Source: a virus
DNA: 64,000 bases
Virus record (IMG/VR): IMGVR_UViG_3300020048_000062
Coordinates: 34,938 to 98,937 of that record
Reading direction: 5' to 3' (one strand)
This document shows, piece after piece, positions 1-64,000 of this stretch. The notes beneath the pieces were generated by a model that had not been told where the DNA came from, ran no database searches, and saw nothing but the letters and a program-made list of their open reading frames with translations. Both the position numbers and the translations under genes were made by a program. Numbering within the stretch: position 1 is the first letter of the stretch; each line of letters opens with the position of its first letter.

Positions 1-208
1 CAAGTTCTTCCACTAGCTTTTCATGTTGCTCTTTCGTTTGTATTCCTAAGTCATCACCATAGTCCCTAAATATGTCCATGACAAAGACAATAAACTCTTT
101 TTCTTTGTCGGAAAAATACGTACTCTTTTTAATCAAGAAGTATAGTGCCAGAGAAAGAAAAAGGATTATTAATGCTAACAATAATATTGATATGTATAAT
201 ATTATCAT
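1..208 (-). CDS. Membrane-anchored hypothetical protein, truncated at the window edge
   Basis: Translated by hand from the ATG at 208: MIILYISILLLALIILFLSLALYFLIKK..., a hydrophobic N-terminal helix; frame stays open to position 1. Confidence 0.6.
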   Translation of the reverse strand, partial: MIILYISILLLALIILFLSLALYFLIKKSTYFSDKEKEFIVFVMDIFRDYGDDLGIQTKEQHEKLVEEL

Positions 209-217
209 TCAAATTAG

Positions 218-607
218 TTAATGTGAATTTTTTTTCTCTCTAACAAGACAGATATGTGCTTCACCGATAACTTTAGTCCAAGGAAATTTAGTACCATTTT
301 CACGGTAGTCGTTCATGTACTCGGTTATTTTCTGGTAGAAACGCTCTTCCTGTGATTGACCTTCCCAAACTATTCCTCTGTTTTTCCAAGTATCACCCCA
401 ACGCTTTTGGTCTTCAATTAGTTGAACTTCTACATCTATAAATGTGAAATCCAATTCGTCAATTAAGTTGACGTTCTTTAGTCTTTCGTTCATTCTATCT
501 TCTTTATTAATTTCGGAAAACCATGTAGCACATACACACCCTTGCTTATCACGTAAACAAACTGGACAATAACCGCCCATAGGTGTGTATATGGTAAACT
601 CTCCCAT
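218..607 (-). CDS. Hypothetical protein
   Basis: 129-aa ORF packed in the minus-strand operon; N-terminal CxxC...CxC; true start may be the internal Met. Confidence 0.6.
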   Translation of the reverse strand: MGEFTIYTPMGGYCPVCLRDKQGCVCATWFSEINKEDRMNERLKNVNLIDELDFTFIDVEVQLIEDQKRWGDTWKNRGIVWEGQSQEERFYQKITEYMNDYRENGTKFPWTKVIGEAHICLVREKKNSH

Positions 608-633
608 AATATTATGTGTATTTGTAATTAGAA

Positions 634-1719
634 TTATTTCTTAAGTCCAGTAAATAATTCCGCTTTAATTGCTGGATGCGATATATAATTCTTTAATTCA
701 AAATCATTTATTGTTAACTCAAGAATATCAGCCAGTGAATCAATATCCTTCTTTATTAGTAAATTCGGTAACTTATATGGTACTCTATTTACTTGTTCAC
801 TAACCATTGGTATATGATTCAGATATAAATGAGTATCTCCACCAACCCATGTAGCTACTCCTGAAATCATATTAGACGCTTTTGCAAATAACATCAATAA
901 AAGTGACATAGATGCTAAATTAAATGGACAACCAAGTAGTGTATCTACGCTTCTTTGATACATGTTTAAATCGAGATAAAATTTAGGAATATTTGCATTA
1001 TCCAAATCTCTCACTATTTCATCCTTAGTATATTCAAATGGAAGTCTATGACCAATTAATTTATAAAGTAGTGTTTCTCTTTCTTCAAAAGATAATGGTC
1101 TAACAATAAATTGATACAATAAATGACATGGTGGAAGTGCCATTTCACTAAAATCCGCTTTATTCCAACCATCAATTATATGATAACGACTATATGGATT
1201 ATTTTTTAATCCATCAAGCACTTCTTTAACTTGGTCTACACCATTTTGATTACGCCATTGATATCCGTAAACCTTACCCAAATCACCAACGGTATATACA
1301 CCCCAATTATCAGTTCTATCATAATGCCATTCAAATTCTGGTTCATAAGCAGGATTGTTATCTTGTTTAACTTGGCTGATAAAATCATCAATAGTTTCTA
1401 ATTTTCCTATACCATCAATCGTATTACCAATTTCATTCCACCATTTTAAATACCATCGATATGCATCGCCATTCCAAATATTAACATTATTATCAACAAG
1501 ATATTTAATATTAGTATTTCCCGACAAAAACCACAGCAATTCGTGTATGATTCCTTTCCAATACATTTTTTTTGTTGTGAGTAGTGGAAAGCCATCACTT
1601 AAATCCATTTTAATTGTACTGTGTGACACTCCAATGGTATTAGGCATGTTTGCCCTACCACTTTCTTTTTCTACGCCACAATCAACGATATGATGTAACA
1701 AGTCTAAATATTGTTTCAT
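634..1719 (-). CDS. thyA: Thymidylate synthase
   Basis: FPLLTTKK, ELLWFL, YGYQWR, MALPPCH (catalytic Cys), YQRSVD..LG.PFN, GDTHLY. Confidence 0.97.
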   Translation of the reverse strand: MKQYLDLLHHIVDCGVEKESGRANMPNTIGVSHSTIKMDLSDGFPLLTTKKMYWKGIIHELLWFLSGNTNIKYLVDNNVNIWNGDAYRWYLKWWNEIGNTIDGIGKLETIDDFISQVKQDNNPAYEPEFEWHYDRTDNWGVYTVGDLGKVYGYQWRNQNGVDQVKEVLDGLKNNPYSRYHIIDGWNKADFSEMALPPCHLLYQFIVRPLSFEERETLLYKLIGHRLPFEYTKDEIVRDLDNANIPKFYLDLNMYQRSVDTLLGCPFNLASMSLLLMLFAKASNMISGVATWVGGDTHLYLNHIPMVSEQVNRVPYKLPNLLIKKDIDSLADILELTINDFELKNYISHPAIKAELFTGLKK

Positions 1720-1721
1720 AA

Positions 1722-1931
1722 TTACGCTGGTTTTACGGTTGTTTTCTTCTTAGGATTGGTAAGTACTTCAATCTCACGATTGATACGACTAATATCGGCA
1801 GGTGTTAGCGGTATTAGGTTTGACGATGTTTTTCCATCGATTTTTTCTGGCTTCGTGCCACGTTTGAGTTGTTCTTCGAGCATTGTCTTAGCATTTGCTC
1901 TTCTTAATCTAATTCCAGTTGTACCCTTCAT
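1722..1931 (-). CDS. Small basic hypothetical protein
   Basis: 69-aa ORF 2 nt upstream of thyA on the same strand. Confidence 0.6.
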   Translation of the reverse strand: MKGTTGIRLRRANAKTMLEEQLKRGTKPEKIDGKTSSNLIPLTPADISRINREIEVLTNPKKKTTVKPA

Positions 1932-1963
1932 AATCTGATTTGTTTTTAATTGTTAATTGTTAT

Positions 1964-3028
1964 TTAAAATAATTTTATTTCATTCTTAATTCTAAATGGA
2001 CGAAGATATTGCTCGATAAACATGTCGCCATATTTCGAATCATTCAGACTACCATATTTACATTTTGTGCCGTAATAGCTACCTGCAATATGTTCGGTGG
2101 CATAATTTGGCTTTCCTAAACTTCCACGTTTAAATGTTGCAGTATGATATTTTTGGACTAAATCCCAAAGATTTAATTCTTCATACATTTCATTGAGTAT
2201 TGGGTGAAGAAAACTAATACAAACCTCTTTTTGCAATATCTCAAGACTATGCATTTGTTCAAATAATTTCATTGAGGCATCAAGACATTCATAATAGTTA
2301 GCAATCTTATACTTGTTCTTAACGCCAGAAATAAATACATTATTCGGGTATTCCGAATCCAATGTATCAATCAAATCTTTCCACTTGCGATAAGACTCAA
2401 GTTTTTGTTTAACCACAGGATGATTTACGAGATAATCATATTTTTCTCTTAAATATTTATTGGGATATCCTGCAACCGAAAGTATTTTAGGGTCAAAAGT
2501 CTCGCTAAAAATTAGAAATTGATATGGGTCGTTATTATTTCTTAATATTGATATTAAATCATCAAGTTTTTCCCATGCAGCCTCAGTTGCTAAATTAGGT
2601 ATAAAATCACAATGCTCAATCATGAAATCATTGTACTTTAAATTAATTTCATTAATATCTTCATTGGTTAATTCACTACCTTTCTTATCGTGGAACTGAT
2701 AATTCATGCTTTTGATAAATTCTTTATAGATTTCACTTCCCTCAATATAATCAGCCTTTGGCACACCACCTTTTGATAATAGATTATTTAAAATCGTAAT
2801 CAGTTTCATGGTCTTACTTACGACTTCACCATTTCTATAATCAGTAACAATCTCTGACATATGTTTTGACATTGGTGGGTCTGGTACTAATTTTAATTTC
2901 TCCAACAAGTCCATAATGACACGTGGTTCGTTATCAATTAATATTGGTTCGCCACCTGTAGTATTTTCAGAGAGGATGTTTTCATCGTTCAATTCCTCTG
3001 GTGAAGATATGTTTTCTTGGTCTTCCAT
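1964..3028 (-). CDS. Hypothetical protein
   Basis: 354-aa ORF in operon; no motif recognised. Confidence 0.75.
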   Translation of the reverse strand: MEDQENISSPEELNDENILSENTTGGEPILIDNEPRVIMDLLEKLKLVPDPPMSKHMSEIVTDYRNGEVVSKTMKLITILNNLLSKGGVPKADYIEGSEIYKEFIKSMNYQFHDKKGSELTNEDINEINLKYNDFMIEHCDFIPNLATEAAWEKLDDLISILRNNNDPYQFLIFSETFDPKILSVAGYPNKYLREKYDYLVNHPVVKQKLESYRKWKDLIDTLDSEYPNNVFISGVKNKYKIANYYECLDASMKLFEQMHSLEILQKEVCISFLHPILNEMYEELNLWDLVQKYHTATFKRGSLGKPNYATEHIAGSYYGTKCKYGSLNDSKYGDMFIEQYLRPFRIKNEIKLF

Positions 3029-3033
3029 TTCAA

Positions 3034-3411
3034 TTAGTTTAATTGTAATCTATTGTAATGTTTTTTAATTGCCTTCTCACAAAATTCACGCTCAAACTCA
3101 GCCTCAACATTAATTTCGCTATTATGAAATTTCCTATTGGTAATTATGTAATCATCGAATTGAATGTATGCTTCACCAAGTATTTCATTCAACTCAGAAT
3201 CACTAACATCAATTACTGTTGTAATTGTCATTGCAATAATCGGCAGAATTGTACCACAATTCAGTACGTCATCAACACCTGTCGATAATATCGACTCAAT
3301 CCACACGAGTGTGTAATTTAATGCATTAACAACTGCTCCAACCCTATGTACTGGAACATGTTCAAGCAAACCATAGTTTGCCCATTCTTCTACTGTGTAA
3401 CTTGTTTTCAT
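3034..3411 (-). CDS. Small protein resembling fragments of a T4-like major capsid protein (paralogue of 21597..22001)
   Basis: EEWANYGLLE ... ILPII ... INVEAEF pattern shared with 21597..22001. Confidence 0.5.
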   Translation of the reverse strand: MKTSYTVEEWANYGLLEHVPVHRVGAVVNALNYTLVWIESILSTGVDDVLNCGTILPIIAMTITTVIDVSDSELNEILGEAYIQFDDYIITNRKFHNSEINVEAEFEREFCEKAIKKHYNRLQLN

Positions 3412-3725
3412 TATGTATTGTATTCTTGATTTCTGTATCGTTGATCTAAAAATATTGGTGAATCATCATGAAGTGTTCTCGGTGATTGTACACCAAAAAT
3501 TATAACATATTTCATTCCCAACACATCCAAATCATTCAATATTGTTTTTTTAGTATTTTCAATACTCCAAATTGTACCATCATCGTGTATACCACGCATC
3601 GTAATTAAAATTATATCATGACCTGCATCATATAATTTTAATAGGGTTTCTTTAGCACCTTTAAGCCATTCACTTGTGTGATAATCAACAAGTGTTCCAT
3701 CAATATCGAAAATATGTGCTGCCAT
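3411..3725 (-). CDS. Small HAD-superfamily phosphatase
   Basis: FDIDGTL motif I, LITMR motif II, C-terminal DD. Confidence 0.8.
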   Translation of the reverse strand: MAAHIFDIDGTLVDYHTSEWLKGAKETLLKLYDAGHDIILITMRGIHDDGTIWSIENTKKTILNDLDVLGMKYVIIFGVQSPRTLHDDSPIFLDQRYRNQEYNT

Positions 3726-4162
3726 TATGCCTTTCCTGTGTGTCCGAATCCACCTTCGCCTCTATCGGTTTCTGATAGTTCTGGTGCTTCAATTAATGTT
3801 ATGTCTGGTAAGTTTAAAAATACCATTTGTCCAATACGGTCACCAACCTGAAATCTTGCTGCACCACCTGAATACACACCATGCATAGTATCGTGAAATA
3901 CAAATATAATTTCACCACGGTAAGTAGCATCAATTATTCCAACTGAATTCTTTAACATTAATTGTTTGTTAATAACAGAACTTCTTGGGAATGCCATTCC
4001 AACCATACCAACAGGTATTTCAAGCGCAATTCCAGTATGGTATTTAATATTGTTAGGTGTTTCTTCAATAGATGTGCAAAAAAAGTCCCAACCAGCGTCT
4101 GGTGTGTACTTTTTAAAGGGTGCTTGTGCTTCTGGTATTAGTTTTTTAAATTTCAGTTCCAT
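3725..4162 (-). CDS. dut: Trimeric dUTPase
   Basis: DAGWD, PRSS, GIIDATYRGEI, GDRIGQ, RGEGGFGHTG (motifs I-V). Confidence 0.97.
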   Translation of the reverse strand: MELKFKKLIPEAQAPFKKYTPDAGWDFFCTSIEETPNNIKYHTGIALEIPVGMVGMAFPRSSVINKQLMLKNSVGIIDATYRGEIIFVFHDTMHGVYSGGAARFQVGDRIGQMVFLNLPDITLIEAPELSETDRGEGGFGHTGKA

Positions 4163-4164
4163 TT

Positions 4165-4488
4165 TTATATTTGTTTAAATTGATTTAATATTTTTTCAAT
4201 GTCTTCTGGATTTTCGGTCTCAGCTAACTTCATTGTTTCATTTACATATTCCAATGCCATAGTATTCTGCATGAGTTCCAATTGTGCGATTTGATTTAAT
4301 GCGAATCTTGCTTGTGACCCATAATCATCAAATGCTATTTGTGAAGGATTGCTAATCTTGTCTTGATAGTTCCAACTATTTCCATAAAATATTAATGCTT
4401 GTTTTGCAAGTGTTAATAAGCTAATATATTGTTCTTCAATACCGTTATTCATCTTCTTCGTCTTTAATTGTTTTTCTACTTTCAACAA
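4165..4488 (-). CDS. Hypothetical protein
   Basis: ORF between the KTSC gene and dut; true start probably the Met at about 4452 overlapping the KTSC stop. Confidence 0.6.
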   Translation of the reverse strand: MLKVEKQLKTKKMNNGIEEQYISLLTLAKQALIFYGNSWNYQDKISNPSQIAFDDYGSQARFALNQIAQLELMQNTMALEYVNETMKLAETENPEDIEKILNQFKQI

Positions 4489-4789
4489 TTTCCTTCAACT
4501 CTTTAACTTCATTAGGATAAAGTGTAAATTCTTTACGGGCAATGTGATTAGGTTTATTGTTTATTCTTTTGTGAAAGAATACTCCCTGTGATTCAGCATC
4601 TTCAAACTCTGCATACATTTCAGGACTTACATTACTATAGGAGTAAGTATGTCCACGGCTGAATGCAATGTATAATCGTCTTGCTTTAGGGAAATATGTT
4701 GACTTTAGTACGTTGTCTGATTTGAAAATGGATTCAACATAGCCTACGCTGCCATCAGTATCTTCGAATTTTTTCTGTTCTACTAACAT
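4445..4789 (-). CDS. KTSC-domain protein
   Basis: SDNV..STY....LYIAF..GHTYSYSNV...Y.EF..AESQGVFF...I matches the KTSC pattern. Confidence 0.8.
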   Translation of the reverse strand: MLVEQKKFEDTDGSVGYVESIFKSDNVLKSTYFPKARRLYIAFSRGHTYSYSNVSPEMYAEFEDAESQGVFFHKRINNKPNHIARKEFTLYPNEVKELKEIVESRKTIKDEEDE

Positions 4790-4806
4790 GTTAATATATT
4801 ATTGTG

Positions 4807-4837
4807 CAAATGTATGCAATTAATAATTAAAATCAAA
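4807..4837 (-). promoter_or_regulatory. Bacteroidota-type housekeeping sigma promoter
   Basis: Minus strand TTTG-N19-TACATTTG upstream of the KTSC-dut-thyA operon. Confidence 0.75.
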
Positions 4838-4839
4838 GA

Positions 4840-4847
4840 GTATTTAT
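4840..4847 (+). promoter_or_regulatory. GTATTTAT putative phage late promoter
   Basis: Recurring motif, 18 nt upstream of the ATG at 4866. Confidence 0.65.
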
Positions 4848-4865
4848 ATAAAAGCGTAAATTAAT

Positions 4866-5630
4866 ATGTCATTACCAAAAAAAGCCAAAGTAACCCTAGA
4901 TACCAATCCACCAAAAGTAGGTAATGAATACCTTAAATATGGCATGGATAGAATTGAAACACTCATGCAGGCAACTGATACTAAGACTAAATATCTTCCA
5001 AGAACAATTTTACTCGAAGACTTAGACCAAGGACTTTTCGATTATGTCAGTAAAGAAGGTATGAAAGCCGTTATAGATAATAAGGAAGTTCCTACTTTCT
5101 ATCTTGATAATGACCGTTGGGGGGAATTTTCAAAGACTTGGAAATTCAGTGATAATGATAAGAATGTTCCTACACCTTATGTTACTGTTAGACGTATTGA
5201 TAAACAGGCTGGTACAAGACTTGGTACGAAGTATAGAGTTCCACAGGCACGTAAATTCAGATACATGAATGTTCCCATTCTCGATGAAGGTCAGGAAATA
5301 TTCCTACAATTCAGAATGCCAGAGCCAACTAATGTTGATATGATTTATGAAGTTGCATTGTTTACCAAATACAGAGTAGATGTAAACCAATACGATGAAC
5401 AGGTTTTAAAAAACTTTGCATCACGTCAGGATTATATCACAATTAAAGGTAATCCACTTCCACTATTATTTGAAGGCTTTGCTGAATCAAATCCAATTGA
5501 GAATATTGATGGTGATAGATTCTTCGTTAGTAAATATGCTTTAAAAATCTTGGGATTCATTCAAGATGAAAAGGAATTTGAAATTGTTAAAACACTAAGA
5601 AAGACAAGAATTGGTTTAACTGTTATGTAA
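4866..5630 (+). CDS. Putative tail completion/terminator protein (T4 gp15-like)
   Basis: 254 aa, structural context; ERW-like and P.v.v.R features; function inferred. Confidence 0.45.
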   Translation: MSLPKKAKVTLDTNPPKVGNEYLKYGMDRIETLMQATDTKTKYLPRTILLEDLDQGLFDYVSKEGMKAVIDNKEVPTFYLDNDRWGEFSKTWKFSDNDKNVPTPYVTVRRIDKQAGTRLGTKYRVPQARKFRYMNVPILDEGQEIFLQFRMPEPTNVDMIYEVALFTKYRVDVNQYDEQVLKNFASRQDYITIKGNPLPLLFEGFAESNPIENIDGDRFFVSKYALKILGFIQDEKEFEIVKTLRKTRIGLTVM

Positions 5631-6411
5631 CAGTATTACCGCTTGGAATAATATACGTATTCGTTTTATAACTATAAGTGCTACCTGTTGGGTATTGCTG
5701 CTTAATCTTATTATACTTCGTATAGGTATTGTTGACTCTATCGCTATAAGCAGTACTCGTGGTTAGGGTTCTTGCATCAACCTTATAATCAACAAGATTT
5801 AAGAACTTCCACGTTCTGTTAACTACATTTAATTCAACTTTAAAATACATCTTTTCTGGTGTGAGAAATGCAGCATTCACTTGATTATAGAATATTGAAG
5901 TCTCACCAGATTTAGCATTGTAGAAACTTAATTTAACGTATCCAATTACAGTTGTTCCACTTTGAGCGTCAATGTATGATTGAGGAACGTACCAGTAATA
6001 TAATTGATTAACTGTGTTTGGGTATAAGCTATATTCTGGAAATGCATTGACTTTAGTAAGATAGGTATTAAAAATCTTTACCTGTGTGTTTGGGTCATAT
6101 GAATCATAATAATCGAGAACGAAAAAACTGTTACGAATGTTAGATGTTTGACCACTAATTTCACTTACAGTGAATCCAGCACCAAGAAATGACACTACGT
6201 TATTAAACATAAATGAAAATATTGTATGTCCAAACATCTTGAATTTTCTTCTTTCCACATCAACAACAGGATTAACTAAATCAAGCATAGTCGTCTGAGT
6301 TAAGTTATCAATTTCTTGCTGATATCCAATGAAACTATCATTTGAACCTAAATTAAATTTCAAGTTCATGTCTAATCCATTCTTTAATATTTGTTCTCTT
6401 ATTATTGGCAT
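5623..6411 (-). CDS. Putative virion structural protein
   Basis: 262 aa, S/T/N/Y rich, in a late-motif operon; five [ST]GxT motifs. Confidence 0.6.
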   Translation of the reverse strand: MPIIREQILKNGLDMNLKFNLGSNDSFIGYQQEIDNLTQTTMLDLVNPVVDVERRKFKMFGHTIFSFMFNNVVSFLGAGFTVSEISGQTSNIRNSFFVLDYYDSYDPNTQVKIFNTYLTKVNAFPEYSLYPNTVNQLYYWYVPQSYIDAQSGTTVIGYVKLSFYNAKSGETSIFYNQVNAAFLTPEKMYFKVELNVVNRTWKFLNLVDYKVDARTLTTSTAYSDRVNNTYTKYNKIKQQYPTGSTYSYKTNTYIIPSGNTVT

Positions 6412-7589
6412 GGCTGTCCCATCTTATTTATGTCGCCTGTTGGCGTAACGTTTAATTTATATGAATTTCTTGCATACCAAACCTGTTCAAATGCTGTTAA
6501 TGTTTCTGTATCATCTAAATCTGGCTGTACGTCAAGTACAATCGATGTGAAAAGATATCTTCTCTTATTTACAAACGGGTGGTCAGTCCCAATACCACTT
6601 AAAGGGTCTTTGTATCCTTCTGACATAATATATCTCCAAACATAATTACCAGCAGTGTCGGCAGATGTTGCATAGTAAGGTATTGATTGAACATCAGCAT
6701 ATGATGTTCCACTAATATTAGCATTATACACGCTATCTGTTAAGTATCTAAGTCTTAGTGGAATAAATGGGTTGTATTTCCAGATAAGTCTATTAGTTCC
6801 ACCGCTATATGGCGTAGTTATGTAGAATTGTTCTGGCTGTAATTGTACTTGAAGATAATCTAACTTAGAATAATCAATTATGTCGCCAAACTTTTGTCCG
6901 TTCAATGACATGACGGTATCACCACTAATGAACGATTTTGTTAATATGTTTGGCGTGGTAACGCCACCAGTGTTATCCCATTGTTTTGCTGCCAATAGCT
7001 CGACTGGTGAAAGTGCTGGCTTGTATTGAGCATATAAAAAAAGTTCCGTTACAGGGAATCCAAATTGGTCTTGAAAACTACTTACATCGATATCTACATT
7101 AAAGTCATACGTATATCCTTGTTCCCCAAACACATTATTTGAAAAACCAACTGGAAATAAATCAAATTGATTAGGTGTGGCAATTATTGTAAAGAATCTA
7201 TTATAGGTGATAGTACTATTGTTGGTGCTGCTACCAGTTATTATGTGAGTATATCCACTAATAGAAGGTCTTACCAAATAAAAATCAAATGAATTTAATA
7301 TGTTCTTACTACTGCCAGTATATTCAGGTAGAAAGAAGTCTTGAAACTTATTGTAGCCATTTTTTAATCCGTTAAGTATGGACATGAACTCAATTCGACC
7401 ATAGATTCTGTAAATCTGATTCGCTTCACGTTCAGCATCAAACACTTCTGTAACACTAAGCACATTCCTAATGTCATACTCGTTGATTTCAACGGCATTG
7501 TTAGTTAGCTGAATAGTATTAAATGCATCGACATTAATTGAAGCAACGTTTTGGTATTGGTGTAATAATATTTCTAATTGTTCGTCCAT
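6402..7589 (-). CDS. Putative virion structural (baseplate-region) protein
   Basis: 395 aa, beta-rich composition, GTATTTAT at 7595-7602 on the minus strand. Confidence 0.6.
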   Translation of the reverse strand: MDEQLEILLHQYQNVASINVDAFNTIQLTNNAVEINEYDIRNVLSVTEVFDAEREANQIYRIYGRIEFMSILNGLKNGYNKFQDFFLPEYTGSSKNILNSFDFYLVRPSISGYTHIITGSSTNNSTITYNRFFTIIATPNQFDLFPVGFSNNVFGEQGYTYDFNVDIDVSSFQDQFGFPVTELFLYAQYKPALSPVELLAAKQWDNTGGVTTPNILTKSFISGDTVMSLNGQKFGDIIDYSKLDYLQVQLQPEQFYITTPYSGGTNRLIWKYNPFIPLRLRYLTDSVYNANISGTSYADVQSIPYYATSADTAGNYVWRYIMSEGYKDPLSGIGTDHPFVNKRRYLFTSIVLDVQPDLDDTETLTAFEQVWYARNSYKLNVTPTGDINKMGQPCQ

Positions 7590-7609
7590 ATGTTATAAAT
7601 ACCAAATTT

Positions 7610-9727
7610 TTAGTTAATTAATCCTAATTCATATAAATATTGAATACAGTCGGCACTACCAAAACCCTTATAAAAATAAGTATTAGTATCGGGTGCACCA
7701 TTAATATCTCCATTTACTTTACCGCCATTAAGAGGACATGCGGTAATCCATTGTCCATCTGGGATATATACACCATTACGATATTTTCCAATCAAAGTAC
7801 TTGTAGTTGGTTCAACAAATCCTTTTGGTTTATCTGCAATCAATTTGATGTCAGTGACAGGTACTTCAATAATATCAGTCCAGTGTAAGTCTGAACGTCC
7901 AAACCATTTTGTACCACTAACGAATGATGCAATTGGTTGAAAATTATCTTTCAAAAACCAGTTATTATTAGCACCAGAACCTTCATCGTCTGCCCTACGC
8001 TGCCTTGAAAAGTAATCTGCTGTACGAACATATCCAATGAATGCATATCCATTATCAACATATGCAAGTTGTGGTAAATGTATACTTAAATTAAGCCAAT
8101 TTGCGCCAAATATTTTATCCACACCAACCACACTATTATATGGAAACATATAATTCTCATTCGGATATTCAATATCATTAATATTACTTGAAAAAATGAC
8201 ACCAACATTTGAAAATTGATTACTTGTCGGTATGTGATTAATTTGGTCTTTATCGAAGAATCCATCTATAGTATTTTGTTCATCGTCAGGATAATGGGTA
8301 TTTTCAGTTAGTCCATGAAATCTCGAAAAACTGTAGAACTTACCCGCTTCGAATTTATGATGTTCTTTTCTCCATGCAATAGTATCTGCATTTGCTGTTG
8401 CATCATAGTTTGGTTCATCAAAACTATGATCTCTTTCAGCATGTTGAGGAAATTTAAATCTAACCCTATATGGTGTAAGTGATGTGTTGTCACCAATATC
8501 ACCACTAGCTGTTATTGGCATATCATTTAATGTTATTTCAAGTGTTACAAATCCCCTAAATCCACTAAAAACACCCTCAGTTGAATCATCGCTAATATAT
8601 TTCTTATTTCCGTTTTCATCTGTTGTAATTCTATTTCGATTACAATTTATAATAAACACAAAATCACCGTCTCTCTTATGTACAGTATATTCACTAGCAT
8701 CCAACACAAGCATATCACTACCATCTGTAGCAACTAAATTATTATCAATTTCATAATCACTAATTGACGTTGGATAATAATAAATTGTTTCTGTAACTTT
8801 TCCAATTCTTTTTGTTGAGATACTTACCGTTGCTTCGGCTGGGTCGTTACCGTGATATAATTCATTAATTGCTCTAAAATTATGACTTTCACCGCCCCAC
8901 ATTCTATCCACTCCATCTGTAAACACACTACCAAAGATTGTAAATGTATTTACAAGCGTTGCCCTTATTCTAAAATCTTGACGAGTAATTCCAATCTCGA
9001 AATTAGTGGTATCGCCCCAAAATGGAATAACGTCAACAGTAATTTCTTGTGTCTCAATGTTTGGTAAGTCACCCAAATCCTGACTTGCTTTAATCATTGT
9101 ATTATTATTTGTGAATAAATTTGGTGAATATCCTAAATTAACAACCATTGAAGCTGGATTCATACTATATTCACCAATATCAGTAATATCAACACTCATA
9201 TGGACAGTTTGTGTACCTGTTGGCACGCCAAATATCATATAATCACCAGCATTATTTGTCAATGCAGTATATTTATAATATTTTTTATACACATCCATTA
9301 TTAATGCATTTGTAACCACTTCTTCCTTAATTGGAAAAGAACCAAATGCTTGTTTTGGTGACCACTGACCTGTCTTTGAATCAATCTTTGAAACACGTGG
9401 TAATAGATTATATCTTTTACCTTCATTATTCTTATCTCTTGGTGTTACATAGGGATAGATGCTTGTTATCTGACCCATAGCAGCATCTTCATCTGTAAGT
9501 GGTATAAAGATACTAATCTTGGCATTTGGAATGCCTACCCCGCCATTTGCAGTGACTCTACCTACCAATACACCGTAGTCTGAATTGAAGTCTTGATACA
9601 CATCTTCGGTACTGAGTTGCATTGACATAAATTCAATTGTATCAACATCTTGTTCAAGTCTTACTTTCATGTAAATATCTGAACCAGTGTTGCCAGTATC
9701 AAAGTATATTCTTTGGGATTTATTCAT
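7610..9727 (-). CDS. Putative baseplate protein with N-terminal Ig/prealbumin-like domain
   Basis: 705 aa; GVLVGRV...GIPNAKISIF and TN.AGDYMIFGVP.G; GTATTTAT at 9742-9749 (minus). Confidence 0.55.
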   Translation of the reverse strand: MNKSQRIYFDTGNTGSDIYMKVRLEQDVDTIEFMSMQLSTEDVYQDFNSDYGVLVGRVTANGGVGIPNAKISIFIPLTDEDAAMGQITSIYPYVTPRDKNNEGKRYNLLPRVSKIDSKTGQWSPKQAFGSFPIKEEVVTNALIMDVYKKYYKYTALTNNAGDYMIFGVPTGTQTVHMSVDITDIGEYSMNPASMVVNLGYSPNLFTNNNTMIKASQDLGDLPNIETQEITVDVIPFWGDTTNFEIGITRQDFRIRATLVNTFTIFGSVFTDGVDRMWGGESHNFRAINELYHGNDPAEATVSISTKRIGKVTETIYYYPTSISDYEIDNNLVATDGSDMLVLDASEYTVHKRDGDFVFIINCNRNRITTDENGNKKYISDDSTEGVFSGFRGFVTLEITLNDMPITASGDIGDNTSLTPYRVRFKFPQHAERDHSFDEPNYDATANADTIAWRKEHHKFEAGKFYSFSRFHGLTENTHYPDDEQNTIDGFFDKDQINHIPTSNQFSNVGVIFSSNINDIEYPNENYMFPYNSVVGVDKIFGANWLNLSIHLPQLAYVDNGYAFIGYVRTADYFSRQRRADDEGSGANNNWFLKDNFQPIASFVSGTKWFGRSDLHWTDIIEVPVTDIKLIADKPKGFVEPTTSTLIGKYRNGVYIPDGQWITACPLNGGKVNGDINGAPDTNTYFYKGFGSADCIQYLYELGLIN

Positions 9728-9966
9728 ATAATTTCTTTTTTATAAATACTAAATAGATGAAAACCTTACCAATAGAAATTATTTTCAATTATTTTCATTT
9801 TTTTTTAAAAATAATTTCAGGAAAAAAAGAGTAAATTTAAAGACAAAAAATCGAAAAAAAAGAAAATCGGATAACAAAAAATTAAAATAACTGAAAATCT
9901 GCATTTATTATCGAAATTCACACTCCCATAATAATCAAAGTAAAAGGTGTTTTGCGATTATTTTCA

Positions 9967-9974
9967 GTATTTAT
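9967..9974 (+). promoter_or_regulatory. GTATTTAT putative late promoter of the sheath gene
   Basis: Motif in a divergent intergenic region; the partner copy at 9742-9749 faces the other way. Confidence 0.65.
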
Positions 9975-10025
9975 TGTAGAAAGAGAGTTTAAAATAATAA
10001 TAAAAACGATAAATAATTAAAAAAC

Positions 10026-12815
10026 ATGGCAGATTTTGTATTCACCTCACCGGGTGTAAAATTTAAAGAACGTGACCTTACATTCGTAACACGTAATGTG
10101 GGCATAACAACATTGGGTCTTGTTGGCGAAACCCTTAAAGGTCCTGCCTTCGAACCTGTTTTTGTACAAGACAAAACTGAGTATGCTAATAGGTTTGGTG
10201 GACAAAGTGTTAAAAGATTTACAGATGGAAATCTTCAATATCAATTACCTTATGTGGCAAACTCATACTTAGAAGAATCAAACCAATTATGGGTAACCAG
10301 AGTATTGGGACTAAGCGGATTTGACGCTGGTAAAGCATGGGCAGTTACATTAAGTGCTGGCGCAGACCCTGCAACTATAGTACAAGGTGCAACAACAACT
10401 GGATTAGTAGCTACGTTTACTGACAACACTTATTTAGGTGTTACATTAAACGGTCTTGGCGACACAGGAGTAAGTTTCTCTGGTTTCACAAAAACTGGTG
10501 TAACAAGTTTCAGAGGCATATCTCATTCATTCGTAGTTACTGCTTATAACAGTACATACGGTAGTGGTACAACAAGTGGAAACTCAACAGTATTCACAGC
10601 CGTTGAATATTCTGCATATTCAAATATGGTACTTGGTATAATCAGAAGTAGAGCATATACACAGGATGTTGTGAATGCAGCACCAGTAAATGTAGTTAAA
10701 ACAACTGCTCTTGCAATATCGGGAAATACTACTTTGGGTGGCATTGGCGATTTATTTGGAACATTTAAGTTAGTTGCTACAAGTGGTGTGACTAAAGCAA
10801 TTTATGTCACTTCATTGAATCCAGATGCATCTAGTTTCTTACCAAATGTAATTGGATTCGAACCTAACGATAAGACAACTATGGTTTGGGTTGAAGCAAC
10901 ATATCCAGACCTCATTAAAAAACTTGACGGTGGTGGCGATGCTGTACCAAGTGGATTTACATCATTTGGTTTACCAGCAGTTTTACCTTATGCATATGGT
11001 GTCAATGATAATTTAATTGAGTGTGATTCAGCATTCTTCACTAATTATAAAACACAATTTAAAACTCCTGAGACTCCTTGGGTAGTATCACAAGTTAAAG
11101 GTAATTCAGTAAGCAGATTATTTAAATTTATCAGTATTTCTGATGGTAATGCAGCAAATCAAGAAATTAAGATTAGCATTCAGAACATTAACCCTATTAC
11201 ACTTGAATTTGACATTATTGTTCGTAACTTCTATGATACTGATGACAATGTAAGTGTACTAGAATCATTCACAAGATGCGGTTTACTTAAAGGTAATAAT
11301 AACTACGTTGGACAGCGTATTGGTACAACTGATGGTGAATATGACCTACAAAGCAAATATATTATGATTGAGGTAGCTTCCGATATCACTGTGGGTGATT
11401 TTCCTGCTGGTTTCGAAGGTTATTTATTCAACAACTATGCTATGTCAGCCACAACTGGTACATATTCAGGTACTGCTCCAAAAATCTATTACAAAACGAA
11501 GTATAATGAAGACGAAAGAATTAAAAAAATATATTTAGGTGTTTCTGAAAATGCATACGATGCAGCTACAGTTGTCGGTACTGGTATTAATCAAAATTTC
11601 TTCAATTTTAATGGACAGGTTGCCACTGGTAGCCACGTTAAGACAAATGGTTTTCACATGGATATTGATGCATCTGGTGTAACTTCAAATGGTTATTCAT
11701 TTGATTGTGGTGATGGTACATTCCAAACAATTGGCGATGTTCAAGACCCATTAAATCCATATTACCTATTAGCATCCAGAAAATTCACATTTGCACCTTC
11801 TGGTGGTTTTGACGGATGGAATGTATATAGGTTTGTACGTTCATATGGTGATGATTATCGTCAAAACGGAATCTACGATGGTGTTGTTCCGAATTCAATT
11901 CCAACGAATGACTTCCAAGCATGGGAAACCGCAATTCAAACATATTCAAATCCAGAAGAAGTAACAATTAACTTATTTGCTACCCCTGCAATCAACTGGT
12001 CAAATCAAAATATTTTGATTCAAAATACAATTGAAATGATTGAACAGCAAAGAACTGATACACTATATGTAATCGATTCACCCGATGTATCTATTGACAT
12101 AACAGTAGGTGATAATGGTAAGGCTGATGTTGTAGCAACACAAGATATTGCAGATTTACTAGATACAGCAGATATTGATTCAAGTTATGCTACTACTTAT
12201 TTCCCTTGGATTCAAATGAGAGATACACAGAATAATGTTAATGTTTATATTCCACCAACAGGAGAGGTAGTGAGAGCAATGGCATATACTGACAACACTT
12301 CATTTCCTTGGTTCGCACCAGCAGGTCTTAACCGTGGTGTAACGAACGCAAGAAAATCTAAGTATAAACTATCACTTGAAGCAAGAGACGTGCTCTACGC
12401 TGGTAGAATCAATCCTGTGGCTGATTTTGCCGACACAGGAACAGCTATCTTTGGACAGAAGACATTACAAGTTAAAGAATCTGCACTTAATAGAATTAAT
12501 GTACGTAGATTATTATTACAAGTAAAGGTTCTTATTGCCAACATTGCAGTTAGACTTTTATTTGAACAAAACGACCAAGCTACTATTGACCAGTTCTTAT
12601 CTAAAGTAACTCCAATTCTCGATACAATTAAACGTGAAAGAGGTTTATTGGATTTCAGAATTAAAATGGATGATAGTAACAACACAACTGAAACTCGTGA
12701 TAGAAATGAACTTTACGGTGAAATCTACTTGAAACCAACACGTGCATTAGAATTTATTGGAATCACATTCACAATTACTCCTTCTGGCGCATCATTTAAT
12801 GACGTTGGAGCATAA
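10026..12815 (+). CDS. Contractile tail sheath protein
   Basis: N-terminal SPGV...E.D, GETLKGPAFEP; C-terminal PWFAPAG..RG, LY..RINP, FGQKTLQ, LNRINVRRL, FEQND, KPTRALEFI. Confidence 0.95.
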   Translation: MADFVFTSPGVKFKERDLTFVTRNVGITTLGLVGETLKGPAFEPVFVQDKTEYANRFGGQSVKRFTDGNLQYQLPYVANSYLEESNQLWVTRVLGLSGFDAGKAWAVTLSAGADPATIVQGATTTGLVATFTDNTYLGVTLNGLGDTGVSFSGFTKTGVTSFRGISHSFVVTAYNSTYGSGTTSGNSTVFTAVEYSAYSNMVLGIIRSRAYTQDVVNAAPVNVVKTTALAISGNTTLGGIGDLFGTFKLVATSGVTKAIYVTSLNPDASSFLPNVIGFEPNDKTTMVWVEATYPDLIKKLDGGGDAVPSGFTSFGLPAVLPYAYGVNDNLIECDSAFFTNYKTQFKTPETPWVVSQVKGNSVSRLFKFISISDGNAANQEIKISIQNINPITLEFDIIVRNFYDTDDNVSVLESFTRCGLLKGNNNYVGQRIGTTDGEYDLQSKYIMIEVASDITVGDFPAGFEGYLFNNYAMSATTGTYSGTAPKIYYKTKYNEDERIKKIYLGVSENAYDAATVVGTGINQNFFNFNGQVATGSHVKTNGFHMDIDASGVTSNGYSFDCGDGTFQTIGDVQDPLNPYYLLASRKFTFAPSGGFDGWNVYRFVRSYGDDYRQNGIYDGVVPNSIPTNDFQAWETAIQTYSNPEEVTINLFATPAINWSNQNILIQNTIEMIEQQRTDTLYVIDSPDVSIDITVGDNGKADVVATQDIADLLDTADIDSSYATTYFPWIQMRDTQNNVNVYIPPTGEVVRAMAYTDNTSFPWFAPAGLNRGVTNARKSKYKLSLEARDVLYAGRINPVADFADTGTAIFGQKTLQVKESALNRINVRRLLLQVKVLIANIAVRLLFEQNDQATIDQFLSKVTPILDTIKRERGLLDFRIKMDDSNNTTETRDRNELYGEIYLKPTRALEFIGITFTITPSGASFNDVGA

Positions 12816-12824
12816 CATTAAGAG

Positions 12825-12858
12825 GGAGACCTATTATCGTAATAGGTCTCCATTTCTT
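12825..12858 (+). terminator. Intrinsic terminator-like hairpin after the sheath gene
   Basis: ggagacctatta-tcg-taataggtctcc followed by atttctt. Confidence 0.6.
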
Positions 12859-12893
12859 CAATTAAATAATATTATTACATTAATATAAACATC

Positions 12894-13208
12894 ATGGCAA
12901 AAAATAAAACCATCGAATCAAAAAAAAATAACGAAGAACTTGAGATCGTACCCGAAGTTGAATCAACTGTTGAGTCCATTGAAGAAATTATTGAAGTTCA
13001 AGAAGAGGCAATCGAACCAGAGGTAATCGAACCAACAATCGAACCAACAATCGAACCAGAGGTAATCGAACCAACAATCGAACCAGAGGTGATCGAACCT
13101 ATTCTTGAAAAAGAAACAGAATTTCCAGCAGTGGAAGAAGTAATTGAACCAGAAAATAAACCATTAACGTATTTCCAATTGAAGAACTTTAGGAGAAACG
13201 GCAGATAA
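12894..13208 (+). CDS. Acidic low-complexity protein with IEPEV/IEPT repeats
   Basis: 104-aa ORF with tandem atcgaacca-based repeats. Confidence 0.6.
   Translation: MAKNKTIESKKNNEELEIVPEVESTVESIEEIIEVQEEAIEPEVIEPTIEPTIEPEVIEPTIEPEVIEPILEKETEFPAVEEVIEPENKPLTYFQLKNFRRNGR
13011..13100 (+). repeat. Coding tandem repeat (12/15-bp units)
   Basis: atcgaaccagaggta and atcgaaccaaca units, seven IEP copies. Confidence 0.85.
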
Positions 13209-13285
13209 TTCACAAAGTTTTTTAAATGTGAGTATTTATCAGAAAACATAAAAAATAATTATCACAAAATAAACAATTTAACAAA

Positions 13286-13777
13286 ATGGCAGGAGAAATG
13301 ATTAGGGGTATCCCTTTTGAATACGAACCAAAAAGAGTAAATAGATTCTTTGCGGAATTTGCAGATGAATTAGGTATTGAAGTATGGAAGGTACAAAAGT
13401 TCAAAAGACCTTCAATGAAGATTAATTCAGTTCCAATACCTTATATGAATGAACAGAATTATGTTGCAGGTAGATACACTTGGGATACAATGTCTTTGAC
13501 ATTTCTCGACCCAATCGGTCCTTCGACATCACAGCAGTTAATGGAGTGGGTTCGTCTTCATGCTGAATCACTTACAGGACGTATGGGATATGCTGCTGGC
13601 TATAAGAAAAACATCTACTTGAAGGCGTTAGACCCAACAGGTATTGAAGTTGAAAAATGGTTTTTGGAACAATGTATGATTACATCAATTGACTTTGGTG
13701 ATAATGATTACGGAAATGATGAATTAACTAACATAACACTTGAGGTTCAGCCGTGGCGCTGCATACTCAACAACTAA
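13286..13777 (+). CDS. Tail tube protein (T4 gp19-like)
   Basis: 163 aa after the sheath; YEPKR.NRF, YVAGR.TW, DPI.PS....MEW, GYKK; GTATTTAT at 13232-13239. Confidence 0.88.
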   Translation: MAGEMIRGIPFEYEPKRVNRFFAEFADELGIEVWKVQKFKRPSMKINSVPIPYMNEQNYVAGRYTWDTMSLTFLDPIGPSTSQQLMEWVRLHAESLTGRMGYAAGYKKNIYLKALDPTGIEVEKWFLEQCMITSIDFGDNDYGNDELTNITLEVQPWRCILNN

Positions 13778-13802
13778 TCAAGTAGTTACGAATAAAAGAA
13801 TT

Positions 13803-13844
13803 AAAATGGATGACAAGTATTTATATTTGTTATCCATTTTTTTT
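13803..13844 (+). promoter_or_regulatory. Terminator-like hairpin with GTATTTAT at its apex, directly before the endonuclease ATG
   Basis: aaaatggatgacaagta / tatttgttatccatttt plus T-run; motif at 13817-13824. Confidence 0.6.
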
Positions 13845-14471
13845 ATGAAAACAGGAATATATAAAATAGAAAATAAAATCAATAATAAAGTATATATCGG
13901 AAGTGCCACTGATATTAAAAAAAGATGGCGTGACCACAGATGGTATTTAATTCACAATAAACATCATAATTCACACTTACAGTCATCGTGGATAAAATAT
14001 GGTATAGAATCATTTGAATTTTCAGTAATTTTAGAGTGTGAAATCGATGATTTATTAATTAAGGAATTAGAGCAAATATTAATACATAATTCATTTAACA
14101 ATAAATTAGGATATAATGTTAATGACCCCGAACATACCTTTTTAAATAGAAAACACAGTGAAGAAACAAAACAGTTACTATCACAACTGAAATTAGGTGA
14201 AAAGAATCCAATGTTTGGAAAACGTGGAGATAAGCATCCGAAGTTTAATAAAGAAGTATCTATTGAAAGTAGAAATAAAATGTCTTTGAGTCACATTGGA
14301 ATACCTACAAACAGAAGAACACATACAAAATTAACTGAAAACGATGTAATTAATATTCGCAAGATGTATCATGAAGATAAAATTTCACAACCAAACATTG
14401 CTTCTACCTTTAATGTATCTTATACTACTATAAATAAAATAATTAAAAATAAAATGTGGTTAACCGTATAA
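13845..14471 (+). CDS. Free-standing GIY-YIG homing endonuclease (NUMOD3 and C-terminal HTH)
   Basis: MKTGIYKI...KVYIGSA...RW..H, GYN, RKHSEETK, GEKNPMFGK; start reassigned to the ATG at 13845. Confidence 0.9.
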   Translation: MKTGIYKIENKINNKVYIGSATDIKKRWRDHRWYLIHNKHHNSHLQSSWIKYGIESFEFSVILECEIDDLLIKELEQILIHNSFNNKLGYNVNDPEHTFLNRKHSEETKQLLSQLKLGEKNPMFGKRGDKHPKFNKEVSIESRNKMSLSHIGIPTNRRTHTKLTENDVINIRKMYHEDKISQPNIASTFNVSYTTINKIIKNKMWLTV

Positions 14472-14477
14472 TACAAT

Positions 14478-15275
14478 TTAAGCAGCTTTGACTTCTTCTA
14501 ATCTATTGTTTATTATTACGTTTGCATAATATTTTCTTTCTTTTGTTTCAATAATTTTATAATTATCATTATTATGTGACAGCCATACTAAATATGATTT
14601 ACCAAGTTTAATCGATGTGTTTCTTTCAATAATTTCTTTATATAGTTGAAGTTGTAGCGAATATATTTCCAAGTCACAATCTTGTAGCATATATAATTCT
14701 TCTGAAAGATATCTTTCACCTTCTTCGAAAGAAAATTCTTTATTTGTTTTCCAATCCCAAATCTGATATTCCTGTGCTTTTACATTCCAAAATATAATAT
14801 CACACATGCCTGCGATAAGTGCTTCCTTATCGTACATCACAAATTCGGTCTTTATTGGAATTAATCTACCCCTAACATCATCATAGAATTTATCAACATG
14901 CTTTTTCGTAACATCATATTCTATTTTAATTGGGTCAAAGCCGAATTCATCTAAAATTAATTTCTTGGGGTATTCAAATACTTTATTCTGAAACTTTCTT
15001 TCAGCATAATCATGGATTATTGAACCCTTCATCGTGCCTTTCTTATTTATGAATCTCCATGCACGCTTAACTTCCATTTGACTTACATTACCATAGTTAG
15101 CAGATTTACGTGCTGACCACAATTCTTCATCAAAATCTTCTTGATATCTATGAATCAATGTGGTAACAGATATCAATGGCTTACCGTCAACATAATATTT
15201 ATGTGGCTCGTCATAGTAAGTCACATCGTCAAATGCAGTGAATAATTCATGTGGTATTGGAACGTCAAATGTCAT
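14478..15275 (-). CDS. PD-(D/E)XK family (exo)nuclease
   Basis: H.Y...SVTTLI, G..IH, E.....IAGMCD...IWDWKT, YSLQLQLY. Confidence 0.85.
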   Translation of the reverse strand: MTFDVPIPHELFTAFDDVTYYDEPHKYYVDGKPLISVTTLIHRYQEDFDEELWSARKSANYGNVSQMEVKRAWRFINKKGTMKGSIIHDYAERKFQNKVFEYPKKLILDEFGFDPIKIEYDVTKKHVDKFYDDVRGRLIPIKTEFVMYDKEALIAGMCDIIFWNVKAQEYQIWDWKTNKEFSFEEGERYLSEELYMLQDCDLEIYSLQLQLYKEIIERNTSIKLGKSYLVWLSHNNDNYKIIETKERKYYANVIINNRLEEVKAA

Positions 15276-15282
15276 AATACTG

Positions 15283-15312
15283 CAAAGATAATGACATTTT
15301 AATTAATAACAA
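15283..15312 (-). promoter_or_regulatory. Bacteroidota-type promoter
   Basis: Minus strand TTG-N19-TATCTTTG, 7 nt upstream of the nuclease ATG. Confidence 0.65.
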
Positions 15313-16192
15313 TATTTTTATTGTAGATTGCAGTAAAATCTAATTTTTCTAAGTCGGAAATGATTGCATTTTTATCTGCTGCAAGTCCTGAATATCCATG
15401 AACATGAGCAATTATAGCATTTCGCATTATATTCAATGCTTCCGCAATAACATCGCCCCTTCCAATTGGGTGTCCTTCTGCAAACATTTTATCCCTATCC
15501 TTTTGTTCAACACGTGCAGCTTTAAATTGTGGATTTCCACTGTGTGCAATCAATGCTATTTTATCGGATGTGATTATAGTACTACTTTGAAATACGTTTG
15601 ATGTTGTTGATTGTTCATAAACAAGACTAATCTCAGCAGGGTTTTTCGTGTTAAGTTTTAATATGTTGTCGTTTTCATGTTTACCTGCACGAATATGTAC
15701 TTCATTTAGTTTTAAGATAACATCAGTGTTCACTTTACCTATAATTGCAACATCAGTTACCGTTGGGAATACACCTTGTGCATCGGGAAGACTTGAGGGT
15801 GCTGGTTCAGGCGTTGAAAATCCTAAATTAGTAGTTGAAAGTGCTGTGAAGACAGAATCAAAACCAATTTTCTGTGGCTGTGATATTATACTGCCCTGCC
15901 AGAATCTCGCTCTTTCAGGATATTTCATATTTTCAATGAAAATTCTTACAATTTCACCAACTTGAGGTATTACATGAAAGAATTTAGGTAGATTTGGATA
16001 TGCCCAAGGTAAATCATCGTTCGAACTTCTATTATCGAGACCTTGTATTCTTACTTTGATTCTTCCACCATCTGTAGGGTCATCAATAGAAACCACTTCA
16101 CCATAATATATTGTTCTGGTGAGTTCTACAGTACCGTTATCTCTTTGATAGGTACTATTACTTGATGTCTGCAAATATGGTTTTTCGTACAT
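15299..16192 (-). CDS. Baseplate central spike protein (gp5/gpV OB-fold)
   Basis: GEVVSIDDP..GGRIKVRI...LPWA...PQVGE.V; HVH near the C-terminus. Confidence 0.8.
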   Translation of the reverse strand: MYEKPYLQTSSNSTYQRDNGTVELTRTIYYGEVVSIDDPTDGGRIKVRIQGLDNRSSNDDLPWAYPNLPKFFHVIPQVGEIVRIFIENMKYPERARFWQGSIISQPQKIGFDSVFTALSTTNLGFSTPEPAPSSLPDAQGVFPTVTDVAIIGKVNTDVILKLNEVHIRAGKHENDNILKLNTKNPAEISLVYEQSTTSNVFQSSTIITSDKIALIAHSGNPQFKAARVEQKDRDKMFAEGHPIGRGDVIAEALNIMRNAIIAHVHGYSGLAADKNAIISDLEKLDFTAIYNKNIVIN

Positions 16193-16398
16193 TATCTCTT
16201 ATCCATTTCTTCAATTAATGCAATGTAATTTTTTTCGAGTTGGTCAATAACTTTAAGCTTTTCATTTATTATTTGTTCGAGATTATCTATCTCATGAGTA
16301 TAATAAATAACTTCGAGTCTTAACGATTCATGTTTAACATTATTATCGTTAACCAATTTTAGTAATTCTGTTGGGGTATATTGTGCTAAATCTTCCAT
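16192..16398 (-). CDS. Small coiled-coil hypothetical protein
   Basis: 68 aa, stop/start overlaps on both sides. Confidence 0.65.
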   Translation of the reverse strand: MEDLAQYTPTELLKLVNDNNVKHESLRLEVIYYTHEIDNLEQIINEKLKVIDQLEKNYIALIEEMDKR

Positions 16399-16808
16399 TA
16401 TTGTATAACTCCATATCCTTTAGAAAAAATGATTGTTGAACCGAAAACTGACACAGGTCCTGTAGGCGAAATACCTGCTGCTGTGAGAGTTATCCCCGGG
16501 GGTATTGCTACCGTGATGATGGCTTCTGTCTGTAACGCCTTAACAATTTCCTCAATTCTTATTCGTTCCATTAGTTCATCTGGACTAACTGTTCCAGATG
16601 GTAAAACACCGACACTTAGTCCAGCTTCTGATTTTCTTGCAATAATACGTGACGCAATTTTTATTGGTGACAATCCTGTACGCTGTGGCACACCTACTAA
16701 AATTAGCGGTGTAGGAACAGGGGGCGGACCGCCTATAGATGAGAGACTTAACACTCTATCAAACCCTTCAATTATTGAATCAATACTACTAAAATCAATT
16801 GCCGACAT
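16398..16808 (-). CDS. Hypothetical protein, probably baseplate-associated
   Basis: 136 aa, translationally coupled in the spike operon. Confidence 0.6.
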   Translation of the reverse strand: MSAIDFSSIDSIIEGFDRVLSLSSIGGPPPVPTPLILVGVPQRTGLSPIKIASRIIARKSEAGLSVGVLPSGTVSPDELMERIRIEEIVKALQTEAIITVAIPPGITLTAAGISPTGPVSVFGSTIIFSKGYGVIQ

Positions 16809-16872
16809 TTTTTTTTTATTTTAACTATTTTTTAATCTTTAATGTTTATATATTTCAGTTCAATACAATATT

Positions 16873-18201
16873 TTAGGGTGATATTGCTGCCAATACTTTA
16901 CTGCCAGCAGTTAAGCTTTTAATTATTTGAAGGAATTGATTAATCTTCTCCTTTAATATTTTCTTAATTACAGGTGTTAATAATTTAATCATATATCCAA
17001 CCGCAAGAAGAAATATGTATTCGGCAATCATCATTAAAATTTCCTTTACCATACAATGAATGAAAACTTTAAACTGTTTCATATACTCGGTTGCTGCCTG
17101 ACTTACCACAACACCATTATCTTGAAATGCTTTCATCATTGTGAGCAACATTTTAATTTGTGGCTGTTGTGTTCCAGCATATAGCATTTGTGTTGTAAAT
17201 ATTTTTATGAGCTTTTGAAAGAACCCATCTTTTATCGTTTCTATGTTCTCTGACGTAGTTTCAGTATTACCTGTAGTACTTTCACCAATTGTGCTTTCAA
17301 TTGCATTACCAACGAGGAATGTGTCTGTAGAGCCAGATATTAATATGTTGAGATTGTTCAAAGAAGTAAATGAGAGTGATGCTGGCATGAGACCACAACC
17401 TAAATCATAATTTACGATACCTTGTGATAATTCTAATGCATTTCTTTGTAATTCTTCATAATCTCTTGGTAAGATAGTCATCGAGTCATCACCATTCGTA
17501 ATTTGCTCCAATACTTTCTGAACTTCGAGTTCCTGTAGGATTTCTGCCTGAGTTTTTTTACTCTTAGCTTTCAAAGTTCCATAGATTGTATCCATGACGT
17601 TTGCAACTACTTCATTTGAATCCAATAGTTGCGTTTTATCAATGAAATTCGTAAAGTAATCACCAATATTAGTAACACCACTTGGTTTAAAGTTAAATGA
17701 ATCTGTTGCATCATTATATATGACGTTCAGATTTAAGCCACCAAATGATACTGGCGTATTTTCCAAGCGAATTGCATCGTGAAATAGTTTATCTATATCA
17801 AATTTCTTCTGATATAAAAGGCTACCAACATCTGACGTTGGGTCAGTCTTAAATTTTCCAGCAACATCAATATCTTTAACTTTAACATCAAGACCATTAG
17901 TAGTAAACCCAGTTGGAAGTAAATCACCAGAATTTGATTGAACAAATTGTTTTTTCAATACTTCTTTCATTTTAGTTTCACCACTGGCAACTAATTTAGT
18001 AATCATACCGCCAACCAACTCCTTCAATTTGTCGCTACCAGCGACATTTTTTAATGTATCAAGTAAAAATGGAACAACATCCTTCTTATTGTTAATAGAA
18101 GGAAAAACATCAGTTGGATTGAATGGCTTATTCTGCTCCATAAATGAAGTATACGAACCAATCGTAGTAAAAACCTTTCTTTTGTCGTCTTTTAAACTCA
18201 T
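16873..18201 (-). CDS. Putative virion structural protein
   Basis: 442 aa in a late-motif operon; five [ST]GxT motifs. Confidence 0.6.
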   Translation of the reverse strand: MSLKDDKRKVFTTIGSYTSFMEQNKPFNPTDVFPSINNKKDVVPFLLDTLKNVAGSDKLKELVGGMITKLVASGETKMKEVLKKQFVQSNSGDLLPTGFTTNGLDVKVKDIDVAGKFKTDPTSDVGSLLYQKKFDIDKLFHDAIRLENTPVSFGGLNLNVIYNDATDSFNFKPSGVTNIGDYFTNFIDKTQLLDSNEVVANVMDTIYGTLKAKSKKTQAEILQELEVQKVLEQITNGDDSMTILPRDYEELQRNALELSQGIVNYDLGCGLMPASLSFTSLNNLNILISGSTDTFLVGNAIESTIGESTTGNTETTSENIETIKDGFFQKLIKIFTTQMLYAGTQQPQIKMLLTMMKAFQDNGVVVSQAATEYMKQFKVFIHCMVKEILMMIAEYIFLLAVGYMIKLLTPVIKKILKEKINQFLQIIKSLTAGSKVLAAISP

Positions 18202-18605
18202 TATTTACCTTGTCTTTCTCTTTCTTTACGATCTACTTCATCCTTAACAATGTTGAGTAATTCATTTCTTTGTTCGGCAGTAATATCACCAGACTCAGCT
18301 ACTTTTCCACTGTCACTACCATTACCATTACTTGAACTACCACCATTTTTTTCATAAATAACTTCCTTTAAGTATTTTAGAAGCATTATCTTCTGATCTT
18401 GATTCTTAGCTTCGGCAGCTATAAGTTTTACGATTTGGTCACCAAGCGCAGCAATTTCACCACCCTCTTTTACTTTGGCTTCCCATTTAGTAAAGAGTCT
18501 GGTAATTTTAGCTTTAACGTTATGTGAATCATCATAAATTTCTTGAAGTAGTTTATTTAAACTGTCTTCATTAAATTCTAATTTTTTTCTTGAGGGTCTT
18601 GGCAT
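18201..18605 (-). CDS. Hypothetical helical protein
   Basis: 134 aa, first gene after GTATTTAT at 18627-18634 (minus). Confidence 0.65.
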   Translation of the reverse strand: MPRPSRKKLEFNEDSLNKLLQEIYDDSHNVKAKITRLFTKWEAKVKEGGEIAALGDQIVKLIAAEAKNQDQKIMLLKYLKEVIYEKNGGSSSNGNGSDSGKVAESGDITAEQRNELLNIVKDEVDRKERERQGK

Positions 18606-18639
18606 CGGTTTATAGTTTTAGTACACATAAATACGCATT

Positions 18640-18678
18640 AATTGGGAACATGATAATTTTCTTATCATGTTCCCAATT
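18640..18678. repeat. Perfect 17-bp inverted repeat
   Basis: aattgggaacatgataa-ttttc-ttatcatgttcccaatt. Confidence 0.9.
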
Positions 18679-18681
18679 GTA

Positions 18682-19560
18682 CTAATCTTCGTAGAAGTCT
18701 ACTTTCTCAAAGAAGTATATCTCCTTAAACGGCTTTATCGCAATTCGTATTTCCTTTGTTGAAAGATTTGTCTGTTCTTTTAAAAATAACAGTATTTTAT
18801 TCTTTGCAAACTTGTTTGTCACTCTTTTATTGAACTTTCCATCGGGACTATCTTCCATAAACAATATGTGCCAATTTTTTAACACATTTATAATAGCATC
18901 ACCAACAACAATTTCATTTTTCTTCATTGAAGTATCACCATCGATTTTTGTTTCGATTTTGGCAATGACATTGTTAATTAGTTTTTCAAGCTGATGTTGT
19001 GTTTCCAATTCCAATTCATAGCTATAATCAATATTTTCATTAATTTCGTCAGCATAATCATCAAATGACAGGTTTATCTTTTTTTCACTATAACTTTTTC
19101 TACCATGGTCTTTATAGTAATTTCTAATAATTGTTTGACAATAACTAAATGCTTTTGAAATGAATATTCTATACTCGTAACCATCACACTCTTTTATTAT
19201 TGACTGTAGTTTTTCTTCTGCATCTTCAACATAAATAAATCTATATCCATCACCCAACTTAACCCATTTATCAACACCACCACCCATACGTTCAATAATG
19301 AATGGTCTGTACTTAATCATATGCTCAATTAAGTGTGTCAACGCATTTGATTCAACTTCTTCCATATCATAGTTTCCTATATATATGGGATATCGTCTTA
19401 ATATGGTTTCCTTCATTTTTCGAAAGGGTTCGATTAAAATCTGATTATAAATTTTATTCTTTTCTTCGAGTGAATTTGATAGAATATAATCTAAAACTGC
19501 CTGCTCTTCCCTTTCTGCAAAATATGGTGTACAACTTTCACTTTCTTTTTCTTTCATCAA
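18682..19560 (-). CDS. Putative phage RNA polymerase sigma factor (late, gp55-like)
   Basis: YF...E.AV..Y, region-2-like IEHMIKYRP...KAFSYCQTIIRNY, C-terminal HTH-like LKEQTNLSTKEIR. Confidence 0.55.
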   Translation of the reverse strand: MMKEKESESCTPYFAEREEQAVLDYILSNSLEEKNKIYNQILIEPFRKMKETILRRYPIYIGNYDMEEVESNALTHLIEHMIKYRPFIIERMGGGVDKWVKLGDGYRFIYVEDAEEKLQSIIKECDGYEYRIFISKAFSYCQTIIRNYYKDHGRKSYSEKKINLSFDDYADEINENIDYSYELELETQHQLEKLINNVIAKIETKIDGDTSMKKNEIVVGDAIINVLKNWHILFMEDSPDGKFNKRVTNKFAKNKILLFLKEQTNLSTKEIRIAIKPFKEIYFFEKVDFYED

Positions 19561-19587
19561 TTATAAATTCAACTTATAAGATTATTT

Positions 19588-20385
19588 TTAAACAACAATC
19601 TGTTTAGGAAGTCTCGACATATCGATTACTCTATCGTTAGTAAAATTGGCTTCATTTGTTGCGGTATCGAACCAGAACTTACGTTCAGTTACTGGCATTT
19701 CTTTCTGGTAAACATCGAAGAGACTATCTTCACGTGTTGCCAAGTGTTTGTATCCGATTTTAGGCATTGAAAAAATTTTGCAAGCATTGTTTAATGCTCT
19801 TAAAAGGAACTCATACATAAAGGTAAGTTTGATGTTTGTTTTATACTTACCAATGTTTACGAACTCTGATTTCTTGATGACTGCGCCACTAAGTTTAAAA
19901 TCAGTGTATTGTTTTAATGCAGCAGCATTCAAATAACCCATTTCACCATTCTCGCCAACGAACTGCTGCGCCCAAACGGTTTCGTTTGTTAGTTTTATGC
20001 CTTCGCTCTTATCATTAACTTCAATCATCATTGACAAGAATACGTCAATATTTGGATAAGCCTTGGTGTATGCAGCAGCATTTTTAAAATAGGTTGTACT
20101 AAACTCGTCATCAAATTCAAGTACCGTGAAGTACTCTGTTGTTACGCTATCAACTGCAAGGTTTACTTGTGATTGATAATCGGTTTTACCTTCATTCAAT
20201 ATGACGATAGGTTCAATACCTTCAACTGTTTTAATCTGAGGATAAACATCGGCAGGACATACGATAATTACCGTAGGTGTTTCTGCTTTGTTTTCTTGTT
20301 TTACGATTGATTCAAGTGCTTTAGTTAAGTATTCTTGAATCTTTTCGTTATATTCGTGTACTGGTATTATTACTGAAATATTCAT
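19588..20385 (-). CDS. Glycosyltransferase family 2 (GT-A)
   Basis: ISVIIPVH, VNLAV....TEYFTVLEFDDE (DxD-like). Confidence 0.85.
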   Translation of the reverse strand: MNISVIIPVHEYNEKIQEYLTKALESIVKQENKAETPTVIIVCPADVYPQIKTVEGIEPIVILNEGKTDYQSQVNLAVDSVTTEYFTVLEFDDEFSTTYFKNAAAYTKAYPNIDVFLSMMIEVNDKSEGIKLTNETVWAQQFVGENGEMGYLNAAALKQYTDFKLSGAVIKKSEFVNIGKYKTNIKLTFMYEFLLRALNNACKIFSMPKIGYKHLATREDSLFDVYQKEMPVTERKFWFDTATNEANFTNDRVIDMSRLPKQIVV

Positions 20386-20409
20386 TTGCTATATTGTTTT
20401 TAATTAAGA

Positions 20410-21591
20410 TTATTTACTTGGTTCGTAAGGTATTGTTTCAATCTGTGGTACTGCTGGTGCTGCTGGTGTTAATGCACCTTGAAGTAAGGCGATACGTGCG
20501 TCAATATATGACTGGTAGATAGCCTGTAAGCTTTTTTCTGCTGCTTCCTGAGTGTAGTTTGAAACTACTTTATCCATTGATTCATACAATGCTGACATAA
20601 TGCTATCATCCAAGAATTTGATAAGTACTTCGCCAGTTAATGCAGGTAAATCATAGAAATTGTCAGTCCAAACGCCAGCACCTTCAACCACTTTAGTTAC
20701 AACACCATTTTCGTCTCTTTCAAGCATATAGTCTGGCATGATATCTGGTTTAAGTGCAATTGGAACAGTGCCCACTTTCATACATTCTAAAGGAAATGTG
20801 CCAAAGCTTGCAATCCTGTCAACCCAAACGGCTGCGAAGTTACCTGATAACCTTTTTGCAAAGTCAACCCTACGCATAGCTTGTGGTGGTTTTGATTTTG
20901 TAAGCATTGGGTCAAACGTAACCCAACTGTATTGTGGAAACCTGCTAAAGAAAAGTTTAACAAATTTCGAAATTTCATTTGCGTTCCTACCAATAACAGA
21001 AATGATTGGTTTCTGTGGAATTGCTGACTTCTGAAAATATTCAGGAATACCGATATTGTATGTACTAATATTAAATTTATTCTGACCGTAGAATGTTTCA
21101 ATCCATTCCTTCAAAGTTTGTGAAGTTGTGATAACATCACGAATACCAAAGGATGCCCAATCAGTACCGGGAATCAAGCTATTTACCATGTAATCAACAG
21201 ATTGCATTATACCAACCCTTATACAAGGTAAGTTTTTAGTCTGCTCCATTACGTTGGAATATACTTCGGGAATAAGCATTATGTCCTCAGGTCCTACCGT
21301 CAACTTAGGGTCGGCAATCGACATATGTTTGTGATTTGTAAGTTCTTTTTCAATCCATGTTGGTGGGATATAATCTCCACGTTCAATCAATACAGTTACG
21401 TCATAACCCATATTTTTCATGATAGTTGCATGAAAATAAAGTTCATATACGCTTGCACTTGGACTCTGTGATTCTGGTATGCAAACTAAGAATTTTGATT
21501 TCTTATTCACAAGTTTATCTAAAGATACTTTAATCTTTTCGATTTGTTCTAATTCAGCTTGATTTACTGCTGTATCTAATACTTCACTCAT
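20410..21591 (-). CDS. Glycosyltransferase, GT-B fold (GT4-like)
   Basis: IPEVY, ITTSQ, SFGTFPLECMKVG.VPI (E-x7-E-like donor site). Confidence 0.75.
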   Translation of the reverse strand: MSEVLDTAVNQAELEQIEKIKVSLDKLVNKKSKFLVCIPESQSPSASVYELYFHATIMKNMGYDVTVLIERGDYIPPTWIEKELTNHKHMSIADPKLTVGPEDIMLIPEVYSNVMEQTKNLPCIRVGIMQSVDYMVNSLIPGTDWASFGIRDVITTSQTLKEWIETFYGQNKFNISTYNIGIPEYFQKSAIPQKPIISVIGRNANEISKFVKLFFSRFPQYSWVTFDPMLTKSKPPQAMRRVDFAKRLSGNFAAVWVDRIASFGTFPLECMKVGTVPIALKPDIMPDYMLERDENGVVTKVVEGAGVWTDNFYDLPALTGEVLIKFLDDSIMSALYESMDKVVSNYTQEAAEKSLQAIYQSYIDARIALLQGALTPAAPAVPQIETIPYEPSK

Positions 21592-22024
21592 ATCGTTTAT
21601 TGTTTTTTATATTTTTCTATTATTATGTTTGCTGTGTCGGCAGTAAATTCTGCTTCCCAATCAATTTCAGTCATAAAAAGTTCAACTTCTAATGATTTCA
21701 ATACTGGAAATCTATCAACCAATATCTGATTTATTTCGTTAAAATCTAATTCGGTTGAAACATCAACACCATTTACTACTCTATAAATCAAAGGAAATAT
21801 TATGATTTCATGTGATTCATGAATATTTTCATCTTTTAATTCTTCTTTTGCTAATAGAAGTTCCATCGCTTCTTCATAAAGTAATGCACACTTTAATTTT
21901 TTCTCGTCATCTAATTGTAATAAGAGTCCAACTTTTTCCCATTTACCGACAACATCATTGTCTGGTTCTACATTTTTAATAAATTCTGAAATACCACTCA
22001 TATCGTTTATTGTTTTTTATATTT
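21585..22024. repeat. Exact 30-bp direct repeat (21585-21614 and 21995-22024) flanking one gene
   Basis: cactcatatcgtttattgttttttatattt at both positions. Confidence 0.92.
21597..22001 (-). CDS. Small protein resembling fragments of a T4-like major capsid protein
   Basis: KWEKVGLL..L...K...ALLYE, EIIIFPLIYRV, IDWEAEF. Confidence 0.55.
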   Translation of the reverse strand: MSGISEFIKNVEPDNDVVGKWEKVGLLLQLDDEKKLKCALLYEEAMELLLAKEELKDENIHESHEIIIFPLIYRVVNGVDVSTELDFNEINQILVDRFPVLKSLEVELFMTEIDWEAEFTADTANIIIEKYKKQ

Positions 22025-22747
22025 AATTATTTTTTCGAACTCTGGACTTTCAGTTAAATCATTAATCTGTAGTACTTCCAATGAGCCAGCTTTTATGTTT
22101 TCGTTGTATGGTCTCTTAAGCTTAACAAGCTTTTTGCCCCAAGGTGTGCCAAGTGTCAATATCTCAGGGTCGGTAGTGATTAATATGTCAATATCGTCCC
22201 ACATTTCAGTTGCTTTATCGACAAACTTAATGTTTTTAAACCTAGCAGTCATCCTACTTAAGAAAAACAATGTAGAAGGTATACTAAAACGATTTTCAAC
22301 TGAAAATAAAGTAAATTCAACATTCTCACCATATTTTAACAAGAAGTTATTTACATGTAAGTCCATGCCTTTATACATGATTGGTGCGCTGGCATGAATT
22401 TCAAAACAATAGTCTTCATACAAGAAACGATTGTAAACTTGTCTCGCTGTTAGTCTAACTTCTTCTTCTTTCTTAAATAAGAATATATCAGCAGGTGCTT
22501 CTCCCAACTTTTCATCGTGCTGATAATAAATTGGATTAATGTTTTCTGGCATATCTTCTGGTTCTTTCAAATCCTTGATGATTTCCACAGTATCTTCAAA
22601 CTTATAGTGCTTAAAGAAGTCGTAAACGTATGGCTGTTCAGGAACACCTTCCTCGCCAAATTCTTGTGCATAGAATCTATCAAATTGAAGCCATTTTGCC
22701 CTGAAAACTTCATTAATGTCTATACCTACTTTTAATTTTTTACTCAT
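22007..22747 (-). CDS. HAD-like 5'(3')-nucleotidase family protein
   Basis: KVGIDINEV (variant motif I), T.FFL, DILIT.DP, RPYN. Confidence 0.6.
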   Translation of the reverse strand: MSKKLKVGIDINEVFRAKWLQFDRFYAQEFGEEGVPEQPYVYDFFKHYKFEDTVEIIKDLKEPEDMPENINPIYYQHDEKLGEAPADIFLFKKEEEVRLTARQVYNRFLYEDYCFEIHASAPIMYKGMDLHVNNFLLKYGENVEFTLFSVENRFSIPSTLFFLSRMTARFKNIKFVDKATEMWDDIDILITTDPEILTLGTPWGKKLVKLKRPYNENIKAGSLEVLQINDLTESPEFEKIIKYKKQ

Positions 22748-23027
22748 GTTTTGTTTGTTTTAATAATTCTGCTTGATATTGAAGCTCTTCTTTTAATTTT
22801 TTCATCAGTTCTATATTCTCAGCAACCAATGCTTCGTCAGTAATATACTTTGGGTTAATGCATTCAATTCTTGTATCTGCCGATTGTGTGGGTAATATAA
22901 TTATCTCGCCTACAAACGTCTGTGGTATAATTTTCGCTGCAACCTTATGTGTAAAATCTCCAACATCTTCGCTGCGAATACCTGCTACACCAATGTATAG
23001 TACTAATATTTTACTCTCCGTTTCCAT
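22740..23027 (-). CDS. Hypothetical protein
   Basis: 95 aa, overlaps both neighbours in the operon. Confidence 0.6.
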   Translation of the reverse strand: METESKILVLYIGVAGIRSEDVGDFTHKVAAKIIPQTFVGEIIILPTQSADTRIECINPKYITDEALVAENIELMKKLKEELQYQAELLKQTKHE

Positions 23028-23922
23028 TTTTTTCTAATTCATTTAATTCTATTGGTGATAAATGATTTGGATTCGCCCAATCGTTGAGTGTCTTTTTTCT
23101 AGCTTCCTTTAAATCAGCTAAACTAATTGTCTTAACTGTCTTTGTATTTCCAGAAACATCTATGGTAGCCATATATTCTTTATATTTCTCAACAATTATA
23201 TCAATAAGTGGGTTTCTGACATTTGTATCATTTTCATTCATTTCAATTGTTCCAATTTGATCCACATCAGCATACATTTTTAAAAGTGCTTCCAATGAAC
23301 TATCTTTTTTGTTCTTTAGGTCAATCTGATCAACGTCACCAAGTACAATTAATTTACAATTAGTTCCGATACGTGTTAATAAAGTTAATGCATTATCTAA
23401 AATAACATTTTGCATTTCATCTGCAATAATAATACAATCATCCATACTTGAACCTTTAATATATGCGAGTGGAAATGGTCTGATTATTTCTTGTTCACGT
23501 AAAGTAGTGATAGCTGATTCAAATATTAGTTTTTCCATATTAATGTAGTAACTCCACATGAACGGCTCAAACTTGTCTTTCATATCACCCTTCAAGAAAC
23601 CTAATTCCTCATTTTTAAGGGTAGTAACTGATTTAACTAAGTAAATTCTCTTATAACGATTATTTGATTTCCTAAGTAAGCTGAGTGCATATGCTAAAGC
23701 TACAAAAGTTTTACCAGTGCCAGCACGTCCAGAACAAATAGTTACTTCATTATTTTTTATTGATTGTATTAACTTTTTCTGACTCTCATTTTTTGCTACT
23801 AATTTAATGTCGTTAGTAATTATTTTTAAAATTATGTTTTTTATTTTATTAATTTCAGCACCACTATTCACAGTGGTAATTTCATTAAAATCCTTCTCTT
23901 CCTTAACTCGGTCTCTACCCAT
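23011..23922 (-). CDS. phoH: PhoH-like ATPase
   Basis: GRAGTGKT, ELGFLKG, PLAYIKG, IIADEMQN, LTRIG, GDVDQID, VRNPLI. Confidence 0.93.
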   Translation of the reverse strand: MGRDRVKEEKDFNEITTVNSGAEINKIKNIILKIITNDIKLVAKNESQKKLIQSIKNNEVTICSGRAGTGKTFVALAYALSLLRKSNNRYKRIYLVKSVTTLKNEELGFLKGDMKDKFEPFMWSYYINMEKLIFESAITTLREQEIIRPFPLAYIKGSSMDDCIIIADEMQNVILDNALTLLTRIGTNCKLIVLGDVDQIDLKNKKDSSLEALLKMYADVDQIGTIEMNENDTNVRNPLIDIIVEKYKEYMATIDVSGNTKTVKTISLADLKEARKKTLNDWANPNHLSPIELNELEKNGNGE

Positions 23923-24047
23923 GTTACATTTATATTTATAAAATTATTTACTCCATATAAGCTTATACGTTAAAAAATAAATTATCTTGAATTTTAAACA
24001 AAATAAATTTTGTCGTATTTATGAAAAAATATAAAAATTTATAAAAC

Positions 24048-24983
24048 ATGGATGAAAATCAATTACCAGAAAGAGAATCTATTGGTGACGCAATAGGAAA
24101 GTTCAAACAAGGAACTAATAATTCAATCGACACTCCTGCTCCAACAGCAGTTGCAAGTGGTGTTCCTAAAATGCAGCAAACTGCTATGCCAAGAACTAAT
24201 TTTAATCCACAAGACTTCGAAAATACAATGTCGAAAGAAACTGACCCAGATTTGATGACTTCATATGAAGTAGTTAAATTACCATCAGATGGAAAATTCT
24301 ATTCACACGGTATTGGTCAGGTTGATGTCGAATACATGACTTCAAAAGACGAAGATTTACTTACAACACCTTCCTTAATTGAGAATGGTACTGTATTAAA
24401 TGTGCTTTTGAAAAGGAAAATTAAAACAAAAGGCATTGCTGTAGAAGAACTACTTGAAGGCGATAGAAATGCAATTTTATTGTTTCTACGTACATCAAGT
24501 TATGGTTCTGATTATACTGTAACAGTATCTGACCCAAGAAGTGGTGTTCCTTTCGACACAGTCGTAGATTTACTTCAACTACAATATAAGGAAGTAAGTG
24601 AATTGCCTGATGAACGTGGTTATTTTAGCGTTTTCATTCCTATGCGTAAGAAAACTGTTATATTCAGACTTTTAAATGCAGGTGAAGACAATATGTTATC
24701 GAAAAAAGCTGCACATATGATGGAAGCCTATAATGAAGAAGTAAGTCCTTATAATACATTGAGATTGAAAGCAAGTATTGTTGCTATTAACGAAAGAAGT
24801 GATAGATCATACATCGATAGGTTTGTTGATGCAATGCCAGCAAGAGACTCATATACAATTCGTAGAAAGATAATTGAAGTTAGTCCTGACGTTAACATGG
24901 CATACACTTTCATGGCAAAAGACGGCTATCAATTTGTTGCCAATTTAACTGTAGGAGTCGATTTTTTTTTCCCAAGCACTTAG
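24048..24983 (+). CDS. Tail assembly chaperone / baseplate hub assembly protein
   Basis: LPS.GKFY, MTSKDEDLL, GDRNAIL..LR..SYG..Y, ends DFFFP; immediately upstream of the tape measure; GTATTTAT at 24015-24022. Confidence 0.75.
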   Translation: MDENQLPERESIGDAIGKFKQGTNNSIDTPAPTAVASGVPKMQQTAMPRTNFNPQDFENTMSKETDPDLMTSYEVVKLPSDGKFYSHGIGQVDVEYMTSKDEDLLTTPSLIENGTVLNVLLKRKIKTKGIAVEELLEGDRNAILLFLRTSSYGSDYTVTVSDPRSGVPFDTVVDLLQLQYKEVSELPDERGYFSVFIPMRKKTVIFRLLNAGEDNMLSKKAAHMMEAYNEEVSPYNTLRLKASIVAINERSDRSYIDRFVDAMPARDSYTIRRKIIEVSPDVNMAYTFMAKDGYQFVANLTVGVDFFFPST

Positions 24984-25165
24984 CGGGTGAGTACAAAAAA
25001 ATGGTCGATGAAGAGATATACATATTGACCAAACACGCTAAGTTTCAAGCAGAATATATCGAGAAACTACCGATTTACCGCAGACGACACTTCTTGTTCT
25101 TACTTCAAAGAGAGAACGAGGAAGTAGAAAAGATTAGAGATAAAGCTCAAAGAAGAAGTAAGTAA
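24962..25165 (+). CDS. -1 frame extension of the tail assembly chaperone (or a small gp51-like ORF from ATG 25001)
   Basis: Run of 9 T then CCC at the end of the upstream ORF; the -1 frame is open: FFFPKHLAGEYKKMVDEEIYILTKH...LPIYRRRHF...RRSK*. Confidence 0.7.
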   Translation, partial: FFFPKHLAGEYKKMVDEEIYILTKHAKFQAEYIEKLPIYRRRHFLFLLQRENEEVEKIRDKAQRRSK

Positions 25166-25167
25166 AG

Positions 25168-25214
25168 AATACAATAGACCAAGGTGATAAAAAATCTTGG
25201 TCTATTGTATTTAT
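25168..25214 (+). promoter_or_regulatory. Hairpin (17-bp stem) whose 3' arm overlaps GTATTTAT, upstream of the tape measure gene
   Basis: aatacaatagaccaagg / tcttggtctattgtatt; motif at 25207-25214. Confidence 0.6.
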
Positions 25215-25231
25215 ATAGAAAACAAAACGAC

Positions 25232-27760
25232 ATGGCAGGAAAAAAAGGTGCTACCATTCTTAAAGAATATGAAGCATTGAATTTATATTTGAAAGACCAG
25301 TTACAGCTACAGAAAAGTACTAATGATTTAATTGGGGCAGCAGCAACACAAGCTGAAATTATTGCTGATAGACAAAGAACAATCAACGAATTAAAACAAA
25401 AATACGCTGACTTGACTATAGACGATAAAATCAGACTTGATGCACTTGTGGATTTACAAAGGGAAGAAGTTAATCAACAAAAGCAACTTAATAAAGAATT
25501 AGAGAAGTCAAACAAAAGAAGAAAAGAAGCTGTTGGACTTGCCAAACAATTAGGTGAACAACTTAAAATCGGATGGAAATATCTTCAAGACAGTGACAAG
25601 ATTATAAGAACAACAATTCTTAATTTAGGAATGTCAGGCGTTAAAGCCGAAGCACTTAGAAAGTCATTTGAAAAAAGTGCATCATATGCTGCTATGTTAG
25701 GTGGAACACTTGCCGATAATAAAGCAATTCTTGAGGGATATGCTGATGAAACTGGTAGAGCACGTGTATTAACGGGAGAAATGTTAAAAGACATTCTTGC
25801 AGTTGGTAAAGGTACTGGTATTGGTGTGGAACAAGCTACAAGGTTAGGTGCACAGTTCGAAATAATGGGTTTTGATGCAAGAAAAACTATTGATTACGTT
25901 CAAGGTATTGTTGATACATCTGAAAGAATGGGTGTTAATACTACTAAAGTCCTAAAGAATATTAATGATAACTTTAAAAAAGTAAATACATATAGTTTCA
26001 AGGCTGGTAGTAAAGGTATTGCTGATATGGCAATGAATGCTGAAAAAATGAAAGTCAGTATGAAAGACGCACTTAGTGCTGCTGATGCTGCAAAAGGTCT
26101 TGAAAGTGCAATTGAATTAGCTGCTAACTTACAGGTAATGGGTGGTGAATTTGCTAAGACAGACCCATTTGAATGGATGTATTTAGCACGTAATGAACCA
26201 GAAAAACTAACACAAAAGATTTCAGAAATGACTAGAGGTATTGTCACATTTAGAAAAATGAGTGATGGTACATTTGAAAAATTCATCAGTCCAGCAGATC
26301 GTCAAAGACTTGAATCAGTTGCTAAATCACTAGGTATTAGTGCCGAAGAAATGACAGAAATCACACAAAGACGTGCCGACTTAGATAAAATGAATAAAGA
26401 ATTAGCTGGCACAGGTTTAAGTGGAAGAGAAAAAGAACTCGTACAGGGTGCTGCAATCTTTAACGCTAAAACAGGTAAATTTCAAGTACAGCTTGCGGGC
26501 ACAATGGAAGACATTTCTTCTTTAACAACAGAACAAGCAAAAGCATTTGTTCAAGAACGTTCTACCTTAGAAGAAAGAGCAAAACAAGCACTTACATTTG
26601 ACGAATCATTTAAAGCTACCATAGAAATATTAAAAGCAACACTATTACCATTATTAAGAGGTATACAGATTGTGTTAAATCCATTAATGAAAATTACTAC
26701 TGCGCTATCAAAGTGGTCAGATAGTGGTTGGGGTGGTGTGGCTGCTGCTGCTGGATTATTAATCTTAGGTGCAGCAGCATGGAAAGTTACAGGTGCATTA
26801 CTTACTCGTGCTGCTAATGCTATGATGGGTGCAAAAGCCGCTGGAGCAGTACCAATGGGCGGTGGCGGTGGTACTGCTCCAATGGTAGGGAGTCAACAGC
26901 CTCGTGCTAAAAATGGTAGATTTGTTAAAGGTGCTGCATTTAAATCAGGTGCAAGAAGTTTCGGTCAAAGTGCTGGTATAGGTGCTGGTGTAGGTTTGGC
27001 TGCTGCTGGTGTAGGTGCTGGTATTGGTATGGCTGCTGTTGGTGTAAGTAAATTAGCTGATTCAATGGCTAAATTAACTCCTGAACAAGCCAAGACACTT
27101 CAAAGTATTACAATGTCATTGGGAACATTTGTACTTATTGGCGCAGGTGTAGCAGCAGCAATTATATTAGTTGGTGGTGCAAGTACTGGTGCTGCACTTG
27201 GTTTAGGTATATTTGCTGGTGCTGTTGCAGTAGTTGGTGCAGGTATTGGTGTAGCTGCATGGGGTATAGGAAAAATGGCAGAAGGTTTAGGAACATTACT
27301 TAAAGGAAGTAAAAATGCTGGTAAAGACCTAATGAGCATTGCTGCTGGAATCTCAGCTATTGGCGGTGCTGGTTTAACTGCATCACTTACAGGTGGCATT
27401 GGATTAGTAACTATGTTAAGTACAATTTCAGCATATGCGCCATCAATAGGTAAAGTAGGTGCATCATTTAGAGAAATAAGTGCTGCTTTAAGTGGCAACG
27501 CTGCTGATTATACGGCTGTAAAAGAAGCGGTGGAAGCCATTTCCAAGGTCAATACGTCAGGTGGTGGTATGTTGGCTGACTTAGCAAGATTATTAAAATC
27601 GCCATTAAAAGTTGAATTTGCTGATAAAAATATTAAGATGACTAATGATATTACATTAAACATTGATGGTCAGAAGTTTATGCATAATGCATATGACGTA
27701 AATGTGGCAATTCAGAAGCATGTTTCAGCTGTAAATGGTACTGGTGGACATAAGAATTAA
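25232..27760 (+). CDS. Tail tape measure protein
   Basis: About 842 aa, helical, with Ala/Gly-rich hydrophobic segments, downstream of the chaperone; start reassigned to the ATG at 25232. Confidence 0.85.
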   Translation: MAGKKGATILKEYEALNLYLKDQLQLQKSTNDLIGAAATQAEIIADRQRTINELKQKYADLTIDDKIRLDALVDLQREEVNQQKQLNKELEKSNKRRKEAVGLAKQLGEQLKIGWKYLQDSDKIIRTTILNLGMSGVKAEALRKSFEKSASYAAMLGGTLADNKAILEGYADETGRARVLTGEMLKDILAVGKGTGIGVEQATRLGAQFEIMGFDARKTIDYVQGIVDTSERMGVNTTKVLKNINDNFKKVNTYSFKAGSKGIADMAMNAEKMKVSMKDALSAADAAKGLESAIELAANLQVMGGEFAKTDPFEWMYLARNEPEKLTQKISEMTRGIVTFRKMSDGTFEKFISPADRQRLESVAKSLGISAEEMTEITQRRADLDKMNKELAGTGLSGREKELVQGAAIFNAKTGKFQVQLAGTMEDISSLTTEQAKAFVQERSTLEERAKQALTFDESFKATIEILKATLLPLLRGIQIVLNPLMKITTALSKWSDSGWGGVAAAAGLLILGAAAWKVTGALLTRAANAMMGAKAAGAVPMGGGGGTAPMVGSQQPRAKNGRFVKGAAFKSGARSFGQSAGIGAGVGLAAAGVGAGIGMAAVGVSKLADSMAKLTPEQAKTLQSITMSLGTFVLIGAGVAAAIILVGGASTGAALGLGIFAGAVAVVGAGIGVAAWGIGKMAEGLGTLLKGSKNAGKDLMSIAAGISAIGGAGLTASLTGGIGLVTMLSTISAYAPSIGKVGASFREISAALSGNAADYTAVKEAVEAISKVNTSGGGMLADLARLLKSPLKVEFADKNIKMTNDITLNIDGQKFMHNAYDVNVAIQKHVSAVNGTGGHKN

Positions 27761-27779
27761 TCTTATTTTAGAAAAGTAC

Positions 27780-27810
27780 TTGTAATTGTCATTTTTTTAT
27801 TGTAACTTTG
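27780..27810 (+). promoter_or_regulatory. Bacteroidota-type promoter with no ORF directly downstream
   Basis: TTG-N20-TAACTTTG. Confidence 0.6.
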
Positions 27811-27814
27811 CCGA

Positions 27815-28135
27815 AGTTTTCTTCAAACTATTTCGAAATCGTTCTACGAACAATTACAAATAAGTCCTCTAAAACATCTTGCTTCAGTTCTCCGAACCAA
27901 AACACAAACTTACAAGTATTGTAATTCAATTCTTCGAACTGAACTAAAACTCGACAATATGGGAGAGGTATGCTTACTGAAAAACAGTAAGTATTTTTAT
28001 TTCTATGTAGTATATTAAATTTCATTTAAAGAAAAATTATTTTGAATTCTCCCCAATTAGTTTTGATATAACAGGTTGCTTGGGGTTTGGCGGTTAGTAT
28101 ATAGTTTTTGGGAATGTAAAATTAGTACTTATAAA
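27815..28135 (+). ncRNA. Candidate structured non-coding RNA (or origin-associated transcript)
   Basis: About 320 nt with no credible ORF after a host-type promoter; hairpin atgcttactg-aaaaa-cagtaagtat and gggaga/tctccc, ccccaa/ttgggg pairings. Confidence 0.3.
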
Positions 28136-28171
28136 ATCAATATGCAAGTATTTATTTATAAAAACTAAATA

Positions 28172-31100
28172 ATGCCAAACATAAACGATACACCACCTTC
28201 AAGACTATCATTAAGTACAGCTGAATTGAGAAATGCAATGGAAGCTCGAAATTTGTATACACCAGATTCAGAGTATCCATTACAGAGCACACAGAATAGT
28301 GTGAAAGTCGTTAGCACAATAAACACAATTATTAGTGCACTTACTCCATTCAAGTCTTATAATCTTGAAGATACTGTTTATGGCAGACTTATTCAAGGTA
28401 ATGCTAATACTCCATTAGCTCAAATAGGAATTGCAATGTTGGGTAAACAAATGGCATTAAACTCCATGTCAAATGCTTTACAGCAATTGTTACCTGAAAT
28501 CAAGGTAACTAATTTATTTGATGGAAATCCAGAAACAAATTTATTTACTCCACATAAAGACTTTACAATTACCAAGGTTGAAGGTCAGAGTGATTTCAAA
28601 AGCTTTGTTCAGAAGGTAATTGGTACTAAGAATCCAAGTACAAATCCATTTAGTGAAACTTCAAGAAATTCTGACTTTCTTAAAAATAGTGGTAGTGGTC
28701 AGTTGGTGTTTATGTTAGACCAGCTAAATAAGAATGTTTATAAATCATCTGATATTACATTGAATCAAGTTGCAATTGACGTTAAAGACCCAATTCAACC
28801 AAGACGGAATTTAGTGTCTACCGATAACATGACTTTCTTTAATTTTGCTAATGAATATGAATATCCATTAATGAAACACTATCCTTCATCAAGGGCAGGT
28901 GTAGCAGCAGACCAATCAATGATTAATGCGTTAAATACTTCATTTAATGCAAATAAAGATGGTAAGAGTAATCAGGAATATGCACCAAATCAGGAATTTA
29001 TTGAAAACTTAGGTAATACTGTCCAGACGTATAAAACTTCGTCATTAGGGACTCAAAATGAATGGCTTAACAAAAGTGCAGTTGTTCCACTTATTTGGGG
29101 TGTTGATGGCATAGATAAGAATACTGCTGGTATATTAAGTGAGTATCGTGGAACATTTGGAATTAATGAGGTTAGTGAAGATACTGGATTTGAATCAAAT
29201 TTTGGCGTTGTTAATGGTGGTTTACTTCAATACACCAGAAATTTAGTACGTGCAACCGAAGGACAGATTGGTGACATTACCAGAAAAGCATTTAAAAAGG
29301 GTGATGAAATAATTGGCTTTAATGGTTCTTCACTATGGAAAGCTAATGATAGTAAATATGCACAATCACCAAAGTCTAACCAAGCAGGTAAGACAGGTGT
29401 TCGTCAACATACTGCATTAGACCCTTATAATAGATTTGCTAAAGCAATTAGGTTTGATGGTAATAATGTATATGGTGGAAATATTAATTCAGTTATCTAC
29501 AATAGCGTTATGCCACGTATTCACCCAACATTAAATAAGGCGAAAGACGGTGCAATTGTGGAGAATAAAAATTTAATGTTAAGTATTGAGAATCTTGCAA
29601 TTAAGGTGATTAGTAAAGATAATGTGGGAATTATTGATGATGAATACGGTTCAGAAATACCTGCATGTGAGGTCGGTCCTTTCAACGGACGTATCATGTG
29701 GTTTCCACCGTATGCTATGGAAATAAACGAAACCGCAACGGCAAAATATGAATCAACTGTTATGGTTGGTAGAAATGAGCCGATGTATAACTATCAAAAT
29801 TCTGAAAGAACTGCAACACTTAATTTCACATTACTTGTAGATTATCCACCTAATGTAAGAAACTATATGAATAGTGACACACCACAAAAAGATATGGCAG
29901 AATTTTTTGCATTTGGTGGTGATGAAGTTGGAGGGTCGCCAAATGTTACTAATTTAGAATTGCAATTAAGAAAATTAGAAGAAAAAAAAGCTTCTATTAC
30001 ACCTAACGAGATTCCAGATGCTTTTGATACACCAGTAGTTCCTTCAATAATGCGTGTTTATTTTCCAAATGACATGCCACACAGTAATGAAGTTGAAACA
30101 ATATTTGATGACATGTATAAAGGTGGATATGAAATAGACACTAAATTTAAAAACAAGTATGATGCACGTAATATGGGTTTAAATCAGTGGCTTTATACCA
30201 ATAAAAATGTTTTTGATGAATATGAAAGTGAGGGTATAAATTATTATAGATTTTATCCTAATGAACCGAATTTTTCACAATACGATACTATAGATACCAG
30301 TGATGCTTATGGGGGAAGTCAGCTAAATGCTATACTTAAAGATTTCTTTGATAATAAAAATTTGTGGGATTATTATGAAATTAACGTTGTTGGTCACTGT
30401 TCATCGCCAGCGGATATTAAATATAATGAGGCTTTAGGTCTGAGAAGGGCAAAAGCAACTGAACAATTAATTAGAAGTAAACTAAGTACACTATATGGAA
30501 TTGAAGGTCTTAATATTAAGATAAATACATTCAGTATTGGTGAACAAGATGCAAAGGCTGATACTGATGTTTCATCTATTGCTGCAAAAGAAAATAGATA
30601 CGCTAGAATTAATTTCATGAGAAATAGTAAGAAATATGTAAATCCTAATCCAAAGAAGGAATTACAATCCGATATTGATATGAGAAATCAGTTAGATAAG
30701 GAAATTGCAGCAATTACTACAAAGATTAATGCAGCTAAACTAGTTAATGTAAATAATAGTGCATCTTGTGTCATGAATGAAAGAACTGATGATGATACTG
30801 CTATATTACATGGATTTCAATCAATTGCGAAGAATTATTATTATCCCATATTTCATTCACAAACACCAGAAGATTTTCATAAAAGATTAACCTTCTTACA
30901 ACAATGTACAAGACAGGGTGCTGCAAAAGATTATGACTTTGTTAAGGATTCTAATGGTATATTGAGAGCTAGAAATTCTGTTTTTGGTCGACAACCAATT
31001 TGTATATTGAGGGTAGGTGACTTCTTCTACACTAAAGTAATTATTGAAAGTGTAAATATTGATTACACTGATACTACGTGGGATATGAACCCAGAAGGTT

Positions 31101-31417
31101 TTGGTATGCAACCAATGTTAGCTAAAGTTACGTTAAATATGAAGGTAATTGGTGGTCAATCACTTAAAGGACCGATTGATGCATTACAGAATGCTGTTTC
31201 TTTCAATTACTATGCAAATTCAAACTTTACTAATAAAGGTATGTATGTATTACCAGCAGCCATGGCATCAATGCAAAGTAGTTATAAAGCTGGTATTGAT
31301 GTTGAAGGTGGAAATAATTATGCAGCATCTTTAACATCAGCTGATAAGGCAGATAATGCAGCTACAGTGAAGAAATTTACTGAAAGAAATGAAAAATATA
31401 AAAATTCGTTAAAGTAA
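28172..31417 (+). CDS. Large baseplate/tail-initiator protein with an internal OmpA-like domain
   Basis: 1081 aa after the tape measure; VVGHCS......YN.ALG.RRA ... GE ... NR is the OmpA C-terminal signature; C-terminal PICILRVGDF..TK..I.S; GTATTTAT at 28148-28155. Confidence 0.7.
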   Translation: MPNINDTPPSRLSLSTAELRNAMEARNLYTPDSEYPLQSTQNSVKVVSTINTIISALTPFKSYNLEDTVYGRLIQGNANTPLAQIGIAMLGKQMALNSMSNALQQLLPEIKVTNLFDGNPETNLFTPHKDFTITKVEGQSDFKSFVQKVIGTKNPSTNPFSETSRNSDFLKNSGSGQLVFMLDQLNKNVYKSSDITLNQVAIDVKDPIQPRRNLVSTDNMTFFNFANEYEYPLMKHYPSSRAGVAADQSMINALNTSFNANKDGKSNQEYAPNQEFIENLGNTVQTYKTSSLGTQNEWLNKSAVVPLIWGVDGIDKNTAGILSEYRGTFGINEVSEDTGFESNFGVVNGGLLQYTRNLVRATEGQIGDITRKAFKKGDEIIGFNGSSLWKANDSKYAQSPKSNQAGKTGVRQHTALDPYNRFAKAIRFDGNNVYGGNINSVIYNSVMPRIHPTLNKAKDGAIVENKNLMLSIENLAIKVISKDNVGIIDDEYGSEIPACEVGPFNGRIMWFPPYAMEINETATAKYESTVMVGRNEPMYNYQNSERTATLNFTLLVDYPPNVRNYMNSDTPQKDMAEFFAFGGDEVGGSPNVTNLELQLRKLEEKKASITPNEIPDAFDTPVVPSIMRVYFPNDMPHSNEVETIFDDMYKGGYEIDTKFKNKYDARNMGLNQWLYTNKNVFDEYESEGINYYRFYPNEPNFSQYDTIDTSDAYGGSQLNAILKDFFDNKNLWDYYEINVVGHCSSPADIKYNEALGLRRAKATEQLIRSKLSTLYGIEGLNIKINTFSIGEQDAKADTDVSSIAAKENRYARINFMRNSKKYVNPNPKKELQSDIDMRNQLDKEIAAITTKINAAKLVNVNNSASCVMNERTDDDTAILHGFQSIAKNYYYPIFHSQTPEDFHKRLTFLQQCTRQGAAKDYDFVKDSNGILRARNSVFGRQPICILRVGDFFYTKVIIESVNIDYTDTTWDMNPEGFGMQPMLAKVTLNMKVIGGQSLKGPIDALQNAVSFNYYANSNFTNKGMYVLPAAMASMQSSYKAGIDVEGGNNYAASLTSADKADNAATVKKFTERNEKYKNSLK

Positions 31418-31425
31418 TATTAATT

Positions 31426-31740
31426 ATGCCACACCAAGACTACAAAAGATATGCCATATTAACAAATGATGATGGAACTACAAGTCCAATGCCATTTGTT
31501 GATATTCCAATTAATCCAAGTGATAAGTATGAAAATTGGAATACAGAATTCAATCGTTTAGATAAATTAGCTCAAAAATATTATGGAAATCCGTTTTATG
31601 ATTTCTTAATATTATATGCTAATAATATTTATTGTTCCGAATTTGATATACCTGATAATGCTTTAATTAGAATACCATTTCCACTTGCGAAAGCTAAGTC
31701 TGACTATGAAGCTATATTAACTGCGTTCAAAAAACAATAA
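31426..31740 (+). CDS. LysM-like baseplate wedge protein (gp53/gpX-like)
   Basis: RLDKLAQKYYGNP....LILYAN......IP....IRIP. Confidence 0.75.
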   Translation: MPHQDYKRYAILTNDDGTTSPMPFVDIPINPSDKYENWNTEFNRLDKLAQKYYGNPFYDFLILYANNIYCSEFDIPDNALIRIPFPLAKAKSDYEAILTAFKKQ

Positions 31741-31743
31741 CAC

Positions 31744-31774
31744 TTGCATTATTAATTAATAAGTTCTATATTTG
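31744..31774 (+). promoter_or_regulatory. Bacteroidota-type promoter of the glycosylation cluster
   Basis: TTG-N20-TATATTTG, 18 nt before the ATG at 31793. Confidence 0.7.
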
Positions 31775-31792
31775 TAGCCTTAAATAGTAGGC

Positions 31793-32482
31793 ATGAAAAA
31801 CAGAATCGCAGTTATTTTTTCTTCACATCTATCTGATGTGGAGAATCAGAAATTTACTAATCACATCCTTGAAACAATTGGTACTCCCAACGTAAGTGTG
31901 AGTTGTTATCATAACTTTAACACGAAAAGTCTTGCCGAAGTTTATAATTTAGGTATTAAAGAACACGATAATGAAAATACTATTATGGTGTTCTGTCACA
32001 ATGACATTCTTTTTAGAACGAAAAATTGGGGAAAAATGCTCCTTACTAAGTTCAACAGCTCAGATTTTGATATTATTGGTGTCGCTGGTACAACAGTACT
32101 TGCCGACAACGGTATATGGTGGTCAGACCGTAGTGCTATGTGTGGAGTTGTTGAACATACTGATGGTCAAAGGGTTTGGGTAAATGAATATGCTACACCA
32201 AAGGCTGGCTACACAAAACCAGTTGTATTGGTTGATGGTTTATTTATTGCAGCAGACTGTAGCAAAATTGTGCATGGGTGGGATGAAGAATTAAAAGGAT
32301 TTCACCTTTACGACTTAGGATTCTGTGTGCCGAATTATTTAGATGGTTGTGAAATTGGTGTCACAACTGACATAAGAATACTTCATCAATCTATTGGTAT
32401 GACAAATGACCAATGGGAAACTAACCGAAAACAATTCGTTGAGAAATATAAAGACGAGTTACCAATAATCTATCAAGCATGA
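31793..32482 (+). CDS. Glycosyltransferase, GT2-like
   Basis: SLAEVYNLG, VFCHND, DIIGVAG, VDGLFIA, FHLYD. Confidence 0.85.
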   Translation: MKNRIAVIFSSHLSDVENQKFTNHILETIGTPNVSVSCYHNFNTKSLAEVYNLGIKEHDNENTIMVFCHNDILFRTKNWGKMLLTKFNSSDFDIIGVAGTTVLADNGIWWSDRSAMCGVVEHTDGQRVWVNEYATPKAGYTKPVVLVDGLFIAADCSKIVHGWDEELKGFHLYDLGFCVPNYLDGCEIGVTTDIRILHQSIGMTNDQWETNRKQFVEKYKDELPIIYQA

Positions 32483-33114
32483 TATCAGTAGACAAAGAAG
32501 AAGATGGCACGTTACCAGTAAGTGTAATTGTACCATTAAGTAAAAACAGAAGAGAATTTTTCGAAAACATGGTGCTACCGATGCTCGGAGCTAATAACGT
32601 TAATGAAATCATCGTCAATGATGATGAAGGTTCTGCACCAAAGAAGCGTAATGCTGGATTTAAGAAAGCAACACAGCCATTTATTATGTTCTGTGATGAT
32701 GATATCATATTGCCAGCAAATTACATTGAATCGGCATATAATTTATTAAAGAAAAACCCAGATGTTGCTTTTGTATATTCTGGGTATCATGGTATTGTAC
32801 TACATCCAGAATCTCACCCAATGCATGGAAATTTTGAGATTCCTAACATTGAGTTTGATAAACAGGCGTTAAGATATGGTAATTACATATCAACAATGAC
32901 ATTAATGCGTAGAGAAGTGTTTCCATTGTTTGATGAAACATTGAAAAGGCTGCAAGATTGGGATTTGTTTTTAACTATAGTTAAAAACGGATGGAAGGGT
33001 ATGCTTATACCTGATCAAACTTTTTACGCATTTTATTTGGATAATGGTATAACTTCCAATAATAATAGTGAAATTGATGCAATTAATGCAATTAGAAATA
33101 AACATGGTTTCTAA
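32479..33114 (+). CDS. Glycosyltransferase family 2
   Basis: VSVIVP, KRNAG...A..PFIMFCDDD, FDE.L.RLQDWDLFL. Confidence 0.9.
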   Translation: MISVDKEEDGTLPVSVIVPLSKNRREFFENMVLPMLGANNVNEIIVNDDEGSAPKKRNAGFKKATQPFIMFCDDDIILPANYIESAYNLLKKNPDVAFVYSGYHGIVLHPESHPMHGNFEIPNIEFDKQALRYGNYISTMTLMRREVFPLFDETLKRLQDWDLFLTIVKNGWKGMLIPDQTFYAFYLDNGITSNNNSEIDAINAIRNKHGF

Positions 33115-34072
33115 AGGTATTAATTATATGAAAAGGAGTAAAATTGAGAATAAAAAAAGAATTGAAAAAAGACACGAAAAGTTAGTGTTTTTAGATGAAA
33201 ATATATTTAGTATGAATATAGACAGGGATAAACGAAGATTGTACAGTGATAACCCAACACCATTAAACACAGTTGGATTAACACGTAATGAAAGACGAAC
33301 AGGAATATTATTAGATAAAACACCTATTGTTCTGCGCACGTTTATTAAAAAAAATGTTGTTGATTATGATGTTGTAATATGTATTCCATCACACAATCGA
33401 TTTGATAAGGTAAGAAGATTAATCAATCAATTTAAAGATCAAGAGACTAAATATACGTTTAAAATTATATTATTGAATGATGGTTCGAGTGATGATTCAT
33501 ACAATAAATTAATGAATGAGTTTAATGATATAACATACTTGGTAAATGAGAAACCAAATGGTAAAATATTGCATTGGTATTGTTATAATCAAATGTGGGA
33601 GCATTTGAAAGATATTCAATGTCATGCCATATTACAAATGGACGATGATTTTATACTTAGTAATAATTTTTTAAACACAATTGTTGATCTATTTTTTGAA
33701 ATGAAAGAAAAAAACGGTAATTTTATGGCAATTTCACCACATCTGTGGTCGTTTAAGATTAATACCGAATATGAGGATTGGTGGAAACGGACTAATTTTA
33801 TTGATGGAATTGGATTAATAGATGAAGAGGTTATTAAATATATGAATTATGAAATGCAACCTGTTGATGCCGAAGCAGTTCAAAAGGTCGGAGCACCTGT
33901 TAGAGCATGGACACAAATAGGTGCTGTTATTCAAAAAATGGGTGGTATGATTTATAGAACCGCAAATTCGTTGGTATATCATGATGGAAATGATGATTCA
34001 AAATTACACGGTGATATTAGAATAAATGGAAAAGCAGGTGTTTACACACAAAAATACGTTGGAGAATTATGA
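33068..34072 (+). CDS. Glycosyltransferase family 2
   Basis: VICIPSHNR, LLNDGSSD, LQMDDDF; true start probably a downstream Met. Confidence 0.85.
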   Translation: MKLMQLMQLEINMVSKGINYMKRSKIENKKRIEKRHEKLVFLDENIFSMNIDRDKRRLYSDNPTPLNTVGLTRNERRTGILLDKTPIVLRTFIKKNVVDYDVVICIPSHNRFDKVRRLINQFKDQETKYTFKIILLNDGSSDDSYNKLMNEFNDITYLVNEKPNGKILHWYCYNQMWEHLKDIQCHAILQMDDDFILSNNFLNTIVDLFFEMKEKNGNFMAISPHLWSFKINTEYEDWWKRTNFIDGIGLIDEEVIKYMNYEMQPVDAEAVQKVGAPVRAWTQIGAVIQKMGGMIYRTANSLVYHDGNDDSKLHGDIRINGKAGVYTQKYVGEL

Positions 34073-34806
34073 TAAGTGTTATTTTAAATGTTTACAAGAG
34101 ACAACATACACTTGAAAGACAAATTGAAGCAATAAAGAATCAATCTGTTTTAGTTAAGTCAGAAGATATTCATGTTTGGTATAACAAAAGTGATGTTTCA
34201 CAGTTTAAACCAAAAGATGAAGCGATTAAAACATATACTGCTAACTGGAATACTAAGTTTTTTGGTAGATTCACAATTCCATTGATGTTGACAACTAAAT
34301 ATATTGCAGTATTCGATGATGATACTATTCCACAAAAAGATTGGTTGAAGAATTGCTTAGAAACAATCGAGAATCCAAATACAAATGGAATTTTAGGAGG
34401 TAGTGGCGTTATTCTTAAAGCCAAAAATTACTTACCTTTTGATAAGGTTGGTTGGAATGCACAACATCTTGACGTTGCAAAACGTGTGGATTTGGTTGGA
34501 CATGCATGGTTCTTTAGGCAGGAATGGGCAAAATATCTATGGTATGAAAAACCATACACTTGGAATAATGGTGAAGATATTATGTTTTCATACCTTGCAC
34601 AGAAATACGGTGGAATTAATACATTTGTACCGCCACATCCTGAAAGCAAAAAAAACTTATGGAGTTCAGACTTTAAAGTTGGTAATGAAATTGGAAATGA
34701 TGCAAGCGCATCATGGCTGAAAGGTTCACACATGATAGAAAGAAATGAAACTTGTATTCATTGTATTGATAATGGTTGGGACACAGTAAATAAAATAAAG
34801 AAATGA
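34069..34806 (+). CDS. GT-A fold glycosyltransferase
   Basis: ISVILNVYKR, IAVFDDDTIP, GEDIMFS. Confidence 0.85.
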   Translation: MISVILNVYKRQHTLERQIEAIKNQSVLVKSEDIHVWYNKSDVSQFKPKDEAIKTYTANWNTKFFGRFTIPLMLTTKYIAVFDDDTIPQKDWLKNCLETIENPNTNGILGGSGVILKAKNYLPFDKVGWNAQHLDVAKRVDLVGHAWFFRQEWAKYLWYEKPYTWNNGEDIMFSYLAQKYGGINTFVPPHPESKKNLWSSDFKVGNEIGNDASASWLKGSHMIERNETCIHCIDNGWDTVNKIKK

Positions 34807-35531
34807 AAACGTTTGACGGTGATTTCACCAAATTCTTAAATATGATTAAATCTGGCGAACACTTTTCGTTGTCTCGTTGGGGTGATGGTGAATTAATGAT
34901 ACTCGAAGGCAAGCCAATTGATATTCGTTCAAAAGGTAATGGTGAATTTAGATATAACCCCAATTTATCTCAATATGATTTAGTTCGAAATAAATTAAAA
35001 GAAGCTTACATTTATAATGATGATAATTATTATATAGGTATAGCTTGTCCGTGTTGTGTGGGTCAAGAGAAATACAAATATATGAAAATGATGTCACTTC
35101 AAGACGAAGAACATCTTACATGGGCAAACATATTTGTTAATGCTAATTACAGAAGAACAGTTAACGAGTTAATTCCAGAACTCTCAAATCACAGCGTTAC
35201 AATAGTGGTTAATAAGAATGCAAAAATCGACAATCTACCGTTCAAACCTACAAATGTTTTGCGTGTTGGAACAGATGCATGGCTTAATGATTATAAAATG
35301 ATTGAAGAAAAAATTGGTCGAATGATTGGTAATGAAGGAATTGAAAACGAAATATTTCTTTTTGCAGCAGGACCGCTTGCTAACATCCTAACACATAGCA
35401 TGTGGAAATATCACAGCAAGAAAAATACATACATCGATATTGGCTCAATATTAGACCCTTATCTTAAATTAAAACTAACAAGAGGCTATCACTTAGGTGC
35501 GCCCACATTAAATAAAGTATGCACATGGTAA
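34803..35531 (+). CDS. GT-D fold / DUF1792-like glycosyltransferase
   Basis: FSLSRWGDGE, LFAAGPLA, YIDIGS..D. Confidence 0.7.
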   Translation: MKTFDGDFTKFLNMIKSGEHFSLSRWGDGELMILEGKPIDIRSKGNGEFRYNPNLSQYDLVRNKLKEAYIYNDDNYYIGIACPCCVGQEKYKYMKMMSLQDEEHLTWANIFVNANYRRTVNELIPELSNHSVTIVVNKNAKIDNLPFKPTNVLRVGTDAWLNDYKMIEEKIGRMIGNEGIENEIFLFAAGPLANILTHSMWKYHSKKNTYIDIGSILDPYLKLKLTRGYHLGAPTLNKVCTW

Positions 35532-36088
35532 TTCCTAAACATAATTATACGCTTAGAGAAAAAAGTGTAATAAATCTTCTTAGCGAGAATGTATTAGTTG
35601 TTGAAAAGATTAGAACATTCTTAAATGTTGGATTTCATGGATGGAAAGACGATAGAGCACATTGGTGGATTAAATTTTGCAATGAAAACGGTATTGATTG
35701 GAAAATACTTGAAATATTTGAACAAAATATTGTTAATGCAATTTCTGATGGATGTCCAGTAGATAAAATAGTCTTAGGCGATATATTAAATACTGAAACA
35801 TATGAAACTGTGGATTGTTTAATGTTTTGGCACGGTCCTGAGCATATTTTGAAAGATGAATTTCTTTCTAAATTACCTGAAATCGAAAGAAAGGTAAATA
35901 AATTAATTATATTTGGTATGCCATTGGGATATGAGCCACAACATACTGTTTATGGTAATATACATGAAAATCACCTATCTGAGTGGCATAGTATTGATTG
36001 GAGAAATCTTGGATATACTGTGACAGAAGTACACGATAGATTAATACATCAACATTTAACTGCATATAAAATATTGAACAATGAATAA
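35519..36088 (+). CDS. Putative SAM-dependent methyltransferase-like protein
   Basis: FLNVG, LEIF, GDI, D.....HGPEH, IIFGMP. Confidence 0.55.
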   Translation: MHMVIPKHNYTLREKSVINLLSENVLVVEKIRTFLNVGFHGWKDDRAHWWIKFCNENGIDWKILEIFEQNIVNAISDGCPVDKIVLGDILNTETYETVDCLMFWHGPEHILKDEFLSKLPEIERKVNKLIIFGMPLGYEPQHTVYGNIHENHLSEWHSIDWRNLGYTVTEVHDRLIHQHLTAYKILNNE

Positions 36089-36674
36089 ATTTAAGGTAAT
36101 TGATTTTAGATTTGCGAAAGCAACTGATACACACGATGATAAATATAGTCAAGCTGGTGCTTGGTCAAGGTTATTTGAATACCCCTACGTAATTGATTTT
36201 ATTAAAATGCATAAGCTTAAGGATTTTAGTATTCCTGAAATCCACAATACATCTTGGGGTTTTGAAGGTATACATGTTACATTTAGGGACGATTTAGACT
36301 TACTCGGCACTGCAATACATTCTGATATTCGTAATTCAGAATTTAGGGAAACCTATTATTATGACATTACTGAGGAAAATAAAGAATTTGAAAAGAAATT
36401 TGATTTCGTTGTTAATGTATCAACAATTGAACATCTTGATACAGCTAACAATAGATTAACTGCGATAAAAAACTTAATGAAACAAGTGAAGGTTGGTGGA
36501 TATCTTATATTAACATTTGACTATCCAAGGGTTAATCTAAACGAGATTGAAACATTGGTTGGTGTAAAATGTAAAGTACCTGAGAATGCATTAAATGGTG
36601 CTAACTCTATCAATCCAAACCAAGCATATAAAGACTTAAATATAGTATACCTAACACTAAGAAACGATGAATAA
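36081..36674 (+). CDS. Putative methyltransferase-like protein
   Basis: SR.FEYP, FDFVVNVSTIEH, KVGGYLILT. Confidence 0.65.
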   Translation: MNKFKVIDFRFAKATDTHDDKYSQAGAWSRLFEYPYVIDFIKMHKLKDFSIPEIHNTSWGFEGIHVTFRDDLDLLGTAIHSDIRNSEFRETYYYDITEENKEFEKKFDFVVNVSTIEHLDTANNRLTAIKNLMKQVKVGGYLILTFDYPRVNLNEIETLVGVKCKVPENALNGANSINPNQAYKDLNIVYLTLRNDE

Positions 36675-37227
36675 TTTTTGGGAAGAAAGATACAAAGCTG
36701 GTGGCAATTCGGGTGCTGGCTCATATGGCGAATACGCTGAACATAAAGCCGAAGTAATAAATAACTATATTGAAAAATTTGACATAGGAACAATCTCCGA
36801 TTTTGGATGTGGTGATGGAAATCAAACAACCTTACTTAAAGGATTTAACGCTTATACTGGATTCGATATATCTCCATATGTTATAGAGATTTGTCGCAGG
36901 AAATTCAAGGATAATGCGAGCGTTAATTTCTGTACAGTAATGTCAGAGTTACCAGAATCCGACATGTGTATATCATTAGACGTACTTTATCACATACTAG
37001 ATGAAAAGGATTATAATGACTACTTAACATTACTCTTTTCGAAGTCAAAGAAGTATGTTTTAATATTTTCATCGAATCATGCCAGAAATCCAGAAGGTGC
37101 TTCGCATATATTTCACCGTAAATTTACTGATTGGGTTGAAGAAAATGCTAAAGACTTTAAATTAATTGAAGAAACGAGCAACATGCTCCAAACTTCCGCA
37201 CAATTCTTTTTATACGAAAAAATATGA
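36667..37227 (+). CDS. Class I SAM-dependent methyltransferase
   Basis: FWEERY..GGNSG.GS, DFGCGDG, YTGFDIS, SLDVLYH. Confidence 0.88.
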   Translation: MNNFWEERYKAGGNSGAGSYGEYAEHKAEVINNYIEKFDIGTISDFGCGDGNQTTLLKGFNAYTGFDISPYVIEICRRKFKDNASVNFCTVMSELPESDMCISLDVLYHILDEKDYNDYLTLLFSKSKKYVLIFSSNHARNPEGASHIFHRKFTDWVEENAKDFKLIEETSNMLQTSAQFFLYEKI

Positions 37228-37271
37228 TACTTTTATTGTATACAACGAGTATTTATAATAAATGAAATAAT

Positions 37272-38057
37272 ATGGGATGTGTTTATAAAATAATTAATAG
37301 TGTTAATGATAAAATATATGTTGGTCAAACAACGATGAAGTTAGTTAGAAGACTATATTTTCATCAAAAAAATCTTACAGGCAAAAGTATAATAACCAAA
37401 GCAATTAATAAACACGGTATTGAAAATTTTAGTATTGTGATTATTGAAGAAATGGGTAATGAATTACTTAATGAAAGAGAAATATATTGGATTAAAACAT
37501 TAAATAGTAAAATTCCTAATGGATATAATTTAACTGATGGCGGTAGTGGTGTTTCAGGCTATAAACATAGTGAAGAACATTGTAGGAATCTTTCAATTAG
37601 TTCAATGGGATGTAATAATAATTTTTATGATAAAAAACACACATCTGACGCTAAATTGATTATTGGATTAAAAGGAAAAAATAGAATACCTTGGAATAAA
37701 GGTAAAAAAATGAGTGTAATTTCTAAAAATAAGCTAAAAGATAAGATTACTGAAAAGTGGAAGAATGGCGATTATTTAAATAGAAACATTAATTATAATG
37801 ATGAAAATAGAGTTAAGAAAATTTCTGATAAATTAAAGGGTAAGAAGCCTAGTTTTGAAATTATTGAAAAAAGAAAAATGGGCATTAATAAAAGATATGA
37901 AGAAAATGGTAAGTCTTGGGGAGTATCCGATATGGAAATAATTGCTAGTAATTATCAAATTTTAAGTGATAAGGAAATGCAAATTATTTTCTTTCCCAAT
38001 AGAACCTATAATTCAGTAAGAAGTATGAGAAATAAAATGAATTTAAAACGAAAATAA
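37272..38057 (+). CDS. Free-standing GIY-YIG homing endonuclease (NUMOD3)
   Basis: GCVYKI.N..NDKIYVGQT, EIYWI, GYNLTDGG, HSEE, PWNKGKK; GTATTTAT at 37249-37256. Confidence 0.9.
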   Translation: MGCVYKIINSVNDKIYVGQTTMKLVRRLYFHQKNLTGKSIITKAINKHGIENFSIVIIEEMGNELLNEREIYWIKTLNSKIPNGYNLTDGGSGVSGYKHSEEHCRNLSISSMGCNNNFYDKKHTSDAKLIIGLKGKNRIPWNKGKKMSVISKNKLKDKITEKWKNGDYLNRNINYNDENRVKKISDKLKGKKPSFEIIEKRKMGINKRYEENGKSWGVSDMEIIASNYQILSDKEMQIIFFPNRTYNSVRSMRNKMNLKRK

Positions 38058-38058
38058 T

Positions 38059-39066
38059 ATGTGTTTACTTTTGGCATACGGAACTCGACCCGAATACATT
38101 AAGCTCAAATCATTGATTCATGAGCTAGATATGAACAACTATCCATATAAATTGCTTTTCACTGGTCAACACAGTGATATTGCAGCATTTCCTTATGATT
38201 ACTGTATTAGTATCACTAATCTGGGTTTCAATAGGTTAGATATGATTGTTCAATCAATTATGGATAAATTTACTTTTTTTAACAAAGAAAATGATATTAC
38301 ACATGTATTGGTTCAAGGCGATACTACTTCGGCATTTGCCGTAGCATTGTCAGCATTTCATCACGGCATTAAGGTTATTCACCTTGAAGCAGGCTTACGC
38401 ACATATGATAAGAAGAATCCATATCCAGAAGAAGTAAACCGTAGACTTATTTCTGAAATTGCTGACATTCATTTGTGTCCAACTAAACAATCAATGATTA
38501 ACTTAAGAAATGAGGAAGCACAGGGTGAAATATTTGTTGTAGGCAATACAGTAATTGATAATCTATTACCGTATAAGGACATGTGTGAGTATAGTTATAA
38601 GATATTAGTTACCATGCACAGGCGTGAAAATCATGAAAGAATGTCTGAATGGTTTACTGAAATTAATAAGCTGGCTATTGAATACCCAGAGTTTGAGTTC
38701 ATATTACCACTACACCCAAACCCAAACGTACAAAAACATAAAGATTTACTCACACACGTAAATATTATTGACCCACTACCATATGAAAAAATGCTTGAAC
38801 TTTTAGTTAAGGTTAGATTAGTCATTACTGATAGTGGTGGATTACAAGAAGAATGTAGTTTCTTCAACAAAAAATGTTTGGTTTGTAGAACAATCACAGA
38901 AAGACCAGAATCAATTGAGCGTAGTTCGTGGCTTGTTAAAAGTCCAGATATGTTATCAAGTATGTTCTTTGACCAATATGATACATATGACATTGATTTC
39001 ATATGTCCATTTGGTGATGGTCATGCAGCAGAAAAAATAATGACAATAATTAAAGCAAGTGTATGA
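38059..39066 (+). CDS. wecB: UDP-N-acetylglucosamine 2-epimerase (non-hydrolysing)
   Basis: GTRPEYIK, TGQH, VQGDT, HLEAGLR, PEEVNR, TMHRREN, TDSGGLQEE, TERPE, PFGDG. Confidence 0.95.
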   Translation: MCLLLAYGTRPEYIKLKSLIHELDMNNYPYKLLFTGQHSDIAAFPYDYCISITNLGFNRLDMIVQSIMDKFTFFNKENDITHVLVQGDTTSAFAVALSAFHHGIKVIHLEAGLRTYDKKNPYPEEVNRRLISEIADIHLCPTKQSMINLRNEEAQGEIFVVGNTVIDNLLPYKDMCEYSYKILVTMHRRENHERMSEWFTEINKLAIEYPEFEFILPLHPNPNVQKHKDLLTHVNIIDPLPYEKMLELLVKVRLVITDSGGLQEECSFFNKKCLVCRTITERPESIERSSWLVKSPDMLSSMFFDQYDTYDIDFICPFGDGHAAEKIMTIIKASV

Positions 39067-39833
39067 AAGAAAGAGTATTAGTAATTGGCGATAGTTGTGA
39101 GGATTTATTTAGATATGGTAGGTGTGAAAGGCTAAGTCCAGAAGCACCAGTACCAATCTTTTTACCAACCAGAACAACTGGCAATGGTGGTATGGCTATT
39201 AATGTATATGAAAACTTGAAAGCATTGGGTGTTGATTGTGATTTAATTACAAATGACATTCGACCAGTGAAAATGCGATTTGTTGATGAAGTTTCCAATC
39301 AAATGATATTAAGAGTTGACGAAAAGGATACTATCGAACAAATCAGGCTTGACGAAATCGAAAGAATTAACTTTGGAGTGTATGAAGCAGTAATTATTTG
39401 CGATTATAATAAGGGTTATCTTTCAGAAGAAGACATTAAACATATATGTAGAAACCATACGAGAGTTTTTATCGACACAAAGAAAAAACTTGATTCGTGG
39501 TGCTTGGGCGCATTTATGTTGAAGCTTAATAACAAGGAAGCTGACGAGAATTTGGATTTTTTAATGCTTAACAGTGAATTGATTGGCATTATTATTACCA
39601 AAGGAAAATCAGGTGCTGAATTAAATATGTTTGGCGAAGTAAGATTATTTCCTATTGAATCAGAACATGCTGTACGTGATCTAAGTGGTGCTGGTGATAC
39701 TTTTATTGCGGGACTTGTTGCAGATTTCATTTATAATGACGATATTTGCAGCGCAATTGAATATGCAAACAAATGTGCATCGTGGGTAGTTACCCAAAAG
39801 GGTGTGGCTATTGTGGATAAAAATAAGATATAA
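39063..39833 (+). CDS. rfaE: Heptose-7-phosphate kinase domain (RfaE/HldE domain I, PfkB family)
   Basis: VIGD..D...G...RLSPEAPVP, GG.A.NV, DYNKG, D.SGAGDTF. Confidence 0.85.
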   Translation: MKERVLVIGDSCEDLFRYGRCERLSPEAPVPIFLPTRTTGNGGMAINVYENLKALGVDCDLITNDIRPVKMRFVDEVSNQMILRVDEKDTIEQIRLDEIERINFGVYEAVIICDYNKGYLSEEDIKHICRNHTRVFIDTKKKLDSWCLGAFMLKLNNKEADENLDFLMLNSELIGIIITKGKSGAELNMFGEVRLFPIESEHAVRDLSGAGDTFIAGLVADFIYNDDICSAIEYANKCASWVVTQKGVAIVDKNKI

Positions 39834-39834
39834 A

Positions 39835-40470
39835 ATGAAACTCGCTAACATTGTTTATGAAAAGGAATTGGTTAATCATACAAAAGTTGATTACGTGAAC
39901 TACATTAATGTCGCAACTGAATATGATAAACTTGATAGGGATTTACCTACACTATATGTCGGTTGGTCGTTTATGAAGGCTTCCAATCCAAACAATGAAA
40001 TCATCAAAAATACGAATATTCTTGAGAGAAGAATCATCACAAATGAATTATATTGGGAATGTAGCTTCGATGAAAATAAAGGACTTCACGTAAAGGGAGT
40101 TGAGAATTTCATAAAATCGATACCTGAGTATTACTTCATACCTAAATATAAATACATCAACCACGACCCCGTATTTTTTCACATTAAAAACGTAGATGAC
40201 CTAATGAATGGGTTGCCAACAAATATAGATGCTACTTATAACTACAAAAATGAAATGCTATATGCTTTAGTTGATAACGTTATTTTTGGCATTAATTTAA
40301 AAATGTATCAGTATTTTAAATTTGATGTTGACGATTTATTGTTTAGAATTGCAGAAAGAACAGAGACTGGATTCCTCGATGAAGAAGGAATTTCATATCA
40401 ACACTATTACAAGATATTACCCGAATTTAAACAACTTAAAAGATATATAATCACAATCCTTAGTAAATAG
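39835..40470 (+). CDS. Hypothetical protein
   Basis: ORF coupled to rfaE; start reassigned to the ATG at 39835. Confidence 0.65.
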   Translation: MKLANIVYEKELVNHTKVDYVNYINVATEYDKLDRDLPTLYVGWSFMKASNPNNEIIKNTNILERRIITNELYWECSFDENKGLHVKGVENFIKSIPEYYFIPKYKYINHDPVFFHIKNVDDLMNGLPTNIDATYNYKNEMLYALVDNVIFGINLKMYQYFKFDVDDLLFRIAERTETGFLDEEGISYQHYYKILPEFKQLKRYIITILSK

Positions 40471-40540
40471 TTGTTTCTTGTAATTTATTGTACGAATTTT
40501 ATCTATTTCGGAGTATTTATATAATAAAATAACTTATATT

Positions 40541-40729
40541 ATGAAAAATGACATAGCTAAAGTACTCGATGATTTTGTTGGTTCTAACGATAATGAAAAT
40601 GAAACAACGATAAAAAAATCAAATAATAGTAAAAAAGTGGTTCTTGATGAACGTGAGGGTTTAATTGAACGTCTTGACCGTCAATATGTTACACCTGATG
40701 GACGTATGCTTTTAAGGGAACAATACTAA
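40541..40729 (+). CDS. Small hypothetical late protein
   Basis: 62 aa after GTATTTAT at 40513-40520. Confidence 0.6.
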   Translation: MKNDIAKVLDDFVGSNDNENETTIKKSNNSKKVVLDEREGLIERLDRQYVTPDGRMLLREQY

Positions 40730-40740
40730 TACATACACCA

Positions 40741-41484
40741 ATGATAGAAATAAAAACAAAACTTCATGAACAAGCTCTCAAGGAGTTCATGCACCGTGTT
40801 GATTACAGGGTAAAAGATACTGTCAATGAATCCCCGAATTATCGTCCATTAGTGGGTGTTGATGAAGAGTTTGACGAACTTCCAAAAACAAATGAGGCTG
40901 GCGAGCAAGAAGATGCACCTAAACCAGCAGGTGGCGCAGTACCACCCGCACCATCAAATGATCAACCAATGGGGGGAGCACCTGCTGCACCAGCAGAAGC
41001 ACCTGTACCACCAGATATTCCTTCACCAGACATTGCACCAGAAGGTGGAATGCCACCAGCAGGCGGTGCACCAGAAGGTGGAATGCCTGTTGTACCAACA
41101 GCAGAGCCAATACCTGCTGTAGATGATGTGCAGAATGAAATAATTAAGAGCAATATCGAAGCAATGAAAGCAATACATGACCAGTTGGAAATGTTGAGCA
41201 GCATGAGCCAAGCATTGGATGCTAAGTTAAACGTATTGACAACTGATGTTGAAGAAGTACGTGAACCAACTAATGTTCAGAAGCTTATGAGTAAAACGAA
41301 TGTTTCGTATCCATACTATTTCAATTTAAATGACTATTGGGAAGGTAACTGGTTTAATCAACAAAAGGAAGGGGAAGTGAGTAAAGGTATTAAAGAAATG
41401 CCAGACGGTACTTTCGTTGCAGACTTCGATGATTTGCCACAGCAGTCAAAGACCGATGTTCAAAATAGTTTTAACGACATATAA
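40741..41484 (+). CDS. Pro/Ala/acidic protein, possible head scaffold or internal protein
   Basis: Low-complexity PA-rich centre, coiled coil, SYPYY..L.DYW. Confidence 0.55.
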   Translation: MIEIKTKLHEQALKEFMHRVDYRVKDTVNESPNYRPLVGVDEEFDELPKTNEAGEQEDAPKPAGGAVPPAPSNDQPMGGAPAAPAEAPVPPDIPSPDIAPEGGMPPAGGAPEGGMPVVPTAEPIPAVDDVQNEIIKSNIEAMKAIHDQLEMLSSMSQALDAKLNVLTTDVEEVREPTNVQKLMSKTNVSYPYYFNLNDYWEGNWFNQQKEGEVSKGIKEMPDGTFVADFDDLPQQSKTDVQNSFNDI

Positions 41485-41487
41485 TAA

Positions 41488-41931
41488 ATGAGAATACTTC
41501 CAGCAACTGGTTCAAAAGAAAGACTCTTCCAAATGATGGGTAGAGTTAGTAAACTTAATGAAGAAATCCTTTCACCCGATAAAAAGAGTGAAGTGGTTAA
41601 AAACTTCATGGAGTTTGCTGGCGATAAGCTTAATTTGGATAAATTACCCAAAGTGAATCTTTCGTTTGATGAAACAGATGCACAAACAAGAAAGTCTTTT
41701 GGTAATTATAATCCAGAAGCTCACGAAATACTTGTTATAGCAGCGAATCGAAATTTAGGTGATATGCTTAGAACATTAGCTCATGAATTAGTACATTATA
41801 AACAAGATAAAGAAGGAAAGCTTAAGCCAAATTCAGGTGAAACTGGAAGCGCAGAAGAAAACGAGGCAAACTCATTAGCTGGCGTATTAATGAGAGAATT
41901 TGGTAAAAATAATCCAATCATATACGAATAA
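41488..41931 (+). CDS. Zincin-like metallopeptidase-domain protein
   Basis: RTLAHELVH (HExxH) and downstream E.EAN. Confidence 0.7.
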   Translation: MRILPATGSKERLFQMMGRVSKLNEEILSPDKKSEVVKNFMEFAGDKLNLDKLPKVNLSFDETDAQTRKSFGNYNPEAHEILVIAANRNLGDMLRTLAHELVHYKQDKEGKLKPNSGETGSAEENEANSLAGVLMREFGKNNPIIYE

Positions 41932-41940
41932 AGAAACAAT

Positions 41941-43503
41941 ATGAAAAGTAATAAATTATTCAACGTAGCAGGCAGCAAAGAAAGACTCTTTGAAATGATG
42001 CAAAAGGTAAATAAGGTTAGCCTACACGAAGGTTTTGACAATAGTAATGACGTTTACACTTATTTAGGTAGTGCATGGGGCGACCTTGCAAGCCATAAAC
42101 TCAGAGTTGACGAAACTAACACACAATCAGAAGGTAATGAAAGCTATGTTGAAGTCATTGCTACCGACCAAGCTGGAACTAAAATGAGATTTTCATTTAA
42201 GGTTAGTGCTGAACAGGGTGACCAAGATGGCGTTTGGAATATCATCAGAACAGATTTATTTGAATTTACGATGGGTTATGGTGATGAACACGGCATAAGT
42301 GTGAATAGCGATTCACAGGCGGTGAAAAACTTTAACGCAAGACAACAGCAATCTGTAATTATTGACGTGGTTAGTGAATTTGCTGATTTCGAAAGCGGTG
42401 AACCAGAAGTTGAACCAGAAATTGATGAAGAATACATGCAGGCAATGCAAAAAATCGATTCATATCCATTCGGTGGAGCACCTAAAGACCCAATGGTAAC
42501 GAGCCAGCAATATGGCGACCAGAAGCCTACAAATCCAGCACTTAGAGTTAAATCTCCTGAATTGAATAAGTTCGTTGATGAAGCACCTATTGTTATGGAC
42601 AATCCACAAACGGCTAACTTAGGTCAGCATTATTATGATAAATCTAATCCTAAATATGATATTATTGAGCAAGCAATTGAAGTTGTTAGAAAAGATTTAG
42701 CAATGAGAGGTCAAAGTGCAATAGATATACCAATTGAGGAATATAGAGAAAGAATAAGAGTAGCATCAGCACCAATATATGCAGATTATTTGGCACGAAT
42801 GAATGAAGGTAAGAAAAAGAAAAAAGAAGGCGATTATCCAAATCCTATTGGAAGTCACTTCAAACCAAAATCTGACTATCCAGTAGAAAAGAAAAAACCA
42901 CAAACAGCAGTAAATATTGATGAAGAGATTCCTGCTGGAAACTTAGGTCAGCCAAAACAGCCAGTACAACAGCAATTCAAAGGTGAATTTGATTTACATG
43001 AAAAAGAAGAATCGAGTGCAGGTATTGATAGTATTGAGCAAGATAAAGAAGAAAATGGTGAACAATTAAAAGGTGGATTAGGTGATAATAAAGAAGTACA
43101 AGAATTCGACCAAAAACAAGTTCTAATGGGATTAAAGGTTGAAATGGAACATACAGATGACCCTACAGTGGCATTAGAAATCGTTTTAGACCATCTTAGT
43201 GAAGACCCTAAGTACTACACTACAAAAGACGACCCAGAGGCTTCTGCACAAGCTAATGCAGCTTGTGATGCAGAGAAAATGGGTGGTGGAAACACTGAAA
43301 TTGGTATGAGTCATGCAATGGATACTACATATGGTACTCCGATGACACCACACGGTAAGCCACAGATATTACAACAAGACGCAGGCAATAAGGAAGAAGA
43401 AGATATTCTGCTCGGATTCAAACCACACAATGTTGGCGACGAAATCGAAGAAACATATGGAACTCCAAACCCATTGAAGATACCAATGTCGCCAAAACAA
43501 TAA
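41941..43503 (+). CDS. Acidic putative head-internal protein with a DUF5661-like domain
   Basis: GG.GD...FD..Q...G.KVEMEHTDD...A.EI..DHL.EDPKYY. Confidence 0.6.
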   Translation: MKSNKLFNVAGSKERLFEMMQKVNKVSLHEGFDNSNDVYTYLGSAWGDLASHKLRVDETNTQSEGNESYVEVIATDQAGTKMRFSFKVSAEQGDQDGVWNIIRTDLFEFTMGYGDEHGISVNSDSQAVKNFNARQQQSVIIDVVSEFADFESGEPEVEPEIDEEYMQAMQKIDSYPFGGAPKDPMVTSQQYGDQKPTNPALRVKSPELNKFVDEAPIVMDNPQTANLGQHYYDKSNPKYDIIEQAIEVVRKDLAMRGQSAIDIPIEEYRERIRVASAPIYADYLARMNEGKKKKKEGDYPNPIGSHFKPKSDYPVEKKKPQTAVNIDEEIPAGNLGQPKQPVQQQFKGEFDLHEKEESSAGIDSIEQDKEENGEQLKGGLGDNKEVQEFDQKQVLMGLKVEMEHTDDPTVALEIVLDHLSEDPKYYTTKDDPEASAQANAACDAEKMGGGNTEIGMSHAMDTTYGTPMTPHGKPQILQQDAGNKEEEDILLGFKPHNVGDEIEETYGTPNPLKIPMSPKQ

Positions 43504-43522
43504 ATTTTAATTATAAAGAAAT

Positions 43523-43557
43523 AAAAGAGACTGCCAATTGGTAGTCTTTTTTCTTTT
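43523..43557 (+). terminator. Intrinsic terminator
   Basis: aaaagagactgcc-aatt-ggtagtctttttt. Confidence 0.75.
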
Positions 43558-43582
43558 CCTGTATTTATAATAAAAAAACAGC

Positions 43583-45076
43583 ATGTCAGTCTTTAGGTCA
43601 TACTTTTCTCAGAATAATACGTTAATTAAAAATAACGTAACTAACAATGCATCAAATCCAGTTACTGAAATATCTTATGGTACTAGTAATGCAGAGGTTA
43701 CGAGATTTATATTGGATATTGACCTAAGTAACCTAGAGTCAAAAATAGCTCAAGGTTTATTAACCCCAAATTCTCCAATGAAGCATGTACTTCATTTGAC
43801 TAATACAATTAGTTATGCTCCACAATATATTGGTAAAAAATCTTATACAACTGCAATTAATAGAGCATCTAGTTTTGATTTAGACTTCTTCAATATTAAT
43901 CAGGCTTGGGATGGTGGTAGTGGTTATGATTTAAATTTTAACGATACTGTGGTGTTAAATCCTGTTGAGCAAGCATCAAACTGGTTTTCAGGAAAGACAA
44001 ACGTACTTTGGAATAATATTGGCGCATATCAAAATAATGTCACTCAAACTTTAGGTATTCAACATTTTGATGTTGGTAATGAAGATATTGATATTGATAT
44101 AACTAATTACATAAATCAGAGACTGTTTGGTGCTGCCTATACTGGTGTTACAATGTTTACAGGTGATACTTATGGTATTGGTATTAAATTTCCACAGGCA
44201 TTTGAAGAACAAAAAACAGAGTTCAGAGAAGCGGTGGCATTTCATGCAAAAGGCACAAATACTTGGTATGAACCATACCTTGAAACTACCATTGACGATA
44301 TCATTATTGACGATAGAAACTATTTTTATTTAGACAAAGAAAATTCATTATATTTTTATTCGAATAACAGTCTCCAAAATGTTATCGTTAATAAGGTAGA
44401 AATTTATGACCAAGATGGTGATTTAATCGATACTTTATCGGGCAGTTCTATTATAAGTGTGGGTAAGGGCATATCTAAAATAAACTTAACTGTAAGTTCT
44501 GATGACTATCCAGATGCCGTATTATTTAATGATAAATGGTATTTGACGATAAACGGTAAAACAAGTGAATATATTGGTGATTTTTATCTGATATCACAGA
44601 ATGGTTATTATGGCTTTGACAATTCTAATGACATTAATTTTGATAATTACTTCTTTTATTTTTGGGGAATTGGTGAAAGAGAAAAACTTGTGTCAGGTAA
44701 TGTTAGAAAAATTAAACTAACAATAAAAGAATTGTATCCAAATCAAAACAAATTTGTGCCTTTGGAGCTTGAGTATAGAATATTCACAACAATTGGTAGT
44801 AAATATGAGATAGATGTAATACCATTTACACCCATTAATAGGACAAATAGTGGATACTATTTCAATCTCGATACTTCTTGGTTAATTCCACAGGACTATT
44901 ACCTACAAATTAGAATGAAGAATGGTGACTACTATGAAAGCAAACAAACACTTTCATTTAGCATTGTCTCCAATGAAATTATGCATAAATCCCCAAACGT
45001 GATTGATTGTGGTAGACAATATCCAACTGGATTTATGTTCAATAAAATATTATTAGATAATTGTAAAAAATGGTAA
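43583..45076 (+). CDS. Putative virion structural protein
   Basis: 497 aa, beta-rich, after GTATTTAT at 43561-43568 and before the fibre gene. Confidence 0.6.
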   Translation: MSVFRSYFSQNNTLIKNNVTNNASNPVTEISYGTSNAEVTRFILDIDLSNLESKIAQGLLTPNSPMKHVLHLTNTISYAPQYIGKKSYTTAINRASSFDLDFFNINQAWDGGSGYDLNFNDTVVLNPVEQASNWFSGKTNVLWNNIGAYQNNVTQTLGIQHFDVGNEDIDIDITNYINQRLFGAAYTGVTMFTGDTYGIGIKFPQAFEEQKTEFREAVAFHAKGTNTWYEPYLETTIDDIIIDDRNYFYLDKENSLYFYSNNSLQNVIVNKVEIYDQDGDLIDTLSGSSIISVGKGISKINLTVSSDDYPDAVLFNDKWYLTINGKTSEYIGDFYLISQNGYYGFDNSNDINFDNYFFYFWGIGEREKLVSGNVRKIKLTIKELYPNQNKFVPLELEYRIFTTIGSKYEIDVIPFTPINRTNSGYYFNLDTSWLIPQDYYLQIRMKNGDYYESKQTLSFSIVSNEIMHKSPNVIDCGRQYPTGFMFNKILLDNCKKW

Positions 45077-45088
45077 ACTTAATATAGT

Positions 45089-48000
45089 ATGAGTAATATA
45101 ATAAAAATCTGTGTTACCGATGGAGTAACAACAACACAAGTATTTGCAAAAAATATTGATGATAATTTTAATGCTATTAATAGCGATGTAATGTTATTAT
45201 CTGGAGATACTTATAATAAATCCGAAACCGATTTATTATTGGATGATAAATTGGACATTAGTGTTTTTAATGTATACACAGGAAATACTGATTTATTATT
45301 AAATGATAAATTGGACATTAGTGTTTTTAATGTATACACAGGAAATACCTATACAAAATCAGAAACCGATTTATTATTGGATGATAAATTGGACATTAGT
45401 GTTTTTAATGTATACACAAGAAATACTGTAAGTGGTGCAAGTAATGGTCTTACGAGAGTTGGAAATGACATTACTTTAGGTGGAACACTAATCCAAGATA
45501 CGAATATTGATGGTAATTATACCTTAAGTATAGGTAGTGACACTAAATTGAACACAGCTAATGGTTATCAAATCAGTGGAGTTACAATCTTGCAAATACC
45601 TCTAAGTGGGTCTAATTCAATTTTTCTTGGGCATTATGCTGGTAGTAGTGGAAATACTGGTGCTAATAATATTGCTGTTGGTAGTCAAACATTACACAGT
45701 AACACAAGCGGTTATGAAAATATAGCAGTGGGTTGTGAAGCACTCATGTCAAATACTGTTGGTGATTGTAATGTTGCAATTGGAGCATATGCACTTAATC
45801 GTAATACTGTTGGTAATTGTAATTTAGCTATTGGAGGATATGCGCTTTATTTTAATGCAAGTGGTTGTAGTAATATTGCCTCTGGTGCAGGTGCACTTAC
45901 ATTCAATACATCTGGATGTTATAATGTAGCCACAGGAGGACATGCACTTCGCAACAACACAACTGGAAGTAATAATATCGGAATTGGTTATCAGGGTGCT
46001 GTTGGTAACACAACTGGGTGTAATAATATTGGAATTGGTAATAGCACCCTTAGTAATAGTAATATTGGTCACAATAATATAGCACTTGGAAATACAGCAC
46101 TTTACCTTAATACTACTGGTTGTGATAATGTTGCTGTTGGTTATCAGGCACTATTTAACAACGCTAGTGGTTGTAATAACATTGGAATCGGTTGTCAAGC
46201 ACTTTATTGTAATACCGAAGGTTCTGATAACGTTGCAAATGGTGCTGTGGCACTTCGTAACAACACGACAGGTTATGGTAATACGGCTAATGGTGTTTGT
46301 GCTCTCTTTAGTAATATAACAGGTTTATATAACACAGCTAATGGCTATCAATCACTTTATTGCAATACAAGAGGTTTTTATAATACTGCTAATGGAGTAC
46401 AGGTACTTTATAATAACACTCATGGTAATTGGAACACTGGTAATGGTGTGCAAGCACTTTATAATAATATAATTGGTAGTAATAACGTAGCAAATGGTGT
46501 GTGTGCACTTTTTTGGAACAGTAGTGGTTGTAGTAATACTGCTAATGGTTATAGTGCACTCTATAACAATAGAATTGGTTGTTATAACACTGCTAATGGT
46601 GTAGAAGCACTCTATAGCAACACTGAAGGTTGTTATAACACCGCTAATGGTTATGAGTCACTTTATAGCAACACCGAAGGTGGTTATAACAGTGCTAATG
46701 GTGTTCAAGCACTCTTTAACAACACAACTGGTGAAGGTAATACTGCTAATGGTTATGCTGCATTACTTAGCAATACAACTGGTGGTTATAACGTTGCAAA
46801 TGGTGCTGTGGCACTACGTTCTAACACAACTGGTGAAGGTAATACTGCTAATGGTTATTCTACACTCTTTAGCAACACGACAGGTAATAATAACGTAGCT
46901 AATGGCTTTTCTGCACTCTATATGAACACAACTGGTTGTCGAAACACTGCTAATGGCAATCAAGCACTCTATAGTAATACTACAGGTAATGATAACATTG
47001 CACAAGGCTCACAAGCACTCTATAGCAATACTACAGGTAATGATAACATTGCACAAGGCAATTCGGCATTAATTAACAATACTACAGGTTGTTATAACAT
47101 TGCACAAGGCTTATGTGCATTATATAGCAATACAACAGGTTATAATAACATTGCACAAGGCAATGAGGCATTATTTAACAATACTGAAGGTAGTAATAAT
47201 ATTGCACAAGGCAGTCAGGCATTATTTAACAACACAACAGGTACTGATAACATTGCACAAAGCGGTGAGGCATTATATAGCAACACAACAGGTTGTAATA
47301 ACATTGCACAAGGCTATTCGGCATTATATTACAATACTGAAGGTGGTGATAACATTGCACAAGGCTATGGGGCATTATATAGCAACACAACAGGTTGTAA
47401 TAACATTGCACAAGGCAGTTGGGCATTATATACCAATACTACAGGTTGTGATAACATTGCACAAGGCAGTTGTGCATTATGGGGCAATATAAGTGGTGGT
47501 AATAACATTGCTATAGGCAATTCGGCATTACAAGTCAATACTACAGGTGGTGATAACATTGCACAAGGCTATCAGGCGTTACTCAGCAATACTACAGGTA
47601 GTAATAACATTGCACAAGGCAATTCGGCATTAATTAACAACACAACAGGTACTAATAACATTGCACAAGGCTTTGGGGCATTAGCACTTAACACTACAGG
47701 TCGTAATAACATTGCACAAGGCTGTGAGGCATTATATAGCAACACAACAGGTTGTCAAAACATTGCACAAGGCTTATGTGCATTACGTAGCAATACTACT
47801 GGTAGTAATAACATTGCACAAGGCTTATGTGCATTACGTAGCAATACTACGGGTAGAGATAACATTGCACAAGGCTTATGTGCATTATATAGCAATATTA
47901 CAGGTTGTAATAATATTGCACAAGGCAATGGGGCATTACGTAGCAATACTGAAGGTATTAATAACATTGCACAAGGCAGTTCTGCATTACGTGCCAACAC

Positions 48001-50473
48001 AACAGGTAGTGATAACATTGCACAAGGCTTTTGGGCATTATATAGTAACACAACAGGTACTGATAACATTGCACAAGGCTATTATGTATTATATAGCAAT
48101 ACTACGGGTACTAATAACATTGCACAAGGCAATAATGCATTATATAGCAATACTACAGGTAGTAATAACATTGCACAAGGCTTTGGGGCATTAGCACTTA
48201 ACACTACAGGTTGTGGTAATATTGCACAAGGCTTTGGAGCATTACAAGCCAACACAACAGGTACTGATAACATTGCACAAGGCAGTGGAGCATTATATAA
48301 CAATACTGAAGGTATTAGTAACATTGGTATTGGTCAATTTGCATTATCTAACAACACTACAGGTTGTAATAACATTGCACAAGGCTTTCAGGCATTATGT
48401 GCCAATACTTCTGGTTGTAATAACATTGCACAAGGCAATTCGGCATTACTTAACAACACAACAGGTACTAATAACATTGCACTAGGCAATAATGCATTAC
48501 GTGCCAACACAACAGGTTATGATAACATTGCACAAGGCAATTCGGCATTATATAGCAACACAACAGGTTGTCAAAACATTGCACAAGGCTTATGTGCATT
48601 ATATTACAATACTGAAGGTGCTAATAACATTGCACAAGGCTTTGTGACATTAATTAACAATACTACAGGTTCTAACAACATTGCACAAGGCAATGTGGCA
48701 TTAGCATTTAATACTACAGGTAGTGGTAATATTGCACAAGGCTATCAGGCAATGCAATACAATACTACAGGTAGTAATAACATTGCACAAGGCAATCAGG
48801 CATTATATAACAACAATACAGGTTGTAATAACATTGCACAAGGCTGTGAGGCATTATATAGCAACACAGTTAATAATCTTGTTGGAATTGGTACAAATGC
48901 ACTTCGTAGCAATACAACAGGTTGTTTCAATACAGCAATTGGTATGTGTGCACTTTACGCAAACACTACAGCTAGTGGTAACACGGCAATTGGTAGTAGT
49001 GTTTTAATTAAAAATACTAGTGGTAGAAATAACACTGCTAATGGTTATCAAGCATTAGCTTGTAATACAACAGGTTGTTTTAATGTAGCTAATGGCTCAT
49101 GTGCCCTCTTTAGTAATACTACAGGTTGTAATAACATTGCACAAGGCTTTCTGGCATTACGTGCCAACACAACTGGTTGTAATAATGTTGCTATTGGTCA
49201 TCAAGCACTATATATGAACACAGGTGGATGTGATAATGTAGCTAATGGTGCACTAGCACTCTTTAACAACACAACTGGTTATAATAATGTAGCTAATGGT
49301 GCATGTGCACTTTATAATAATACTGAGGGTTTTAGTAACGTAGCCAATGGTTATCAAGCACTCTATAGCAACACAGGTGGTGCTATTAATACAGCAAATG
49401 GTTATCAAGCACTCTATAGCAACACAACGGGTAACTTTAATGTAGCAAATGGTATGAATGCACTCTATAGCAACACAGAGGGTGAAAGTAATACAGCAAA
49501 TGGTGTGAATGCACTCAATAAAAATACTTATGGTAGTGATAACATAGCTAATGGTAGGCAAGCACTCTATTGCAACACAACGGGTAGTAATAACGTAGCT
49601 AATGGTTCATATGCACTTAATTGGAACATAACTGGTAGTAATAACGTAGCTAATGGTTATGAGGCACTTAATGAGAACGCAACAGGTTGTAATAACGTAG
49701 CAAATGGTTCATATGCACTTAATAGGAATACAACAGGTAGTAATAATGTAGCTAATGGAGTATGTTCATTACGCTGTAACACAACAGGTTGTAATAACAC
49801 AGCCGATGGTGCATGTTCATTACGTAATAACACAACAGGTTGTAATAACACAGCCGATGGTGTATGGGCACTCTTAGTTAACACAACTGGTAGTCTTAAT
49901 ACTGGAAGCGGTTATTCTGCATTACTTAGTAATCAAACTGGTTGTAATAACGTAGCTAATGGCGCAAATGCACTTTATAAGAATACAACTGGTTGTTATA
50001 ACACAGCTAATGGCTTTAATGCACTTTGTAATGTCACCACAGGTTGTAATAATGTTGCTATTGGTCAATGTTCAGGTGCTGATGCTTTACTCAATATCAC
50101 TACAGAAAGTAATTATGTTGTAATTGGTAATGACAGTACCACTTGTGCTGTAGCTAAAGTAGCTTGGACAACCACATCTGATGAAAGAGACAAGATGAAT
50201 ATCACATCAGTACCTTATGGATTAGATTTTGTAATTGAGTTAAATCCTATTGCTTATCAATTCAGGACATCAAGATGTATTGATGAACCTAATGGTGGTA
50301 TACGATATGGTTTTAAAGCACAAGACATATTAGCCTTAGAGGGTGAGAATCCAGTAATCATAGGAAATGACGACATTGAGCATTTGAAATATAATGAGTC
50401 ATCATTGATTCCAATATTAGTTAACGCAATAAAGGAATTGAGTGCAGAACTTAAATTACTTAAAGAAAGATAG
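45089..50473 (+). CDS. Tail fibre with a long 14-aa beta-roll repeat array and C-terminal intramolecular chaperone (peptidase S74)
   Basis: N(I/T/V)A.G..AL..NT.G.. repeats; TSDERDK.NI ... GF.AQD ... LIPILVNAIKEL. Confidence 0.88.
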   Translation: MSNIIKICVTDGVTTTQVFAKNIDDNFNAINSDVMLLSGDTYNKSETDLLLDDKLDISVFNVYTGNTDLLLNDKLDISVFNVYTGNTYTKSETDLLLDDKLDISVFNVYTRNTVSGASNGLTRVGNDITLGGTLIQDTNIDGNYTLSIGSDTKLNTANGYQISGVTILQIPLSGSNSIFLGHYAGSSGNTGANNIAVGSQTLHSNTSGYENIAVGCEALMSNTVGDCNVAIGAYALNRNTVGNCNLAIGGYALYFNASGCSNIASGAGALTFNTSGCYNVATGGHALRNNTTGSNNIGIGYQGAVGNTTGCNNIGIGNSTLSNSNIGHNNIALGNTALYLNTTGCDNVAVGYQALFNNASGCNNIGIGCQALYCNTEGSDNVANGAVALRNNTTGYGNTANGVCALFSNITGLYNTANGYQSLYCNTRGFYNTANGVQVLYNNTHGNWNTGNGVQALYNNIIGSNNVANGVCALFWNSSGCSNTANGYSALYNNRIGCYNTANGVEALYSNTEGCYNTANGYESLYSNTEGGYNSANGVQALFNNTTGEGNTANGYAALLSNTTGGYNVANGAVALRSNTTGEGNTANGYSTLFSNTTGNNNVANGFSALYMNTTGCRNTANGNQALYSNTTGNDNIAQGSQALYSNTTGNDNIAQGNSALINNTTGCYNIAQGLCALYSNTTGYNNIAQGNEALFNNTEGSNNIAQGSQALFNNTTGTDNIAQSGEALYSNTTGCNNIAQGYSALYYNTEGGDNIAQGYGALYSNTTGCNNIAQGSWALYTNTTGCDNIAQGSCALWGNISGGNNIAIGNSALQVNTTGGDNIAQGYQALLSNTTGSNNIAQGNSALINNTTGTNNIAQGFGALALNTTGRNNIAQGCEALYSNTTGCQNIAQGLCALRSNTTGSNNIAQGLCALRSNTTGRDNIAQGLCALYSNITGCNNIAQGNGALRSNTEGINNIAQGSSALRANTTGSDNIAQGFWALYSNTTGTDNIAQGYYVLYSNTTGTNNIAQGNNALYSNTTGSNNIAQGFGALALNTTGCGNIAQGFGALQANTTGTDNIAQGSGALYNNTEGISNIGIGQFALSNNTTGCNNIAQGFQALCANTSGCNNIAQGNSALLNNTTGTNNIALGNNALRANTTGYDNIAQGNSALYSNTTGCQNIAQGLCALYYNTEGANNIAQGFVTLINNTTGSNNIAQGNVALAFNTTGSGNIAQGYQAMQYNTTGSNNIAQGNQALYNNNTGCNNIAQGCEALYSNTVNNLVGIGTNALRSNTTGCFNTAIGMCALYANTTASGNTAIGSSVLIKNTSGRNNTANGYQALACNTTGCFNVANGSCALFSNTTGCNNIAQGFLALRANTTGCNNVAIGHQALYMNTGGCDNVANGALALFNNTTGYNNVANGACALYNNTEGFSNVANGYQALYSNTGGAINTANGYQALYSNTTGNFNVANGMNALYSNTEGESNTANGVNALNKNTYGSDNIANGRQALYCNTTGSNNVANGSYALNWNITGSNNVANGYEALNENATGCNNVANGSYALNRNTTGSNNVANGVCSLRCNTTGCNNTADGACSLRNNTTGCNNTADGVWALLVNTTGSLNTGSGYSALLSNQTGCNNVANGANALYKNTTGCYNTANGFNALCNVTTGCNNVAIGQCSGADALLNITTESNYVVIGNDSTTCAVAKVAWTTTSDERDKMNITSVPYGLDFVIELNPIAYQFRTSRCIDEPNGGIRYGFKAQDILALEGENPVIIGNDDIEHLKYNESSLIPILVNAIKELSAELKLLKER
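45221..45427 (+). repeat. Three near-identical coding repeats of about 60 bp
   Basis: gatttattatt..atgataaattggacattagtgtttttaatgtatacac three times (DLLLDDKLDISVFNVYT). Confidence 0.9.
45660..50070 (+). repeat. 42-bp coding tandem array, about 105 units; homogeneous core at about 46990-48860
   Basis: aacattgcacaaggc recurs every 42 nt in the core; flanks use gctaatgg (ANG) variants; count estimated as length/42. Confidence 0.92.
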
Positions 50474-50489
50474 GTTTAAATTAATAAAA

Positions 50490-50530
50490 GAGGGGATGAA
50501 GTACTGAAAAGATATTTCATCCTTTTTTTC
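50490..50530 (+). terminator. Intrinsic terminator
   Basis: ggatgaagta ... tatttcatcc followed by ttttttt. Confidence 0.65.
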
Positions 50531-50558
50531 ATTAAAAATGATATTTTTTTTAAAATGC

Positions 50559-50589
50559 TTGTATTTATGTAAAATGAAGACTACTTTTG
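50559..50589 (+). promoter_or_regulatory. Overlapping Bacteroidota-type promoter and GTATTTAT motif upstream of SSB
   Basis: TTG-N20-TACTTTTG, with GTATTTAT at 50561-50568. Confidence 0.7.
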
Positions 50590-50661
50590 TGGTGTTATTA
50601 AAATTGTAATTAATAATTGAAATAATAATTGTAAATAACTTTAACTGTAATCCAAATTAAA

Positions 50662-51924
50662 ATGGAAAATCAAGGCGGTCATGAAGACCTAAAACAAATG
50701 TTTTCTGATTATCAGAAAAAACAGACCCAAGGTTCGGGCAAAAAATCACGTGAAGACTTATTGGCGAAATATTTCGTACCACGTAAAACTAAAGAAATCT
50801 TTCGTATTCTTCCACCGAAGAAAAACAGGAAACACATTGAAGAAGCATTCTTTCATGTGGTTACCACTAATGCAGCTGGTGGCAAAAAGAAACACGGTAC
50901 AGTAATCTACTGTCCTGCGCACAACGACCAAAAAGTACAGAAAATGATTAATGGCGTACCACAACTTGACGGTAATGGCGCACCACTTATGATTCCTGCT
51001 GCTTGTCCTTTATGTGCACAAAACAAGAAATGGCTTGCAAAACAAGACCCTTCCTTAAAAGGTGTTAAAAAAGAGAATATGAATGCAACTCAGCTTGTTG
51101 TTAAAGCTAAGAATGATGAAATCTATAAGGAAGCCATTAAATGGGAAGCCAAGAAATTCTACATTGTTCGTGGTATCGACAAAGGTGCTGAAAAAGATGG
51201 TGTTAAATTTTGGAGATTCAAGAGCAACTTCAAAAACCAAGGTACACTCGACAAATTGCTTCCTATTCTAAACGAGTTCTACGAAAGCCAACAGGCAGAC
51301 TTTTCAAGTCCAGTTGATGGCACGGACTTAGCTATCATTATGACCGACAGTGAATTTAACGGTCACGTTTACAAAACTATTTCGGCTATTACTGCTCGTG
51401 GTAAATCACCACTTCATGCCGATTCACTTGTTGCAAGGCAATGGCTTGATGACGATATTACTTGGAGAGAAGTATTTCAACCTAAGAAAGCACCTAACAC
51501 CACTCCTTACGAGTTTCTTGAAATGGTTGCAAGCGGTTCAAACCCTTATTGGGATGATACTGACCAGACGAATAAACATTGGGTATTCCCCGGTCGTCCT
51601 GATTTAGAAGAACTTGCAAACAATCGTCAACGTAATCTTGACGCAGATACAGAAGATGATTTTGAACAAGCATCTGACCTTGATGAAGATTATGTTACAA
51701 TCAGTAACATCACCCCATCACAAGTTGGTACTTACAAAGACGATGCAATGGACTTAGGTAAAACTGCTATTGCTGAAACTGCACCAGTAAGTGCACCAGT
51801 AAGTGCACCAGTAGCTGCACCAGTAAGTGCACCAGTTGCACCAGTAAGTGCACCAGTAGCTAATCCGCTTGCTGAAACACCAGTTGCCGAAGGCGCAACA
51901 AATTACGATGATCTGCCATTTTAG
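50662..51924 (+). CDS. Single-stranded DNA-binding protein (T4 gp32-like)
   Basis: FRILP, CPAH...CPLC zinc site, G..FWRF, G.DL.I, acidic tail ending DDLPF; next to RecA. Confidence 0.8.
   Translation: MENQGGHEDLKQMFSDYQKKQTQGSGKKSREDLLAKYFVPRKTKEIFRILPPKKNRKHIEEAFFHVVTTNAAGGKKKHGTVIYCPAHNDQKVQKMINGVPQLDGNGAPLMIPAACPLCAQNKKWLAKQDPSLKGVKKENMNATQLVVKAKNDEIYKEAIKWEAKKFYIVRGIDKGAEKDGVKFWRFKSNFKNQGTLDKLLPILNEFYESQQADFSSPVDGTDLAIIMTDSEFNGHVYKTISAITARGKSPLHADSLVARQWLDDDITWREVFQPKKAPNTTPYEFLEMVASGSNPYWDDTDQTNKHWVFPGRPDLEELANNRQRNLDADTEDDFEQASDLDEDYVTISNITPSQVGTYKDDAMDLGKTAIAETAPVSAPVSAPVAAPVSAPVAPVSAPVANPLAETPVAEGATNYDDLPF
51781..51860 (+). repeat. Coding 12-bp tandem repeat (APVS/APVA)
   Basis: gcaccagtaagt and gcaccagtagct units. 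Confidence 0.85.
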
Positions 51925-51973
51925 AACGGAAAACTTTTTTAACCTTTCTAAGTATTTATAATAAACTTGAGAT

Positions 51974-52459
51974 ATGAAAAAGTGTATTAGATGTGGAAAT
52001 GTTAAGGAATTAGATGATTTCTATGTCCATCCCAAAATGAGGGATGGACATTTAAATAAATGTAAATGTTGTTGTAAAGAAGTTGCAGACTTTAGAGAAA
52101 AAAAACTGCGTGAAAATCCCGAATTTTGCGAAAAAGAACGATTAAGAAGTATAGAAAAATATAATCGTTTAGGATACTGTCATAAGCAAATGAAAGCGGA
52201 TAAGTTAAAAATTTATAAAACAGGTAAATATAAAAATCTTTCGAGAGATTTAAAACTATCTGTCAATGAAAATCCTCACCATTGGAACTATAATTTCATT
52301 GATGATGTAATTGTTATTGATAAAAAATTTCATCGATTTATACATCGTTATTTAGTGTTAGATGAAACTACATTAATGTTTGAAACAATTGAGGGCACTT
52401 TATTGGATACTAAAGAAAAACATTTATTATATCTCGAAAAAATAAGAACAATATTTTAA
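51974..52459 (+). CDS. Putative HNH-type homing endonuclease with N-terminal zinc ribbon
   Basis: KKCIRC...K....F......DG..N.CK.C; HHWNY...H..IH; own GTATTTAT at 51952-51959. Confidence 0.65.
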   Translation: MKKCIRCGNVKELDDFYVHPKMRDGHLNKCKCCCKEVADFREKKLRENPEFCEKERLRSIEKYNRLGYCHKQMKADKLKIYKTGKYKNLSRDLKLSVNENPHHWNYNFIDDVIVIDKKFHRFIHRYLVLDETTLMFETIEGTLLDTKEKHLLYLEKIRTIF

Positions 52460-52471
52460 TAAAGTTTAGAA

Positions 52472-53722
52472 ATGGCAATAAAAAAAGATGAAGACGTTCC
52501 ATCAAACAACAAAGGACGTAGACCAGCAGCACCTGTGGCAGCAACATCAGTAACGGCAGCACCTGCAAAAGCACAAGTGCCAACAGCAAAGAAAAATTTT
52601 GACATTAACAAATTCAGGACTAAGATTGCTTCACCAACAATGGTAGGCGTTAAAGAACTCCAATGGATTCCGATTGATGATGCGTTGGAACAGGCAACTG
52701 GAATGTTCGGTGTACCTAAAGGATATGTTACTCTTTTTAGAGGATACTCTAACACAGGTAAATCAACTGCTTTAATGCGTGCAGCAGTTAATGCACAGAA
52801 AGCTGGTGACTTCGTGGTTATCATTGATACCGAAGGTAATATCGACAAAGGAAACGTAAGGTTAACCAATATGGGATTTGATTGGAATGGCAATTACGAA
52901 ATTGTTAGGAATAAATGGATTGTCGATAACTTCACAAAGTTATATGATAAAGACAGAAAAGAAGCATCAATTGAAGACTTGGGAAAGGTAATGTATTATT
53001 ATCTCGACCTACAAGAACAGGGTGACTTACCATTTGATATATTTTTCGCAATTGACTCAATTGGTACTTTGAAGTGTACTCAATCAGTTAATGCTCTCGA
53101 ACATAACGATACCAACAACAACATGTGGAATGCTGGTGCTTATGAAAAAGCATTCATGTCACTGCTCAATAGCACTATTCCAAGTAGCAGAAGTCTTGAT
53201 AGTCCATATACTAATACAATTGCTGCTGTACAGAAAATTTGGTATGATAGTATGAATAAAGTAGTTAGACATAAGGGTGGTGAAACATTCTTCTCTGGTT
53301 CGAGGCTTATATATCACTTTGGTGGTATTTTAACTCACGGAACTGCAAGGGCAACTGCAACAAGTAAAGGTCGTGACGTTAACTTTGGATTCGAAAATAA
53401 AGTAAACATTGCAAAGAATCATGTTGATAGTGAAAGAGGCGGTATTTCAATGGAAGGTAAAATCATATCAACACCGTTTGGATTTATTGGTGCAGATAAA
53501 GCAAGTGTAGATGCATTCAAGAAACAAAGTATTCTTCATTTCCGTAATGCTTTTGAAGCAATTGGTGTATATGGTGTGGATGTTGACAACATGACCATTT
53601 CAGGTAAACCAATGGATGCCGATGGTAAAGTGATTGAAAAGTCATACACAGATAATCTTGTTGGAAGTGATATGCCTGATGATATCAATGTCGATGAAGA
53701 AACTGGAGAAATAAGAGAATAA
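52472..53722 (+). CDS. uvsX: RecA/UvsX-like recombinase
   Basis: GVPKG.V...G.SNTGKST, IIDTE, IDSIG, KGGE, KNH. Confidence 0.88.
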   Translation: MAIKKDEDVPSNNKGRRPAAPVAATSVTAAPAKAQVPTAKKNFDINKFRTKIASPTMVGVKELQWIPIDDALEQATGMFGVPKGYVTLFRGYSNTGKSTALMRAAVNAQKAGDFVVIIDTEGNIDKGNVRLTNMGFDWNGNYEIVRNKWIVDNFTKLYDKDRKEASIEDLGKVMYYYLDLQEQGDLPFDIFFAIDSIGTLKCTQSVNALEHNDTNNNMWNAGAYEKAFMSLLNSTIPSSRSLDSPYTNTIAAVQKIWYDSMNKVVRHKGGETFFSGSRLIYHFGGILTHGTARATATSKGRDVNFGFENKVNIAKNHVDSERGGISMEGKIISTPFGFIGADKASVDAFKKQSILHFRNAFEAIGVYGVDVDNMTISGKPMDADGKVIEKSYTDNLVGSDMPDDINVDEETGEIRE

Positions 53723-54786
53723 TGGAAACACGAACGTTATTAGTTGATGCTTCAAATCTTTTAAAACGTTCCTATCATGGAGCAAAAGATGTACAAACCG
53801 CCAAATTCGGGCATGTTGGCGGTTTGTATTCCTTTCTCACCACCATACGTATGCTCATTAAAAACCATATGATAAATAAAGTTGTGTTGGTTTGGGACGG
53901 AGAAGGTGGTGGCATATATCGTTATCGTATTGATATGGCATATAAGGCAAACCGAAAACACAAAGAATGGCATAAAAGAATAGAAATGACTACTGCTCAG
54001 ATTCGTGCAGAAAAAATGAAAGAGCAGTCCATTTTGAAACAAAGGTGTAGAATACAACAATATGCCGAAGAATTATTCTTAAGGCAAATCGAATGTGCCG
54101 ACATTGAAGCCGATGACCTAATTGCTGCATATTGTTTACGTCATAGTGATGATGAAGAAATTTGGTTGTATTCTAATGACCGTGATTTTGCACAATTCTT
54201 TGACTTGAACATTACAATATTGTTCCCAAATATTAATGTGCCAGTAACCAAGTCGAACTATATGATGCATTTTGATCATCACTACAGTAATGCATTAACA
54301 TTGAAGATTATTTGTGGCGATACTGCTGATAATATTGCTGGAATTAAAGGTGTCGGTGAAGATACTTTACTGAAATACTTTCCAGAATTAAAATTCAAAC
54401 ATGTAAGTGTAAGGGAAATTTGTCAAAAAGCAGCAGCAATTAATGCTGAAAGAATCTCTGGTAAGGGTAAGAACAAAAAGAAACCTATATTAGCACTTGA
54501 AAACATTGTAAATGGTGTTGAAAGATTGAAAATGAACTATCTGTTAACTAATTTGCGTGAACCAATGCTTAATGAAATGGCTGAACATGAATTAGAACAA
54601 TTAGAACTTCCATTATCACCAGAAGACCGTGGAACGAAACAATTACTACCTATGATGATGGCAGATGAATTTTTAACTGTGTATAAAAGTACATTCGTTC
54701 AATATATTGAGCCATTTTATACTGTCGTTATGCATGAGAAACAACTACTTACAGAGTTTCAAAAAAAGCATAAAAATAATTTATAA
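53722..54786 (+). CDS. 5'-3' exonuclease / flap endonuclease (T4 RNase H, PolI N-terminal-like)
   Basis: LLVDASNL, VWDG, YKANR, EADDLIA, SNDRDF.Q, GDTADNI.GIKGVGE.T. Confidence 0.92.
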   Translation: METRTLLVDASNLLKRSYHGAKDVQTAKFGHVGGLYSFLTTIRMLIKNHMINKVVLVWDGEGGGIYRYRIDMAYKANRKHKEWHKRIEMTTAQIRAEKMKEQSILKQRCRIQQYAEELFLRQIECADIEADDLIAAYCLRHSDDEEIWLYSNDRDFAQFFDLNITILFPNINVPVTKSNYMMHFDHHYSNALTLKIICGDTADNIAGIKGVGEDTLLKYFPELKFKHVSVREICQKAAAINAERISGKGKNKKKPILALENIVNGVERLKMNYLLTNLREPMLNEMAEHELEQLELPLSPEDRGTKQLLPMMMADEFLTVYKSTFVQYIEPFYTVVMHEKQLLTEFQKKHKNNL

Positions 54787-54791
54787 AAGTC

Positions 54792-54822
54792 TTTGAACTT
54801 TGAAAGATTGGCTGTACATTTG
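54792..54822 (+). promoter_or_regulatory. Bacteroidota-type promoter
   Basis: TTTG-N19-TACATTTG. Confidence 0.72.
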
Positions 54823-54854
54823 TAATGTTATAAACAATTTAAAACTTTAAAAAA

Positions 54855-55499
54855 ATGAGTGAAAAGGAATACAACAACGAGTTAAAATTTTCATTACATC
54901 AAGGCGATGTTCTACTATGTGAAAATATATTCGATGCAGACCAATTCAATCCCTTTACCAGATATTCTATTGATATTAGGGAAATTTTACCACGGGCAAT
55001 TACAAAATTGCAAAAATGTCTCTCCAAGAGAAGTTATCAAACAGATATTGAAGTTGGAAGAGAAGATGTTACAAACGAAGAAGGTGCACAGGTATCTTAC
55101 GAGCTATTCCAGTATCATCAAAAAATGATTAATTTGTATCCTCAATCATATAGGAACGAATTGCGTTACATTCCACAATCAATAGTTCAGCAGATTGAAG
55201 AAAAAACAATTAGGGGTGTTGAATGTAAGATTGGGTTATATATAAACAATAAGCCAATTGTGGAAAGGGTTTTTTATGTCGATGGATTTAATCCTGTCGC
55301 TAGGTGGTCAGCTGATGTTGTGTATGCAATGTCTGATATTACTGACTTAATCTTTGAAAAGATTAAGAAAAGTGATGTGAAGAACATGTGGGATGATTAT
55401 GATTTAATCAATCTTAGGGGATTATCTATTGTTGAGATAAGATGTCTCTCTCCCTTACAAAGAGAGCAAATGTTGAGAAGGCTTAATAAAACCACTTAA
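54855..55499 (+). CDS. Hypothetical protein in the replication block
   Basis: 214-aa ORF with an apparent internal duplication (IFDADQFNP..RYS.D / VFYVDGFNP..RWS.D). Confidence 0.7.
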   Translation: MSEKEYNNELKFSLHQGDVLLCENIFDADQFNPFTRYSIDIREILPRAITKLQKCLSKRSYQTDIEVGREDVTNEEGAQVSYELFQYHQKMINLYPQSYRNELRYIPQSIVQQIEEKTIRGVECKIGLYINNKPIVERVFYVDGFNPVARWSADVVYAMSDITDLIFEKIKKSDVKNMWDDYDLINLRGLSIVEIRCLSPLQREQMLRRLNKTT

Positions 55500-55516
55500 G
55501 CAATCAATAGTATATT

Positions 55517-55579
55517 GGTAGTCACACAAGGGTTTATTAATTTCATGTTATTTTCCCTATATTGTGACTGCCTTTTTTT
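55517..55579 (+). terminator. Terminator-like stem plus U-tract just upstream of the helicase
   Basis: ggtagtcaca ... tgtgactgcc followed by ttttttt; large internal loop. Confidence 0.5.
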
Positions 55580-55599
55580 AACATTCTTTTATTTACATA

Positions 55600-57597
55600 A
55601 TGAGCGAAATTACAGAAAATACACTTACTGCATATCTCGGTCCTGAATTCCAACAACACCTAATGTGGCAGTTATTGGTATCGCCCGAATATGCTGAAAA
55701 AACAATACCTTCGTTAGCAATTGAGTACTTTGATGACCCAAATTTAAAAAGGTTGTTCATAGTAATATTAGAGTTTTTTAAGGAATTTGGTAAAGTACCT
55801 AACTTACAAAATCAAAGCATTCACCAAGCAATTAACAAATTCAAGACTCCCAATAACATTATTGAAGAAGAATCATTATTTTCTGCAATCAGGCGTATTG
55901 AATTATGGAATCAAAGAGTCATCAACAAAGAGTTGCTGCATAATGGTGATGTTGTACAAACTGCAACCAATACTTTTATAAAACAACAGGAGTACCGTAA
56001 GATTGGTGAATATATCATCGAAAAGACTAAAAATGGTGATATTAAGGGTAAAAACACTGTAGCCTACATTGAAGAGAGATTTCAAAAGGTTGCACACATT
56101 GGTGAACAAGAGGATGATTGTGAAGAAGTTATTGATAATATCGATTCGGCATTAAGATTAGAGTTTAGAAAGACAATACCAACAGGTATTGAAGTAATTG
56201 ACTCATTAACTGGTGGTGGATTGGGTAAGGGTGAAATTGGAGTTATTTTAACACCTTCTGGCGTTGGTAAAACAACAATACTCACCAAGATTGCTAACAC
56301 TGCATATGAAGATGAAAAGAATGTTGCACAAATTATCTTCGAAGATACTAAAGACCAGATTAAGCGTAAGCACTATACTATTTGGACTGGTATCGCATTA
56401 AGTCAGACCGACAATAATCTTGCCAAGGCGAAAGAACTTGTTCATAAGAAAGCTGATTCATTAAGGGGTAAGGGTAGACTTGTAATCAAACGATTTAGTC
56501 AGGAGAATACAACCATGGTTGATATTCGTAACTGGATGGCAGGTTATGAGAAAAAATGGAACTTCAAGTTCGATTTACTTGTACTTGACTACCTTGACTG
56601 TTTAGAGTCACATAAGAAAGACACACCAGACAGAAATGAGGCTGAATTAGCTATTATTAAGGGTTTTGAGACACTTGCATCTGATTTTGATATACCTGCA
56701 TGGACAGCCATTCAATCGAACCGTTCAGGCTTCGATGCTGAGTTTGTGGAAGCACATCAATCAGGTGGTAGTATTAAGAGAATTCAGAAAGCTCACTTCT
56801 TTATGAGCGTGGCTAAAACACCAGACCAAAAGGAAGCTCATTTAGCTAACATTAGAATTATTAAAGCAAGGTTTGCAACAGATGGTCAAACATTTAAAGA
56901 TTGTATTTTCAATAACGATACTATGGAAATTAGGATTGAAGATGATAGATTTAAGTACAATAAATTAAATGCAGGTAAAAAGAAGTATGGTGATGGTGAT
57001 ATTGATAAGTTGGAAAGTGATATGAGTAAGATACATGTCGCAGTTGGTAGTCCATATTCTGTGGAGGCTGCGATAGATAGAGCAAATTTGGAAACTGTTG
57101 GTGATGTGAGAAGTAATGCAATGTTGGATGATATGCGTAATAAATTCATGGAAGGAAAAGGATTAACTCCTAACGATAGCTTCGAACCGAAGGGTATGGA
57201 TGCGCAGGAAGAATTGAAAAGGATTATGCATGAAGATGTAAGTTATTTGGAACATGATGTTGAAAATGAAAAAATACAGCAGACTGCATATGATATTGTT
57301 CACACTGAGGGAATAAATGAGGGGGTAAGTGAGGGAGTAAATCCTGATGCCGTAAATGATACTGCAAGTGATGCCGTAACTGAGGGTGTAAATGAGGGTG
57401 TAAATGAGGGTGTAAATTTTCATCCAGAAGCAGACTTTCACGAGAAACAAATAAGAGAAGTTGCCGAATTACCATTAATTATTGGCAATGTTGAAGATTT
57501 CTTACTCGACCCCGATGCAATCATTGAAGGTAAGGATGATGTAAAAAATATTTTATTGGGAAAAAGAAATGTTCAAAATGTCTTGAAAAAAGATTAG
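55600..57597 (+). CDS. Replicative DNA helicase (DnaB/gp41-like) with a long acidic C-terminal extension
   Basis: IPTGI..ID....GGL.KGE....PSGVGKT, LVLDYLD, WTAIQSNR, KARF. Confidence 0.92.
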   Translation: MSEITENTLTAYLGPEFQQHLMWQLLVSPEYAEKTIPSLAIEYFDDPNLKRLFIVILEFFKEFGKVPNLQNQSIHQAINKFKTPNNIIEEESLFSAIRRIELWNQRVINKELLHNGDVVQTATNTFIKQQEYRKIGEYIIEKTKNGDIKGKNTVAYIEERFQKVAHIGEQEDDCEEVIDNIDSALRLEFRKTIPTGIEVIDSLTGGGLGKGEIGVILTPSGVGKTTILTKIANTAYEDEKNVAQIIFEDTKDQIKRKHYTIWTGIALSQTDNNLAKAKELVHKKADSLRGKGRLVIKRFSQENTTMVDIRNWMAGYEKKWNFKFDLLVLDYLDCLESHKKDTPDRNEAELAIIKGFETLASDFDIPAWTAIQSNRSGFDAEFVEAHQSGGSIKRIQKAHFFMSVAKTPDQKEAHLANIRIIKARFATDGQTFKDCIFNNDTMEIRIEDDRFKYNKLNAGKKKYGDGDIDKLESDMSKIHVAVGSPYSVEAAIDRANLETVGDVRSNAMLDDMRNKFMEGKGLTPNDSFEPKGMDAQEELKRIMHEDVSYLEHDVENEKIQQTAYDIVHTEGINEGVSEGVNPDAVNDTASDAVTEGVNEGVNEGVNFHPEADFHEKQIREVAELPLIIGNVEDFLLDPDAIIEGKDDVKNILLGKRNVQNVLKKD

Positions 57598-57658
57598 CTT
57601 TTTCGAAACTGGAACGTATTTATATTCCCAAGTGGATAGTTCTTAAATAAAAATATAT

Positions 57659-57741
57659 TGCGGGATGATAGAAGTTGGTATCTTAGGAGGCTCATAACCT
57701 TCCGTCATTTGACCTCGCAGGTTCGAGTCCTGCTCCCGCTA
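57659..57741 (+). tRNA. tRNA with CAT anticodon (Met or Ile2), extended variable arm, no encoded CCA
   Basis: Acceptor gcggga/tcccgc, anticodon arm ggagg-ctCATaa-ccttc, T arm gcagg-ttcgagt-cctgc; GTATTTAT at 57616-57623. Confidence 0.85.
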
Positions 57742-57883
57742 CGAATGCTCAGTTATTCTGTGCGAAACTTTTTTGGTTGTTGGTATCAGAGTTTTTAGCT
57801 AAAAACGGGGCATACCGCCTAACATTTAATTTATAGGTTAAGAATGGTTTTTATCGGTCATGCCGATTTTTTTCGAAAAAAGT

Positions 57884-57921
57884 AAACCCTGTGAGTGAAA
57901 AACTTGCAGGGTTTTTCGTTT
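57884..57921 (+). terminator. Intrinsic terminator
   Basis: aaaccctgtgagt-gaaaa-acttgcagggttt followed by ttcgttt. Confidence 0.75.
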
Positions 57922-58084
57922 CATATTGGTTTTGACATTATTTAATTTTTTAGTATTTATGTTTAACATCATCAGATCGAAATATTTGTAATTGTTAATT
58001 ACCCTTACATGATTAAAGTAATGAAAGTAAAAATCTTTCAAAAATACTTGAAAATAATATTATAAACATCTAATCATCAAATAT

Positions 58085-59224
58085 ATGGGATTTTATACTC
58101 GTCCAAATTTAGAGGACACTACATTCAAACAATTGGCTGGTAGTCAATTGACACTATCAGGTGAAACACGAATTGCCACAACAAGTGGTTTGACTTTAGC
58201 CGATGGTTTAGGTGGATATATACCAATCACACTAAGTGGTGCAAGTTTAACTACCGATAAATTTGTCTTAACATATCGAGACGATATTAAAAAGGTTGTG
58301 TTAATGTCTGGTGGTACTGGTGGTGATGGTTTATATACTTGTGCCTCACCTACCACGTGTACTGTTGGTGGACTAGCTGCTGGAACATCAATAGCAAATT
58401 GTAGTATTTCTAAAATTTTGGAAACCATATTAGTTCCTGCATTAGTTCCGACATTAACAGCACCATTCGCCACATTTACCGTTCTTACTAATCCCGTTTC
58501 ACCGTCACTCGTATTTGAAATTGGTAGTAGTATTAGTGTAACTGGTACTACGACATTAAATAGAGGTACTGTTTCTCCAGTATATTGTAGTGGTGCTTCC
58601 ACTAGAATTGGTAGTTCTTCATGTTATGATTATACGTCAATTTGGGGCACATGTTCAATCATTAGCTCAAGTTCACCTAATAGTGTTTGTTTTCTTAATC
58701 AAACAGTTAACACCAATAATACTGTTGGAAGCATAGTATGTTATTTAAGTGGTGAAACTGCATATAATTGTGCAGGTGCACCTTATGGGGGTGTATGTCC
58801 TTCTGGTACTTTTTCAAACAGTCAACCAATAACTGGTTTATATCCATATTTCTATGGTAAGGTGGGTAGTTGTGGAAGTGCTGCTGGTGCTAATAGACCG
58901 ACACCAACAGTATCATTAATTACTGGTGGCACTAAAATAGTTGCAAGTAGTGTGGGTACAATTAACGTCACATTTAATAGCAGTTCTGATGATTATATAT
59001 GGTTTGCAATTCCAAATGCAAGTGCGTCAAAAACTAAATGGTATGTTGATGCATTGAATAATGGTACTATTGGTGGTGTTGTATCTGCTGGCGGTAATTT
59101 ATTTCCTGCCGAAAATTCAGTAACTGGTGTTGGGACAATATATTGGAGTGGTCAGACATATAAATTATATATAAGTAATTATCAATCAGCATCTACATCT
59201 GTAATGCAACTAAAAAATAGCTAA
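58085..59224 (+). CDS. Ser/Thr/Gly/Cys-rich virion appendage protein
   Basis: 379 aa; TVGGL.AGT, YPYFYG, YIWFAIP; nine [ST]Gx[TS] motifs; GTATTTAT at 57953-57960. Confidence 0.65.
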   Translation: MGFYTRPNLEDTTFKQLAGSQLTLSGETRIATTSGLTLADGLGGYIPITLSGASLTTDKFVLTYRDDIKKVVLMSGGTGGDGLYTCASPTTCTVGGLAAGTSIANCSISKILETILVPALVPTLTAPFATFTVLTNPVSPSLVFEIGSSISVTGTTTLNRGTVSPVYCSGASTRIGSSSCYDYTSIWGTCSIISSSSPNSVCFLNQTVNTNNTVGSIVCYLSGETAYNCAGAPYGGVCPSGTFSNSQPITGLYPYFYGKVGSCGSAAGANRPTPTVSLITGGTKIVASSVGTINVTFNSSSDDYIWFAIPNASASKTKWYVDALNNGTIGGVVSAGGNLFPAENSVTGVGTIYWSGQTYKLYISNYQSASTSVMQLKNS

Positions 59225-59238
59225 AAAAATATAGAAAA

Positions 59239-62200
59239 ATGGCAATCATATTAAACGATAACATTAAGATAAATGCAGGTAAACCTATTGATACAAGATA
59301 TTTAAATAGTGGTAATACTGCATATCCAGTAAAATCATCTGTTTTTACAGCAATACCGATTAGTGAAAGATATGTTGGATTAACAGTTTTAGTAAATTCA
59401 GGAAGTGTAGGTAATGTTGAACTTTGGTTTAAGACAGGTGTAACTGATACTGATTTAATCGAAAAGAAATACGATTCACTACTTCCAATAAGTGACTATG
59501 TTACTGGTGCAACAAATGTGGGATATTTTAGTGGCTTTACAGGTATACAAACTTTACCAATTAACCATTTAACCAATAATGCTTTTGATGGTGCATATCA
59601 ATCACTTTACAATTATTATTATAGGGGGGTTGATGGCAAAATTAATATTGGCGTTCCGAGTGATGGTATCGCTAGAAGAGGATATCTCAAATCAGCACCA
59701 ACAACCCAATCATGGATTTGGAGTGATTATGATGGTGGTAGCGAAATTGCTGGTTGGACATTAATTAGTGGAAATATTGCAAATCAGGTTGGGACATTCC
59801 AATTTGCTGGTGCTCCCTTATATTATAATGGCACGACAACATTTCCATATACTGAAACTGGTTGGACAACTGGAAATGTGTATAATGGTGGTCTAGGCAT
59901 AAATCTTGTTATAGATACTGTTACTGGTGATTTAGAAACTGGCAATACTTTGACAGTTGGTGCACGACCATTTGCATTTAAAGATAATAACGATTTAATT
60001 TTAAGATCAATTGTTTCAGATACACCTAATACCATACGTGTATGGGATGATGATAATGCTTTAATTCATTTATCTGCATCAACTTCATCTTACTCATTCA
60101 ATAATAAAAACATTGGAAGTGGCGCAATTGTGTATAGTGGTCAAACTGGTTCAACGTTCTTGTTTAAAACAATTATTGGTAGTGGTAGTACTTTGGTTAC
60201 TAATAATGCATGTGAAATAATAATAACTTCAAGTGGTTCAGGTGGTGATGTTTATGCTTGTAATGGTTTATCTAAAATCGGTAGTACTATTGTATTAGGT
60301 GGAACATTGACAGGTATAACTAGCATCAACACAAACAATAGTACATTATTTATAGGTAGTCCTAGTGCGTGTATTGGATATTCCTCATATGAGGGTGGTG
60401 ATGGAAATATTCTTTCAATTGGTGGAACTTATGAAGTAAACACAACTCATTCAAATATTACTATTGATTCAGATCACGGTTCAATGTATTTGCTTAGTAA
60501 TTCTAATAATTGTTATAGTGAAATTGATATTGATTATAATCTTGCTGAAATGTATTCTGGTGATGATTATTATGAATCTAAAATTTCAGTCACGCCATAT
60601 AGTGTTTCGTTGAATAATGGTGTAAATAGTAGTTTCTTTAGCATTGAAACAGGTAATACATATGTTGGAGGTTTATTGGGTTCATTTAAAGGTCTCGAAT
60701 ATTTGCACGATTACAGATGTTCATATACCAATCGTTCGCTTATCGATAAAGAATATGTTGAAAACAATTATTTATCGCTTTATCAACAAACACAACAAAC
60801 TGTATGTGGGAATCCAATATTTAACTCAATACAATTAAATGACGTTCTTACCTCAATGGTTACTGGTACTACTGCACCATTTATAATTAACTCAACAGAG
60901 CTGAACACAAATCTAAATGCTGACTTACTTGATGGTCATCATTTTAGCGATACTTTAGCTGGAAACAACGGTGAAATTCAATTCAATAATTCAGGTTCTG
61001 TTGGTGCAAGTAGTGGCTTAACTTGGAATATTTCAACACAGGCATTAAAGGTTGGCGACATAGCAATTAAATCTGGTTGTATAATTGGTAATATGTTTAT
61101 TGGTAAATGTATTACCAACACAACAGGTTCGATGAATACTATTGTTGGAAATACTTCATTTACTGGTAATACCAGTGGTTCTGCTAATGCAGCATTTGGT
61201 TATAATTCGTTATTGCACAATACTTTGGGTGTGCATAATACGGGTATTGGTAAAAGTACTTTAGGGTCTAACACGAGTGGTTCATATAATACTGCTATTG
61301 GTTCGACTGCACTTGCAAACGGTACTAGTGGATGTCAAAATACTGCTGTTGGTTATATGTCCATGAATTATAGCTCAAGTGGGTGTTTTAATACAGCAAT
61401 AGGTACGTGTTCGTTATGGGGTAATGGTACTGGATATGAAAATACTGGTGTTGGCTATTTATCACTAAGAAATAATTTGTCAGCACGACAAAATACTGGT
61501 ATCGGAACATGTTCATTGTATTCAAGCGTTGATGGTTATGGTAATACTGGCGTTGGTTATGGAACATTGTATTTCAATGTTAGTGGATGTACAAACACTG
61601 CAATTGGATATCAATCATTTTTAAACAATATTTCGGGGTCATCTACAATTGCAATTGGATTTTCGGCAGGTAGATATCACAGCGATGGCACTACTTGTTT
61701 GAAAGAATCAAATCACTCAATCTATATTGGTTCTAATACAAGAGGCTACAATAATTCAGATGTAAATTCTGTTGTTATTGGTGCTTGTGCAATTGGTATT
61801 GGTGCTAATTCAATTGTATTGGGTGATAGTAACATTACTAAAACACAGCTTACTGGTAACTTATTAATGCGTGTTGACAACGCATATGATATTGGCGAAG
61901 AAAGTAATTATAGACCAAGACACGTTTATACAACAGGTAACGCTGTTATTGGTAACGATACTACGTATGACCTTAGATTTGCATATTTAAGACGTGCAAA
62001 TAGTTTCACTCCTTCAATAACGAAAGATGTTTACACACTCATACCCATTAGTGGCTATACTGATGGGGGTAATAATAGAATAACAGTAAATAAATTTGAT
62101 TTTCTCATTGAAGACGCTGGAAATTATATTATCGAGTTAGGTGGAAATATTGTGGGGGTAAATGTATCTGCAACCACATATAACATGAGAATTCTTCTAA

Positions 62201-62409
62201 ATGGTAGTCCTTATTGGGAAAGTAAAGTTACCACATTTGGTAATGCAGCATATATCAATTTTAATACTAAAGTTTATGCATATATGTTGGACGATGGCGT
62301 TGCAATTAGCTTCGATATAACAAATCTAAGTAGTAATGATGACCCAACCATATCAAATTCATATATACACATTAGAAAAGAAAATAATCCATATGTTCTT
62401 CTCCCATAA
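59239..62409 (+). CDS. Tail fibre-like protein with 14-aa beta-roll repeats
   Basis: 1056 aa; NLNADLLDG, GEIQFNNSG, NTAIG..SL..N..G repeats, C-terminal beta-sandwich-like region. Confidence 0.75.
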   Translation: MAIILNDNIKINAGKPIDTRYLNSGNTAYPVKSSVFTAIPISERYVGLTVLVNSGSVGNVELWFKTGVTDTDLIEKKYDSLLPISDYVTGATNVGYFSGFTGIQTLPINHLTNNAFDGAYQSLYNYYYRGVDGKINIGVPSDGIARRGYLKSAPTTQSWIWSDYDGGSEIAGWTLISGNIANQVGTFQFAGAPLYYNGTTTFPYTETGWTTGNVYNGGLGINLVIDTVTGDLETGNTLTVGARPFAFKDNNDLILRSIVSDTPNTIRVWDDDNALIHLSASTSSYSFNNKNIGSGAIVYSGQTGSTFLFKTIIGSGSTLVTNNACEIIITSSGSGGDVYACNGLSKIGSTIVLGGTLTGITSINTNNSTLFIGSPSACIGYSSYEGGDGNILSIGGTYEVNTTHSNITIDSDHGSMYLLSNSNNCYSEIDIDYNLAEMYSGDDYYESKISVTPYSVSLNNGVNSSFFSIETGNTYVGGLLGSFKGLEYLHDYRCSYTNRSLIDKEYVENNYLSLYQQTQQTVCGNPIFNSIQLNDVLTSMVTGTTAPFIINSTELNTNLNADLLDGHHFSDTLAGNNGEIQFNNSGSVGASSGLTWNISTQALKVGDIAIKSGCIIGNMFIGKCITNTTGSMNTIVGNTSFTGNTSGSANAAFGYNSLLHNTLGVHNTGIGKSTLGSNTSGSYNTAIGSTALANGTSGCQNTAVGYMSMNYSSSGCFNTAIGTCSLWGNGTGYENTGVGYLSLRNNLSARQNTGIGTCSLYSSVDGYGNTGVGYGTLYFNVSGCTNTAIGYQSFLNNISGSSTIAIGFSAGRYHSDGTTCLKESNHSIYIGSNTRGYNNSDVNSVVIGACAIGIGANSIVLGDSNITKTQLTGNLLMRVDNAYDIGEESNYRPRHVYTTGNAVIGNDTTYDLRFAYLRRANSFTPSITKDVYTLIPISGYTDGGNNRITVNKFDFLIEDAGNYIIELGGNIVGVNVSATTYNMRILLNGSPYWESKVTTFGNAAYINFNTKVYAYMLDDGVAISFDITNLSSNDDPTISNSYIHIRKENNPYVLLP

Positions 62410-62451
62410 ATTGTTTTTTCTGAAACTTCAACGTATTTATAAAAAAATATA

Positions 62452-62561
62452 AAAAATTATAATAAAACGTTGTTGATTCAATTAACAGAAAAAAATAAAT
62501 TATGAAAAATTATAATAAAACGTTGTTGATTCAATTAACAGAAAAAAATAAATTATGAAAA
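62452..62561 (+). repeat. Exact 53-bp tandem duplication covering a translation-initiation region
   Basis: aaaaattataataaaacgttgttgattcaattaacagaaaaaaataaattatg twice. Confidence 0.92.
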
Positions 62562-63499
62562 TTAATAAAACTAGTAAGAACGACACTATGAAAAATGATG
62601 GGACAATAAAACCAGACGATAAATTCGTGATATTTCACACAGAAGGTGGACATGGAAAACAAGTATCTGCAACGGCAGTTTGTCGTGCAATAAAAAAAGC
62701 ATATCCAGATAGAAAATTAATTGTTGTTACAGCGTGGGACGGACCGTTTTTCTATAATCCAGACGTGTGGCGATTCTATACGTTCAATCAGATGCAATAT
62801 TTCTATGATGATTATGTTAATGCCGACACAAAAATCTTTAGACAAGAAGTTTACCATACCGAAGACCATATATTGGGTAGAAAACATCTTGTTGAATCAT
62901 GGTGTAGCATGATGGGTATTCCTTCGGATGGTATTACACCTAAAATCTATTTAAACCCAAGAGAACTTGAAATCGCAAAAGATAAAGTGAAACCAGATGG
63001 TAGACCAATAATGTTGTTACAAACACATGGTGGGTCACCTACTGGACAATATTCAAAGAAATCTTGGTTTAGGGATATGCCAATCGAAATCGCACAAAAA
63101 CTTGCAAATCACTATAGTAAATCGTACCGTATACTACATATTAAATCTCCAGAACAACCAGTGCTTCAAAACGTAGAACCATTGACACTACCGCTTAGAG
63201 AATTATATGCAGTATTTCCTTTATCTACCAAAAGATTATTCATCGATAGCTTTGCTCAACACGTAGCAGCAGCTTTGGGACTACAGAGCACCGTTGTTTG
63301 GATTGGAAATAAACCCGAAGTATTTGGCTATCCTGAACATATTAATATAATGTCAAATGCTAATTACGTTAGAGAGTTGAATAAGTTTAGTTATTTAGAT
63401 CAATTCGATATTTCAGGACAGGTTCAACAATTTCCATACGATACAGTTAATTTATTTGATACCAATCAAATAATTAAAGCAGTTGATATGCAAAAATAA
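62555..63499 (+). CDS. GT9-like (heptosyltransferase-like) GT-B glycosyltransferase
   Basis: GG.G..V.ATAV...IKKAYPD..LIV, FIDSF.QH.AAALG....V.W.....FGY; GTATTTAT at 62433-62440. Confidence 0.75.
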   Translation: MKINKTSKNDTMKNDGTIKPDDKFVIFHTEGGHGKQVSATAVCRAIKKAYPDRKLIVVTAWDGPFFYNPDVWRFYTFNQMQYFYDDYVNADTKIFRQEVYHTEDHILGRKHLVESWCSMMGIPSDGITPKIYLNPRELEIAKDKVKPDGRPIMLLQTHGGSPTGQYSKKSWFRDMPIEIAQKLANHYSKSYRILHIKSPEQPVLQNVEPLTLPLRELYAVFPLSTKRLFIDSFAQHVAAALGLQSTVVWIGNKPEVFGYPEHINIMSNANYVRELNKFSYLDQFDISGQVQQFPYDTVNLFDTNQIIKAVDMQK

Positions 63500-63518
63500 A
63501 TGAATTAACATTATTAAT

Positions 63519-63556
63519 AACAAAAAACCCATCGAATCCTGATGGGTTTTTTGTTT
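63519..63556 (+). terminator. Intrinsic (possibly bidirectional) terminator
   Basis: aacaaaaaacccatc ... gatgggttttttgtt. Confidence 0.8.
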
Positions 63557-63588
63557 GTGAAAAGTATTTATCTTAAAACGTATATAAT

Positions 63589-64000
63589 ATGGGAACATTT
63601 GCAATTGACTTATTAAGTGGTAATGAATTTTTATTTAATGGTGATTTTGGTGGTGGTGGTACTGGCAGTACTACAATCACAGCCAATAACGGCTTAACTA
63701 AATTAGGCGATAATATTGCTTTAGGGGGAACATTGACGGGTAATACTACTATTGATGTTGATACTAATTATCTCGATTTTAAAGATTATGTGTTTAATGG
63801 TTCAGGTATGACGATTGGAAGTGGATTTAATAATTATGTTAGGTCAATAGCAATTCAATCCGATGGAAAGCTAATTCTTGGTGGTAATTATTTTGCATTA
63901 TACAATGGAACATCAGCCAATAGGATAATAAGGCTTAATTCAAATGGTAGTATTGATACAAGTTTCGTCTATGGAACTGGTTTAAATGATTATGGTGTTG
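63589..64000 (+). CDS. Virion protein with delta-60 (DUF5122) beta-propeller repeats, truncated at the window edge
   Basis: Translated by hand: MGTFAIDLLSG...VRSIAIQSDGKLILGG...IIRLNSNGSIDTSF; GTATTTAT at 63564-63571. Confidence 0.8.
   Translation, partial: MGTFAIDLLSGNEFLFNGDFGGGGTGSTTITANNGLTKLGDNIALGGTLTGNTTIDVDTNYLDFKDYVFNGSGMTIGSGFNNYVRSIAIQSDGKLILGGNYFALYNGTSANRIIRLNSNGSIDTSFVYGTGLNDYGV

Follow-up and report, generated by a model that had tools for sequence, protein, structure and literature searches.

Does the tetrapeptide [S/T]-G-x-[T/S], which recurs in proteins of unrelated families encoded in a single stretch of phage DNA, tag these proteins for modification, and is it read by the glycosyltransferases (GTs) that the same stretch encodes? 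The stretch, referred to below as the window, comprises 64,000 nucleotides of a 99-kb contig. Its source is an uncultured phage of ~330 kb, with the motif trait present in hundreds of relatives. No cultured member of the clade was found in the phage collection, where the best match to the major capsid protein (MCP) is at most 40% identical. The analysis supports a genuine motif that is specific in sequence and maintained by selection, and that is found only in late or outer-virion proteins, whose families are unrelated. The original prediction went further and proposed a phage-specific sequon for O-glycosylation. It is supported in part: a selected, specific motif and many soluble GTs encoded by the phage are consistent with it, and the finding that no transferase tracks the motif speaks against a simple link.

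The hand counts of motifs from which the question arose were all reproduced exactly (Table 1). Expected numbers derive from composition-preserving shuffles carried out per protein, and figures are given throughout as observed vs expected. The enrichment persists after this correction for composition, with 73 vs 16 motifs (z 14.8) in nine proteins of the contig taken together and a 4-15x excess in the nine carriers under per-protein shuffles. The contig proteome, minus the repeat fibre, was also scanned without bias for every pattern of the forms a-b-x-c, a-x-b-c and a-b-c; of those with real counts, S-G-x-T ranked highest (41 vs 8.6, z 11.4), and T-G-x-T reached z 6.4. Enrichment requires each of [ST] at position 0, G at position 1 and [ST] at position 3. 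The same residues rearranged yield only 1.4-2.1x, compared with 4.6x for the motif order; the excess of G-x-T (91 vs 44) depends on S/T preceding the Gly, and [hydrophobic]G.[ST] amounts to 34 vs 31. Position x excludes P, K and R (998 unique contexts), and the residue just before the motif is mostly hydrophobic or a proline. The other 88 proteins of the contig, which include the MCP (2 vs 1.0), portal, tail tube and baseplate hub, are at chance level (21 vs 19.4). No avoidance of the motif was found in non-target proteins (34 vs 27.7 and 82 vs 77.2).

It is extremely improbable that S/T/G-rich composition, repeats within the proteins or errors of gene-calling account for this signal. The carriers are richer in S/T (18% vs 12%) and tandem repeats inflate counts in some relatives, but the 4-15x excess remains after shuffling within proteins and within the sheath insertion alone, the permuted patterns are not comparably enriched, and the carriers of the window share no similarity beyond one fibre repeat. 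A composition or repeat origin was rejected by the shuffles, pattern scan, permuted patterns and segment tests. A cause at the DNA level was also rejected, the carrier genes lying on both strands and their Ser codons being mixed. Ser at position 0 is encoded by AGT in 65% and by TCN in 30% of cases; both AGY and TCN are thus in use, which places the signal at the protein level. The excess of AGT/ACT ahead of GGN reflects codon context throughout the genome. Common ancestry of the carriers, dismissed from the start as an explanation, was rejected by blastp and hhalign (hhalign probability <1%).

Table 1. Motif carriers, control and sugar-related genes. Coordinates are those of the window unless stated otherwise.
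Feature	Position	Strand	Motifs per [ST]G dipeptide	Motifs, observed vs expected	Assignment and remarks
Late protein, 262 aa	5623..6411	-	5/5	5 vs 0.35	No Pfam/PHROG match
Late protein, 395 aa	6402..7589	-	6/9	6 vs 0.59	
Tail sheath	10026..12815	+		10 vs 2.2	tblastn matches to sheath genes
Tail tube (interior negative control)	13286..13777	+	0/2		PHROG tail tube
Late protein, 442 aa	16873..18201	-	5/6	5 vs 0.64	
GT2-type (GT-A) glycosyltransferase, clade core gene	19588..20385	-			Pfam Glycos_transf_2, E 1.6e-6
GT-B (GT4-like) glycosyltransferase, 393 aa	20410..21591	-			Adjoins GT2; AF2 pLDDT 83
Sugar island, ~8 kb	31793..40470	+			Four GT2-type, weak GT-D-like, methyltransferase(s), GIY-YIG homing endonuclease, WecB, RfaE-domain-I-like kinase
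Late protein, 497 aa	43583..45076	+	4/8	4 vs 0.72	Late box at 43561
Repeat tail fibre, 1794 aa	45089..50473	+			Peptidase_S74; PHROG tail spike / virion structural protein
Cysteine-rich protein, 379 aa	58085..59224	+		9 vs 3.1 (p 0.0005)	
Virion structural / tail-spike-like protein, 1056 aa	59239..62409	+		17 vs 5.7	PHROG
Fibre-like ORF, N-terminus only (contig end)	63589..64000	+	3/6	3 vs 0.78 (p 0.036)	Late box at 63564
674-aa protein, upstream	contig 2432-4456	-		14 vs 1.9	

The carriers of the window had been taken for structural proteins. Family matches bear this out for the sheath, for the fibre and for the 1056-aa protein; the 262-, 395-, 442-, 497-, 379- and 674-aa proteins are putatively assigned to the virion from gene position and a late-promoter box directly upstream. 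Such a box (GTATTTAT, 7595-7602) directly precedes the 395-aa gene, and the 442-aa gene sits in an operon behind another one at 18627-18634. Orthologues of the 262-aa and 395-aa proteins in relatives are enriched 6.0x in both families, and those of the 442-aa protein 2.7x. In G002, a complete 328-kb relative, enrichment is found in the orthologues of the 497-aa (5 vs 0.5), 379-aa (9 vs 2.8) and 1056-aa (30 vs 8.4) proteins; distant orthologues of the 497-aa protein are unenriched (21 vs 22). A search of the ESM Atlas returned nothing for the 395-aa protein and, for the 674-aa protein, no more than a lead (ConA-like/Laminin_G_3).

Within the larger carriers the motif is confined to particular segments. 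The variable insertion of the sheath (residues 111-330) holds 8/10 copies (8 vs 1.39, p 0.001 in a segment-only shuffle), the conserved N-terminus has 0 and the core 2 vs 0.93, as the clustering noted by eye had suggested. The 1794-aa fibre, whose C-terminus is an endosialidase-chaperone, is enriched only in residues 1-300 (7 vs 1.34), the N-terminal region singled out earlier; its remainder stands at 3 vs 5.8 and the whole protein is consequently unenriched (10 vs 7.2). In the interior tail tube, 79 orthologues have 3 motifs among 167 [ST]G, vs 8.3 expected. Since the capsid protein is also unenriched, the coating of the whole virion surface that had been envisaged is an overstatement.

Enrichment persists in about 80 relatives and in the complete genome of G002 (14/409 ORFs enriched). 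Sheath proteins have 715 vs 185 motifs in 79 orthologues (3.9x), and the 69 distinct ones carry 9.2±1.7 copies per protein distributed over 58 alignment columns, only one of which is conserved at 80% or more. Within columns, S/T stands at +3 with a probability of 0.56 when [ST]G is present and of 0.31 when it is absent, an effect seen at offset +3 only; the two motif halves are gained and lost together. The S-G-x-T excess beyond shuffles, the turnover of sites, this joint gain and loss and the unrelated carriers argue for a selected linear unit rather than a composition effect. The enrichment is not generic to myovirus proteins: T4, Mel-JY01, LR756508 and immuto (a Flavobacterium phage) have 1.0-1.6x overall, with unenriched sheaths.

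Selection could act on structure without any modification. An S/T-G tight turn followed by a beta-branched Thr that opens the next strand might have spread by convergence and small duplications in fibre-like or beta-sandwich modules. The Gly, the hydrophobic residue at -1 and the Thr at +3 are compatible with a turn-to-strand transition, and the AF2 model of the 262-aa protein (poor, pLDDT 56; a fold search with it gave nothing usable) puts 5/5 sites either in a loop leading into a strand or at a hairpin turn. The joint gain and loss of the halves fits a structural unit too, but the sheath sites move while their number is kept, and homologous sheaths of the same architecture have 0 motifs (G037 and G040) or 7, so that the sheath fold does not need the motif. 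Other observations conform to the structural explanation: in L015:15475-17730 the motif heads every ~27-aa tandem repeat unit, and T4 gp36 (3 vs 0.6), T4 gp37 (8 vs 4.0) and immuto fibres are mildly enriched (1.3-5x). We know of no virion glycosylation in T4. The beta-rich interior tube and hub nevertheless show no enrichment, and the 4-15x of the carriers contrasts with the overall values of the four other myoviruses. We consider this explanation unlikely.

The enzymes first listed for the window are roughly borne out. About eight GTs were claimed and seven GT-like genes were found, namely five firm GT2-type genes, one GT-B identified by fold and one weak GT-D-like match; of three methyltransferases, one is firm and one weak. 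WecB scores above its curated cut-off, and the presumed heptose kinase belongs to the PfkB kinases and comes nearest to RfaE domain I, with a score well short of the RfaE cut-off. The seven GT-like genes were noted without any machinery for export or membrane insertion beside them. A HAD-like assignment of 22007-22747 has no support in Pfam, NCBIfam or a profile search against the PDB. The GT2 of the tail region is 69-75% identical in five relatives and kept in 75/80 distant loci, a homologue being absent from T4, Mel-JY01, LR756508 and immuto; it is a candidate writer of the motif. The adjoining GT-B is a candidate writer or extender. The best Foldseek match of its model is 8xsg (AmGGT/Agt family; E 1.5e-12, TM 0.66/0.75), GtfA and SdgB come lower (ranks 8, 22, 49), and its profile, run against the PDB, aligns almost end to end at E 0.006. 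Just 462 representatives of its family occur among 1.84 billion, and single-protein scans for distant relatives yielded almost nothing. The GT-B/GT2 pair is conserved and located among tail genes. In the sugar island, Pfam assigns Glycos_transf_2 to three genes and Glyco_tranf_2_5 to 31793-32482. The island is conserved in G002; its homologues are absent from G027, a distant but motif-rich genome. No late box was found upstream of the GT operon or of the island.

When GT sets were set against the motif in relatives, as suggested with the original prediction, no transferase was found to track it. The GT-B/GT2 pair was rejected as determinant: it is missing in the four motif-less outgroups, a contrast that amounts to one evolutionary event, yet it also occurs in G037, whose motif count is at chance (72 vs 68), and in G013, where enrichment is slight. 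The pair is therefore not sufficient for enrichment. GT2 and Glyco_tranf_2_5 genes were also tallied in 30 records, and the tallies do not tell sheaths rich in the motif from those poor in it (2.6x with Glyco_tranf_2_5, 2.0x without). Genes common to the motif-rich G002 and G027 and missing from G037 and G013 code only for papain-like protease, SprT-like, metallophosphatase, HNH and dUTPase proteins, with no transferase among them. These co-occurrence tests run against a simple enzyme-motif link.

The same results bear on the possibility of a different reader, either a host or other phage enzyme carrying out a non-sugar modification (e.g. phosphorylation) or a non-enzymatic role such as weak binding of a polysaccharide or an assembly chaperone. 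Varying enrichment among lineages that all keep the GT pair would follow if the reader were outside the phage or if use of the motif depended on the host. The transferases of the window could instead serve modification of DNA or of the host surface and envelope; the lack of late boxes agrees with this, and phage GT clusters that glycosylate DNA are known, as cited in PMC12619734. We regard a different reader as quite unlikely. Neither a protein kinase nor another modifying enzyme was found among the scanned window proteins, and the periplasmic O-glycosylation of Bacteroidota uses another sequon, unenriched here. Just one family match could have to do with modified bases in DNA, a gene of the thymidylate synthase family (634-1719) that its strong Pfam score makes a putative ThyA.

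Our preferred reading, held tentatively and at somewhat less than an even chance, is that the motif is a linear recognition tag, most likely read by a soluble phage glycosyltransferase that adds an O-linked sugar. The 3.9x enrichment in the sheath and 6x in the 262- and 395-aa families, the copy number kept while sites move, and the origin of the nearest solved relative of the GT-B in a family extending protein-linked glucose in the cytoplasm all point to it. Against it count the GT pair in unenriched G037, the island homologues missing in G027, the mild enrichment of T4 gp36/gp37, the lack of avoidance in non-target proteins and the lack of late boxes before the GT genes. In this mechanism selection would place the motif in loops of outward-facing tail proteins (sheath insertion domain, fibres, late proteins), the soluble GT would act on virion proteins in the cytoplasm, during or after their folding, and put the O-linked sugar on the motif Thr or Ser, and its extension would be left to the variable sugar island. 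The transferase as reader, the residue modified and the role of the coat (shielding or host binding) are what we infer.

A broader form of this reading, which we find rather doubtful, is that a large clade of uncultured jumbo phages with a worldwide distribution sugar-coats its sheath and fibres at the O-sequon hydrophobic-[S/T]-G-x-T, with conserved core enzymes priming, a hypervariable island diversifying the glycan, and sites gained and lost as in the glycan shield of animal viruses. If glycosylated, it would be a sequon for self-glycosylation by a phage, of which, to our knowledge, none has been described before. In the literature examined, virion glycosylation made by a phage is shown experimentally only in mycobacteriophages. 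Were the glycosylation reading true, the modification would be predictable from sequence, with concrete peptides and enzymes to test, and large phage sugar islands would gain a suggested purpose, e.g. shielding the particle or aiding binding. If the motif is structural or otherwise read, it is still an unusually sharp convergence of one linear motif in unrelated virion proteins that needs explanation.

We know of no short sequon defined for the virion glycosylation of mycobacteriophages. Their virion O-glycosylation is reportedly carried out by phage-encoded glycosyltransferases (attributed to Freeman et al. 2023, Cell Host Microbe). PMC12619734 places these virion glycans on capsid and tail-tube subunits, at their C-termini. 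The two systems have in common phage-encoded soluble transferases, cytoplasmic assembly and glycans on virion proteins, proposed here and shown there. They differ in that the capsid protein and tube of the present phage lack motif enrichment, and the candidate sites, predicted from sequence, are a four-residue motif in internal loops of the sheath, fibres and late proteins.

Among bacterial systems, SgtA of Clostridioides difficile is a GT-A enzyme that puts O-GlcNAc on the Thr two residues after Gly in the G-P-T repeats of BclA3 and accepts Ser (PMC7157674). It offers a precedent, by analogy, for GT-A glycosylation of a Thr in this position, and shares with our case a GT-A domain and many sites on a surface protein. 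SgtA has TPR repeats and collagen-like triplet acceptors, whereas Pfam scans found no TPR family on the window transferases and no collagen-like triplet repeats are present; the motif requires an S/T ahead of the Gly, tolerates no Pro at x and occurs at dispersed sites of proteins unrelated to collagen. In Actinobacillus, which has NGT and Agt, Agt extends a glucose already present on a cytoplasmic protein, AmGGT (PDB 8xsg) being an Agt homologue (PMC12159676). AmGGT is the top structural match of the 393-aa GT-B, at ~16% sequence identity. The Actinobacillus system, however, starts by N-glucosylation of N-x-S/T; N[^P][ST] is unenriched in the motif proteins (69 vs 71) and no NGT-type (GT41) enzyme was matched among the scanned proteins.

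The heptosyltransferases Aah and TibC hyper-glycosylate the autotransporters AIDA-I and TibA in the cytoplasm, on Ser/Thr in loops between short strands of a beta-rich surface protein, where they recognise a short structural motif. Acceptor loops next to strands may be a likeness, to judge from the poor model of the 262-aa protein described above; the heptose-kinase-like gene, although it misses the RfaE cut-off by a wide margin, is another. The acceptors here are instead spread over many unrelated proteins, and Pfam and NCBIfam scans gave no match to a GT9-type heptosyltransferase, the sole GT-B resembling GT4/Agt. General O-glycosylation in Bacteroidota is periplasmic with the sequon D-(S/T)-(A/I/L/V/M/T), from which the motif differs, as had been pointed out; this sequon is unenriched in the motif proteins (19 vs 18.9). 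Other candidate sequons, G-x-T-G, [ST][GAS]S and DGY, are unenriched here. The GtfA/B and SdgA/B systems, which glycosylate serine-rich-repeat and SD-repeat proteins, employ a GT4-type GT-B on long low-complexity Ser repeats, unlike the isolated tetrapeptides in folded proteins found here. A viral counterpart is the eukaryotic chlorovirus PBCV-1, whose major capsid protein bears N-linked glycans determined experimentally. Its capsid glycosylation is reviewed in PMC9614988 and PMC5408694. While the linkage and target differ, PBCV-1 resembles the system proposed here in combining virus-encoded cytoplasmic machinery with a non-canonical sequon on a virion protein.

The motif [ST]-G-x-[ST] was put forward in the original prediction as a candidate O-glycosylation sequon of virion proteins. 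The per-protein counts on which this rested were all reproduced when ORFs were called mechanically and the motif counted, and the enrichment withstood 2000 composition-preserving shuffles per protein. It amounts to 3-15x in eight proteins of the window and one encoded upstream (the carriers; see table), with 73 motifs versus 16 expected when the enriched proteins are pooled (z 14.8). As a guard against cherry-picking, all residue triples of the forms a-b-x-c, a-x-b-c and a-b-c were scanned in the whole contig proteome minus the 1794-aa repeat fibre. Among patterns with real counts S-G-x-T ranks first (41 versus 8.6, z 11.4), followed by T-G-x-T (29 versus 9.5). The signal depends on residue order: rearranged patterns such as G[ST].[ST] or [ST].G[ST] reach only 1.4-2.1x, while replacement of Gly by Ala ([ST]A.[ST]) gives 11 versus 8.6, a hydrophobic first residue ([hydrophobic]G.[ST]) 34 versus 31, and N or Q in the last position ([ST]G.[NQ]) 5 versus 9.3. 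Among 998 unique motif contexts of the clade, +3 is Thr in 75%, P, F and I are preferred and R, K and E avoided at position -1, and x is almost never P, K or R. The signal lies at the protein level, since AGY and TCN codons are both used for Ser at position 0, the preference for AGT/ACT ahead of GGN reflects codon context generally and carrier genes are found on both strands; that the enrichment is an artefact is highly improbable. No enrichment is seen for the known sequons N-x-S/T or D-(S/T)-(A/I/L/V/M/T).

The window is the final 64 kb of a 98,937 bp viral contig. This contig represents part of the genome of an uncultured myovirus, a distant relative of T4 whose host probably belongs to the Bacteroidota, and is syntenic with the complete IMG/VR genome G002 (327,676 bp). 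The sheath has at least 392 relatives in IMG/VR, the best 80 being 62-87% identical; no cultured relative was found in the phage collection, whose best MCP match is at most 40% identical. Eight of the 10 motif copies of the sheath fall in its variable insertion (residues 111-330; 8 versus 1.39 when only this segment is shuffled). Its invariant N-terminus has none and its conserved core 2 versus 0.93. Enrichment in the 1794-aa fibre is confined to the first 300 residues (7 versus 1.34). Motif counts do not depart from chance in the capsid protein (2 versus 1.0), presumed portal, tail tube, baseplate hub proteins or any enzyme; pooled, the 88 remaining contig proteins, these included, carry 21 motifs versus 19.4 expected. 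Avoidance of the motif in non-target proteins was looked for and not found.

The 262-, 395-, 442-, 497-, 379- and 674-aa carriers have no Pfam or PHROG match. A late-type box, GTATTTAT, occurs 22 times in the window (both strands; 8.2 expected) and precedes most late/virion genes, those of the sheath, tube and hub included, by 15-60 nt; most of the six carriers without a family lie directly behind one. The box is absent before the PhoH-GT-B-GT2 operon and before the sugar island. From their position we infer that these six carriers are virion proteins. The 379-aa carrier is unusually Cys-rich, with CxxxC-like spacing in several places, which points to a receptor-binding tip stabilised by disulfides or metal. 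The 674-aa carrier, encoded outside the window, has 14 motifs; the closest named clusters in the ESM Atlas consist of viral Laminin_G_3/ConA-like lectin proteins (score 0.95), a similarity taken as a lead only.

Motif carriers, glycosylation-related genes and neighbouring features (window coordinates unless stated; strand in brackets)
Feature	Position	Remarks
262-aa carrier	5623-6411 (-)	
395-aa carrier	6402-7589 (-)	
Sheath	10026-12815 (+)	carrier
GIY-YIG/NUMOD3 homing endonuclease	13740-14471	adjoins tail tube gene; late-type box upstream
442-aa carrier	16873-18201 (-)	
PhoH		operon among tail genes, listed in order
95-aa ORF		same operon
ORF	22007-22747	same operon
Small capsid-like ORF		same operon
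GT-B	20410-21591 (-)	same operon
GT2	19588-20385 (-)	same operon
ORF	18682-19560	same operon
Sugar island	31793-40470 (+)	four GT2-type genes; one weak GT-D/SP_1767-like gene; methyltransferases, one firm and one weak; WecB, above curated cut-off; PfkB kinase, closest to RfaE domain I (132 bits versus cut-off 345)
GIY-YIG/NUMOD3 homing endonuclease	37272-38057	inside sugar island; late-type box upstream
497-aa carrier	43583-45076 (+)	
1794-aa fibre	45089-50473 (+)	motif enriched in first 300 residues only
379-aa carrier	58085-59224 (+)	
1056-aa carrier	59239-62409 (+)	
Fibre-like ORF cut by contig end (carrier)	63589-64000 (+)	
674-aa carrier	L001:2432-4456 (-)	contig coordinates
gp23-type capsid protein	upstream 35 kb of contig	
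Portal and terminase (presumed)	upstream 35 kb of contig	from ORF size and conservation in G002

Common descent of the carriers is ruled out by blastp and profile-profile comparison. Blastp found no similarity among them except a fibre repeat common to the 1056-aa and 1794-aa proteins, and profiles of the 262-aa and 395-aa families and of the sheath family, compared with one another, gave probabilities <1%; the motif patch itself was the only short stretch to align in two of the three pairings. A patch of ~14 residues that includes a copy of the motif, E-[IY]-[ST]-G-x-[ST]-x-N-I-x-N-S-F, recurs in the adjacent and otherwise unrelated 262-aa and 395-aa proteins; it may be a small shared module, though at an hhalign probability of only 0.8%.

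Orthologues from about 80 relatives show the excess in the sheath family (715 versus 185, 3.9x) and in the 262-aa (90 versus 15, 6.0x), 395-aa (124 versus 20.6, 6.0x) and 442-aa (72 versus 26.8, 2.7x) families; the tail tube family has 3 versus 8.3 (0.4x). Enrichment in G002 is seen in 14 of its 409 ORFs (168 versus 44.5), and the other 395 carry 82 versus 77; the 14 are orthologues of the carriers and further large unannotated ORFs, of which two are homologous to fibres. The 69 distinct sheaths compared hold 9.2±1.7 copies each, at sites spread over 58 alignment columns, one occupied at ≥80% and five at 50-80%, a spread to which alignment uncertainty in the variable region may add. In the 262-aa family, sites disappear from one position and arise anew a few residues along. 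At columns polymorphic for [ST]G, the +3 residue is S/T in 56% of cases with [ST]G and 31% without it in the sheath, 53% and 8% in the 262-aa family, 62% and 35% in the 395-aa family, and 46% and 23% in the 442-aa family. No coupling to [ST]G was seen at +2, +4 or +5 in the same sequences and columns, so that relatedness alone does not explain the +3 coupling, although the fractions carry no formal phylogenetic correction. These results show that the motif is a linear unit kept by selection in number and not in place.

Some orthologues of the 262-aa protein (L007:11176-12018, L009:11179-12051 and L015:11176-12048) have an N-terminal insertion of stacked motif copies, e.g. SGNTGNTfTGNT, that is absent from the window protein. 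In a 751-aa protein from one of these loci (L015:15475-17730, minus strand), 27 of the 30 [ST]G dipeptides fall within the motif; most copies head a Cys-bearing tandem repeat of ~27 aa (...CGCVPxSFLL-SGGT-AICAT... / ...YYLN-TGST...).

A generic trait of such proteins is ruled out by four outgroup phages, T4, Microcystis phage Mel-JY01, huge phage LR756508 and Flavobacterium phage immuto. Their structural regions have overall ratios of 1.0-1.6 and their sheaths 0-3 copies versus 1.2-2.6 expected. The T4 fibres show a mild excess (gp36 3 versus 0.6, gp37 8 versus 4.0), which cautions that the pattern may to some degree be structurally favoured in fibres. A purely structural turn-to-strand motif is unlikely: one sheath architecture carries from 0 versus 1.6 to 7 versus 1.6 copies among 30 records of a distant subfamily of the window's GT-B (about 107 versus 47 summed), sites shift while their number is held, and interior beta-rich proteins are spared. 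A lineage-specific function is favoured on these grounds.

The GT-B of the tail-gene operon (393 aa) has a confident fold (model pLDDT 83). GtfA and SdgB, glycosyltransferases of repeat proteins, rank lower among its structure matches. The best solved match is AmGGT (8xsg; E 1.5e-12, TM 0.75), which is homologous to the Agt enzymes of Actinobacillus, whose role is to extend glucose attached to protein (PMC12159676). The family is narrow, with 462 representatives at E ≤0.001 among 1.84 billion proteins, and apparently phage-borne in the loci fetched; IMG/VR contains at least 484 relatives of the GT-B. Its consensus at the usual GT4 E-x7-E region is SSFGTFPLEC, the first Glu being replaced.

The link between enzymes and motif is the weakest point of the original prediction. 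The GT-B/GT2 pair is 60-77% conserved within the clade and absent from the four outgroup phages, a contrast that amounts to a single evolutionary event. In 75-80 of 80 loci of the distant GT-B subfamily, a functionally unassigned ORF, the GT-B, the GT2 and the ORF downstream of them have stayed together. The operon of the pair is present in each of four distant genomes that were compared in full: G037 (277 kb, 76% complete) has no enrichment (72 versus 68; S-G-x-T z 1.9), and of the complete genomes G013 shows it weakly (106 versus 84), G026 moderately (85 versus 61; GT2 partner not detected by blastp or Pfam) and G027 strongly (299 versus 147, with one fibre at 87 versus 21). G027 has no homologue of the window's island genes and encodes other GT2 proteins, one fused to Stealth domains. 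No transferase is among the genes that G002 and G027 share and that G037 and G013 lack, and tallies of GT2 and Glyco_tranf_2_5 over the 30 records do not split motif-rich from motif-poor sheaths (about 2.6x with the family, 2.0x without). The G037 and G027 genomes and these tallies thus indicate that the pair is not sufficient and the island not necessary, and they identify no reader of the motif. Another reader or another modification is unlikely, slightly more so than the structural motif.

Two of these genomes have other over-represented patterns. G013 (L239-L254), with little S-G-x-T enrichment, has T-L-P-D-N-L in about 20 proteins (LPxN 79 versus 16, P.NL 77 versus 15). G037 (L255-L268) has C-P-x-C 43 versus 0.9 in 21 proteins, together with hugely over-represented related G-C-P-K-C...H patterns; the excess probably reflects a large paralogous zinc-ribbon family.

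That the motif is a glycosylation sequon is held tentatively, as a little short of an even prospect. A phage-made O-glycan would be the most economical proposal for what reads it, given the enzyme load, assembly in the cytoplasm and the precedents. Autotransporters and flagellins are glycosylated in the cytoplasm, and mycobacteriophage virions offer a further parallel. Another precedent is SgtA, which acts on G-P-T (PMC7157674).
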